Both the position numbers and the translations under genes were made by a program. A stretch of 64,000 bases of DNA from Geosiphon pyriformis uo1. Lineage: Eukaryota; Fungi; Glomeromycota. Below, in pieces: positions 1 through 64,000 of the stretch. The notes under the pieces were generated by a model. The model had not been told where the DNA came from and did not search any database. It was given only the letters and a program-made list of their open reading frames with translations. The stretch lies in assembly GCA_016748015.1 (NCBI GenBank), contig JAAOMT010000749.1, positions 35,023-99,022 of the forward strand, in the 5' to 3' direction. Position 1 is the first letter of the stretch. The number at the start of each line of letters is the position of its first letter.

Positions 1-1823
1 GAATACTCTGTTCTAATTATCTATTTACCAGAAAATAATTTTTTATATTTGATATTAAAGATTAATTTGACTTCATTTGACCTCCTGACAAAATTTCATA
101 TAACTCTATGTACTTTTTGTGTTTTTTAATGAATCTTAAGTAGATGATATGAACTGATTACCGTATCTTACTAGGAGATGAGTAATATTTTCAAAGATTA
201 AAACACATGTTTAGAAATTCTCTATTGATATAATGTTTAGCATTTTTTTACCAGAATATTTCAACAGATATTTTTGATAAGCTTCATAGCAAAAAAAAAA
301 AAAAAAGGGCAAAATTCTCGTCTATCAAGTTATCAACGAGGATATGATATGAAGTTTAAGAAATAATATCGTTCCCACTTTTTAATGGGGAATAAAGTTT
401 CATACATGAGGTTAAAAATTGCGTTTTAAATACAAATAAGGATTGGTAAGGTCCATTTTGAGATTTGAGTAAATAATTTTCAGGGGAAATAAATATTAGA
501 CTTTTTTTTTGTTATCTTATATAATCTGAAGCATTACTTTGCTGCAAATTTAATGAATTCAATTCTTTCGCTTCTTAGAACGTTTTATCTCGGATCAAAA
601 AATTGAAACACAAACTGAGTACAAGGAACCTTTTAATTGAGCTAAATCCAGTACATCCAAGAAATCTTGTTTGTATTCAAGATTTTCAATAACTTTCGAA
701 CGACAAATTGCTAAAAAATTTTCCTCATATACAAAATGAAAAATGTTTGTTGAAAGATTTACTAATAAAATATCAAGAATATGTTCTCTTTGGTTTGAGG
801 CTGATTGAAAATTTGAAACTCAAATGCCTGATTTCATAAATAATTTGCTGGAAAGGTATTTTTATTAATTAATATGAAAGATTTTATCATATTTTAAAGT
901 TACTAAATTTCTTTTATTTTGAATTTTTCTTCTTATTTCTCAATTTTTAACCTAAAAGAGCTAAAAAGACCTGAAAGAATGAAACACTACATTGATCATT
1001 ATGCCTGGACCCTATAGTAATTTGTGCTAAGAAAATATTTAGCATGATAAATTCTGACGCATTTATATGAACGAAGGAATGTGTTTCATTTCTCAGGTAG
1101 GTATCTATGACCAATATATTTTTGTTTTTGGAAATATTATTGACATTGTTCTTTTATATTTTAATGATTAGGAAACTTTAAAAATTGACAGTTTTGAATT
1201 CACGCTACTTAATCGGATCTTCGTTTGCTAAATATTGACATTAAGTGAAATTATTGCACAGACTCCTCCAGGAAAAATCTATAATTGGCCAATTCTTCCA
1301 AATCCCGTGCTGAATCACCTGACAAATTTAAATAACAAAGTTTCACATTAAATACTTGAATTATCAACCAAATGCATAAACTTCATTATCAAAGCGGGGA
1401 TGATATTTTGGTCTTGGTTCATAATTTTCTAAATCCAAACAAATAAATACGAACTATTTGTACGAGAGATATCGCACATTTCCCTAAGAATGGATAATCA
1501 AAGATTGAACATCTCCGAAGTTTGATCGCAAATTGGAATTCCCCATAGGAATTGAGTAAACAATAAAATGGTATTTATCAAGAGTCTTCTTTGTCATGTT
1601 CGGTTCACAGAATTTGACTTTTGTTAAAAAGGTTTCTCACAACCGGTGAAAGTTGAAATTAGCTTTCTCTTGGCGTATTTTTGGATTTGCTTGAATTGAT
1701 ATCAATACCATCTAAATTTAAGAAATCAAAGGGACAGCTTAAAATTCGAGAAATAAAAGAGTTTCAAAGTAAAACTAGAATACTCAAAAGGTCATTGTTA
1801 AGCTTGAAAGTTGAAAAAAGAAT

Positions 1824-2213
1824 ATGACTTCAAAAAATACTCCCACTAAAACTAAGTCACTGTCAAAATCAACAAAAAAAGCAAATCCAACCGAACGGAT
1901 CGAATTCTCATCACTGACCTCTAGCCCCTCAGACATAACACCAAAACCCACCTATACAAAAATGGCAGAAATTCAAGCAGCCCCATTAAAAAACAATATA
2001 GAAAAAGGTCTAGCAAGTGTGTTTTTGATTATTTTCATACTACTTGTATTGGTTGGAATAACGTGGGTTTATGGAAGTTGGAGACGTCGGGCTGAAGAAC
2101 GTCAACGACGGATACAAATTTTAAAAGAAATCGAAGAAGAAGCTGCCTGGCACAAGCCTGGTGCTGCTATGGCAGAAATTTTAATCGATTATTCCGACCC
2201 GGAAAGAAAATGA
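1824..2213 (+). CDS. Hypothetical single-pass membrane protein (129 aa)
   Basis: ATG-started ORF with a Ser/Thr/Lys-rich N-terminus, one strong hydrophobic segment (LASVFLIIFILLVLVGITWVYG) and a following basic cluster (WRRRAEERQRR). Family not recognised. Confidence 0.6.
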   Translation: MTSKNTPTKTKSLSKSTKKANPTERIEFSSLTSSPSDITPKPTYTKMAEIQAAPLKNNIEKGLASVFLIIFILLVLVGITWVYGSWRRRAEERQRRIQILKEIEEEAAWHKPGAAMAEILIDYSDPERK

Positions 2214-2468
2214 AATGTGGAACAAAAGAATTAAGAGTTTTAGCGAGAAATATTGAAATGATAAGAGATTGAGTGATTTAAATTTGTAAATAATATCAAA
2301 TCATTCATATTATCATAATCTCTTAAGACTCGAGTTCTTAATTTTGGTCATATTGTAATAATAGCTTGAAATTCTGTCTCGCTTAGTTTTTCTATTCACA
2401 CAGCAAGGCCGAAATATTCATTTGAATTGAAGTTTATAGAGCGTTAACTTCCCATCAAAATAGCTGAA

Positions 2469-2470
<2 letters not shown>

Positions 2471-2512
<42 letters not shown>

Positions 2513-2517
2513 TTTTT

Positions 2518-2554
<37 letters not shown>
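2471..2554. repeat. Poly(T) tract of about 84 nt (poly(A) on the minus strand)
   Basis: Directly visible; interrupted by only two A residues. Confidence 0.9.
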
Positions 2555-2556
<2 letters not shown>

Positions 2557-2868
2557 CTTTGTAAACCTCAAACTCCAAAAAAAAAAAAACAGATTATAAA
2601 ACTAAATATGTAACAATAAAATTATCCAAAGTTCATTTTAATAGTTTGAAAACAAACCAATCCATTTAATCTTACCAATCAGGCTATATTGTTATAATTT
2701 GATTTTAGAAATATTCTAGATATTTTTAAATTTACAATTTAAGAAATTAATTTTCTGAACGATAAATTTAGGGACGAGAAGACCAAACAAGTTTTTAAAA
2801 ATTTTTTAAAGTATTAAATTTTTTTATTAAAAAGAAGGGAAATAAATTTTATTTATAAATATATTTAA

Positions 2869-4444
2869 TCATATGATCTCCTCCTCGGGAATGGGTCCCA
2901 AGAACCATGAGATAACACTGCAGGCCAATAAAGCACCAGCACTAGTCCATAAACACGCATACAAGCCAACGTATTGGTATAATAATCCACCCAAAACTAA
3001 CCCAATTAATCTCCCAATCGCATTTGCCATATAGTAAAAACCAACATTCATAGCTACTTTATCGCGATGACAATAAGCTAAAATTAAAAAAGAATGAACC
3101 GAAGAATTAATGGCAAAAATGAAAGCAAAAAGAAATAAGCCTGCGATTAATAAAGCAACCAGAAGAGTGTGATCAGAGGTAATCGAGAGGAAGGTCAGTA
3201 CAAATGAAACTAAAATAGTGATGATTAATAGGATCAAAGTAAAGGGAACAAGTATACGACCTGTCGTAATTGGGTATAAATGAATAGGTTTTAAAATGAG
3301 TTGTGGAGTGCTTGATTGTACAAAACCATAGAAGATTACCCAACAAGCTAAAAAAGCTCCTGTACTTATGTACGACCTAATGAAAGTGGAAAGGTAAACT
3401 TTTGAATCAAAAAAGATCAATTGTATAATAAAGATATTAGCTTACCATCCGATTGGACCTCGTAGAAATACAGGTACTGGAACTTCAAACCATAAATCGC
3501 GAGCTCCAAATAAAAACATTCTGGCCAAGGATAATATATTAACATTTCGTCCTTTGTTAAAAATTTCACGAAATGATAATGGTTTCTTCCTTTTGCTAAC
3601 AGCCAAATTTCTATCAAGAAAATACCAAGCAAAAGGAACAACAACCAAATTCATAGCCAAAAGGACTGCTAAACCGGGAATATATTTTAAATAGTTCAAT
3701 AGAAATGCTCCCAAAAAAAATCCAGCTCCTTTAACGGAATTTTTTGCTCCAGTTAACCAAGCCACAGTTTTAAAAAGTGCTGTTTGGTGATCATTCTTAG
3801 ATTCATCATGTGGGACAAGCTTAGTAACTGATTTACCGCCAAGTTTGATCATGTCTTTGGCCACTCCACTAAAGCCTTGAGCAATTACGATGTATATGAT
3901 TGTAAGTAATCTTGACCATTCACGTTGTAGTCCACAAAGAATTGAAATCCCTATTATTTGTGCCACGAGCCCGAACAAAAGACAAAAACGAAGACCAAGA
4001 CGTGATCCTAGAATCCCTCCAACCAGGTTTGTTATCACTCCCAAAAATTCGTATAAAGTAAACATCAAAGATATTTGAAGAGCCTGAAAATAAGATAATT
4101 GTTAATTATAATTTACAAAATATTAATAATAATAATTGCCATAAATTTAAATCTTTTTATGTTACATTGAAATGTCGCGTATATAACTCTAGCAAAACAA
4201 TCATTCGTAGTCCAGAGTCAGTGAGGGTAAATAATAGGTATCCTCCAGCAATGATGTAAAAATTTCGCATTGACATTTTAGGATTGTGATCTTCAATCTC
4301 TAACGTTGCCACTTCTATGTGAGGATTTTGGTTAATTATTTCATAATCATTATTTGGAGATTTATCCGGAATTTGAGAAACTGATTTTTCCTTATTTTTG
4401 GGTGTTGTAGTTTGTAAAATTTTAGAAGAATCAATATTTGACAT
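2869..4444 (-). CDS. arsJ: ArsJ-like organoarsenical efflux MFS permease, 3 exons (4444-4166, 4083-3446, 3376-2869; 474 aa)
   Basis: Two GT..AG introns join three ORF pieces in frame (1425 nt). Motifs match the bacterial ArsJ family as I recall it: FTLTDSGLRM, YEFLGVITNLVGG, AQGFSGVAKD, LTGAKNSVKGAGFFLG, ARMFLFGARDLWF, FAINSSVHSFLI, VGFYYMANAIGRLIG. Confidence 0.88.
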
Positions 4445-5584
4445 GATGAAAGAAATCAATTTCCCTTTCTTTCTTTTTCTTTTTTTTTTTTTGAAAATGT
4501 CCAGGTAATTCGATACGTTTTATACCGAATTAATTGAAGTTTTGTTTACTTTTGTTAAATTGAGACAACAAACAAACTATGCGCCAATGCCAGTAACTTT
4601 TGACTAGAAAATAAGTATTTTGACCGTTCATAAAATTTTTTGAATTAAAAATTCCTTTAAAGATCCAATCACATTTGCAGGAAGTTCGCTGTACGAATTA
4701 AAAATTTGTAATTTTTTACAGCAAATCATACCGTCATTCTCTTATCCTAAATGGTTTGCTAATTAAAAATTCAAAAGTCATTTTCACCCAATCGGAAATA
4801 TTGGTTTCTTTTTGTCATTATCCAAAAAAAAAAGGGGAATATTAAAGGGTTTATATGATCATTTGGTATGAATCTTTTTGATTGAGGCTCATAATTTGTA
4901 ATATTATTTGAGAATTTTAAAAGAGTAAAGTTAAACTTTCATCAGGAGGCTGAAAATCTTTAAATCAGTAAAAAAGGGTTTATTACAAATTAGTCTTGTG
5001 ACAATTAAAAATTCAAGCACCAAGCCCTTTTAAGCCTCGATAATTTTGGTCTATTTAAAAGAGCCTCAAAAATTTTTCGTATTAGAAAGGATAAGGCTGC
5101 GGAAAAATCAAGTGATAATTCACATCTCGTAAAGCTTTCTACGCTTTTGGCGTAACTCTTGATACCATTTGCTTCCGTCAGAACAAACCCTCTCAAATAT
5201 TTTCAAGGTATTTATTTCATATGATAACATAGTAATTGTCACAAATTCTAACCCTTTATTGGCGTTGACACATTTTCTAAAAGAGGCCAAAAATCTGAAT
5301 ATGTTTATTATCTTTATTTTTTTTTCAAGATCTGTTAATGGAACTGAATTCAACAGTATTCTTATATCAGAAATTTCTCACTATTTCCAAATCTCTGGGA
5401 GCTTAATTACCCAGTGGTGGGAATTCGTCGGAAATCATTTTTTTTAAAAAAAACTAGCAATTTTTATTTTCACTTGGATTTGAGACACGGAAATGTTGCC
5501 GAATCATTAACTAATTTAAATGTGACACATTTTTTAAAAAAAGGCTGATAATCCTATTGAAAAATCTCATATAGCTTTAATCTA

Positions 5585-7272
5585 CAGTCAGACCTCCATA
5601 AAAGAGCCCTCGATAAAAGAACAACCTCTTACAAAAGAACATTTTTTTATAGAACCAATTGATTAATTAACAATTTTCCCTTTATATAAGAAAAATCTAT
5701 AAAGGAACAAGAACATAATTTTATCAAACGTTTATTCGAAATTTACCTTCATATAAGAATAAAAACAAAAACGAGTAGCAGTTAATAATGCTCTTCGTAA
5801 AGAAATTTGTCAATATTCCAAAAATCACTATGGCATGAAACATGATAATATTGTAGCTTACTTCAATAATAAATATCCAGAACTTCATATTTCTCGTCCA
5901 ACTGTCTCCAAGATAATCAAAGAGCATGCAAAGTGGTTGAATATTGAAATTGATGAAATCTCAGAAAGATCTATTCGACACAAAAGCGTTAAATTACCAT
6001 TATTAGACCAAGCTTTAAGTTATTGGATAGAACAAGTAACTGCAGCCACTATCAAATTCAATGATCAACTAATTAAAGAGAAAGGAAAAGAATTTGCCAA
6101 ACTTCTTGGTATGCACGAAAATGAAATACAATTCTCAAATGGATGGGTTCAAAAATTCAAAAAACAAAACCAGTTACGTGTTTACTGATTTCATGGTGAA
6201 GCAGGAAGTGTATCAACTGAAAGTTTACTAAAAGAACGAAGAAAATTAAAAACCATTATATCCGAATTTGATCCTGCTGACATATATAATGCTGATGAAA
6301 CAGAATTATTTTTTCATATGGGACCAAATCAAACATTTGCAAATGCAGGAAAAAAATTGGTATATTATATTTACCAATTGTTATCGTTATATATTATTGT
6401 TATATTAAATTAATTGGGTTTTTTATAGGATAAATCTCAGATTACAATTCTTGCTACAAATTCAACTGGATCTCACAAATTGCAACCTTTAGTAATTGGA
6501 CATGCAAAAAATCCAAGATGCTTTAAAGGAATTAATACTTCCAACCTACCTGTAATTTACAAATTCAATTTCAAAGCATAGATGCACTCAGATATATGGA
6601 AAACATGACTCAAATATATAAATAAAGACTTTCGAATTCAAAATCAGCATATATTACTTTTGATTAATAATACAACTTTTCATCATACTCAAATCGAGGA
6701 AGATTTATTTCAATTGACCAATATTACTTTGCACTATTTTTCTCCAAAATAAATTAAACATAAAACAAACAATTGATTATATTGTTCAATTATGGTTTCA
6801 AGTAACACCTGTTACAATTCAAAACTGTTGGCAAAAAATGGATATTCTTTTCTATAATCAAGAATTAGAAATTCAAGAATCCGAAACATCAATTGCTATA
6901 GATATATTCAACAATTTACCATCAAATGCACAACAATTGGTCAAAAATCTCGAAGATTATACTGTAGCAGTTGATAAATTATTGGCAACTGAAAATATTC
7001 TTGATGATAATGAAATTGTAGATATGGTTTTACCCGATGCTCAAATTGAAACCAATACAATTAATGACTCGGAAGAAGAATTAGAAGAATCTTCACCTGC
7101 TATAATTACAATTACAGAGCATATGAAGCATTAAAAAAGGTAATTAGATTTGAAGAGCAATTAGCAGAAGAAAATTTTAGTATAGAAAACCAAAATTTAC
7201 TTAGAAAAAAATTATATGAATACGAAAAAATGAAGGAAAATTCTAAAAAACAGGTAACAATTAATCAATATT

Positions 7273-7310
<38 letters not shown>

Positions 7311-7433
7311 TGATTGATTTAATAAATAAATATAGTTTATTTGATAATAATTATAAAACTCTATAATAGAACACCTCTAAAATGGAACATAATTTGCATG
7401 TCCCAACTGTGTTCTTTTATAGAGGTCTGACTG
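5585..7433 (+). mobile_element. pogo/Tigger-like DNA transposon (Tc1/mariner superfamily) with a pseudogenised transposase
   Basis: TIRs CAGTCAGACCTCCATAAAAGAGC (from 5585) and the reverse complement ending at 7433 match at 21/23, with TA on both flanks. CENP-B-type HTH (LDQALSYWIEQ..LIKEKGKEFA..FSNGWVQKFKK) and DDE remnants (IYNADET, LVIGHAKNPRCFKG) carry stops and frameshifts. Confidence 0.9.
7275..7310. repeat. (AAT)n microsatellite inside the pogo-like element
   Basis: About 12 AAT units directly visible. Confidence 0.85.
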
Positions 7434-8223
7434 TACTATGAAATTTACCATAACTGAGAGACTAGGAGCTGCGTAACATGGCAATTTTTGAAAAAATGAG
7501 CATGTTTGAAAATCCTCATCATTTTGTGTCACCCTTTATTCATGCTGTTGTAAAGGAAAGAATATTTCTCGCAATTAAACCAATGCATCAAAGGTAGTTT
7601 AGAAGTTTTGACTTTATTTTGAGTGTAAAAAAGCTCAATTTTAATTTCAAAATTATTGTCTAATAAGGTAGCAAAAATATTAATATTTGATAAAAAAAGG
7701 AAAAATAATTGATGTTTCTTTAAATATATTTCCAAGTCGATAAAATTCAAAAGTCTTTCTTTTTTGGACTCTGAATAGTTGTCCCGAGATTATTATCATA
7801 GCTGAAAATGTGAGATAAATTGAAAATACGTCATCCGAAATTTTTATTAAAACAATCGTTTGTTGACCTTTTATTTTGATCCTAAAGAAGATTTGAGCTA
7901 ATATCACATTGATTTTAAATAAACTGACTACAGATCAATCGTGAGACATTTTATAGAGTGGATATGAGATTATGTGGAATTTCAAGAATAATTTTTTTAG
8001 ACTAAAAGAGGTGATATCATGAATTAACAAATTATTTTTTTGTTAATAAATACGAGGAAAGACTTTTAAACATATATAATTAATGAATAATTTTTAATTT
8101 AGGAATTTTTTAGTTTATTTTTAATGAATTTTGGTGCCCGAAATTTCTAAAACCAATACTCCAATTTTGAGCCTATTAACCTCTAGGAGCTTTTTAGACA
8201 TAATATTGCGAATAAAAGAAAAT

Positions 8224-9558
8224 TCAGGAATTAGAACGTAAACATAGACCCATAAATTTTCCAAAATAAGGCCCAAAATGTGAATCAGGTTCATTTGGAT
8301 ATCTCCTTTGAGGTTTTTGATTGCAATACTGAAAAATTTAAATGTTATTATTGAAGTCAAAAAAAGCAAATAAAATAATGTATACGATCTAAATATAGTT
8401 GTTACCGGATTCTCTTCTAAATATTCATTAGTCATTATTGAAAAACATTCGTAAACTGTTTGTCCTAAAGTGTTACAATCGCAAGAAGCAGAGTTTGATA
8501 TCCAAAATTCTCGTTGATGATGAAGATAACCATCTTTTCTGGAAGGAAGCTGTGGGATTAAGTCATCACTATGGGTAAATCGAAATGTTTTTGGAATAAT
8601 TTGGTTGACATGATCAGCAAATTGAATATTTCCAAGTCTTGGTTGGCCAAAAGTCACTGTCCTTACATCTGCCTTTGTAATATCGAACTTGAAGGCAAGA
8701 GCAGCGAAAATCGCCCATACTATAAAAAAATATTTGTTATTTTAGGCATCAAGGTGAGAATTATAAAGTGAAAACTTACCAGCACCTTCACCATGACCTG
8801 TGAAATAAAACCAATATTTTTCAAATCTATTATCTGATACCAGATCCGCAATTGTTCGAACTAGTGAACGTTGAGCAGATAAAAACCGATAATAAAAATG
8901 TGCATTAACAGAAGCACCTTCCACATCTTCAAACTGAGTAAGCCGTGTTTTAGCAGGGCTCCAGTCTTCTATGCTGATTTTATTCCCTTTGAAATAAATA
9001 ATAATAATGTTTGGTTTTAACCAAAATATTTCTTTAGATTCCGGCTTGATAACTGCATGGGCTGTTAGCATTCAAACAAAGATCACATGAGAAGTCTTGA
9101 AGTGAGAAGTTGAATTGATTCGTAGTCATAAAATTTTTACCATATATTCCGTCACCAAATTTGAAACTTTCATCAAGACAATAGGCTTTTTGTGCAAATC
9201 CTGCATGTTCTTCGAAGAAATTGAGCAAATCCTGATCAGTTATTGCCACTTTTTTTTCAGAGTTTTCTTCTGTAGAACGTGGCATCATCATAAACATATT
9301 TGATCGATTGAAAAATTTATTGGACGTTCTGAATTTTCGCTGATCTTTGAGTTTCACCTCATCACGAAAATGAATCGTTCTTGTTTTGTTTTCTGAAATT
9401 TTTGTTGCAGTATTTTTTTTGGTCCCAGGGCAGTTGTGGGGCATAGTGTTGTATAAAAAATTTGTAAATTTTATCAAATGATTCAAAATTTTTAATAATA
9501 TCAATATTAAAAAGAAGTAAAATATAAATCTAAACTTGGAGATTGTGAATGGAAACAT
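8224..9558 (-). CDS. Class-3 lipase-fold protein A, catalytic Ser replaced by Gly; 4 exons (9558-9141, 9061-8780, 8719-8406, 8328-8224; 372 aa)
   Basis: Spliced ORF of 1119 nt. N-terminal hydrophobic segment; motifs AYC, FTGHGEGA (elbow, normally GHSLGG), TFGQPRLGN, THSDDLIPQLP, HHQREFWI, SHFGPYFG. Confidence 0.85.
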
Positions 9559-10921
9559 ATCTAAAAGGCAAAATGAAAATAGGTAACCAGGTTACCTATA
9601 ATAAATTTTAATGAATCTTTATTTCAACTAAACAAGCAAAGATCCCGGAAAAAATTTATCGATCGCAGCAAGAAATAAAATGTCGATTCTGTTATTTACA
9701 ACTTTATTTCCCACACTCCAAAGCCAATGAATTTTTAACCCGCCCGAGAGAATCTTTAATTTGAAAAGCAAGTCAATATCTGATCACAATGAAATTTACC
9801 ATCAGTAACATGAGAGATCAAAATAATTCCTGCCTGTAAATTCTCAAATACCCTAACTTGGTTTTTATGACTTTTTACATTATACTTATAATTTCAAAAT
9901 AATTCACAGTAACTGCGAAAAAGGACAATTAAGCCGAGAAGATTTTTTACGGGGAATCTGTAGAATTATAGAAAATTAGAAAATAACATCAACAGTTTGA
10001 CCTTACAAAAATAAACTAACCAACTCCCTATTCGGATGATTTTTATTTGAGACGTCAATATTATTTGTTTTAGCATTTATTGAAGGTTTGAAAGGTGACG
10101 ATTCCCCAGTTGGCCAATTTGTTTTTATACCCTGGGGGGGGGGGGGGGGAATTCAGAAGTTACAGCCAATTTTTCATGAGCTTAAAGAATTTCCGCAACA
10201 TATAATGACTAATAGATTGCATGCTTGCCTTTAATAATTAATTCACATTTAATTATCCCAATAATTCCAAATATCCTCCCCAGTTGCGTGACTTTCAAAT
10301 TTTCTTTCATGACATTTTTCCAGTCATTAGGTGTAATCTGTAATATTTGAAGTTCATAAATTTCGGAAATATCAGGCAGAATACCAAGTCCATGATTTCG
10401 GATCTATGACTTTAGGGCTATCACAAGACATTAAAAGAATTAAGTCCTCTTTATTAATAAAACTTTCCCCCTTCAATAAAGCGAAAAGCCTCAAATATAT
10501 TTTCTTCATCAAAAAGTGTTTTTGTGATATTGCAGTTAGCAAATATGATGAATTAAAGTTTTAAAGTATTTTAATTAGTTTAGCTACTTACGTAACAATT
10601 ATGAATCTCATGTACTTGTATACAATTATAAGGTTCATTCTAAATTTAGGCAATTACTAATAACAGATTCAAAAGTGATATCAAACTAGAGATGTATTAA
10701 TCATTTTAATATTAAATCAAAATAATACTAAATAAACAGTTTCAATTCTCACAATCTGTGGAGAATCCTTGTTCAAAGCGACATATTTCTAGGTAAGCGG
10801 AGTTCAAATTTAGGTACAACTCTTCTAATGAAATCTTTTAAAAAGGAACACGATGAATTTAAATACGAAATCAGAGTGAGAAAATGATTTAAGTCATAAA
10901 GTCGAATCAGCTGTACAAATA

Positions 10922-11870
10922 CAGTGCACCGCGAAAGTATTCGACCCCCCTCCGATAAAGTTATAAGAAATGAATTTTATTTTATTTGTAATTTTACAAA
11001 ATATTCTGATCATTAATACATTTTATAATAACTTCAATTAATGCATCAATTCGATTTTTCATACTACAGACAAGATTTGCAGCAAGTTCATCAGGTAAGC
11101 GGATTCCACTCTTTTGCTAATTGTGCTTTTAATCCTGCAAAGAGTTTCAATTTTTTTGTGATGTTAATAAATAGATTTTGGTCAGGTGACATTGATGGCA
11201 ATGGGATGACATTTCTTCAACAATGTTTTGAATCGTTATCCTCTTGCAAGATCTAATTTATAGTCCCGAAAAACACATCAACAAATGGAAGAAGAACCTG
11301 TTTGTCTATTGTAATCATAAGATCAGCATTGAAATTGTGTTGGGAGCTAACCAACTCATCAAAACCGAAAGCTTTAAAACAGCCCAATATACATTGACCT
11401 TTAACGGATGTTTCACAGACCGGAATAATTTTCTTCGTCCAGGAAACTGTAAAACTTTTTAATGTTGGTCGTGGTTAAAGGAATTGTGCTTTCGTCTGAA
11501 AATACAATTCAAAAACTTTATAATTTTTAGCCTACTATAAACTTTTTTTTTATGTTTGTCAATGAGTAACGGTTTGGAAATTTAGCCATATATATTACCT
11601 TCATCTTCACCTTTACGTAAACGTCGTTGAATAGTGCCCCCGTTGTATATTAGTGGCGGTTATATTAATTTCCTTTTTTTCAAAGTTGTACAATTTCGGC
11701 AATTTGTTTTGATATCGTGATTCGACTTTGGTTGATCACTCAAGTCTTTTTGTTTCCTCCCACTTTTTAACCCAATAAAGTGCAAGTCCAAGTTTCAGGC
11801 CTTTGGAATTTTCATTAAAAAATTATTAGCATTTATGAGATTTTTTGTCTTTGGAAAATCTTTACACTCA
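10922..11870 (-). mobile_element. Degraded Tc1-like transposon relic
   Basis: Minus-strand remnants VFSDESTI (~11490), LQEDNDSKH (~11235) and PSMSPDQN (~11185). A TA|CAGTGCACC.. end lies at 10922. The other TIR was not found, so the upper boundary is approximate. Confidence 0.7.
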
Positions 11871-12844
11871 ATTATGAAACATTATTCGAAATAAAATCAG
11901 CATTCAAGATTGTGAATTAAAAGTAAATAAGGGCGGAATCTATTGATGAATATCTAAGAAAATTTATTATAGCCAAGTGGGTAACAAAGATTTGGTCAAC
12001 GCAAATATCTTTTTTTCTTTGTGTATTAATGGAAAAAAAAAGCATTTCTAAAATTCTCGACTTGGCACCAAGTCATTATCAAAAAATTCATTTGATGAAA
12101 GTCCAATTTTGAGTACTGCTTCTGATTATCACATTTAATTGAAAGAAACTTACCAACAAAAGCAGCAACGTGTTAAAGTGATTGTGACATTTGATATTCA
12201 GCCTTTTTATGAATGAAAATTTATTTTAGTGGTTTCATTATATTTAATTATGTTCGGAAAAAAATTGAACGGCAAAGAAAATTTTACAAATTAAAGATAT
12301 TCAAAATATTTTGTTTTAAGAATAAATTTTATTGGGTTAAAAAAGATTTTTCTTGTCTGATAATTAATTATAAAAAGATAAATATCCTGTTTTTGAATTT
12401 GCTCTGAAAGGCTAAACATTTTGAAAAGTGAAGTGAATCAATGATTTCTTTAAAACTTTTTTCGAAGTTTGATAAATGAAGTCGTAAGATTATAGTATTC
12501 AAAAGGTTTCTTGAGTTTTCATAGCGTTTTTCGTAGCTTAGTACAACACTAGAAAATTGAGATCGTTTTGTCTTTTATAGAATTATATTTATGAGTTTGT
12601 TTATAAATAGAGCTAGCTTACCTAACGAGAAAAATTATAAGTTCTTTCAACAGGTTTTCAAAATATCTTATATATAAGCAGATTTACTCTGTCTTCTCGT
12701 ATTAAAAAATATTTTTTTGTAATTTTATGCTTTCTAACTTAAATAGATTCAAAAATTATACACAAAATATTATAAAAAACATTTTTCTATCTGACCCTCC
12801 CTTTTAACGCCCTTAAATTTGGCCTTTCCACTTCAGCGATTACT

Positions 12845-13245
12845 TTGGTCAACAGACATCAAGGCGACTTCAACGGAAACGGCAATTGCAATGGAAATGT
12901 TGGAGATGGTAACGGTAATCTTAATGGAAATCTTAACAATGGATCCTTTAACGGCAATGGTAATGGAAACTTGAACGGGCGTAGCTTCAATGACAGCAAA
13001 AATGGAAATGGAAACGTTGGTAATGCGAATGGAAATGATAACGGTAATTTTTAACAGTGGTTCTGCCAATGGAAATAGTATAATGGCAACAATAACTATG
13101 GTTCATTGAACGGTAACAACAATGAAAATGGAAATTTTAGTTACTGGCGATAGGGCGGTTATTATTATACTTATCCTGCTACTCGTTACTATAAAAATGG
13201 AAGTTTTAATGGAAATAATAATGCTATTGAAAATATAAGTGGTTA
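12845..13245 (+). pseudogene. Frameshifted Asn/Gly-rich 13-aa tandem-repeat protein gene
   Basis: About 7 units of consensus xNGNxNGNxNxGS continue across two frameshifts (~13050, ~13080). No intact start codon was seen. Confidence 0.6.
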
Positions 13246-15633
13246 AACTAATTTTTTAATGAGACATTACGAAAAAAATAATTGATTTGGCGTGTAGCAC
13301 ATTAAAATTAGTAAATTTGCAATAAAAAAAAGGCTAAATAGAAAGATGAATCACAACTTATACTTTTTCCAAACCGATCCAAAAAAAGGATTAGGTCGAT
13401 GGTCAGAGATTGACCCACCATATTTATATATTGAAAATTTAAAAATGATCCTGACTTAATGAAAGAAGGTATTCTTTTCGAGATGACAATGTTCTTGTTC
13501 ACATTTGCCAAAGATGTTCAAGGTTGGATCAAACAAGAGAAGATTAATATAAATAGCGGTATGAAGACAGATTTTGATTTTTATAGTTAGACATCAGGAT
13601 TTTTTGCATAAAAAACTGATTAAAACAACTGATAATTACTAACTGTTAATATTACATTCATTCATTCATTTAAATGATCTTAGAAAAGGCACAAACCCTA
13701 ATAACCTCACAAAAATTGTAGAATATTGATTTGTATAGGTAACTGCAGAAGTTATGACCGATTCTTTTTTTAATGGTTTTTCAAGATCGTCAGATCTCTT
13801 TGATGTAAAGTTCCATTGCGAGTTCTTCTTCCAAGACTATTTCACAAGTCTTGAATAAAATTCAAGTCTGAAGATTGAGAAAAACATTTTCCTCAAATCT
13901 TTATTATTTATTAAGAAATCTAACATTCAAGATATTATTATCTTTGCCAATTATTTAAGATTTATTATTATTTGATGCAAATTTCAAATATTACACAACT
14001 GCAAGGTTTCTGTTTAAATTTATAAATTTGCATCTCATCAAAGGACACCATTTGATGAATTTCGCGATAATTAATCAATATAGAAGATCATTATTTTCCA
14101 TAATTGGTTGAATGTGGTAAGCTTTTTTAACCAATAATTTTAGTTATTAACAGTTTGAAAGTTCAGTTATGATTTTTTATAAACTATACTTTGCAAACTG
14201 CTGACGTTAATTACCATCATTAAGGATATTTGAAACATCAAATCTTTTTTGAAAATAAAACCCTGTTTGGGAACATTTGTTTGTTTGCATGTTTGTTTTT
14301 AATAAGGAATAAGAGAGAGTTAAAATTTTAATATATACAAATGGCTAAATTCTTATTAAAGCTGCCAAATTTTAAACTAGTTTATTTTGATTCTACTCTT
14401 TACCTTAATCGTTTATTTAGGAGCTCAAAACATATTCCTTGATGAATAGTTTAGCAAATATTTTTAAATTTAGGACATCCATCGTGCCATATAGCATTAA
14501 AGTGCGATAAATGGATAAATTTTTTAATTTCCCAGGATATTATTCTTCGATATAGATGTAAGTTCGCAATTCAAATCTCGAAAAGAATCTTATCAAGAAA
14601 ATATTTGGAGCACATACTGTACTTGTTTAAAATTTACAGAATTTTTCGCAATTAATCGCAGAAATTTTCTGTCATTGTCAATTTTTTGACTTTTTCAAAA
14701 TTTCATGAATCTCTACTTTGTTATTTTACAATTTAAAATTTTTTTGATACGCCAAAAATTGCATCATGGGCTTCCAAAAAAATTTGAGTTGACTCCATAA
14801 TTCTGATTTCCAAACCCTATATCTTGCTTCTCCAATGACCATCTGGCCTTTTTTTATTGGTTACAATTTTTTTCAATTCTAGGATTTTATAATTTTTACA
14901 AAAAATAAAAGTTTGAATCTAAACTGCCTTCATTTTGGCTTAAAAAAATCTGCATTGAAATATCTTTTATAAAGAAATTTATTTAATTGGTTTCAAATTT
15001 CTGAGCTCAATTATTAAATATGTCAAAATAAAATAATTATTGCTAGAATGTATCTAAAACCTTTGTATAACAAAGTATTTAGATGGAAATCCCCTTCCAA
15101 ACACTTTGATCTATTATCCAAGTTAATTAGAAATATAAATAACTATGTTATGTATTTAAGAACTTTACTTTTGATTATATTTTAGTATCTTGTGTAAATA
15201 GTTGCCATTCTATTACAAGGAGAAGATTTTTATCGTCATTTTTTAATTTGACCATTACAGCAAAAATATACATTAAATGCTCTAGTTAATTTTAAAGTTA
15301 GAGAGCAGATTCCTGGATAATATATAGGATTACAGAAACTACTCTTTGAAAAAGAAAAGAAATTTAAAGACTTTTTAATAGTATTGGTGGTAAGAAAAGG
15401 ATAACTCAACTATTTTGAATCTATCTCATGATATTAATTATGTGATTGCAACTCTAATAAAAATTCTTCAATTGATTACAATTTTTTTTGATTATTAATT
15501 GTTTAACCCAAAATTTTCTTGCAGCTATAGGTAAATTCCTCTCTCTTTATGTACAATGTATTACCTTTTTTTCAAAGTTACTATTTAGGGAAAATTGCTT
15601 ACATTTTTATTATTTTTTAAAAAAAAACAATTT

Positions 15634-15921
15634 AAATCGTTGCCGGGTTCATGATTTGTTTGTTTGAGTGCCAAGTGATTGTATCAGAATACTTAAAATA
15701 GGTTCTCGAAGGACCCCTTAATTCCACTACTTTGGGATTAGATGACTATTTATTATTATTTCATTAATTTAACTAGTCCCTTGAAATTATTAATTCAAGA
15801 AATTTTCTGCAAACTCTTCGTATTTGGTATTTCTGAAAGTATATCTAGCACAAAGTTTCATATATTGAAATTTCTTGTTTTCTGAATGGCAATTACGAAA
15901 ACTTGAACCCGGTAAATGATT
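15634..15921. repeat. Possible MITE-like relic bounded by imperfect inverted repeats
   Basis: AAATCGTTGCCGGGTTCATG (15634) versus the reverse complement AAATCATTTACCGGGTTCAAG (15902-15922), sharing the core CCGGGTTCA. Non-coding interior. Confidence 0.35.
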
Positions 15922-16365
15922 TGATTCCTTTAAAAATTAGTTGCTTTCTCATTTCATTTGATATAAACTTATAAATAAGTGTCTATTTGTGACATTATTT
16001 CAATAGAAAGACTCTCTCCTACAACAAAAGCATTGTCATCATGGGATTTGACTGATTTCTAAATGCCAATATTAAATATTCTCATCGAGCTACTTTCAAG
16101 CTCAGAAAAAATTAATGGCTGACAAATTTAAGATTTAATTTGTTCCAAGGCATATTCGTATTGATAATGCTTTTTAGATATACTTAAGATTTCTCTGGAA
16201 ATAAGATTGCCCTCGAACAAGTCCTAATTTTTTTTAGCAGAAAGAATTTGATAAAATAACTAGAGTAAAACAGATACACCTATCGTTTTTAAGATCTTGG
16301 CTAATTGAGCAAAAGAAAGTTTTATGAACATATACCGTTGAAAAGGTTCCCTTTCCTGCTAAATT

Positions 16366-17934
16366 TTAAATGGAACGATCTCTACAACTTTTCATTTTTA
16401 CTCCAAAGTATGGTCCGTCATGAGCCCATCGAGTGAAACTTTTCATCGAGTTAATGCATTCCTATAAATTGAAAAAAAGCTCGAAAAAAGATTGGACTCA
16501 GCAGATTTCAAAACGTCCAAAGTGAAAGATTTGACACCTGATTTTCTGACATTGTTTCCGTGTTCAATTGATTAGGAACATTACATATGTATGTTTCCCC
16601 ATCCAGCTTATTAATCCAAATCTCTATTCCACCATGGGCATATAGTGTACGATTTCTGGGCGTTGTTGGCACATCATCGTTGTAGTGATTTATCCTCCAA
16701 ATATTCAAAAAAAGTGATGCATATCTGGCAAATGCACTATTTCCAATACGAGGGACCCCATATGCATCAACCTGTATAAAAATAGCATATCTTTCTCCAA
16801 ATTTTTTTCTGAATTCTTTGTTAATGTCCAAGGCTCCAAGTATCGCATAAACTTTTGAAGAGATGAGAAGATATTAGATGCCAAAGGCTTGTTTTACAAC
16901 TCAAACGTAATTGTATTGAGATACATACCAGCCCCGAGGCTATGTCCAATTAGTAAAACCTGGATTCCAACGTGTTTTGGACCATGCATCATTGGATCAG
17001 GGTCGAAAATTTGTTCTATTAAAGGGTTAACTTTCAAGAGAAAATTATTCCTCACAGCAAGAAAATTCTTATAAAATTGTTTGTGAACCCTAGCATTCTG
17101 CACATCGGAATAAGGTACCAAGGTTATTTGATCTTTTTTATCAATAACGTATCTGTCCAAATTTTGCTCATCCCCTTTCATGGTAATAATAATCAAATTC
17201 CCTTGCAATTCGAATTGGGCTAGAGAAAGTATTCAGCCAAGATTTAAAAGCTCTGATTAATTTGAAGCTTGTGTTCAAATTCATATAATGGAATTACCTT
17301 GGATTTTATCAGAAAGTTTAAAAGCTGTCCCGTTAAATGAACAATAAGCACGATTTGCTTTATGAGCAAACTTTTTAAAGCTAGCCATTGCAGAAGCTTT
17401 TATTAGGTATTTAGTCGGAGGATTGAGATTCCGAATTATTGCGTCGGGTTCTGCATAAGATATTCCATGATTCTGATCGATATCTTGACTTAATTTTATT
17501 TCTTGCTCTATCAATCGAGGAAGCTCGGAAAATCCTTGTAGATTATGGTACATGTTTTCCCAATTTTTGCTTTTTGTCTGCGTGCCTTCAGTAATTATAA
17601 AGTTTTCAGATGGAAGGATGCTTTGAACAGGATCTTGGTACTCATTAACCGCAATTTGATTTTTTGGCAATGGACTTTCAATATTTAAATCTATATTTTG
17701 TGGTACTTCAATTATATTTGGTAATGAATTTTCAAAGAAATTCAAGTCCTTTTCACTGTTAAGATATTCTTCAGTCATATATGGTGTAGAATCTTTGCTC
17801 AAGTAATTTGCTTGAACTTTTACATTATTCGAAAATCTAGCCATCAGCAAAATTATTGCAAAGGTCAATACGATAATTGAGTGGCTCTGTATTTTTTGCC
17901 ATTCACACAGACCACGATTGCTGATTTTAAACAT
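16366..17934 (-). CDS. Class-3 lipase B with intact Ser-Asp-His triad; 4 exons (17934-17298, 17219-16929, 16851-16538, 16461-16366; 445 aa)
   Basis: Spliced ORF of 1338 nt. N-terminal hydrophobic segment and long pro-region; motifs AYC, LIGHSLGA, AYGVPRIGN, NHYNDDVP, HGGIEIWI, AHDGPYFG. Confidence 0.88.
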
Positions 17935-18641
17935 TGTTTTTTTGATGGTAAGCTATTTAGAGGAAAATACGAGTATAAATAGGGAACTTTAAGATTTTCA
18001 ATAAATTTACAAACTCAACAATCAATGTGATAATATTTTTTTATCGGCATTTCGGAAAGCTTTTGACAGGAAGATTTTCAGTTTTTTAAGGATTTTGTTA
18101 TTTGTATATATTAGCTCAGACACAGCACCTGATATTTCGAATTGATTTGAATGAATTAAAATCACGATTAAATATAAAGACAAAACTCATCTTGCTCTTT
18201 TCAATGCATTGCATAGGTTTTAAATTTTTAAAATTTCCTTTTCTTATTACATGTACTAGAAAATATTGTAAGCCAAATTTAATCTACTAGTGATTTCCTT
18301 AAAAAATACAAGATTTTTACTTTATAATCATTAAAAAAAAAATTTAATGAGAAATTTTTATGTTTCTATGTTTTTGTTTTACCCAGGATTGTCATTTAGC
18401 AAAGATTCGGAAACGCAATTTTAATCTTTGTTTCTATTTGGAAGTATGCCTCTCACGATTTAAATTTTTTAAAAAAATTTATTCAGATATTATTATAACG
18501 AAAACACAATCTTTATCTATTTAAAAGATTTTCCCCAAATTCATTTTCCCCGAACATTAATTAGAAATCAAATATATAAGTAGCATGTCCCTTTTTCATT
18601 TATTCATTTATCTTATCTTTAAAATACAAAACATCTCATCA

Positions 18642-19019
18642 ATGGCTTACTTCTTTCCAAGAATATTTTTAATCCTGTTTCTCCTTCATTTTCTTTTTTT
18701 CAATCAATTGTCAGCTATACCCATTGACTTATTCAATTATCAAGACGATTTGGACCCATTTCAAGTAGATTACCTAGGTTTTGATGATCCCATTTATTTC
18801 ATCAGTGATACTTCAGTTGGATCTCAAGAAATCCCTCCTCAAAGTGTCAACAAAAAGAATTCTCAACCAGTTAATGATGAACCAAAGTATCCTCAGGTTC
18901 TAAAAAAACCACAATCTTATTCTATAAATGATTCAAGGTGCTTTAATACAGCAGACCTTTCTATAATTGAATTGTGCACTAAGCCAGATCCAAATGTTAA
19001 AGAACCTATCGTTGAATGA
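18642..19019 (+). CDS. Small secreted orphan protein (125 aa)
   Basis: Signal-peptide-like start (MAYFFPRIFLILFLLHFLFFNQLSA|IP), acidic/Pro-rich body and two C-terminal Cys. An in-frame upstream ATG lies at 18585. Confidence 0.6.
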   Translation: MAYFFPRIFLILFLLHFLFFNQLSAIPIDLFNYQDDLDPFQVDYLGFDDPIYFISDTSVGSQEIPPQSVNKKNSQPVNDEPKYPQVLKKPQSYSINDSRCFNTADLSIIELCTKPDPNVKEPIVE

Positions 19020-19549
19020 AAAAAAGCTTTAAAAATGTTTTTTTGAAAAGTGCGTTATTTCAAAGACAAACAATTAAGGTTGCTTTAAATATACTTTGTT
19101 ATTTATCGAATGATAAAAGGCTTTGTAGTTAATTGATGGATTTGTTTTCCAGAATCTAGTTTTTGAAGGCTATAAAATCTAGTAAGGTTTATAACAATCT
19201 TGGGCTAAAAATTTTAAATTGTCAATAAGGAATTAACTTGAAATTTTTTAATTTATCAAAGATCACTGATATCACTTTTATATTGATTATTGAAAAATTT
19301 AAAATAATATATAATCAAAGATTCAAAGTTCAAAAACTTTAGCTTTTAGGTTTTTTAATTATCAATGATAGTATTTAGGGACTTTTTACTTCAAATTTTA
19401 AAAGTCATTTATAATATTGTATTTGAAAAAATCATTACAATTAAATTTATTCACATTAGTTTTTTTGATCTTAATAAGCTTATAAAATTTATTTCAAAAA
19501 TATCAGTTGGGATAATAGGCAAGAGCAACCATTTTATGATGCTTACTAA

Positions 19550-20338
19550 TTAGCGTAGCTTCAAATAGGATTCTTCGAAAGGTTAGCAGCAAATTTATTT
19601 GAAAACAGTTTAGGAGCCCTTATGTGACAATTGATATACAATAAAAAAAATGACAATTAGCAAGATTAATACTCACAGGTTTGCATAAGCAGAAGCGTGT
19701 AGTAATATGGATAAAATCACTTTAAAGACTATCGGGAACGAATATTTTTTTCTGACAAAGCAACTTTTCAATTATTCAGCACTGTAAATATCGATACAAA
19801 AGTTGAAATCTATGTTCATGTTCACGGCTGCGACCAGATGGTCGTATTCCAAAAGACCGGAGAAAATTTTGAGCTTGGAGATTTTCCGTACAAGGTAAAA
19901 CGAGATTTTTTTGCTTAAAAGAGAGGATTGATGGTCCTTTTTACGTTTGATATTCTAAGGAAACACCTTCCGAAGATTAAAAAGATGTTGAGTAATAATT
20001 AGTGGTTCCAACAAAACAATGATCCGAAGTACACCAAAGAAATTTTCGAGAACTTTCTGACAATTATCGATTGCCATCCACCACTCCTGGCCTAAAACCT
20101 ATCAAATCATTATTAAGAAGAATATAAAGGAGTGGGAGCCAAAAATATTTTGAAATTGAAGCAATGGTAAAAGATTCCACCTTATAAATAACTTAGTAGG
20201 GTCAATGAAGGAGCGATGTCAATTTGTGTTTGAAAATAATGGCAAACGTTTTACTAATATTTTTATACATGGTTTAGTCGAATGGTTATAGATAAATTAT
20301 CAAATAATTTCTTCAAAAGATTTTTGTAATAGACTATA
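19550..20338 (+). mobile_element. Highly degraded Tc1-like relic related to the 54674-55916 element
   Basis: Nucleotide similarity to the 55 kb element: GCATAAGCAGAAGCGTGTAG vs GCATAAGCGAAAACGTGTAG; TTTTCTGACAAAGCAACTTTTCAA vs TTTACTGACGAAACATCTTTTCAA; CAACAAAACAATGATCCGAAG vs CAACAAGATAATGACCCCAAG. Boundaries approximate. Confidence 0.65.
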
Positions 20339-20385
20339 TATACAAATAGAATATTGAAATTTACAAATTTAAAGAGTGCAGTCCC

Positions 20386-21725
20386 TTAATAAGGTCTGTC
20401 TTGATCCAGACAACTTCCCATCTTTATAGTAAAGTAAGGACCATTGTTCGACTTGGATTCTAATCTGGAAAACTTCTGATTACAATGCTAAGGTAAAGTA
20501 GTAAAAATAATTTATGATGAAAACGTCTTTATGGCTGAGGAAAAACTCAAATAAAGTAGTTCTTACCTGGCTTTCTTTCATAAAATATTCATTATTAGGC
20601 ATTTGTATTTCAGGTCCTGGACACCAAAAAACTTCCTCTTGATCGCAATCACAATTTTTATTAATAAACATCTCTAGCTTGTTGTGTTCATAGATGTTTG
20701 AAATAGTGCTCGGAGGCATTGTTGGGACAAAATCGTCACTATGCGTTACTCGTATTACATTCAAATTTATTATATTGTCATTGATATATTTTGCAAAAAG
20801 TTGGTTGCCAATGCGTGGTTGACCGAATGTCACTGCTGAAAGATATAAACCTTTTTGTAGATTCATCAATTCGAGTAAAGCGAAGATAGCGTAGACTTTA
20901 AAAATTTCGATTTGGAGAAAAAAAATGAATAACGTGATAGTGTCGATATTAAATTTTGAAAGATTCTGTACCTACCACCACCTACTCCATGACCAAAAGC
21001 AAAAACTTTTTTTATTCCACTTGCTTGAATAAGTTTTATGATCCGTTTTGATATTCTGAGCCCTGTTCCTAGAAAATCCTCATAAAAATTTTTATTTACT
21101 TTGGCTCCCTTGACTCGGCGATAGGGAATCATTTGTAACGGAAAAGAGCTCCATTGTAATTGGTTCAATTTGACTGACGAACGAATTGTTAACACTATAC
21201 CTTCATTTTTTATTTTTATAGAAGCTGAAAGGATGATAAAACCGGCAAATTTCATTTGAAAAATTTTTAAAATATGTCATATTCTGATTAAAATGCCTTG
21301 ATTGATTTACCATGGATCCCTGGTCCTATTTTATCCAATTCAGGAATGCAATAGGCTTTCATTGCGTAATAGGCGTACCTTTTATACTTTTCTAAAACTT
21401 CGATTTGATTGACGGGTATTTTGAAATCGTCATTTCCGTTCCTGGCAAGTAGTACATTTGGGGATTCTTTCCTTCTTTTGGTTAATTCAAAACTTTTGCT
21501 TGAAGAAATTGTTTGAACTATTTTGTTACTAATGTTCAAGTGTCGTTCAGTATTTGTTATAGTAGTTGCAGTATGGTTAATATTGTTCATCCCTGATTGT
21601 CTAGATATATATTTAAGGTCTCCTTGAAAAAAAAATTTCAATAATGTACATTCTGGAGAAAGGAAAATAAAAAAAGTCCTTAATACGAAACTAAAGAATA
21701 ATGTAAACAGATATAGCGAATTCAT
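20386..21725 (-). CDS. Class-3 lipase-fold protein C, Ser->Gly and His->Asn; 4 exons (21725-21311, 21224-20976, 20895-20567, 20487-20386; 364 aa)
   Basis: Spliced ORF of 1095 nt. Motifs AYC, AFGHGVGG, TFGQPRIGN, THSDDFVP and C-terminal SNNGPYF, where the paralogues have xHxGPYF. Confidence 0.85.
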
Positions 21726-24157
21726 TGATAATTTTATCAAAAAAACTGTATCTGAAGAAATTATTATCAAATCGGGGGATCCGTTGGTTTTATGAAAAAT
21801 TAAACAAAAAAAATGCAAAAGATCAAATTAAATCTTTGCAAGTATTTATCGTTATTTTCATTTTAAACCATTGAGATTGAATATAAATATATATTTGATT
21901 TATAACATCAAATGACTTGTAAAAGGAATGAATGAATACAATGAAATTTAGAGTAAAATACACGAAAAAACGTGATATATAGCATTTCATATCTTTTAAA
22001 TAATTCGATTCAATGTGATTATTATTTGGGGAAACCTACAATTTGACGCCCCCGAAAATCACAACAAATAAATCGGAGAAAAGAAACATAATAAATATTT
22101 AATGGAATTTTTTTATTTCGTCAGATCTCATAAAAATTATGCGACGAAGGATTTTTTAAACGGAAAAACTCTTTAAATATAAATGAAATAACTTGATGAA
22201 AGAGTCTTGAGACCCAAAAAATGATCACTTGCTTATTTTATTTTAATTATATGTTTATAAAAACTCATTTATAGTAATAATATTTGTAAGTAAATTATAA
22301 TGTAAACATGTGTCCAAGAATATATATTAATATTGTACTTAACCGAATTAAGGTTATTATGAATTAACTGATTTAAAAAATTTTTAATCTAGACAAAGAA
22401 AGACTCAAATTAACACATTACTTCTCATCTGATTTTTTTTAAAAAGACAGATGACAGCTTTCAATTGCATGATACTTTTAAAGTTTATCAAAACTTGATT
22501 TTATTCGATTTTAATGATTTTCAAAAAATAAAATTTGTGCAAACATAAACATTGAATTGAGAATTTGTATTCCAAAAACTTTTTAAATCAAAAATTATTA
22601 ACATATCAACGTTCATAAATTTTTATACATAAAAATTGCTTTTTACATTTTTTTTCTCAAAGTAATTAAGATTATATTTAAAATTTGATGAAATTCTTAA
22701 AATTCTATTTACAGTTTATTTTTTAATTAAACATTAATAAAAATAAAAAATAATTTTAAATTTCTCAATATTTTAGAATTTTAATTCATACAAAAAATTT
22801 ATTTAAAATCATATTTAAAGGACAAAAATTAATATATATAAACATTATTTGTCTTTTAAAATCTTTGTAATAATTTTGATTCAATATTGAATTTTTAAAA
22901 TATATTTATATCATTCTTTGATTATTTAAACCATCAAAATAAAAGAATAAAAATTTGTTTAAAAAATAACATTTATAATTTATTAATAGCTATATATATG
23001 ATTACTTTCTTATTCTTGTTTTTAATCCAGTTTTTTTTAATAAAATTTTCATTTCTTTAAAATTAGCATTTTAATTAATAATTTTGAATTTATTTATTAT
23101 TAAGGTATTTATTATAAATTTAAAATCTATTTCTAATTAACTATGATTAATATCTTGTTTAAATTTTATTATAAAAAATAATAATTAATATTCATTCATT
23201 TTTAACTAATTAAATTTGTATTGTAAAAGAGCAAAATATCTTAAAAATTTCAGGATTTAATTATATAGTCTGGTATAAAGCTTTTGTTAAGATTTAAAAT
23301 CAGTTCTAAAAAGTCAAAAGTTCAACCAATTATCCATTCTGAATTTTAAATTGCTTAAAGTTATTTCTGCAAAATAAAGACATTGATCTTTGTTTCTTAA
23401 ACAATTAATTACCGAAAATTGTTTCATCCAAATTAATTTTTTATAAAATAAAACTAGGAACTTTTCTTGGCATCTAAAAAAAAACCTTTATTTTACGAAT
23501 AAATTTGGAAGATTATTGTAAACCAAATTAATAAAGTAATAATAAATGTTTGGCAAAGAAAATTAATGTGCACGAGAAAGACAAAACTAGCTGAATGTAG
23601 AATTTTTTGAATTTTCAAATCAAACAATTGTAAAATATTAATGGCATACAATAATATTACAAAAAAAATTTTGAACACAAAACAAAAAAATATTTACATT
23701 CTATCCCTATTATATATTCTATACTTGGGAATTTAGTCTAGAAGCTGGTATCATTTTAATGTCACGTCTCTTATTTCTGCATAGACTCAAAAAAATTGGC
23801 TATTCAACATCTTTTTGAGTTTCGTTGCATGGGGAATTATATCAAATTGAGAAAAACCTTTTTTCAAAGAACAATAAAATCAACGGAGATTTTCGTAAAA
23901 CAAGAAAATATTATGTAGATTAATTTAATAGAAAAATGGGAATGTTGCAGTTCTCCCACAAAGTGAATTTAAAGCCGAATCGAATTAAGAATTCATAAAG
24001 AACATTCATGCTGTATGACATAAGGCATTGTCTCACAAATAGCTGATCAATAATATTACCAGATCTTGAGTATTTAAATTAAACGATCTCGGTATACAGG
24101 AAAATTAAATCATTTCGTTGTTACAAAGTTTAACCACTGGGACAAACAAATTATTTG

Positions 24158-24940
24158 ATGATGAAAAAGTGTTTATCATGTTCCACTGAAAAATTTACTA
24201 TGTTGGCAAATGAGATTTTAGGTGTTTGTCGAGAAGGAAATGATTATTGGAGCACTTCTGCACCGAAAATTCAACAAATCAAAAAAAGACTTTTGGCGAG
24301 TGACCAATCACCTGAAGAAATTTTCGCATTAGTACACGATCATTATTTTCAACCATTATACACCTCATTAATTGGGTTCTTACATTTTCATGGATTTGGA
24401 ACCGAGGCTGATAAAAAGGTTGCATTTAAATGGTTTCAGATTGCGGCCGAAACAAGTGACCCAGCAACACTCTACGAGCTAGGATTCTGCTATTGGGGTG
24501 GTACAGGTACCAATTCTGATTTATCAATAGCACTTTCGCTGTACGAACAAGCTGCCTTGGGTGGTTTTAAGCTCGCACAATTCAGCCTTGGTTATGCCTA
24601 TTTTCACGGTTATGGCTTTGAAGTTAATTTTCAACTGGCGTTTCAATGGTTTGAAAAGAGTGCACAAGCCGGGTACCCAATTGGACAGTATTACCTCGCA
24701 CGTTGCTATCGACACGGACTTGGAACGAGAAGAAATACAACTAAAACACTTTTTTGGTTTATGAAATCAGCTGAAGGTGGATATATCCATGCTCGTCTAA
24801 AACTGGCAAAGCGAATTTACAAAGGCGAAGGAATTCAACGTGACATACATCATTCTCTAAGATATCTCGTCGCATCCTTGAAAAGTGATGGATCTATTCC
24901 AATAGTAGAACTCGAGCAAATATTACTCAATGAGCCTTAA
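24158..24940 (+). CDS. Sel1-like repeat protein
   Basis: About 5 Sel1 repeats (LGFCYWGGTGT, AQFSLGYAYFHGYG, AFQWFEKSAQAG, YLARCYRHGLG, WFMKSAEGG). Intronless. Confidence 0.88.
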   Translation: MMKKCLSCSTEKFTMLANEILGVCREGNDYWSTSAPKIQQIKKRLLASDQSPEEIFALVHDHYFQPLYTSLIGFLHFHGFGTEADKKVAFKWFQIAAETSDPATLYELGFCYWGGTGTNSDLSIALSLYEQAALGGFKLAQFSLGYAYFHGYGFEVNFQLAFQWFEKSAQAGYPIGQYYLARCYRHGLGTRRNTTKTLFWFMKSAEGGYIHARLKLAKRIYKGEGIQRDIHHSLRYLVASLKSDGSIPIVELEQILLNEP

Positions 24941-26622
24941 GAATTATTTTCCCATTTCCAAAATTTTTGGAATTGCCAGGGTTTCAGTGAAAATGCTTTA
25001 AAACAATAAATTTTCGGCAAAACAATGCTTTGACTGACAGTACTCAGAATTTCATAGGCATCTCTGGGCCAATTGAAAGCGGGTCTCAGATCAGTTTAGT
25101 CATTTTATTTGAAATCTAATAGACACTTAATGAAGCCTGGAGTAAAAGAAAAGCTTTTATTTACCCAAATATACATTTTTGCAGAAAAAAGTGAGATCAC
25201 GATCTTGATTCAAGATGAGATACTGTAATCAAAGCATTCCAGTGATCAGTTTGGTCATAGGCAGTTTTACAAAAAACATTGAAGAGTCCATAGCAGTTAA
25301 GGTTCGATGATAGTAAAGAATATTTTGATCCCTCCTTTTTTTTAATCAAAACCATGAAAAGTAGTGCCAAGATTTGAAAGATATATTTCAAGAAAGTAGA
25401 ATCTTATATTCTGCCCAAGAACCTCAAAGGTTTTAAGAAATCCTAGTATTTAATAGTTTAACTTTGGCATATGGAAAGTTGTTATTTGAACGATCAGCTA
25501 CCTAATCTAACCAATCAGTAGCCTTTAGGCTGCCAAAAAAAAGTCATAACATCTTGAAATCTGGAATCGGACGATGCCCAAAACAATGGTACTCTTTTTG
25601 AGAGAAAGTCAATATTAGTTCTGGTTCAAACATTTAACCTTTTATGGGAAACTCCCTCCAGTTTGCAAATTTATTTTTTGTCATATTAAGTGTCATTTCA
25701 AAGAAAAATGGTAAAATATTTGGTTAAAAATTTAAACACAAATATTTCAAAGGAAAATAACTTGAAGAGTATCATAAAATTAAGAATCGCTTGCAAGTAT
25801 GAAGTAAATGTGCAATTCTTTTTTCAAAATTGAGGCTTAAAATTTTGGAGGTATAGTAATTTTTTTATTTTAAAAAATCTACAAATGCATTTATTTCTGA
25901 TGAATCTAACACAACTTTTCATTTGTATATAAATGTAAATCTTTTTTGGCTTGAATTTGAAAATTCTATTGCATTAATATTTTTATATAATTTAAACTGA
26001 AAGATTTTTTATGTAAATTTTGATCTTTGGTGTTTTTTTTTTCAAGTGCAAAATCAGAATTATAATGATTGAAATTGAAATTATAAAAATCCAAATCAAT
26101 ATTTAAATTCAACTATTTCTTATTAATTTATTTTACTTTTTCATGAAACTTTGATTTTTGATAACATATTTGGAAAATTCTTTTGACAGTGTTAAAATTT
26201 TCATAAAGGATTGTGAAAGAAACCATTTATCCAGTTTGATATAAACACATGTACTTGCATATTAATGAGTATTTGTTTGATGATTTCAATTCCAATTAAG
26301 TTAACATTTATTATAATTCATTTTATTAAGAATTCGAAATGCAGAGTAAAAATTTGCGTCATATGATTTTAACAGCCAATTCCTTCTGCATATCCAGGAA
26401 TTAACAGACTCTTTTGTTTATTTAACGCGTATCATCTTTGACTCTCTTACTGAATCATTAATATGAAGAGCTAAATGTTCTGGAATATTCATAAATGTAT
26501 TTGCAGAAAGAGTTTCAAAGCTGGGCTAATATTTTAATTTTTTTTAGACGCTAAAAACCCTTCGCTAAAATTTAGTATAGTATATTATATTACATTGACA
26601 TTAATTAAATAATAAGTTAATA

Positions 26623-27912
26623 TTAGTATTGGGTATGTGGATGAGGTTGATTATAACCGTAATTCTGTGGTTGAGTATTGTTATGCGGTATAAATTGTGA
26701 GGGTGTTTCATGATATTGAGGTGCAATTACAGGTTGCATGTGTTGTATTTGTTGTCCCGACGCATTTTGAAAATGAACAGGAGGCAGATAATATTCTTGA
26801 CCTGGGAGTGGATGATTTCCTTGATTTGGGAATGGATGATTTCCTTGATTTGGGAATGGATGATTTCCTTGACCTGGGAATGGATGATTTCCTTGATTTG
26901 GGAATGGATGATTTCCTTGATTTGGGAATGGATGATTTCCTTGATTTGGGAATGGATGATTTCCTTGACCTGGGAATGGATGATATCCCGGACCTGGGAT
27001 CGGATAGCTTCCTTTAAAAGGAGCAGGTGGCGGATTATGTTCTGGTCCTGAGATCGGATTATTTACTTGGATTGGGATTGTAGTTGATCCACTTGTAATT
27101 GGGGTCTCGGTTGCCACTTGGAGTGGCTCCTCTTCTTTGCTACCAAACGCATTTTTGACCGCTTCAACCACAAACCTCCCAAACATAATAAATCCAGTGA
27201 CTAGAGCAGCCAAGACAAGGTTACGCATTTTACTTTGTGCGTCGTCACTGTCGCTTATACCTCCATAATTGGAGGCAAGAGCCCAAGCCATAAACACAGG
27301 GTATGCAAAACATATTAAATCAGAAACAAGTGAAAGACGATTAACTTGTTTTTGTGTTATATTCTTATGACCAAATAAAAGATATCCTTCTTTTCTGCCT
27401 GTATTTCAAGCAAATTCAAATAGATTAGACATATGTCATTTTCTAAAATAAGAAAAATTTCTTTAGACTTACAGAAAATGACTCCCATTATTTCAACAAA
27501 TTTTAATCGACCTCCCGTATAATGATAAATTTGAAAGAGATTAGCAATTCTTGGTAAACATTCGAATATTACAATTGCATTATAGACGCCTTTAGCAATA
27601 CTTCCTTGTTCTACCTTTTGTATATTAAACAAAAAATTTAAAACTTTGAGTGGAATGAACTAATTTCAAGACCATTAAACAAAGCCCACATAAAAAAATG
27701 TTTACATTTTCATTAAATTTTCCTATTAAGATGAGACTTGTTCCCAATGTAAAACAATTTGCAAGAGCAAAAAGACTCCAATAAATTTTTTTCCAAAATG
27801 GAGGATTTTCCATCGGTGATTGTTTTTTTTTTGATATTTTTTCATTTTCTGGTACTTTTTGATTGCTATCAGCAATTTGACTCATTTCTTGGATGTGAAT
27901 TGGCTGAGCCAT
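26623..27912 (-). CDS. Multi-pass membrane protein with a Pro/Gln/His-rich repetitive C-terminal tail; 3 exons (27912-27706, 27614-27473, 27398-26623; 374 aa)
   Basis: Two GT..AG introns join three ORFs in frame (1125 nt). About 4 hydrophobic segments precede a low-complexity tail. Confidence 0.75.
26797..26998. repeat. 24-bp coding minisatellite, about 8 copies, encoding P(N/G)QGNHPF on the minus strand
   Basis: Unit TTGA(TT/CC)TGGGAATGGATGATTTCC is directly visible. Confidence 0.95.
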
Positions 27913-30344
27913 GAATTTTTTTGATTCGAAGAGTTTTTTCAGGGAAAGTTTTTGACCAAATAAAATTGAAGAGAAGTGGAAATTATCTCTTTAAAAATCT
28001 TTTAATACTTATTTATATATAAAATTATCTGCATCAATTTTAAATATCTTGGAAAAAGAGTTTCAACAATTCAAATTATGGGATTATGCTGAAAATCAAT
28101 TATTAACTTAATTCCACCAATCATTAATTTTTAAACTTGAATAAAGTCAAGTAACTTTCGAATTCATGGTAAGAATTCCTTACAGTTGTCTCCTGTAGCA
28201 CAATGCACAAGCAAATTAACAATTTACAAGTTGCACTAATGATCTTTAGTGTTCAACACAAATAAAACTCAATTACTTGGAAAGAATTTCTTTTTAAAAT
28301 TCATCTGCAATGTCTGAAACATTGCTATATATTTTTAGAAAATCCTTTATATACTGTACAACGTTTTTCTTATTTTGGTTGGCGTAAATGTACGAGAATG
28401 AAGTTTTTTTTCCTGTTTCCACCTGATTTTTAAAAAGGTTTTGGTATGTAAGACAGTTTTCTGATATCAAAATTTAAACAAAGGATTTTAGCAAGTGTGA
28501 AGCCTTTTATAATTCAAATCTTTTACTTTAACTCTTTCCTGGAAAACTTCAATCGTCGAAAGAGCATTCAAAATTTATTATTTAGGAAAAAACAAGGTAC
28601 ACTAAGTTTAAGAAATTCTGTGGTTATCATTCTCTGATTTTCTCATCTCAATTAATTACATCCGAGTTTTTGAGAAAATTCAAAATTATTTGAGCTTTGA
28701 GTAATGTCACCAATGACAATTAAAAATTTGGCTCTTTCACAGATAGTTTAAATGACCAAAATTTCTTGATTTATTTCAATTGATCTTAACGATTCTTGTG
28801 AAATGATCAGAGATTTTATTTTAAAACTAGCAATTCCCTTTCCTATCATAAAAATTTTGTTTTCATAAGAAATTTAAAAATTTGGCTTTTTTAATGAGAT
28901 TTATATTAGTTAACAAGCTCTGAAATTTATTATTTCTGTGAAAATTGTATATACTAAAATTCAAAAGCTTTTAATTCTCAAAGCTCATAACTTATAACTT
29001 TCTCAACTGAAACCCATCATTATTTCTTTAGCTTCAAGTTTGTGGGTTTTCAAATACAATTCTATTTAAAGACAGAAATTCACCAACGTTAACAGACGTG
29101 TCATCATTTCTAAGCAAAGCAAGTTGAAAATTAAATAGAATGGTTAAATATTTGAAAGCAAATAAATTGGATAACTCAACTTTCCTATCATCAGTTCCAA
29201 TATTAAATAAAAAACTAATAACTTTTAACCTTTTCAAGTTTAAAAAATTTGAAGATGCTACATTCAACATCCTATATGTTATTACTAATCTGTCTTTAAT
29301 GGCAGTTTGCCACTAGTAAAATTTTCCTTTTTTTATTCCATCATCAAATAACTGATTATTGTGAAGAAGTTTTAATACTGAATTTTAAATTGACATTGAT
29401 AATTTTGCTTTTCCGTCTAGAACCTTCCATAATATATAATCATCATTTTTTAGAGGATAATCTTTTATTTCATTAAGAATGAAATTGAGATTTCTTTTAT
29501 AATCAACCCTTTTGATCGAGGCTCCCATTTTCTGGCTTAAAAATATATTTTAAAGTCTTTAGGACAAACGAATTTAATTCAGAGTATTAATTTCTATCTG
29601 AGATTGCGACTATCATTCAATACCTTTTAAAACTATTTTAATTTCCAAATAATGACTAAAATGTAAAGACTACAACTCGAATTTGAGTATGGCAAAAAAG
29701 TAAATATTATTTATTATCGGTAATTTTATAATATTTGAATTTATAAGTCGAAATAGAATATAAGTTGCTTAAAACACTAAATAATGGTTTTCTGTTTGAA
29801 GATGCCTAAATTTCATGATATAAATTAATCTTCAATAACTAATAGTATTTAAAAAGATGCCGAAAATTTAAATTTACCACTTATATATAACTATTTGTGT
29901 TGATCCATGAAATAAAACTGAATCATTTGTTATTTTCTGTTAATGGACGATATAATCAAAAGAGATTTAAGCAAACAATTACAAACTTGGAACATAAAAA
30001 CATTTGAGTATTTTGCTTAAAAATGTGAAACTGTAACAGTTTAAATAGTTTGAACCTTACCAAAAATTCAAATTTACGGAAAAGAATTTGATTTATCTTA
30101 TTCCTCCACTAAAGAATCTTATCTTTCTCCAAATATAGTTGCACAATTAAAACTGGTGGGCTGAAATCATAAAAATATTCAAAATTTTAGTCTTACTCAT
30201 TTGATCGCGCTTTATTTTGAGAATCTTTAAGCTTTTTTATATCGTTCTTTATTAAATTTCTCATTCTTGAGCCTGAGGCTTCGAAAATCTTTGCAATCAA
30301 AAATTTATTTGAAATCGAGAAAATTTAGATTTTTGCTCAAAAAA

Positions 30345-32088
30345 ATGAAACATTGGAATGTATTCAATTTATATTTTACTGTGTACCTATTAAATATATT
30401 TTCAGTCGTCATGAGTCAAGAAAATAATGGTAAGCTAATAAAAGTACATATATTTCGTTTGGTTTTGTTGAATATTTAATCAATCAAAAAATTATTTAGA
30501 AACAAAAAACGTCATTTTTCTTTCTTTTTACTTATAACATCTCTAAAGCACAGTTTTATTCCAAATATAAAATAATTCCTCATATATTTCACAGAGTAAT
30601 TTCGTTTTAAGAACCAAATATAAAGAATTTTAGAATTTCACAAGAGCTTCAACTGCATCTTACGATCCAAACTTGACTAATTCCGGAATATTTTGAATTT
30701 CAATATGTGTTAACTCAGCTACCCCAAACCAAAATATTAGCTTGGAAAATCCACCTAAAGTTTTGGCGAATACCTGCGTTAGAAACACAGGATCTCTTGA
30801 GTATTATAACTTAGGATTGCACCTTGGAGCACTTTTTATTATACTAATAGCCAGCTCTCTTGGTAAGAAAAAATGTGCCTAATTCACCGAATTTAAAATA
30901 TTTTTCCAACTTTTTATTTTTTACTGATGATAGGAGTGTTTTTACCGGTTCTCTCGGAAAAATATCCAGAGTTTAGAATTCCACGTTTTTTCTTTACATG
31001 TGAGTATAAAAATTTTTATTTCACAACTAAAAATAATTTACTCGAAATAATCAATTTTTTCGATACAATATAACAGTCGCCAAGCATTTTGGCACAGGCG
31101 TTATTATTGCCACTGCTTTTATACATGTAAAATATTTTTATTCAAGTATAATGTTTTTTCTCAAAATTTTATTCGTGTTCTCAAACATTTCATTGCTTAT
31201 CAGATGTTACCACAAGCATTTATCAGTCTAACCAACCCTTGTCTACCAAAGATATGGTCCAATACCTATCCAGCATTTGCAGGAGCATATGCGATGGGGT
31301 CTGCCCTGTTTATCTTTTTAATTGAATATTTCGCGATGAAGCTGAATGATGAATACGAAGAGGAACAAGCAAAAATAGAACAAAATAATGGTAGTCTTGA
31401 GGCTGGTCAAAATCATTCAGAGCAACGCCATTCACATGGTCACATTGTACTTTTGTCGACACGTACTCAAGGTCTTTGTGTCATAATTCTAGAAGCAGGA
31501 ATTTGCTTTCATTCAATCATAATTGGAATGGCACTGAGTGTTTCCACTGGCTCTAAATTTGTTTCGTTATTATGTGCATTGATCTTTCATCAGGTATCTA
31601 TTCATTAATAAAGAAATTCTCACAACACGTGATAACTGATCAAATAATATATAATTTAGATTTTTGAAGGCTTAGGTTTGGGAGCACGTATCGCCGAACT
31701 TTCATTTGCGAAACGCAGTTGGCGACCTTGGTTAATGTCTTTAACATATAGTTCAACAGCGCCAATAGGAATTGCAATTGGCTTAGGCATACGGTATTCG
31801 TATAACCCAGAATCCGAAAAAGCTCTTATCATTCAAGGAACCTTGGATTCTATATCGGCTGGAATTCTTTTATATGCAGCGATGGTAGAATTATTGGCTG
31901 CCGACTTCATTATCGATAAGAAGATACGGAAATCTAGTAAAAAGAATCAATTGTTTTGTTTGATGCTTGTCTTCTTAGGGGCTGGTTCCATGGCTTTGAT
32001 TGGTATGTCAAATTTCTTTCAATAGAATCTCTAAAACTTTTGAACAATTGAGCAATATCTTTTTTTCTAAAAAGGTTTTTGGGATTAG
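30345..32088 (+). CDS. ZIP-family (Zrt1-like) zinc/iron permease; 7 exons (30345-30429, 30719-30862, 30934-30999, 31077-31126, 31204-31593, 31660-32002, 32075-32088; 363 aa)
   Basis: Motifs YNLGLHLGALFIIL, AKHFGTGVIIATAFIHML, His loop HSHGH, LEAGICFHSIIIG, FHQIFEGLGLG, DSISAGILLY. Spliced length 1092 nt. Exon 1 is the least certain. Confidence 0.92.
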
Positions 32089-33682
32089 TTGAACCAAATT
32101 TTGTTCCATTCGGGCCTTTAAAAGCATAGGCTAGTTAATATTGGCACACTTTTGATAAGAACGATTCTTGAAAGGGTTCAACTTCAAGGATATATTCTCG
32201 TTGCAATCAAGATTTTTTACAAACTGGGGAGTTTGAATGATAATCCATCCAAAAAGAGATCTAGGCAAGTGCGAAAGACCACGATTAGGCAGAGATATCT
32301 CCTAGACCTAACTCATATAACTAATTTTTTTCGCAAATCACGTATTTTTCACCATGACATTACATTATTGATCAAGTCGTTTTCTGGTCGTCGAAAATTT
32401 TACTTTTTTCTTTTCTACCAGGTCGGTTTGCTTAATAATCTGTTTTTAACCTTCAAAACAACTGATGCAAAGGATCTAATGAAAATGGTTCAATAAAATT
32501 CCGTCCAAAACAAATTCCGTTGTTAAGGGTACAGAAAGCTTTGCATAAAAAATCCTAGTCACCACAGAAGGCATGTAGATTATAATACTCTTCTTCTATC
32601 GTCCGTGTAATACTACATTCTCGCTTTTAGATAGTTTTAATGTTTGCTACTGCTAATTTTCGATGATACATTTACTATTCAAGTTTTTTTTTGTTCGATA
32701 AAGAGACAGAGTTATTATTTATTTTCTCAGCCACAGCTCATAATAAATCGATCTAAAGGTATAGTAATAAAAGTATTTCGGGTAGCTAGACGTAAAATTA
32801 ATTCCATAATTCCCAATAGATATTTAAATTTTAAAGCTTAAAGAATTAATTAATTTTAAGAGTTTAAAGTAGTTGGGTTATCTCTATTCGTTCATTTCTG
32901 TCAAACTAGTTTCTTACTATATGATACACTTTTTAGCCGATAAAATAACTGTTTTAAGGGTAACTTCTGAAAGAAAAGTTTTACTGGAAAGGTAAGATAT
33001 ATGAAAATTTCCACCTTTTGATCACAATTTTTTAATGAGCTCATTCAGATGTTAGATTAGGTAAATTTAGAGGCAAATTTCAAAACTTTCTGTAAATTTT
33101 TTAAAAATATACCATGTTTTTATTTTGAGATAAAAGAAAAAAGACGGTTCAGACTAAACACAATCACTATCCCTGTCTGCGTTTTCCTCATATGATAAAT
33201 TAATCGTCAACAACATAGATTCCCTTTGCCTTAATTTCCAAAAAATTATTTAGTGGATTCATAATCATGTTGTAGCCAGTAGACCTACATAAATCAACCT
33301 TTGCATGATTTGCATGAATTTAAAGGTAAAATAGTTGTCAAACAAATATTACCGCTGTGGTTTATGACTGGTTCCATCCTACTTTTAGGACGAAACTTTA
33401 GATTCAAAAAATTCTTTTAAAAAAAAAATTTAATATTTATAGAGCTTTTGATTGGTGCATAGTCTCAATGTAAAAACTTTTAATTGAGGTTATAAAGTAA
33501 CCTGGATTCTTGAAAATTTTAACGAGTCTACACTATTTTTATCCAGCTTTAGTTTATGTAGTTTAAAATTTATAATCTTTCTCCTGTAGAATTCAATTGA
33601 ACCTTCTTTCCAACTAATTAGGAAAAGAATTTTTCTACTAATTTATATGTCTCAATCCTCCATTAATACATAACCACACACC

Positions 33683-35272
33683 ATGAACATCACCACAATC
33701 CCTAAATTTAAAGGACAATATTGTTTAAATGAAAAAAAATGTGACCAAGAGCATCTTATTTTCAAAATCAATTTGATATTGATTACCTACACGAGTATTA
33801 TAACATTGATATCGATAGGATCCTTAATATATCGGAATTGTTTAAACAAACAACCATTGTTCTTCCCAAAAGCAAGAGAAAGAGGATTAATTAGAATACG
33901 ATCACAGGAAGCTTTTCATATTTCCACAATCTTTTATTGTTTTGGTATGGAAAATCATGAATTTTTGATCAGGAGTCGATTTGAAATTTTGTAAATTTTA
34001 ATTATATAAAACTTTTATTTCCTACCAGTGTGTGCAATAAATGCCTTGCTTACATTAACTAATTCGTATTTTAATATGGAATTTCTAATGAGTAAGTTAC
34101 CTTTTTCTTTTAATATTTCACAATTGATCCTCAAATTAAAATCTTTAAAAATTTTTTAGTTGGCACTAGTCTAGCCAATATAATTGGAGTTTGTTTGGCT
34201 GGTTTTTATCCAATTGGATTATGTGAGGTTTTTTTTTATTTTTCTTTAAAAAGGAATCCAATTTCTGATATCATTTTTAGTTGTGATTTCCTAAAATTTC
34301 TAACTAAAGATTTTTTTGAAATTTTACTTTAAAAGTTTATTCATTGACTAGTATAAACGATGGATCTCCTCATAAAACTCTATTTTTTGGCAGATTTCGT
34401 CAAAAATATGTTATCGATTTCATTGGAATATTTCTTTTTATCGGCCCAATAGCGACAATGACTCCGTTGGCTTGGATGCGTGCAAAGTTTTCATATCCAA
34501 GCAGCAACATTTCCTTAATTCGGAAAATAGAAATTGTTAATCGTGGATTATGGGTATTTTGGGCTATTTTACAGATGACAATACTAATTTTTTGGGGTAG
34601 AAAGATGAATTCTGTATTAAAAGCTCAAGCCGAAAAGTTAAAAACCAGCAAAAAATTTATGAACGTTGAGAAACTGAAACAACTGAAATCTGTTTCAAGA
34701 CATGTGAGTATTTCACAATTTTTTAACATACTCTATTTTCATTAATCTAAAATTTTTGATATAAATGATATTTAGGTAAACACTGTTATGCTGAGTTTAA
34801 CTTTACTTTATACTGTGAAGTTGATCAATAACGTACTTCGAATCGTGATGGGTGAACATAGTCGAAGCACAAATACAAGTTTCTTTATTATTTTCAACAC
34901 GTTTACTGTACCAGTGTTTTTGAACATTGGCCAATTGGCCATATTGTACAAGTTAGTGTTGTTTTATTGGTCTTATTTAATTAACGTTGCTTTAATCGCT
35001 CCTAAACTTTATTTTTTTTTCATTTGAACAGTGACCTGAAAAATAGCTGGCTTTCTTGTAATAAAAAAAAAGTTCCTGATTTAAATTCCCAAAGTGAAAA
35101 GAATTTTGAATTTTACAATAAGGACACTTTGAGAAATTATAATAATAACTTCCCAGGATTTAATATATCAACAGAAACTCCCAATAGCTCAGAGACATTA
35201 ATTCAAGTTGACCTTGATTGGAGGCATCACAATAACGAGAATCGGGACTCAGGAATTGCTGTTAATATTTGA
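33683..35272 (+). CDS. Uncharacterised multi-pass (about 6-7 TM) membrane protein, multi-exon
   Basis: Successive + strand ORF pieces with hydrophobic helices are separated by GT..AG segments and end in a hydrophilic tail. Exact splice sites of the middle exons are unresolved. Confidence 0.6.
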
Positions 35273-36291
35273 ATACCACTGGCCAGCTTATTTACAACTG
35301 GTTTTTGTATAAATTTAAAATAGTTCGCCTTTTCTCAAAAGATCTTTTAAGCAAAAAAAAAAGGGTTTAAAATAAAATCATCCCAATATGATATAAAGGG
35401 CACCCAGTATTTTGGCTTACTTTAGTAGTTATAGAGAAACTCTCCGATTGATAAATCCCTTGAGGAACAATTTTTTATTCGCCCCAATTTTATGATATTA
35501 CGATAACAGCATTATAAGTCAAGATAAAAACCCAAATCAAAATGAAAATCCTTCCTCCTCAGTACTGAAAAAGCTTTGATTTTCGTTACCCAGATAGTAA
35601 AGACTCATTAATGAAATTAGTGCTCAACTTTCTCTCAAAATTAAGGCAGGAAATAAGAAACAATTCTTCACAGATTAAACCATTTTCTCGAATAGAAAAA
35701 TTCTTGAGAATTATTTATTGATTTTTCTCTGTCATACATAAAAATCAACCCAACCTTTAAATAACCCCTAAAGAGTTTGACCATATTTATGAAAGGTTGA
35801 GCGTTCTGTCTGAAAATCTTTTTACGCATCTTCTTGCTTTAAACGCTAAATCGATTTGGAGTATAGAAAATATTTTTCAACGCAGCAAAGGACACCATCT
35901 CACTGGTCTAGATAAATTTATGATGGAATTTTTCAATAAAGCAAAACGTTCCTGAATTTCGATATTACCCAAGCAACATTAAGAATCATGCTGCACCCTA
36001 GTCCCTATATGCATAGTGTGCATTAACATTTCATAAGTACCTGCTGAATACTAAAAATATTTGTAATCTCGCTTGTTCTCATGTTGGAAATGCAAAAATG
36101 TTACACATTATGTAGCGAAAGGTCTAGATGCGGTACAATTATGAACTATATTAAAATTTATAAATAGTAAAGAGAGCATCTGTATTCCATACTCTGATAA
36201 TTGTTCTTTGAGAGGTCATCAAGGAAAGAAAGAAGTAATGTCAAGTCAATAATTTCGAGTTTTTTGAGCTAATGTCTTCCCTTTTAAACTA

Positions 36292-36942
36292 ATGACTAAT
36301 ACTCTACAGATGAAAAGTTTTCTAAAAAAATGCGTGAAATTCTCTCGGAAACGGCACACAACCAAGCTTTCAGAGACCGAAATAATGTTAACTTCTGAAG
36401 TTCTCAAATTGTACCAGAAAATGACAGATATTAAATGGGACCAAGATGTCGTTAAAGTTATTAAAAAATGGATTGAGGATAATAATGAAACTGCTAAACG
36501 AATTTTTAACCTATTACGACTACAATCAAATTCATCGGAATGTGCCAGTCTCCTTGGATTTTTTTATCATTACGGAATTGGTGAGGAATATGATGAAACA
36601 AAAGCTTTCAAATGGTACAAAAAATCAGCTGATGAAAACGATGCTTTTGCGCTGGCTCAGGTTGGATATTGCTATAGCACAGGAACTGGTACAGAATGTA
36701 ATGATTTAAAAACTTTTGAATATTATGAAAAAGCTGCAAATTTAGGTGATCCTCAGGGAGCTTATCATTTTGCTAGATTTAATTTAAGTTACAAAAGTCT
36801 CATTTGGTATCAAAAATCGGCTGAGAAAGGGTTCCTGCCAGCAAAGTTGAAAATTATTGGTTTCTTTCATACCGGAACCGGTGGCGTTTTAAGAGATAGA
36901 CATATGGCCTTTCGCTTAATGAGACAGGGATACAGGGAATGA
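36292..36942 (+). CDS. Sel1-like repeat protein
   Basis: LLGFFYHYGIG, KAFKWYKKSA, AQVGYCYSTGTG, YYEKAANLG, WYQKSAEKG. Intronless. Confidence 0.88.
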   Translation: MTNTLQMKSFLKKCVKFSRKRHTTKLSETEIMLTSEVLKLYQKMTDIKWDQDVVKVIKKWIEDNNETAKRIFNLLRLQSNSSECASLLGFFYHYGIGEEYDETKAFKWYKKSADENDAFALAQVGYCYSTGTGTECNDLKTFEYYEKAANLGDPQGAYHFARFNLSYKSLIWYQKSAEKGFLPAKLKIIGFFHTGTGGVLRDRHMAFRLMRQGYRE

Positions 36943-37840
36943 GAAAATAATTAGCATTATAAATTTATTATAATACCACAATTAAAAGCTAGAATTTGAT
37001 AATAGCCTCGCTTTGAATTCATAGGATTAATTAGAAATTTTTGGGTCCACTCATCTACCTTAAAAACTTTTAATTTTCTCAAAGATCTTTTAGCGTACGC
37101 ATTTCTGCCTTTGTCTTAACAATATTTCAGTTTATATATATAACAAATGGTAAAAAAAATTTCCAAATATTGTCACAATTAAAAGATTTAGTCAATTTGA
37201 TCTTTTCCTATACAAACTCATGAAATAAGGGAGTTATATATTCTAAAAAAATTGTTCTTGTAATCTCCTTCAAAAATACATAATAACCGAAAGGATTCAT
37301 TATTTAAAAATCTTTATTCTTTAACAGGAAATAAATTATGTCATAATAGTATTATTATTTGACCAATATTTATCTAATTCAAATGCTTTGAGCAAGTCAA
37401 GACTTTTTTATTTGCCATTTAAAACAAAAGTTAAGAGACGATCATTGCCAAATTTCTAAAGATGTTAGTGATTATAAGATCATATGACCTCAAAGCCATA
37501 AGAAGCCTCATCTTAATGCATGTGGCTATGTGATCTCAAAAAGTTGATCATGGCCACCTCTGGCTTTCATTAAATTGGCATTGAGTAATACTGCAACCTA
37601 CCCCCTTTTGTATATCTTGATAACATCACAGATATTTTAACTTGAAATAAATAAATGACACTTTCATTTGTCGAATAAATAAACGAGTAATTAAGATTTT
37701 CAAATAGTGTATTCAAAAAATTGACTCCCTAAAATATTGGGTTCATTCCAAAAAAAAAAAATTATTTCAAACCCATTCAGTTTGTTTCTTCCCATTTTAT
37801 TTAAAATATTTCTGACGAAACGCGATAAAATTCAAATAAA

Positions 37841-39017
37841 ATGGTGGACCCTCAAGTATTTATGCGTTCAGCAGTCGCATGTTTTATAATGATTTTCTTT
37901 ATAGCTGCCGTCGTATGGTCTATATTATTGTTGTCCAAGGGGCGTTTTTTCTCTTACACGATTGTGGTTTTTGGAGATTCTTTATCTGTCACAAATTATA
38001 CCAATACTCCTTCAGGTCTTTATTATAAAGGTATGATCTTAAAAACGAAATATAAATTTTTTTTTAATTCTTTTCTAATTTGAGTGCCACATTTATTAGG
38101 GCGATTTTCGAATGGCCGTGTTTGGGTAGAAGATGTCGCAGATGCAATAAATTCCAACGTTGAAAATTATGCATATCCCTATGCAACAACTGATAATGAT
38201 ATTATCAAAAGCAATTACAATATTTTTAATTCGCAAAATAGCACAGAGGAGACAGTATCATCAATTGTGGACCAAGGTGCAGAAAAAATAAATTTTCATC
38301 TAATCAAATAAATATTTTTCAAATATTTTTCTCACTTTATCTTTCAATTTACAGTGGAAGAATTCCGTAAAAATGGAACTGATGCTGGTAAATACCAGAC
38401 AACGCACATGATATGGGCAGGGTCAAACGATTATATGGTAGATATCATACATCAGTTTTTCCTTCGCTTCATGATTGCTAAGATTACTCAACTTCTTGTA
38501 GCTTATTGTTGATCAAAATATCACAAATGTGAAAACAGAAGATATTGTTAAATCGATAGAAAACTCTTTGAAAAACCTCGCTTCAGCGGGTGCTCGAAAA
38601 TTTTTGGTGAACAATCTACCACCCTTAGACTTTACTCCAAAGTACGCTAATTCATCGAGAGAGAAAAAAGAAACATTGCATAACCTAATTCTGGATCATA
38701 ATAATAAGCTTGAAATAATGGTGAATACTTTTACCCTGACAAGTAGCCGAATTTACGCTCGCGTTTTCAATATTCACAATCACACAATGAATGTAATTAA
38801 TGATCCGGGAAAGTATGAATTCGAAAATGCCAAAGATCCATGTTATGTCAAAGACAATGATGGTAACTCTGCTCAATGCTCAAATCCAAAAAAATATGTG
38901 TTCTGGGACGACATTCACCCCACTGCTGCATTTCATCAATGGTGGGCAGATCAAATAATTGACTTTTTAAAATCACGGGATGGGTCATGTCTTTTTTCCA
39001 AAATATGTAAAATATAG
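37841..39017 (+). CDS. GDSL/SGNH lipase-esterase with an N-terminal membrane anchor; 4 exons (37841-38030, 38100-38276, 38355-38437, 38502-39017; 321 aa)
   Basis: Blocks VFGDSLS, GRFSNG, WAGSND and FWDDIHPT are all intact. Spliced length 966 nt. Confidence 0.92.
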
Positions 39018-42000
39018 TATTCTTATATTCACCCTTTTTAACGATGTGAAATTTTCAAATTTAAGAAAAGATTATCATGTAGGAATAGAATATTATTTAT
39101 TATTTATAAAATACGTTCACGAACAAACCATTCAATTTTGATCGAGAGCCTTTTTGTGAACTATATTTATGGAAATATTTTAGCCAAACCAATCTGTGAG
39201 AATTAATATTTAGTCATTTCATGCTTCTTCACACACTTCTTTTTGAAAAAAATTTAGTTGTAAGGCTCAAAATGAAATTCTGGAAATTCTTGTAATTTGG
39301 CATTAAAATCTCTAATGTAATATATATTAGGGAATTTTATATGTTAATTAGCAAGAAAGAACTCTAAATTATTTTCGATAAAACTTTTGCTAAATCAGGT
39401 TATGTTTTTGAAATTAACTACGTCATTAAGCTTCTTCAACCATACTTTATGAGGTAACTAGCATTTAGATCTTGAAATTAGAGCAAATCCTAAAAATTTA
39501 CAAGCACTTATTTTCTCTGACCAACTTTTTTTTCTGATGAAACAACGAACAAAGCGAGTTTAAATTTAATTCCTCATAAAAATTTGAAATTCTTTAAAAA
39601 CCATTTATTTACATAATTTAATTTTCCCACAGTATAAAACGAAACCAAATGGATTGATAAGAAAATTTTTTTTTATAACAGAAGCAAACTTTTATTTTTG
39701 TTAGAAAAATATAGTTTTTCTTCATTTTATTTACCATTTATACAGATAATGAATACAATTTTTTTTAATAAATTGAAAACCAGTTTTCTTGAAGGAATTA
39801 TCAAAATAATATTTAACAATAGATCATGTAATTTCCAATATATTGATCAAAAGAAATAACGACCACCTTTTTAATTTCAAATAAATTTCTTTATGCATAA
39901 GAATAATTTATTTTATTTTAATCTATTACTGATAAATATTTAATTATTTTAATATTTAAAAATTCTAAATCCCTCGAATTTCACCCTAAATACGGTTTCA
40001 TATATATGTTCTTTATAGAAAGAAATATACAAGCAGACAAGTTGGTGCACAAAAAAAAATTTATTTATAAAAAATATTTAAAAATTAAAGAAGATATTGG
40101 GAAATTTATTAATAAACCATCCAGGAATTATGTTATTTTGGGTTGAATGATAGTAAAAGTCTTATAATTCAATTTAATATTATTCATAAACCAACATATT
40201 ATACCAACATTCAAAATTCTTTTTTGTGAAAATTGAACCAAAGAAACATAATATTTAATAAAGTAAATTTAATAATATATTACTAGTACTAAGTTGTAAT
40301 ATAGAATGTAATATAATAGGAAAAAATTGTCATATAATTAGCACCAAAGTCTTTGGTTTTTAAATCCTTTATAAGAAACATAAACCTGAACAAAGAGAAA
40401 ATTAGACTTATTTTTTCCGTGTACAATTCCTAAATAAAAAGATTTAATTTTTTTTTTGTATTTTATTTCTTTTATAAACTACTCTATGACCTGAACAATT
40501 TGATACAAATATTAGATTTTTGGTTAGCTCCCGTTGAAATTGCTCAGATAATTTTATCAATCTAAAATTTGATTAACTAATTTCATAAATCAAATGCTAT
40601 TTTATTATTTTGCTAAAATAAGAATTTTCGGAAAAAAGTCAGAGAAAATGTGTATTTATACAACCTTTAAAATATAATTTACATTCCGAGTGGCTGAATA
40701 ATAGTCTCAAGAAAAATTTATTCCATGAACTTGGCTAGCACGTTTCCAGTATTTGAAACAATTCTAAAAAATTGAATGAAAGAAAATTTTAAAGAATTTC
40801 AGCTCTGTAAAGAAATCATGATACATTCCTTGCACTTATAACTTTTTAATTGTAGTTTCAAATTAATATATTGGTTCTGAGAATTTAAAAGAATTCCAAT
40901 TTACAGGAAAGAAGCAAAAAATGTCGTAAAAGTAAGACAAATATGAATGGTGGCAAATCCTTTAAGAAAAATTTAAATTTTAACAAAAAATTTATTTTAA
41001 ATAATGGGACAATAATAAGAATTTTGAATTAGTATTATTAATGAAATAGTTTATCACAATAAATTTTTATAATAAACTAAACTAAACTTATAGCAAGATT
41101 ATCAAAAGAAGCATTATAATCTTTTCCGAGAGCAATAATGTCTATTAAAAAATATAACTTACTTATTTATTTATAAAATCAATAACAGGTAAGAATTTTC
41201 AATTAATTAATTAAAGATTTATATTTGTTAATACTATTGATATTTGAAAATATTAAAACTAATTAAAAAAAATAATGGACAATTTTTTAAACATAAATCC
41301 AAAAGATTCTTTTATTCAAGATATCTTAATTCCAATTCTATAATATATAATATAGCATTTCTTCTAAAAAGCTTACCATTCTTTTTTACTAGCTCTACAT
41401 TATTCTTCAAAAGAGCCCAAATATTCTCAATAGGGTTGTGCTTTGGATTATAGGATAACCACAGCAGAACAAAACACGAAGGTCTTGTTTAGAGATCATC
41501 ACGCATATTCTTATTGGAGGCTTGAAATGTAGCCAAGCCTTGAAAGCTTGTACCAAACAGTTTATTTATCAATCTCGAATCCTAAATCTATTTCTTTGAG
41601 CGCTTTGATTTCCGCTGTCGTAACAAAATAATTTCCGTGCGCGATTTTGCCGACCTGACGACGTTTGCGAGAAGCTTATGAGCAGCCGGAATGATGAATA
41701 TCTGAAATTCACCAGTTTTTGCAAAATAAGGAAATGTAATGTTGACAGGAACAAAGGGAATACCAGTTAATTTGGCGATTTTGGTCAAAAGTACTTAATG
41801 ACTTCACCATTCAATTTTACAGGGTTAGGATGCATTAGTTAGGTGAAAAAATGGGTGATAACGGGAATAAATGAGGTTTTGTGACATCAGGAATAATCAA
41901 AAATAAATTTATCCGTTGGCCTTTCCTACGAGGAGGTTGGTAACTCGACGAATTTTTGCTAATAATATTTTCATCATTACTTCCCAAATTTTTATTAATA

Positions 42001-42955
42001 TTAATTTTGTATAAGATAAATGAAAATTGATTATTAATCATTAAAAAAAACTATCCAGAACATAAAATGCTATGCTCTATCTTTTAAACAAATTTATAGA
42101 TTATAAATAAATCGATTACTTTTATCATATTTTATAATCATGAGATACATTGCATTTGTGTATGTTTGAGTTCTGATGTAATTAGCCCTCTTGGCAGCAA
42201 ACTAATCTATTTTGGCAATCGTTCCCAATGAACCAGGTTTTAAGGGAAGTTTTAATTTGTAGACAAAATTTTTGGACAAAAATGACAATTTCATAGTTGA
42301 ACAACAAATAAAAGATCGAAAATTTACTTTTCAGATACTTTTTATTATAATCAGCTTTGTTATCACTCCTTTCTCTCTCGTGCGTGACACCACCGTCATT
42401 TGTTTGGGGTAATGATTGTGATAAGTTGTTAAACCAGTTTGATTCGGGGATTTCAATCAGTAATAAATTCCGAGATGATAAATTAAAATTGTCGTCTATA
42501 GTGATAAAAAGCTTAAACAAAGGTTTCCTTTAATTGCCCAGCCACCCTCCGGAACAGGATATCTGATATACCCAATGATGTGCAGGAACACACATTTAAT
42601 AATTAGCGATTGTCCTCGAGAAGTCATTTTCCTAAAAAGGGAATATCATGGAAAACTCATGTTAAAAAAGCTGTTTCTAACCCCAAGCTTCTCAACGCAT
42701 ACATTTTAATTTTTCCCTTCCATTCATCCATTTTTTTTTGTTTCTTTTCTTCTCAATAAGCCTTAGATAAAACCAAACAACTACCTAATTTTTTCGTCAT
42801 CAGCCGAATATAATATAATCATTAGAAAACTAGTTCGAATAGGAGTATAAATTAATACAATGCTTTACGCATTACAATAAAAATCAACTGTAAAAACATA
42901 AAATAATTAATTCTCAAACTTTCTTATTTCCAAAACTCTTCTACTTTTCGTTGAA

Positions 42956-44801
42956 ATGGCTACTCCTCCACAATCAAGTTCATCACCTCCTAATGAATCA
43001 AATACAAATTCATATCTTGAGGAGACCTCAGATATAGATTTACCCCTTACACACTCTGATGAATCTCAAATATTCTTTGAGAAAACAGAAAAAGGATTTT
43101 GGAGTCGTCATTGGTGGAAATTTCTCGTAATTTTGATAATCGCATTAGCTGGTACTGGAATTGCTGTTTACTTTCTCTGGATAAAACATCATAATGTTAA
43201 CTCTTCCAAATCAAAGTCGAACAATCCTGTGGATTCTAAAAATTCTAATACCATTTTTGATGATTCAAAAGCACCAAATAATTATACTTCACCCTTGAAT
43301 CGTACATTTCCTTATGGAAAACAAGCGATAAGAGGCGTAAATATTGGCGGTTGGCTTGTGCTTGAACCTTTTATTACACCTTCCTATTTTCAAAATGCGA
43401 TTGTTGATGAATGGACTTTGTGTGCTACCCTGGGCCCTGAGAAGGCCATGAAAACTTTAGATCATCATTATTCAACTTTTATCACTGAAGCTGATTTTGC
43501 TGAGATGGTAAAATATGGGTTAAATCACGTTCGAATTCCACTTGGGTTCTGGGCGGTGGAAATTTTATCTGATGAACCTTACGTGCCTAAGCTTAGTTGG
43601 ACTTACTTGTTGAAAGGTATTGAATGGGCAAGAAAGTATGGTCTTAGGGTATTAGTTGAACTACATTCTGCACCTGGAAGTCAGAATGGATGGAACCATA
43701 GTGGTATGTAAAAAATATTCTGAAATGGAGATTTTCACATTTGAAAACAATATCACTAATGCCAGACATGGTAATAGAACAATGCTAAAATTATTCTTTG
43801 TAAATCCTAGGAAAACAAGGAAACATTAATTGGATTCAAGGAACAAATGGTAGAGCAAACGCTGACCGTACCCTTCGTATCATTGCAGCTTTAATTAGCT
43901 TTTTCAATCAACCTAAATATCAACATGTCATTCCCATGTTTGGAGTATTGAATGAACCTCGCATCGGTTACCAAGGCTTGGGATATAACGATGTCAAACA
44001 ATTCTATCTAGATTCCTATAAGCTTATTAGAAATATCACGGGTAATGATAAAGAATTTACGCCATGGTTGGTGTTTCACGATGGGTTTGCTGGACTGGAT
44101 GCCTGGAGTGGTTCCATGAAAGGAAGTAACAGAGTTGCATTGGGTAAGCTTTATAGGGCACTAATTCTTTGAAAAAAGTCCAAAAAATTAATTCTTATGA
44201 TTCACCTATAATTTTTATCTTTTAGATATACACACCTATATCATTTTCGACCCGAATTTATTTACGCTTCCTCAATCCAATCTCTTGGTATTCCCTTGTG
44301 CTGTATGGGGTGAAAGTCTCACAAAAAGTACGACTAATTTCGGCCTAAGTATAACCGGTGAATGGACAGTTTCAACTGATGACTGTGCCAAGTACCTAAA
44401 CGGCGTTGGGGGAAGTGCTGGATACGAGGGAAGATGTGAAAATTGTACTTGTACTGGTGCTGGGGATTATAAAAATTACAGCTCTGAAAAGAAGGAATTC
44501 ATGTTACAATTCGCCCAAGCACAAATAGATGCTTTTGAGCATGGTGGAGGTTGGTTTTACTGGACATGGAAAACCGAAAATCATGTAAATCCAACTTGGG
44601 ATTATCAGCTTGGCGTGGTAGGTATTAATATCTCAAAAATGACATAAATATCACCATTGTGAAATACTCATAAAACTATTCTTTTTATGTCTCTTACAGC
44701 AAGAAGGGTGGATTCCCAAAGATCTTCAAAACCGACCCCCTACTTGTAAACAACTTCAACAATTATATCCCGATGTTTATTTAAAATTAAAATCCAAATA
44801 G
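42956..44801 (+). CDS. Glycoside hydrolase family 5 exo-beta-1,3-glucanase-like, type II membrane-anchored; 4 exons (42956-43703, 43811-44143, 44226-44617, 44700-44801; 524 aa)
   Basis: IRGVNIGGWLVLEPFITPS, NHVRIPLGFW, LHSAPGSQNGWNHSG, LNEP (acid/base), FHDGF, DIHTY, GEW (nucleophile), GWFYWTWK. Confidence 0.93.
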
Positions 44802-45094
44802 AAATCATTTTGAGCTATTAAAATTTAGTCAAATTAGTTTTTGACTTTGTAAAAAAATGATGAAATAATTTTCATCCAAAAGCTTAGACGTTGGCATTTT
44901 TAAATCATTATGTAATTTTAAAATCGGACACAGAAGTAATAAAATTTAAACTCTAATCTGAAAAGATAGGACTTTTGCTTTCTTATCAGATCTTCATATT
45001 TCTAACATGATTAATAAATTTGGTAAACATTGGAATGTTCAAAGGTACTTATTTATAGTAGAAGCTACTCAAAGATTTTTCAAAAAACGCCACA

Positions 45095-46600
45095 ATGTCA
45101 ATGACGAAAACCTTGTTTCTATTTCCAAAAAATAGAATCAACAAGCAATTTTTATTCTTTATATTTTGCAAAACTTGTGTTCTCACATTTTTATTGTCAA
45201 AAATATACATACTTTTAATCAAAACTAAAGGGACCTTGGATGAGGGTATAAATTTGTATTTTAATTCACGAGAAAAATTAATGCGATTCAAAGGCAATTC
45301 TTTTACATCTGATCAAGATTTCGCAGGAATTCAAGGTTTTTTTCCATGTTTCTCACAATTAAAATTTTGTAAAATTCCAACCAAACGATATTTTAAAAAG
45401 ACGAACGGTATCAAAAAATAACAAGGAATATTAATACGGAATCAAGCTCGAAAAAACAAGTTCAGCTTGAAACTCCCTTACTTCAACCTGCGAGACAGGT
45501 TGACTTGAGCTTGTTTGAAAGAATGGCTACAGTTGCAAATGGGGCCTATTGTATCTCTCACAATCTAGTTGAGACCCTTTTCAACGATGTCGCTGGTAAG
45601 ATTGGTCTTTGATCTGATCACTTGACATCATTCAATCTGGATCTAAATGTATTTTTACAATTAAGTGGATGCTGTAATTGACATGCAACATCAAGTTATT
45701 ATTGTGGCTTTCAAAGGGAAGACTTTGACAAAAAAAGAATGGCTTAAAAGGCAAATTACTTTGACGAGTTTTCAGTTTGGGAGGTGGCCATATGTTAAAG
45801 CTCAAGTTGACCAAGAATGGTACAAAGATGTTCAGCTTATGATGCCATTTATATTTAAAAGGATAAATTCACTAGTTTTTATAATGAGAGATAATATTTG
45901 GGTCGGAGAGAAAGAGGAATTGAAGTTTGTGAACGTGTTTTTTACAGGGCATGGAATTGGTGGAGGTTTGTGATTTTGTTCAAAAAAATTTCTAATTGCT
46001 GATTTTTAATTTTCCACAATTATTTCTCTTAATGTGAATGAAAAAGCTTATGCAGTTCTTGCCGCGATAAAATTTGAAGACGAAATAACTCGAAAAGAGT
46101 CAAAATTACCGCCAGAAATAGGTGATGTTAGAGCCTTTTCATTTGGACAACCACGGATTGGTTCCCCTGATTTTGCTAGACAACTTAGAATGAATTATGA
46201 TGGATTAATTTATCGCTTAACACATACAAATGATTTTGTACCTCGGATCCCTAATGGAAAAAATAGTGGGTTTTTGCATCATCTCAGGGAATTTTGGATT
46301 GGATACCCAACTTGTGATTGTGAACTTTCAGATAGGCTTAACACAACTCCTTTGATTGATGGTCAATACAGACTTTATGATTGTGAAAAATATTTTGACG
46401 ATACTGGAACAGTAGGTGAAAACATGGTATGTTATCAGTTAAAATTTTTTTGTTATTGTTAGGCTCGAACGAAGTTTTTATCCTCTTTCTCACTTTGCTA
46501 GGCGTGCAACGAAGGGCAGGAAGATACAGAACAAACGAATTTGATTCATAGAGGCCCATATTTTGGTATTAAAATGGGGGAATGTATCCCAGAAGACTAG
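45095..46600 (+). CDS. Class-3 lipase-fold protein D, catalytic Ser replaced by Gly; 5 exons (45095-45335, 45401-45595, 45666-45965, 46047-46426, 46502-46600; 404 aa)
   Basis: Spliced ORF of 1215 nt. Motifs AYC, FTGHGIGG, SFGQPRIGS, THTNDFVPRIP, HHLREFWI, IHRGPYFG. The first intron is the least certain. Confidence 0.83.
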
Positions 46601-46953
46601 CTACAGAAAACCAAAACATTTCACTATGATTTTACAATTAAAAATCATAATAATAATCAAATGATGTTGGCCCTGATTTCTTAAGCTTGAGAAATTAAAT
46701 AATCTAATTAATTTTTGCAAGGGTTGGTCATACAAGCGTGGATTCAAGTAAGACAGGAGCCGAAAAGCAGAATTGAGGGCTTTTCCATTCTCAATATCTG
46801 ATAACCTCTGGAATCCCGATCCCCCATTGAAATTTCCTGGTCTCAAACTTCTTATATTTATACCTTTAGTGTATAATTTGAGTTCATAGAAGGAAATTCA
46901 ACAAATGAACTTTATTATTAGGAGAGCTCTATATACGCTATGTAAAAAAATCG

Positions 46954-49394
46954 TTAAATAACTGATTTCCCGAGTTGATTTCGTAAAGAGATGTCCCTTT
47001 CAAGCTCCCTTAGGGACATGGCCACTTTTTTGGTAAGAGTGTGTTGATAACCATGGGATATTTCTAATATCTTCAAAGAATCTTTCAAGCATCGAATTCC
47101 ATCTTCATCTTGATGAAGGCATAACATTATTCGCGCGCTGACAAGTAACTGGATCCCAATTAGTGGATGAAATTCAGAAAACAGATGCTGATATGCCTTT
47201 ACAAGCTCAAGTGAATGTGACATCGCTGACAACCATTCATGCTTTCTACTCTGGATTTGTACCAGAGATTTCCGTGTTTTAATAATTTGATGGTTTCCAA
47301 TATGAAGAAGTTGTTTTTGTATGTTGAATGCTTTTTCAATATAAAATATTGCCTTGCTTTCATCTGATTATGATGAATAAGGTTAACGAAAGAAAGAAAG
47401 CAAAGCCTTAGAGAAATATTAGTTAGCGTTTTACCTTTATTTTCATAAGAAAAGCCTTTATCATAAAGATCCGAGGCATCTTGAATCTGCCGCTCGACAT
47501 CGGCTAAATCGTATTCGACCAAATTCTCACAACTATTACATTTTACTGAATACTCTTCTTGTGGATCGAGAGTGCCTGAACAAAAGACAGATAAAATGAT
47601 AAGGTGGTATCGATGAATCATACAAATAGACCAAAGTCATTAATACCTGGCGATTCGATAGCACCTAGACAACCTTTCGTTTGGCATTTTAGAGCACCTC
47701 GAGGATCGAAATTTTCTTTTTTCTTTCCATGTAATAAATTAGCCTCAAATTTGACAAAAAGAAGATAAATAGAATGCTGACAACACCTACATCATATGCA
47801 GCACATAACTCGCATTTACACACGAAAAAATATCGCTGATTTAATTCTTTACGTCGTTCGACTGTAGGCAAACCAAGATCTGTATAGGTAATAAAGATCT
47901 AGAAGTAAACTCAAGCATAAGTAATTTTCTACTCTTGACTTCGGATTTTTGTAATAATAAATCAAATCTCAGAAATACCTCTTCATCTTTTTGAATCGAT
48001 CTGATGCTCCTGATCATCACCTTAGACCCCTCAAAAATTGCGAGGCAATTGGGAAGACAAGAATGATTGATCAAAGCAATTTCAGAATAAACTCCAACTC
48101 CGATTCCAATCATCTCTTCATCCAGAATTGAAAAGCTATTGCAAGTTAACTGGAATTACAGGGAAAGTTAATTAATTGAATGGTAATCCTAAATTTAAAT
48201 AAAGAGACCTCACTCTGCAAAACAAGTCTATCATCTCACCCCCTCCCAATATCTCAGCAGGGGAGACACATTCGCGGGTCAGCAAAGACAGTTGGGCAAA
48301 TGTTTCGATTTCTTTGTTTTTAAATTTTTCTCGACCTATAAAAATCAGCGTCAGTAAATTTATTTTTTATCAATAGAGTGACCATTGAACAAAAAAAGTA
48401 ATTCTTTTACTTGTCTGCAAGCTCTCAATCGCCGAGAACTTGGTGTAAAGTCAAAAAATGGAAAAGACATATTATCCAAGGTCTCAATGGAAAAAAATCA
48501 TAATTATAACCTACCGATTGCGGTTCTTTGGATCTTTTTCTGAGGATTCGACAAATTATTCGAATTGAAGCTGGTGGTTGCCTTTTAACCTTATTAACCG
48601 TTTGACATTCATCTTTGTGATATTTCCAGTCTTCCTTTTGACATTGCTCAATATGTCAATAAAAAATATTTTAATTACTTGAAAGAATTCAATTCAGAAA
48701 AGAGGTTCTTAAAATATGGGTACTCACAGTAGAACAATAATGTGTCATGTTACAACTTGAACAACGCATCAACCGCTTGGCTTGGTTGAAACAACAACTA
48801 CATATTTTATCAAGATTTTTGTCATCGACAACGGCTGCGTAAGGCTTTTCTTCCATGATCAATTTACCTCAAGAATCATAATGATTAATATCAACGTTTT
48901 TTTGGTTAGAAAAAAATATATTACCAAAATTATAATGTCTACCAGGTTTTATGAGTTCAGCTGCAAATATTCCTCGCCCTCTTTCTTCAGTTCTCCGCAT
49001 ATAAATATTTTGACGTGCAGAATTGAGTACCTGGTGGTCCATATTATAGGAAATGTTTTTGTTTTGATCACGAATTCCTGGGATTAAAGAGACCTTTTTC
49101 GTTTCAGCTGAAGTTTCCCATTGATTTGAATCTGAAGGTTGAAGCCGTCGTGTGTTAGCTTTGATAGAATATTTTGATGGAGTAGAGTCCTTATAAACAA
49201 TGGAAGAGTTTAAATTAAAGGTTCATTTGAGATTTTCGTATCGATAACACTACCTCATCTATAATTTCATCCATGAAACTGAGACGGGAATTAACCAATA
49301 AATGGCTCTGTCGAGGAGTAGGGTCAACTGCAGGCGTTTCTTCATCGCTTTCGACAAAAACCTTTTCGCGAATATTTCTTTTCTTCTTGGTCAT
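46954..49394 (-). CDS. SET and MYND domain (SMYD-like) lysine methyltransferase, multi-exon
   Basis: Minus-strand exons give RGRGIFAAELIKPG, LIMEEKPYA, MYND (CSCC..LMRCSSCNMTHYCS..CQKEDWKYHKDEC), INHSCLPN, post-SET YFFVCKCELC and a TPR-like C-terminus (LEISHGYQH). Confidence 0.9.
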
Positions 49395-50884
49395 CTTCCG
49401 AAAAAAAGTGATCAGTAGATTGGAAAGAAATAATATAAAATTAAAGGCAATTTTACACACTTGAAATGATAACTTTTTTTTTGTCAACTTTTTACACACA
49501 CATTTAAGTGGTCACATCATCTGTGACTGATGAATACATTTCCATTTGATCTTCACGTGAGACAAATCAAATATGTATATTAATTCCTATTTTTTATTTT
49601 ACATTTTTTGGATATTTAAAATTAGTTTATTTTAATAATAAAGTCAAAATTTATTTAACCTAAGCGATTTTAAAATAGGTGATAATTTTGTATTTTAGAC
49701 AATTTACAAAAACTCGGAAATTAAAAGTTTTTAATAATCGCAAATTCTATTATTTCATCACCATATTAAAAAGGTATTATACCAGGATCAAATTTAGCTG
49801 GTAAATTTCTTCATGTATTAAAGATATATAAATATCACGAGAATTGAAAGCCTTTTTCCAGCCCAAGTCTTTGGAAGGCTTTAAAAAATTCTACTCAGGG
49901 ATGGTAGAACATCATAAATTTTTAGTTTTCAATAATCACATGCTTAATTTCACATTGAACTCCTTTATGAAAAGCAACTTATAGAGAAAAATACATTCAT
50001 TAATAAAATCTTTGTGACAGATAAAGAATCTTTGTATCTAGTCTAATATTCCCTATTTACAAAATAAAAGCGAATTAACTTATTCAACAAATTTATCATT
50101 AAACATAAATGACTCGATATAAATGTTTCAAAATTGGAAAGGGGAGCATTTAAAAAGGTGTCAAAGACAATTTAGCTTAATGATCAAAATTATGAAAGTA
50201 AAATAGCTGGGAATGGGATTGTGAAAAATTTTAAGTTTGATCGTTGAAACAAAGGCTCATTCTAATATTTAAAACTGTAGTTTGACATAATTTATTGTGA
50301 AAAGATGACGGAATTTCTAAAATTGGTGAAATGAAACACTATAAGGCAAGGTCCTTATGTACTGTATATATATTTGTAAACCATATTTGAGTTGACAAAA
50401 CGAAAATCTTTGATGTGAATAATCCAAAAAAGGCGAAGATTTGACTTTTAAATTCGAATACATGACATCGATTTTTCTTTTTTCAACGACTATGGGAACT
50501 CCACTAAATAAAGAAATCTTGATACTACTTGGTTGACAATATCGAAACCAGCCTTATGAAACCAATGTGAGGCGAAAAATTCCGTAAGTTATTAATAGAT
50601 ATAAATTACTATTAGATATAAATTACTAATAGATATATAAGCATCATTTTTAGTTTAATTGCTATAATATAATATTCTTAGGCTAATGTTTTGGAGTTAA
50701 AAAGGAAAATATTATTGTTGCAGGTCACTTGTATGATATAATTTTAGTAAAATAATATATGAGTATGCTCAGAATGTTTCGAAAAATCTTTTGCGAATTC
50801 CATCTAAAGAATTTATTTATTTATATATACCTCGTCTCTCTTAATATGTAGAGAAATTTTCTTTCAACTTAGGAATATTAAAAA

Positions 50885-52328
50885 ATGATTCACTCTATGA
50901 AAACTCCAAATATATTGACACTACTTTTATTTATCACTTTACTTTCGATTTTTAACGAAAACACATTAGCATATCAGAATTTCTCATACACTGAGACGGA
51001 AACAGGGAAAATTGGGATCTATCCAGGGGATACTGGTTCTTTTGATGATGGGACCATAATGTTCAGACTTGCTAAAACGGGAAAAAATGAAAACTGTACA
51101 GATCCAAAACTAAGAATTCGCTTGATACGACCAGATGGAAAAGTTGTTCTAATTGCATTGGATTTCCCTATCCCAGAATTTAATTTCTGCCAAGATATTC
51201 TTCCCTCTGGAATGAATATTGTTATTCTCCCAATGACAAGAAATCAAAGGATTTTAGTCGCCTATTTTGAGAGCAAAGATTTGAAACTGTTTCAGCGCAA
51301 AGGATTGATTCTGAATTTTGAAGGAACTATACAAGGGTAAGAAAGTTACAAAATTGAAAACCCAATTTTCGAATCAAATATAACATTGAATCGCTGATGT
51401 ATTTTTAGAGATCCAATCGATCTATCGCCTTTATTGCCTCCAACTGAAAATCAATTTTTATATACTATTCATCCTAATAAATCTTTGGGCTGGATCTTTG
51501 CGAATAGTTATAGTAAAATGAGAAAGGTGGTGTGGACACAATTTACTGATCCGTAAGTTTGATTTTTTTTGCAATAAAAATGTAAATATATTGATTATTT
51601 TAGTAATTTAAAAATACTTTTTTATTACATTGTATAGGGATACTAATGGAAAAGTAAAAATTCTTCGAAATCGGACATTGAATCTCGATCATTTACAAGC
51701 TCGAATATTTTGCACTCCTGATGGTTCATACGGATTAGCTTACACAAGGAATAATACGCACAATACCACAAACCTTTCAAATAAGTTGAATTTACGATCG
51801 TCATCTCATGTCACATTTCTACGACCTGAATCAAAAAATTTTGAGGGAGAATTCACTCTCTGGCAAACCTCTATGCCACTGGATTCCTTTGAGATTTATT
51901 CTTGCTTTTTTGATCGGTTCATAGTAGGCACCGCCTATTGCATTCTAAAAGTTCAAGTCAAGTCAGAAGGACAAAATTCTAAAAAGCCTTTAATTTTCCT
52001 TAAAATTTCCTTTCTCTCTACCGGGGCAACATATGGAGTCACGAATTTAAGTCAGGTGGTAAAAAATAATTTGGAACCATATTATATATTGTCTCTCGAA
52101 AATGGGGGATATTTATATATTATAGGGATACCCAATAGTTCCTTTATAAGCTTTAATGTTTATGATCAAAACCTCAAGCTCAATGCAACCTCACAGGATA
52201 TCTTTCCAAATCTTGATATCTCTGTGGCTGGAAGTTATTTACAAAGAAATAATACGCTTTGGTTCCTTTCTATAACAGATCACACTTGGACTGTTTCCTC
52301 AGCTTCTCTTCCAAAATTCTTAAACTAA
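50885..52328 (+). CDS. Uncharacterised secreted beta-rich protein; 3 exons (50885-51336, 51409-51552, 51638-52328; 428 aa)
   Basis: Signal peptide (..LLLFITLLSIFNENTLA|YQ) and an in-frame spliced ORF of 1287 nt. Motifs FSYTE, DDGT, CTDPKLRIRLIRPDG, IPEFNFC and FLKISFLSTG resemble the ectodomain of a large Glomeromycotina family as I recall it. Confidence 0.78.
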
Positions 52329-52578
52329 AGGTCGGTCTCTTGGGCTCAAAGGAAAGCATAAGAAATTGCTCCTGGTTTATACTGATAACTGTCAAGGAAA
52401 TAGTATTATTAAAAACTTAAGCGTAATAAGAATTGGGAGCTGTATCCTGACAAAGATTTTCCCTTTGTCATCATTCTAAATGTTGCGAGAAAAATTGTTT
52501 TATTATATTAAGGGCTATTTGTGAGATGGTTCAACAAAAATTTAACAATAAAGATTACTTTTAATGCTAGCATACATA

Positions 52579-53902
52579 CACTCGGCGGAAAAAGTCATAG
52601 GACACTTGACATTTTTATTATTTTGTGTTCCATGAATGATTAAAATATCTATAAAAATTTATTTATAACTATATTAGCTATCTATAAATAATAAGGAATG
52701 TATTAAAATAACAATTATTAATCAAAACAAAGATATAATTAACAATATTTAATTCGCGTTTTTTTTATCAACGTAAAATTTTTCGGGATTTTTTTTGATA
52801 AACATGAATATTCAAAAATCCAAAGTTCAAAGGAAAGAATTAAATGATTTTGAGCGTACTAGAATTATTATTCTTTCAGAAGAAGGAAAATCTGTACGTA
52901 AAAATATCAGAACAACTTAATTATCCTAAATCAAATATTCAAAACATACTTTCTCATTATAAAAAAACCAATACTATTGAATCCACACCCAAAAGTGGTA
53001 GACCTTCTTTTCTTAATAAAAAAAACTACTAAAATTTTACAAAAAACAATTAAGAAGAATCCAAAAAGTACTTTCAAAAAAATTTAAGAAGATTTCAATA
53101 AGAAAAATCTTAAGTTTCAACAAAAACTATCAGTACTTCCTTACACAAGATTGGTCTTTGCTCAAGAATTGCTGCAAAAAAACCATTATTAACTCAAATC
53201 CAACAAGAAAATCGACTTAATTGGTGTATTGAACATTCTTTTTGGACAATTAAAGAATGGAATGAAGTTATTTGGAGTGATGAATCAAGATTTTGTCATT
53301 TTTCTGATGGACCTCAAAAAGTATGGAGAGAAAAAGGAACAAGATTTAATAAAAAAAATTTATCACCAACTGTAAAGCATTGTGGAGGAGGAATTATGGT
53401 TTGGAGATGTTTTTGTGGAACTGGATTAGGTCCTTTAATTTTAGTAGAAGGCATATTAAATCGGTTTGGATATATTGATCTTTTACAAAAACATTTATTA
53501 TCATGGATTAATTATAATTATTTATTTCAACAAGATAATGCCACAATTCATACAGTTAAAGATGTTAAGACTTGGATGGCTCAAAAACATTTCAATTTAC
53601 TTTCTAAATGGCCAGCACAATCACTCGATTTGAATCCAAAAGAGCATTATGGGATTATTTACAAAAACAACTCAAAAAACGAAATCTGCGCCCCGAAAAT
53701 AATCACAAATTATTCCTCGCGTTACAAGAAGAATGGCAAGCAATTCCACGAAATATCTATATAAATTTGGTTACTAGTGTATCTAGACGTATTGAAAAAT
53801 GTATTAGAAAGGAGGGTGGACCAACTAATTATTAAGTATTAAATAAAATAAAAAGTTTTTAAAAAAATAATAAAGTGTCCTATGACTTTTTTCCGTCGAG
53901 TG
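52579..53902 (+). mobile_element. Tc1-like DNA transposon with a frameshifted DDE transposase
   Basis: TIRs CACTCGGCGGAAAAAGTCATAGGACACTT / CACTCGACGGAAAAAAGTCATAGGACACTT with TA on both flanks. Motifs SGRP, IWSDES, MVWRCF, FQQDNA, WPAQSLDLNP, GGPTNY. Confidence 0.93.
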
Positions 53903-54673
53903 TACTTCATCTCAATATCTCAATACACATTAATATGAAGGCTTTACCAAAAACAAATGCATTTATAGTACATGCGTATTTAAAAAGTCAAACTCAAAAT
54001 ATCTGGCTTTAAGTCATATAATAAGATACTATTAGTTTGATCAATGAACTGCAAAAGGTTTTTTCTGATAATCTTTTTGACTAGCTGATTTTACTTTAAT
54101 TTAACAGTTAAGTCTAAAATAAAACTGCCATTTAGTTTGCTCTTTTTAGAACTGAAATAAGACTTTTAAGGGCTAAATCCTAAAATCTTTGTATTGAAAT
54201 AAAAAAAATATCTATAAATTTTTGAACAGTTGCAAATTTATGATTTGTTTTTGAGTAAAGTTTTTATTAAAGCTTTAATTCATTATCTTTTGGTTTAATT
54301 TGTTATTTATTTTCTCAGAATAATTCCTTATGGATAAATAAATATTTCAAAAAAATTCGACTGAAAAATAATTTGGAATAAAAATTATGATACATAAATT
54401 ATTTAATACTTTTCAATTTTACTTTTTTGTCATTAATTTTTTTCAAAATATTAAAATAAATCTAAAGGTGTTTTTGTCTTAATTTCAATTTTTATAAATT
54501 AGTAAACAATTATGCCAATGAATTATAAATTTGGAATTAAACTTAAATATGCAAAGCATATTAAAATTGTATTTTTAATAAAAGTATAATTTAAAAACAA
54601 TATATGTCACAATTTTTAAAACTTTGAAAAGATGAAAAGTATAAAAAAATCTGAAGTATTATTAATCAGTATA

Positions 54674-55916
54674 CAGTCTGGTAAGAAAAAAATTGGAAAA
54701 ATATGAATCTACTAAGATTGCGTTTGGTTTAACCATTTTTGGTAAGTTTTGTGATGGTAAAAATGGAAACAGAATATTAGGTAAGTGGCTGAGCTCTAAA
54801 AACATATTCTCGCGTATTAACTAATAGTTTTTTTTAAAACTTGTCTTTGAAATGCCGACTTCAAAGCAAGAAACGCAACGGCAAGTCGTATTACATTTTT
54901 GGAAGCAAGGAATACGAAAGGCGAAAGAGATACAGAATAAAATGAATATACCCCTTTCTACGATCTATAATATTCTCGAAAAACTCAAAAAAAAGGAACA
55001 ATAAAGCATGCGAGTGGTAATGGTCGGCCAAGAAAAATTACGGGAAATTCTTCGAAAGTATTAGGGTAGATTATTCGTAGAGATTCCTCAGTTTCGCCTA
55101 GATATTTAGCAATAAAGTTGGCTAAGAAGGGAATAAATGTTTCTCATGTTACTATTCAAAAGCATTTATCCAACCTTAATTATAAAAAAAGTCTTCCTAG
55201 AGCAACTCCAATGCTGACCGAAGAGCATAAGCGAAAACGTGTAGAATGGGCTAAAAAACACCTGAACGATGATTGGAAAAGAACAGTTTTTACTGACGAA
55301 ACATCTTTTCAACTTTTTCAAAACACGATAAAACGTTGGCATAAAGGTACTCGACCAATTCGTCCCATGCCTAAGATCGAACAAAAATTCTCGCGTGGGG
55401 GGGGGGGGGGGGGGGGGTTTCTACGAAAAAGGAAAGACTAGTTTATTCTGTTTTGTTCATATAATGAATGCTCAATTTATATAGATATTCTTCGTAACCA
55501 CTTACCTGAAATTAGAGCAATGCTGGGGGATAATTGGCGATTCCAACAAGATAATGACCCCAAGCATACTAGCAAGCTTGCCAAAGAGTTTATTGCTGAG
55601 AATACAACTGATTTGTTGGGGTCATCTAATAGTCCCGACCTAAACCCAATAGAAAACCTTTGGGCTATTGTTAAAAAGAATGTAGAAAAAAGAATGCCTC
55701 AAAATCGTAGTGAATTAGAGAGATTTATGGGGGAAGAGTGGCAAGATATTCCTGAATCTACCTTAATTGGGTTAGTAGGATCAATAAGGAAAGAATTTTC
55801 TATTAATTTTTTTTATGGTATTTGACTTTTTAATAATAGTTGTTTTATGTAATTTGGTACATTGGTTAAGACATAGTAATTATTTTTATATTTCCAATTT
55901 TTTTCTTACCAGACTG
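54674..55916 (+). mobile_element. Tc1-like DNA transposon (second family) with a disrupted transposase
   Basis: TIRs CAGTCTGGTAAGAAAAAAATTGGAAA at both ends with TA flanks. Transposase starts at 54852 with GRPRK, VFTDET, FQQDNDPKH and SPDLNPIENLW. It carries stops, frameshifts and an expanded poly-G run near 55397-55417. Confidence 0.93.
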
Positions 55917-57521
55917 TATTCAAAAAGATTTTCAGTTTTTGCAAAATAAATGAGAATAAAAATCATTTTTCTCAATAATTTTAAGAATTTGGTCAAATAT
56001 GATACAAAAACGATTTTTTTTAGTATACCTAATAAACCTGTTGAACAAACCTAGAAGTTTTGACAACTCTAATAATTATAACTATATTTTTTAATTTTAA
56101 AAAATGTGTCGAAAGGTTAAAACCTGTCAAAATATCAAAAACCTAACAAAATATTAATAGTAAAAATTTATAAAGTTTATTACTTTATATAAAGAATACA
56201 ATAGAATTTTAAAAAAAAAATTAATTTCATATACAATTGGATGTATTTTTTATACCAATACACATGGAACTATTATATAGAATTTAAAAATATCTTATAT
56301 TTTGCAAATATATTCTTAATATACATTATAGCTTTCTGTATTTATTTATTGCTTATGTAATCTATAATTTCTAATATATTCTAAGGAAATACCAAATGGA
56401 AATTTTATATTTTTATAAATCTTTAATATACATTCTACTATATGAAATTCCGAATATATGATAATTACTAATTTAAAGAAGATGAATTTTTCTTAAGCAA
56501 AATTCAATATAAAAACATAGATTAATTAGTAAAACCAAAGATAAAAATATGGATTAAAGTTTACTAGTCAACATTATATGAAAATTTAATTTTAAAATAT
56601 AGATAATATAGGGAAAACTAAAGATACAATTCAATATTCTATTTCATCTAAGTTTTAATCAAATAAAAACCAATGTATTAACCAATTAGAAAAAAGAATT
56701 TCATGTTTTATTAACATGCTTTTGACATTTTAACAGAGCTTTTCAGTGTTTCCATAGTTTTACGTTTTAACAAGATTTCTCGATATTGCTAGAGGTTTTC
56801 CTTTACGCAAAATAGTAAAATCCTTTCGCCAATGACGAACCCCTTTTTCGTTTGCCAAGAGGTTTTTCTGACAGCTCTCATACCTAATCAGATTCCTAAA
56901 AAATTTTAATTATATTAAAAATCTTTGGAGTAACTTAATAATTGAATATAATTAAATTAATATTTTTTTAATTTGATACGATTTCTCATTAATCTTTAAT
57001 TCTAATGAGTGTAAATTTTGTAGTTCAAATATTTTAAATAGAATTGCAAAAAATAATGTACGAAGAAATTCAAAGTATTTTCTCATTCCAATCTGGTGCT
57101 TTTTTAAAAGAACACTGTTCAGATCAAACTACCTTAAAAGACCTTACAGCATTAAGAAAATTTGTTTATTTGGCCTTTATTGTATTAGGCTCTAAAGTTT
57201 CCTGAATCACAAGAATAAATCAAATAATAAATTCCTTTTTAGAATTTTAAAACTACAATGTTCAAGCCTCATTGGCAACTCAAGAGGATAAATCTGGTTA
57301 TTAAGTTAAAAAAATAACTTTTTAGGACATCAGAAGACCAAGAAATAAAGGAATTGAATAATAATAATAATATTTATTGAATCAAAAATTTAATACAAAA
57401 TAAAGGGCTGTACAATTGATAATCTTCATATATTTTTCAGGTTCTAAACAACTTCCAGTTTAGAAATTTAGCTTTAAATGTGGAAAAATCATCGAGTCTT
57501 ACAAAATAATAGACAGCTTGC

Positions 57522-58737
57522 TTAAAAATTATCCTGGAGAATTAACGTCTTGTACAAATGAAATTGATTTTTGATATCATTCCATTGTTTCTTAACCATT
57601 GTGCCTTTCATTCGAGAAATTCCAAATATTGTGGTTTCGAATACGGGTTTGTACTTTTCCATGATTTCAGTGGTCACATTGAGCTGTTCAGCCCAAAACT
57701 GATCGAGAAGGTCTAATTCAACCGTAATAAGTTTTAATTTTTCGGTGATACATTCGATGCGTGCATTTATACGGTTTATTTGCAATCTCCTCAATTCATC
57801 TTCAGATAATTTAGCTTTTTCTCCATTAATTATACTCGATATGGTTGTACCAATCATAGCACCAGCTGAGCTGACGCCAAGAGCTCCTATGACAGCAAGG
57901 GAGGCACCACCAGTAAAAGGTGCGGCAACTATAGCAACCCCTGTTCCAATTCCCGTTCCCACAGCAGCCCATGTTGTAGTAGCCTGGTTTTTCCGAAGAA
58001 CTTGAGCGTCTTGTTCCAAGGCATCTTCGACATCCTTTTGGTCACCAAGATCCACAGTAAATTCAACCACTAGTGGAAATTTTTTTGATTTTGAGTATTG
58101 ATTATTTTTCGAAAAAACTCTTGAAAATATTTTTTATAGAAAAAAGCTTACCTTGACTGGATATATTTTTAAGCTCAACGAGAATATTACAGAAAGCTCC
58201 TTTTGAGACTGATGCGCTAATCTTATTTTCTACTGCGACTTCTGCTAAAGATTTCATTGCTTCCATGAAATCTTCTCCGCTGACAGCCTCATCAATTAGT
58301 ATATCGATGTATCTAAGAAATGTGAATTCAAACTTTAAATTGCCATATAAAAGAAATTTAATACGAAATGTAAAGTATACGTACTCCATGAAATCGAAAG
58401 CGTATTTTGCCATTTTGAGGCTAGCTTCTCCATTTTCACGAGTCAACTGTCGAAAATGACGGCCATGTTCAACCAGAGCTCCCACTTGGGTTTCAAAAAA
58501 GGTTCCATTAACGTCCAAAGCGGCACACTGCTGAAACTGTTCTAACGCTTGCTTGAAAGATTTACCAAGTAGATCTAGGTCTGGCAAGACAGGCTTTCGA
58601 AACTCATTCAAGCTCACTGAGGAAACTTTAGGTAGTTCTGAGTGGGAATGCTGAATAAATAAAAATCACGCATAAGACGCAAAGTTTTTAATTGTATTAT
58701 GCCAGTCAAAAATCGAAAAAGTTCTTACCGTGACCAT
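57522..58737 (-). CDS. All-helical protein with a central Gly/Ala-rich hydrophobic hairpin, candidate alpha-pore-forming-toxin-like; 4 exons (58737-58729, 58650-58385, 58312-58152, 58069-57522; 327 aa)
   Basis: Spliced ORF of 984 nt including a 9-nt first exon. Heptad-rich helices flank WAAVGTGIGTGVAIVAAPFTGGASLAVIGALGVSSAGAMIG. No signal peptide. The function call is inference. Confidence 0.7.
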
Positions 58738-60149
58738 GATGAGATATATGATAAAAGCTTGAGCTTTTCAGGGTAAAAGCGTTGGGGAATCGTGGGAAGT
58801 TTAAATGGCGGAGTCCCGGACCAATTTTAAATATCTGTTTCTAAAGGGCGATCATTGGTCTAAGGGTTACACTGCCTTTGCAGAAAGAATTCCCTATTCA
58901 ATTTTAGATGTAATTGTCAGCTCCCTATTTTTAACAATTGTCATTTTTTAAATTCTTTTAACAGGTATCCATTTGTAAATTGTGCATGATGATCTAACTT
59001 ATTATCCAAAAGAGGTAATACAACAATGGTGCGAAATTTTTTAAATTTTCAATAGCCTACCTTATATTTTTGAGTGGTGCGTCCCTCCTAAAGCAAAATA
59101 AAAATTGATGTTTGCAAAGAGAAGATTCTGTGACTTTCACATTTTCGAAACACTACATTAAAAAATCAACTATCTGTTATACAGAGTAACAAGATTTCAA
59201 ATTCAAAAAATTGTGAACCAATTTCATTCATCGCATATACAAATATTTTTTGGATGAAATTAAAACCTTTTCATCGTGCTCTGTATCATCAGCACATTAT
59301 AATTAGTATTTGAAAACTTTCCACGACTTTAATGTGATAATAAAATGAGAGTTTTTTAAATTTCAAATTAAAAAATTTCTTTTATTCTAATATTCAACTT
59401 CCTCAAAAGTCAAAGTTTCTTTACATTATGAATTTATGTACTAAATTGTAATTTCAAGCTACGATATCAACTACTATATAGAGTTTTGCAATTTAACATT
59501 CTTAGATTAATGAATTTCTCATAATTTTCTGCATCGTTGATCAAGAAACATCGCTAACTCCCGTTTAAAATATAAGTCTTGGATATTCAATTCCTATTAA
59601 TAAGAGAAAAATCAGAGCTAAATTGGTGTATATCTACTTGAATTTTACGAATTTGGAGTTGGAGAAAATTACAGTCTAATAGTGTCAACGAGACTTTCTC
59701 TTGGATTTAGCTCATTATTTAGTCTATTTCCTCATCTTTTTAAAGAAATCTTTGAATTTTTACATGAATCTGAAGGACTTGCAATAAACATGTGGTAGAA
59801 TTGAAGGGAAAATTGATTTTGTAATTTTTATTGATCCAAAATCTAATTGATAGTCAAAAGGACTTTTACGAAGGTAGGATCAAAAAAGTCACCTTTGTTT
59901 TAGAAATCAAAAGTATTCAAAACCTCACTTTTTGACACCAAGATCCCTACTTTGGGATTGGTATTTTTATCTGAAAATGTTACCAATCATATCGAAAGGA
60001 CCTATTTACAATAATTATTCATTAGAAAATTTGCTTTAATCTCTAGAACATATATTTAATTATCTGCAAGATAGATTAAAATAGACATTTTAATCTATTT
60101 TGTTGCAAAATTCTATCATGAAATGATCTTTTTATTTTTATTTTCTTTG

Positions 60150-60900
60150 GAACATTATTATAAATAATTTTTCTTGGTCTATCAATTGCGAATTAATTGA
60201 TTTCAAATAAAACAAAAATCAGAATTAAAGTTGAAAAAACCACGCTTTAAAGCAGAAATTTTAAAATCAACAAAATGTTTTCAATTTAATTCAGGTCTGG
60301 TGAATTCGCCCGCCAGTAATTTTATTTTCCGTTAACCATTTATCGATTTTTCCCACAGTATGAATAGCGCATCATCTTGCGTAGTTTCCAGTTAACACCT
60401 TGATTGCCCTCTGAAATGGTTATTAAGATTTCAAGATAAGTGTTTGCGTTTTTTTTTTCACCATTTTTTGTATTCATTACAAAATGCTAATAGTCCTTTT
60501 AATCCTCGCAAAACACCCCAACCCATTATGAATTTTTGTTTACTTTTGAAAGTAGACATTAAGCAATTAGTCTTAAATTTTTCTTCAGTCTGCTGCCAAA
60601 CTTTTAATGGTCGGAATTGCTTCCCAATTTCCATACTCGTCTCATCAGAAAAGATAACTTTTCCTCAATTGCAAGTGGTTTAATTTTGATCTTCCTTTGG
60701 TACAAAAGTTATATAAAGGAAATATTACCGAAACCACATATGACGCAATACTAATATTTGAATTTTTATCGAGAGTTATTAACCTTTAGCAGATTTATCA
60801 ATTTACGGGAGGTCACTAAAATTTTGTGAAATAATTAAAGTTATTTGCAGCAATTTTATACAAATACCATCTATCATAATTTTTAGCAGAAAAACTATTC
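60150..60900 (-). mobile_element. Degraded Tc1-like transposon relic
   Basis: Minus-strand remnants KVIFSDETS (~60650), MGWG (~60520), QDDA (~60375) and WRANSPDLN*IEN (~60300). No TIRs resolved; boundaries approximate. Confidence 0.7.
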
Positions 60901-61439
60901 TCTAATCTATTCGAGAATATTTCAATTCTAGGAAAAAAGAAGGATACCTATTAATTGGTTATAAAAATCTAACGCAACGACAAATCAATTGTCTTTCGCT
61001 CGTTTCCGATTTAATAATGTTTTTTATATTTCATATTTAGGGCTTAGGCGATTGGAAGTGAATATGGAAGTGTTGCACGAAACACAAGGGCAAAAAGCAA
61101 AATGAACTCTCGTACCTATGCAGTAAGCTTATAGCCTTATTATGATTATGAGGCATGCGATTAAATCACTCAAAAAAATGTATTCTGGCTTTATTTTCGT
61201 TATTAAATCGCTTAAAAAAAATAATGTTTGCAAAAGAAAAAAACACTCTAATGCATTACCATCACCGAGAGACGCTAAGAGCAAATCGATCACTCATAAA
61301 CCCGCATAATTTAGTTGACGCAAACCTTTGTTCATCATCGAGCTTCACAAGTTCTGCAGATGCAAAATCCTCCGCAGCCCGCTTATCGTATTCAAGAACA
61401 ATATCAAGCTCAATTCTTAACCCTTCCCAAAGAAGGTTT

Positions 61440-62810
61440 TCATAACGAGCTAAATTTGTGATCTGCAATAACTGTGGAAGAATCCGAAGGCTCAAGATCA
61501 AAGGCACTCGCATTAAGTTTTTGATTTTTTAAATTGTTGAACTCTTCTTCGTCTTTAAGAAAATTTGGGACTTTCTGATGTTTTGGTTTTTTCAGCTGTT
61601 GGATTAAGAAAAATATTTTGTGCAATATATTGCTGAGAAGAAGAACGGCGCTGAGAATTAGAGTGATTAGAGGAATGATATCCCACGTTACAACATTTTT
61701 CCGATACAAGACCTGAAAGAAAATGAAACCAATTGAATTTCAATTTCAAATCGAAAAAAGATTTTAGTTAGTCAAATTTACGTACCTGCACAAGAAATTG
61801 CGGAATTGCCTTCATAACTAAACCCAGAACGCTTCCCCATAAAATCCAAGTTTTAGTAGTTTCAGAATACGAAGCACTGAAAAAATTGAGACCAGCAAAT
61901 CTTGAACTGAGAATACTAAGCGCCTCAATATCGATTGCAGCTAGTAGCTGTCTCTTATACACATCTATATTAAAATGAGATTCCCATGTTGTGATGAAAA
62001 AGGCTAGTCCAAAATTTATACCTAGCGTTGATGCAAGGATTGCCACGCTAAAGATTTAGATGACGAGAAAAATCATTTAATAAAATGAATGATAATCATT
62101 AGAGTAATATCAACAAAATACCTCGGAATATAAAGCCATTTTACATCCTTTCCATTTTTAACAATAAACAAAACCTCAAAACAAAATGCAATATGATAAA
62201 GAAAAGTCTTAATATTGCTGTATTGGCTCCCTAAAATAAAATTTATGAGAGGTTAAAGAATGAAAAGGCCTGAAAATATAATTCGATATATATTAGGATC
62301 GAGTTACCTCGGTATAGATACGATTGGCAAGTAAAACTGCTACTATTAACCCAACAATTATTGAAATTTATAAATTTCCCATGTATTCGCTGAAAACATT
62401 AGGATTTAAAATTATTAAAGATTTTTAGGATATTAGCAGTAAAAGATAAAGTTCATTCCTAAATTTACTTACGATTAAGGTGAAATCCAAAAGTTTCATC
62501 TAAACAATTAGAGGGATATGTTTTAGAGATAAAAGTGATGAATTTTTTAGTCACAAGTGTGTCCAAGTCATTGGCAATAATTTTCACTGAGCTCTCCGAA
62601 GACTCGTCAGGTAAAATTTAAATTATAGAACAATTCTTATTGAGGAAACGAATTGATATTGTTGTTTATAACTTGGTATTAAGCGTGTATTATCGATAGG
62701 GATAATGGTGGATAAATTTGATTTCAAATGGTTTTAATTTTTGTGCTTTTCTGTCTTCATATTTGTTTGTGCATTCGGTAGTGGGACGAAGCAGCCCAGT
62801 AAGGAAATCT
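61440..62810 (-). pseudogene. Frameshifted C-terminal (juxtamembrane plus multi-TM) half of an uncharacterised Glomeromycotina-type membrane protein gene
   Basis: Five exon-like blocks with GT..AG borders give FLTGLLR, IANDLDTLVTKK..LDETFGF, NTWEIYKF, LFIVKNGKDVKWLYIPS, AAIDIEALSILSSRFAG..IPQFLVQ and WDIIPLITLILS. The first three blocks carry several frameshifts. No 5' half is seen upstream on this strand. Confidence 0.65.
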
Positions 62811-63742
62811 GTAATTTTTACTACTTTAAGTACATTTCTGTTGAAACATGCATGGATTTCAGATTTACTATAAAATATTAAGATGTGGAGATGTATTTTT
62901 CTAGATGAGATAAAATTATCAAACCTTTAAGACATCCCATTTAATATAACATGTCATTTTTTCTTGATCTTACATGCCAGTAAATATTTTTTGTGGTTGC
63001 TAAAAATTTGTGGTCTTCCAAAACATGATGAATTTTCAGTTTTTCCTGTTCTTTGGTAGTGGATAATAAAGCGCCGTATTTTGGTGGGTCACGTCCAAGC
63101 ATTTTTGCGATTTTAGCAGCATTTATGGTTTCCATATATGCCGAAATCTTCTCATTGTCAATTTGTTTAGTTTTTTATGAGTGGGTGTCATTTTTTACAT
63201 AGCAATGTTAATGTAAAAAGTAAACATATGTCAAATTTATTTGTCAAAAAGTGACAAAACTTGATATCTTTGATTTTTGAAATGGTTGCTTTTCGGTTTC
63301 AAAAAGAAAATGGCCCTGATTTTGTCACATGATGTCATTTTTTTTAAAATGGAGCTTAATGAGATTTCTTTCCCTTGCACAAAATGGCCATCTATAGATT
63401 TATTTCCAACTTTTCATGCACCTATTTTCATTAACCCCATTACAAGGATTTTACGTAGTTTTATAAAAATTTTTATAGATAATATATGGGAATATCGAAT
63501 ACATTTGTGAACAATAAAAAATGCCATCAAAAACCTTTGATTTGAAGAATATTTTGTATGTTTTAATTAGTTTTTTCGATTGATAAAGGCCTATTCAATT
63601 GATATCGTTTTAGGTATTGAGGTATTATTGACTTTGTTTGATACTAATGCTAATGTTTTCAAAATGACTATTGGATTCTTTACAATGCTGAAATTTTGAT
63701 TGATGGATGGCTTCTAAAAGTTTATTTTAAGCCTTTAAAACT

Positions 63743-63988
63743 TCAAAGAAGAAAGTTATATTTCTCTTTTGTTCGATCAATACGTTTTTTTAAGCTCCTC
63801 AATGCATTAGCATTCAAGAAATAATCACTCAACACCGCTTCTAACTCTTGTATCCTATGTTCTAATCGTTCAACCCGCTCTTGTGGTGTGTAGCTAAGAT
63901 TTGCCGATTCCACAATTGATGTCACAAATGGCATATTGTTTATGTCAGCGTGTGGCGCTACTTCTGATTTTGAAACTCGATGCATCAA
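63743..63988 (-). other. Possible 3' exon or gene relic at the window edge (coiled-coil-like)
   Basis: 81-aa ORF with a protein-like heptad segment (ERVERLEHRIQELEAVL). No family recognised. Confidence 0.3.
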
Positions 63989-64000
63989 ACCCCTGTTTAA

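Follow-up and report, generated by a model that had tools for sequence, protein, structure and literature searches.

Fungal class 3 lipases (PF01764), represented here by the Rhizopus, Rhizomucor miehei and Thermomyces lipases, Aspergillus feruloyl esterase A and Malassezia SMG1, are the described enzymes with which we compared a protein family of Geosiphon pyriformis. The family shares their fold (Z 24-27, with an rmsd of about 2.4) as well as the elbow, catalytic acid and lid position, it has the H-x-G-x-Y-F His motif of SMG1, and its gene B encodes a prepro-like N-terminus. In contrast to these enzymes, most family members lack the Ser, the oxyanion Ser/Thr and the VHxGF His, and the family has a CxC motif, a Cys loop, N-terminal anchors and over 100 paralogues in a single genome. 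Non-hydrolytic use of the class 3 lipase fold also characterizes EDS1, PAD4 and SAG101 (Z 17-20), of which SAG101 has no catalytic triad. However, these plant proteins are intracellular, carry an EP domain and exist in few copies, and the Geosiphon family has no close sequence relation to them; the EP domain is absent from the four proteins studied here, which end a few residues past the last Cys and in a Pfam scan have only Lipase_3 above threshold. Neuroligins, neurotactin, glutactin and insect yolk proteins share with the family a nucleophile-less fold, a secreted or membrane-bound state and a binding role, which in Geosiphon is putative (PMC3531081), but they belong to other superfamily branches (cholinesterase-like, pancreatic-lipase-like), are animal proteins and form small families. 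Tomato MKS1 likewise combines a small non-nucleophilic elbow residue with a retained His; it is, however, a cytosolic protein of the hydroxynitrile-lyase subfamily and a demonstrated decarboxylase, an activity that would be hypothetical in the Geosiphon proteins. Alpha/beta-hydrolase pseudoenzymes are already known as a kind, to which the Geosiphon family would belong.

G. pyriformis is a member of the Glomeromycota that houses Nostoc cyanobacteria and does not colonize roots. Lipase class 3 domains are reportedly strongly over-represented in its genome, a finding ascribed to Malar et al. (2021, Curr Biol), and the present family would be that expansion. A literature search returned no paper noting the loss of Ser in most of the G. 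pyriformis class 3 copies. Our analysis started from a window of 64,000 nucleotides of contig JAAOMT010000749.1, whose lipase-fold genes are labeled A, B, C and D.

RESULTS

Four divergent genes share one architecture. An earlier note on this DNA had described four very divergent Lipase_3 genes with conserved Cys and GPYF motifs, and transposons full of stops nearby. Genomic sequence and Pfam agree with its positions and elbows (Table 1), pairwise identity is indeed only 27-33%, the Cys and GPYF are conserved, and stops and frameshifts interrupt the adjoining Tc5 and Tc1 relics. PF01764 scores are 75, 56 and 63 bits for A, B and C and 37 bits for exon 3 of D alone, the curated cutoff being 22 bits. 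All four genes have three introns at homologous positions, in phases 1, 1 and 0. The nucleophile residue is Gly in A, C and D and Ser in B only, as read from genomic DNA and, for C, also from RNA. We rejected the possibility that the elbow is a splicing artifact: in A-D an intron lies 3' of the motif, so that splicing does not alter the elbow residue. The RNA evidence consists of four shallow contigs from one run, which support the splicing of B and C. Intron 3 of B is spliced out in one contig; another spans intron 3 of C, and its loose end spells the end of exon 2, including the Gly codon, which rejects Ser-restoring RNA editing for C.

Table 1. Lipase-fold genes of the window and their features (window positions)
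Feature	Position	Strand	Detail
Gene A (G9A89_002130, P0006)	8224..9558	-	372 aa; elbow GHGEGA
A exons	9558-9141, 9061-8780, 8719-8406, 8328-8224	-	
A elbow Gly230	8792-8790	-	codon
Gene B (G9A89_002132, P0004)	16366..17934	-	445 aa; elbow GHSLGA
B exons	17934-17298, 17219-16929, 16851-16538, 16461-16366	-	
B Ser306	16941-16939	-	codon AGC
Gene C (P0017)	20386..21725	-	364 aa; elbow GHGVGG
C exons	21725-21311, 21224-20976, 20895-20567, 20487-20386	-	
C elbow Gly218	20988-20986	-	
Gene D	45095..46600	+	5' part 45095-45335, then core; elbow GHGIGG
D core exons	45401-45595, 45666-45965, 46047-46426, 46502-46600	+	
D elbow Gly	45953-45955	+	Asp and His retained (alignment)
D candidate extra intron or 1-nt frameshift site	45336..45400	+	65 nt

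Uninterrupted ORFs had been claimed for all four genes, which holds for A, B and C but not for D as written. The D ORF from the ATG at 45095 ends at a stop at 45419-45421, and the lipase core lies in a different frame; a 404-aa ORF results only if a non-homologous 65-nt intron is spliced. This candidate intron has a weak donor (about the 20th percentile of real introns), an AAG acceptor (about the 7th percentile) and no branch consensus, and the alternative is a 1-nt frameshift near 45390-45420. The integrity of D is therefore uncertain, since its 5' end is frameshifted unless the weak extra intron is used. Its protein was absent among the database proteins retrieved.

The AF2 model of A (pLDDT 89) matches Rhizopus/Rhizomucor lipases with a Z score of 27 (6a0w, 27.5 over 235 residues; rmsd 2.3 to fungal lipases), and A is accordingly modeled as a fungal-lipase alpha/beta-hydrolase fold with a lid, to which B, C and D are assigned by alignment. 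The alignment places Asp286 and His355 in A and Asp368 and His428 in B, and in C it places Asp276 together with Asn345 at the position of the catalytic His, a substitution missed at first reading. Also overlooked was the loss of the oxyanion Ser/Thr, the position after FRG being Asn, Asp, Val and Lys in A-D, respectively. B, described as triad-intact, has the Ser and, by alignment, the Asp and His, but the oxyanion Ser/Thr is missing. B has a signal-peptide-like start followed by a long pro-region, is without the CxC motif and is basal in the family tree; it may be a relic of an ancestral Ser(AGY) lipase lineage, and the odds that it is still an enzyme are about even.

The nucleophile is missing from most of a large family. 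The family far exceeds the window: it comprises at least 147 proteins, and every identified one is from G. pyriformis, including all 23 looked up by accession. No members from other Glomeromycota were found among the best 150 of 1.84 billion representatives or by word-based searches. Word-based searches with B and with the basal member P0145 gave only one ordinary fungal esterase outside Geosiphon, and the ESM Atlas gave generic class 3 lipase clusters and nothing else. Database "multi-domain lipases" were rejected as mostly annotation fusions of adjacent genes via pseudo-introns of 1.3-1.8 kb.

A tabulation of the elbow, which the earlier note had proposed, showed that Gly predominates: it occupies the nucleophile position in 131 of 163 family domains (Ser in 11, Ala in 8, other residues in 13, among them bulky Arg, Phe, Tyr and Asp), compared with Ser in 63 of 64 lipases outside the family. 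To judge from this substitution, the Ser-to-Gly forms cannot use the serine-hydrolase mechanism. The oxyanion position is Ser or Thr in all 50 outside lipases covered and instead Pro, Lys, Glu and others in the family, and the VHxGF His is also lost in most members. The catalytic Asp is retained in about 98% of the family and the His in about 83-84%. Around the old active site Asp, His, the elbow GH-x-x-GG and a Tyr at elbow +5 are conserved, and the family has gained disulfide-type Cys. A search beside the elbow for a conserved alternative nucleophile was negative, position +1 being I, V, L, E or S.

The N-terminal hydrophobic segments noted previously exceed what AT-rich sequence gives by chance, with KD15 values of 2.87, 2.63, 2.01 and 2.35 in A-D (the anchor of A comprising residues 11-25). 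Values of at least 2.0 occur in 12.6% of null ORFs, whereas 16 of the 18 exon-1 ORFs from the family reach about 2 or higher.

The core is under selection, and the elbow residue changed repeatedly. In two young paralogue pairs, which are family pairs other than the window genes, dN/dS is 0.38 (0.23-0.63) in the core, 0.42 in the C-terminal part and 0.91 (0.62-1.42) in the pre-elbow part. Purifying selection acts on the family core, at a dN/dS of about 0.4, and the lid exon evolves at about 0.9. For one young pair the estimate was 0.71 by NG86 and 0.32 by YN00, which counts against the interpretation that we prefer below. Median identity within the family is 29% with frames open, and the chance of 260 open codons at the composition in question is about 2e-9.

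These data bear on whether the genes are birth-and-death debris, lipase duplicates amplified in a genome rich in repeats and now drifting with hardly any function. The genome has 64% repeats (PMC9453076), D is possibly frameshifted, some members are truncated or have odd elbow residues, and pre-elbow dN/dS is relaxed, all as such drift would have it. However, at about 30% identity, where synonymous sites are saturated, the genes still have their frames and splice sites and dozens of invariant positions. Core dN/dS is below 1, the adjoining transposase relics are broken, and B and C are transcribed. We give drift little credence, and for the family taken together it is already improbable.

The GHG forms, whose monophyly had been put in question, are not one clade. 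A single origin was rejected, as the starred branches force at least seven changes and one change sufficed in 0 of 200 bootstrap trees. The family lost Ser on several occasions and, apparently, regained it in crown members.

DISCUSSION

The fold is kept, the catalytic residue is lost, the core is under purifying selection and two members (B and C, the only ones for which expression was seen) are expressed; in these respects the family matches alpha/beta-hydrolase pseudoenzymes of the binding or scaffold type. The earlier view of the Gly forms as a maintained family of secreted or anchored proteins is supported, and the family is also transcribed; the lipid binding and the location at the symbiotic interface that were proposed with it are hypothetical. 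With moderate confidence, we read A and C, and probably D, as part of a G. pyriformis-specific class 3-fold expansion that abandoned serine hydrolysis, its members being putative binders that leave their ligand uncleaved. The proteins would enter the secretory pathway, many may stay tethered because their N-terminal anchor is not cleaved, and lipid-like ligands could be bound in the former acyl pocket, beneath the variable lid, for capture, sensing or shielding. The ligands might, speculatively, be supplied by the Nostoc partner. The argument from host-lipid dependence of arbuscular mycorrhizal (AM) fungi applies only indirectly, because the partner is Nostoc and the searches above found no member in plant-colonizing AM fungi. 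Fatty acid synthase was detected in none of the Glomeromycota genomes analyzed, including that of G. pyriformis (PMC11134847). Crystal structures of class 3 lipases with the catalytic Ser mutated to Ala contain bound oleic or ferulic acid (1gt6, 2bjh), so that binding in the pocket does not require the nucleophile.

The pocket of the family also shows changes of the lid Asp to Arg and of His to Asp, which could mean a non-lipid ligand and speak against lipid-like binding. The proteins could instead be non-catalytic without binding lipid, forming a surface recognition, adhesion or decoy repertoire that contacts protein or glycan targets, such as polymers of the Nostoc envelope or inhibitors of lipases, via the variable lid and loops. 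Family size, the low median identity, a lid exon with dN/dS near 1 over a conserved core, membrane anchors and added Cys pairs are in line with this, as are neuroligins, non-catalytic alpha/beta-hydrolase proteins that act likewise (PMC3531081). However, the conserved lining of the old active site points to a continuing role for a small-molecule pocket, and we regard such a repertoire as rather unlikely.

Retention of Asp and His would be equally expected of a Ser-independent enzyme. Here the Asp-His pair would activate water or abstract a proton in the space vacated by Gly, giving a decarboxylase, lyase or slow hydrolase; the non-Ser members retain Asp in 98% and His in 84%, and tomato MKS1, which carries Ala in place of the nucleophile, works as a 3-ketoacid decarboxylase (PMC3531081). 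Yet about 16% of the open-frame members, C included, have lost the His, the oxyanion residue is scrambled, some elbows carry bulky residues, and non-catalytic members of the superfamily often keep the His (PMC3531081). We therefore doubt that Ser-independent catalysis explains the family.

The binder reading, which we prefer, can be widened to a diversified receptor or capture repertoire that would serve to recognize compatible Nostoc or to take up lipid-like compounds from it through the symbiosome membrane. The nucleophile would have been turned off and back on repeatedly, Ser being lost by AGY-to-GGY steps and restored either through AGY codons or by way of Ala to TCN codons. We offer this wider version tentatively, as a fairly improbable one.

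In summary, most members of the expansion cannot be serine lipases, and its reading as extra lipolytic capacity is therefore wrong. More than a hundred maintained pseudoenzymes of one fold, in which the nucleophile was lost repeatedly and, it appears, regained, are concrete candidates for Nostoc recognition or lipid capture and form a natural series for studying the transition from enzyme to binder.

Four lipase-fold genes and their surroundings

The four nucleophile elbows described in the earlier note (A, GHGEGA; B, GHSLGA; C, GHGVGG; D, GHGIGG) are present in the sequence at the stated positions. The accompanying claim of uninterrupted reading frames stands for A, B and C, which are open after splicing (372, 445 and 364 aa) and each carry three introns of 60 to 86 nt in phases 1, 1 and 0, the second beginning directly after the elbow. 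It does not stand for D, which has the same three introns but whose frame from the ATG at 45095 meets a stop at 45419-45421. Removal of an extra 65-nt intron (45336-45400) would give 404 aa; this candidate has weak splice sites and lacks the branch consensus present in 71% of 55 family introns. Extra introns also occur in other family members, so an intact D is as plausible as a frameshifted one. D was absent from the retrieved proteins, even though its exon 3 was part of the query profile.

A, B and C are 100% identical to the database proteins P0006, P0004 and P0017, which begin at an internal Met and hence omit the hydrophobic N terminus. The one matching A is assigned to contig JAAOMT010000749.1 of GCA_016748015.1, from which the window spans 35023-99022. 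One public run yielded four shallow RNA contigs on 16200-22000, in which intron 3 of B and intron 3 of C are spliced; the last part of C exon 2, Gly codon included, can be read from a loose contig end. Another contig (19640-19968) contains no open reading frame of 70 aa or more and is possibly a non-coding or short-ORF transcript. The nearby transposons are indeed riddled with stops. Long poly-G runs at 10134-10150 and about 55410, in a genome with 30% GC, may be sequencing or assembly artefacts.

Other features of the window
Feature	Position	Strand	Remarks
MFS transporter	2869-4459	-	
Transposase relics	5.8-7.1 kb, 53.0-53.8 kb, 54.9-55.8 kb		stops and frameshifts
Small protein	18585-19019	+	between B and C; signal-peptide-like start, two Cys; no Pfam match
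Spliced RNA contig	19640-19968		between B and C; about 101 nt spliced out near 19679-19779 (GT-AG)
Two Sel1-repeat genes, ZIP zinc transporter	24155-24940, 36292-36942, 31204-32025		ordinary for group
Membrane protein	26623-27912	-	ends in about eight Pro/Asn/His-rich repeats of 8 residues; no Pfam match
GDSL/SGNH lipase	37841-39017	+	N-terminal hydrophobic helix; GDSLS intact; fold unrelated to Lipase_3 genes
GH5 glucanase-like protein	42956-44647	+	membrane helix; just upstream of D
Helical protein	57522-58617	-	long Gly/Ala-rich hydrophobic hairpin; by eye resembles alpha-pore-forming fold; no Pfam match

A large family with a remodeled active site

Geosiphon pyriformis is a fungus of the Glomeromycota, sister to Ambisporaceae, with Nostoc instead of plants as partner, and fatty acid synthase was found in none of the Glomeromycota genomes analysed (PMC11134847). 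A profile built from exon 3 of all four genes, searched against 1.84 billion representatives, returned about 135 family members among its best 150 matches, and 11 more came from a second search. G. pyriformis is the source of all 23 family proteins checked by accession, of the 20 named top matches of the second search and of the 12 fetched loci; the remaining members were assigned by similarity. Matches of the second search from other organisms are all GHS and lack the CxC motif. Members form tandem clusters on many contigs, with a median identity of 29%. At four loci (L008, L010, L011 and L012) the NCBI models merge adjacent family genes, and in one case a malonyl-CoA decarboxylase, into artificial multi-domain proteins; in many cases the models begin at an internal Met, which hides the N-terminal anchor. 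Two multi-domain class-3 lipases, P0052 (Chromosphaera perkinsii) and P0129 (a Logan contig), have a Gly elbow in some domains but not the CxC and GPYF pattern of Geosiphon; they look independent of the family.

Across at least 147 aligned proteins (at least 178 domains or pieces), Gly is the commonest residue at the nucleophile position (131), followed by Ser (11), Ala (8), Arg (4), Asp (3), Phe (3), Asn (2) and Tyr (1), against Ser in 63 of 64 class-3 lipases outside the family. The oxyanion Ser/Thr after FRG, invariant (100%) in the outside lipases, is scrambled in the family, their VHxGF becomes VDxxW/F, a Tyr is gained at elbow +5, and the CxC motif, together with three further Cys, is conserved at 98 to 100%. 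B, presented earlier as the triad-intact paralogue, does retain the Ser-Asp-His triad as well as VH, yet its oxyanion residue is Asp; it lacks CxC, and among solved structures Rhizopus and Rhizomucor lipases come closest to it. The same lipases superpose on the AF2 model of A (pLDDT 89) with Z 27 and rmsd 2.3-2.5.

Established chemistry excludes serine hydrolysis by A, C and D. Ser-independent catalysis has a precedent in tomato methylketone synthase 1 (PMC3531081), and non-Ser members retain the acid Asp in 98% and the His in 84% of cases; judged by alignment to the same motif in the Malassezia lipase SMG1, this is the catalytic His. In C it is replaced by Asn. Catalysis of the tomato type would be quite unlikely here.

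Repeated loss and probable return of the nucleophile

The GHG forms, whose monophyly the earlier note had raised, are not monophyletic. A 71-row tree (LG+C20, complemented by a larger quick tree) needs nine Ser/non-Ser changes, at least seven of them forced by starred branches; it has no Glomeromycota outgroup and its root is moderately supported (96/69). A crown clade (99/94) holds A, C and D, and B falls among basal lineages in which Ser and Gly forms mix. All four basal Ser members retain VH and encode the Ser by AGY codons (AGC in B), a single transition away from Gly. In the crown, the Ser members have for the most part a remodeled pocket, with Asp or Glu at the VH His position, and use AGT (P0097, P0144) or TCA and TCT (P0101, P0065); the P0101 clade includes an Ala-bearing relative. 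We infer that an ancestral Ser(AGY) lipase lost its nucleophile several times and that Ser appears to have returned more than once in the crown.

Selection, location and possible function

Two young paralogue pairs, drawn from members other than A to D, have overall dN/dS of 0.41 and 0.71 (NG86) or 0.32 and 0.32 (YN00); old pairs lie near 0.3 with saturated dS. Pooled over the young pairs, dN/dS is 0.38 (0.23-0.63) in the core, below 1, and 0.42 (0.26-0.73) in the C-terminal region, against 0.91 (0.62-1.42) in the region before the elbow, which includes the lid. That the family is neutral debris is very unlikely.

The N-terminal hydrophobic segment was confirmed: in 16 of 18 exon-1 reading frames whose start is complete, the first 50 residues include a stretch with a hydrophobicity score (KD15) of about 2 or more, versus 12.6% of null ORFs. 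By eye, basal members including B seem to have a cleavable signal peptide and a long pro-region, and crown members an uncleaved anchor flanked by basic residues. The combination of a conserved core and a variable lid with Cys pairs and anchors fits extracytoplasmic binding proteins. That they bind a lipid-like ligand has about an even chance; recognition of a protein or glycan would be unlikely.

Non-catalytic alpha/beta-hydrolase proteins are an already known kind. The expansion is reportedly given as Lipase class 3 in the G. pyriformis genome paper, which lay outside our literature search; that search found no description of serine loss in the expansion. The analysis adds that the Gly state is polyphyletic, with Ser probably regained; that the oxyanion residue is lost even in members that have Ser; that core and lid differ in dN/dS; that C lacks the His; and that the integrity of D is in doubt. 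Given the likely regain of Ser, a member with an elbow Ser need not be active. The sole hint of a role at the Nostoc interface is that the family appears to be confined to Geosiphon.
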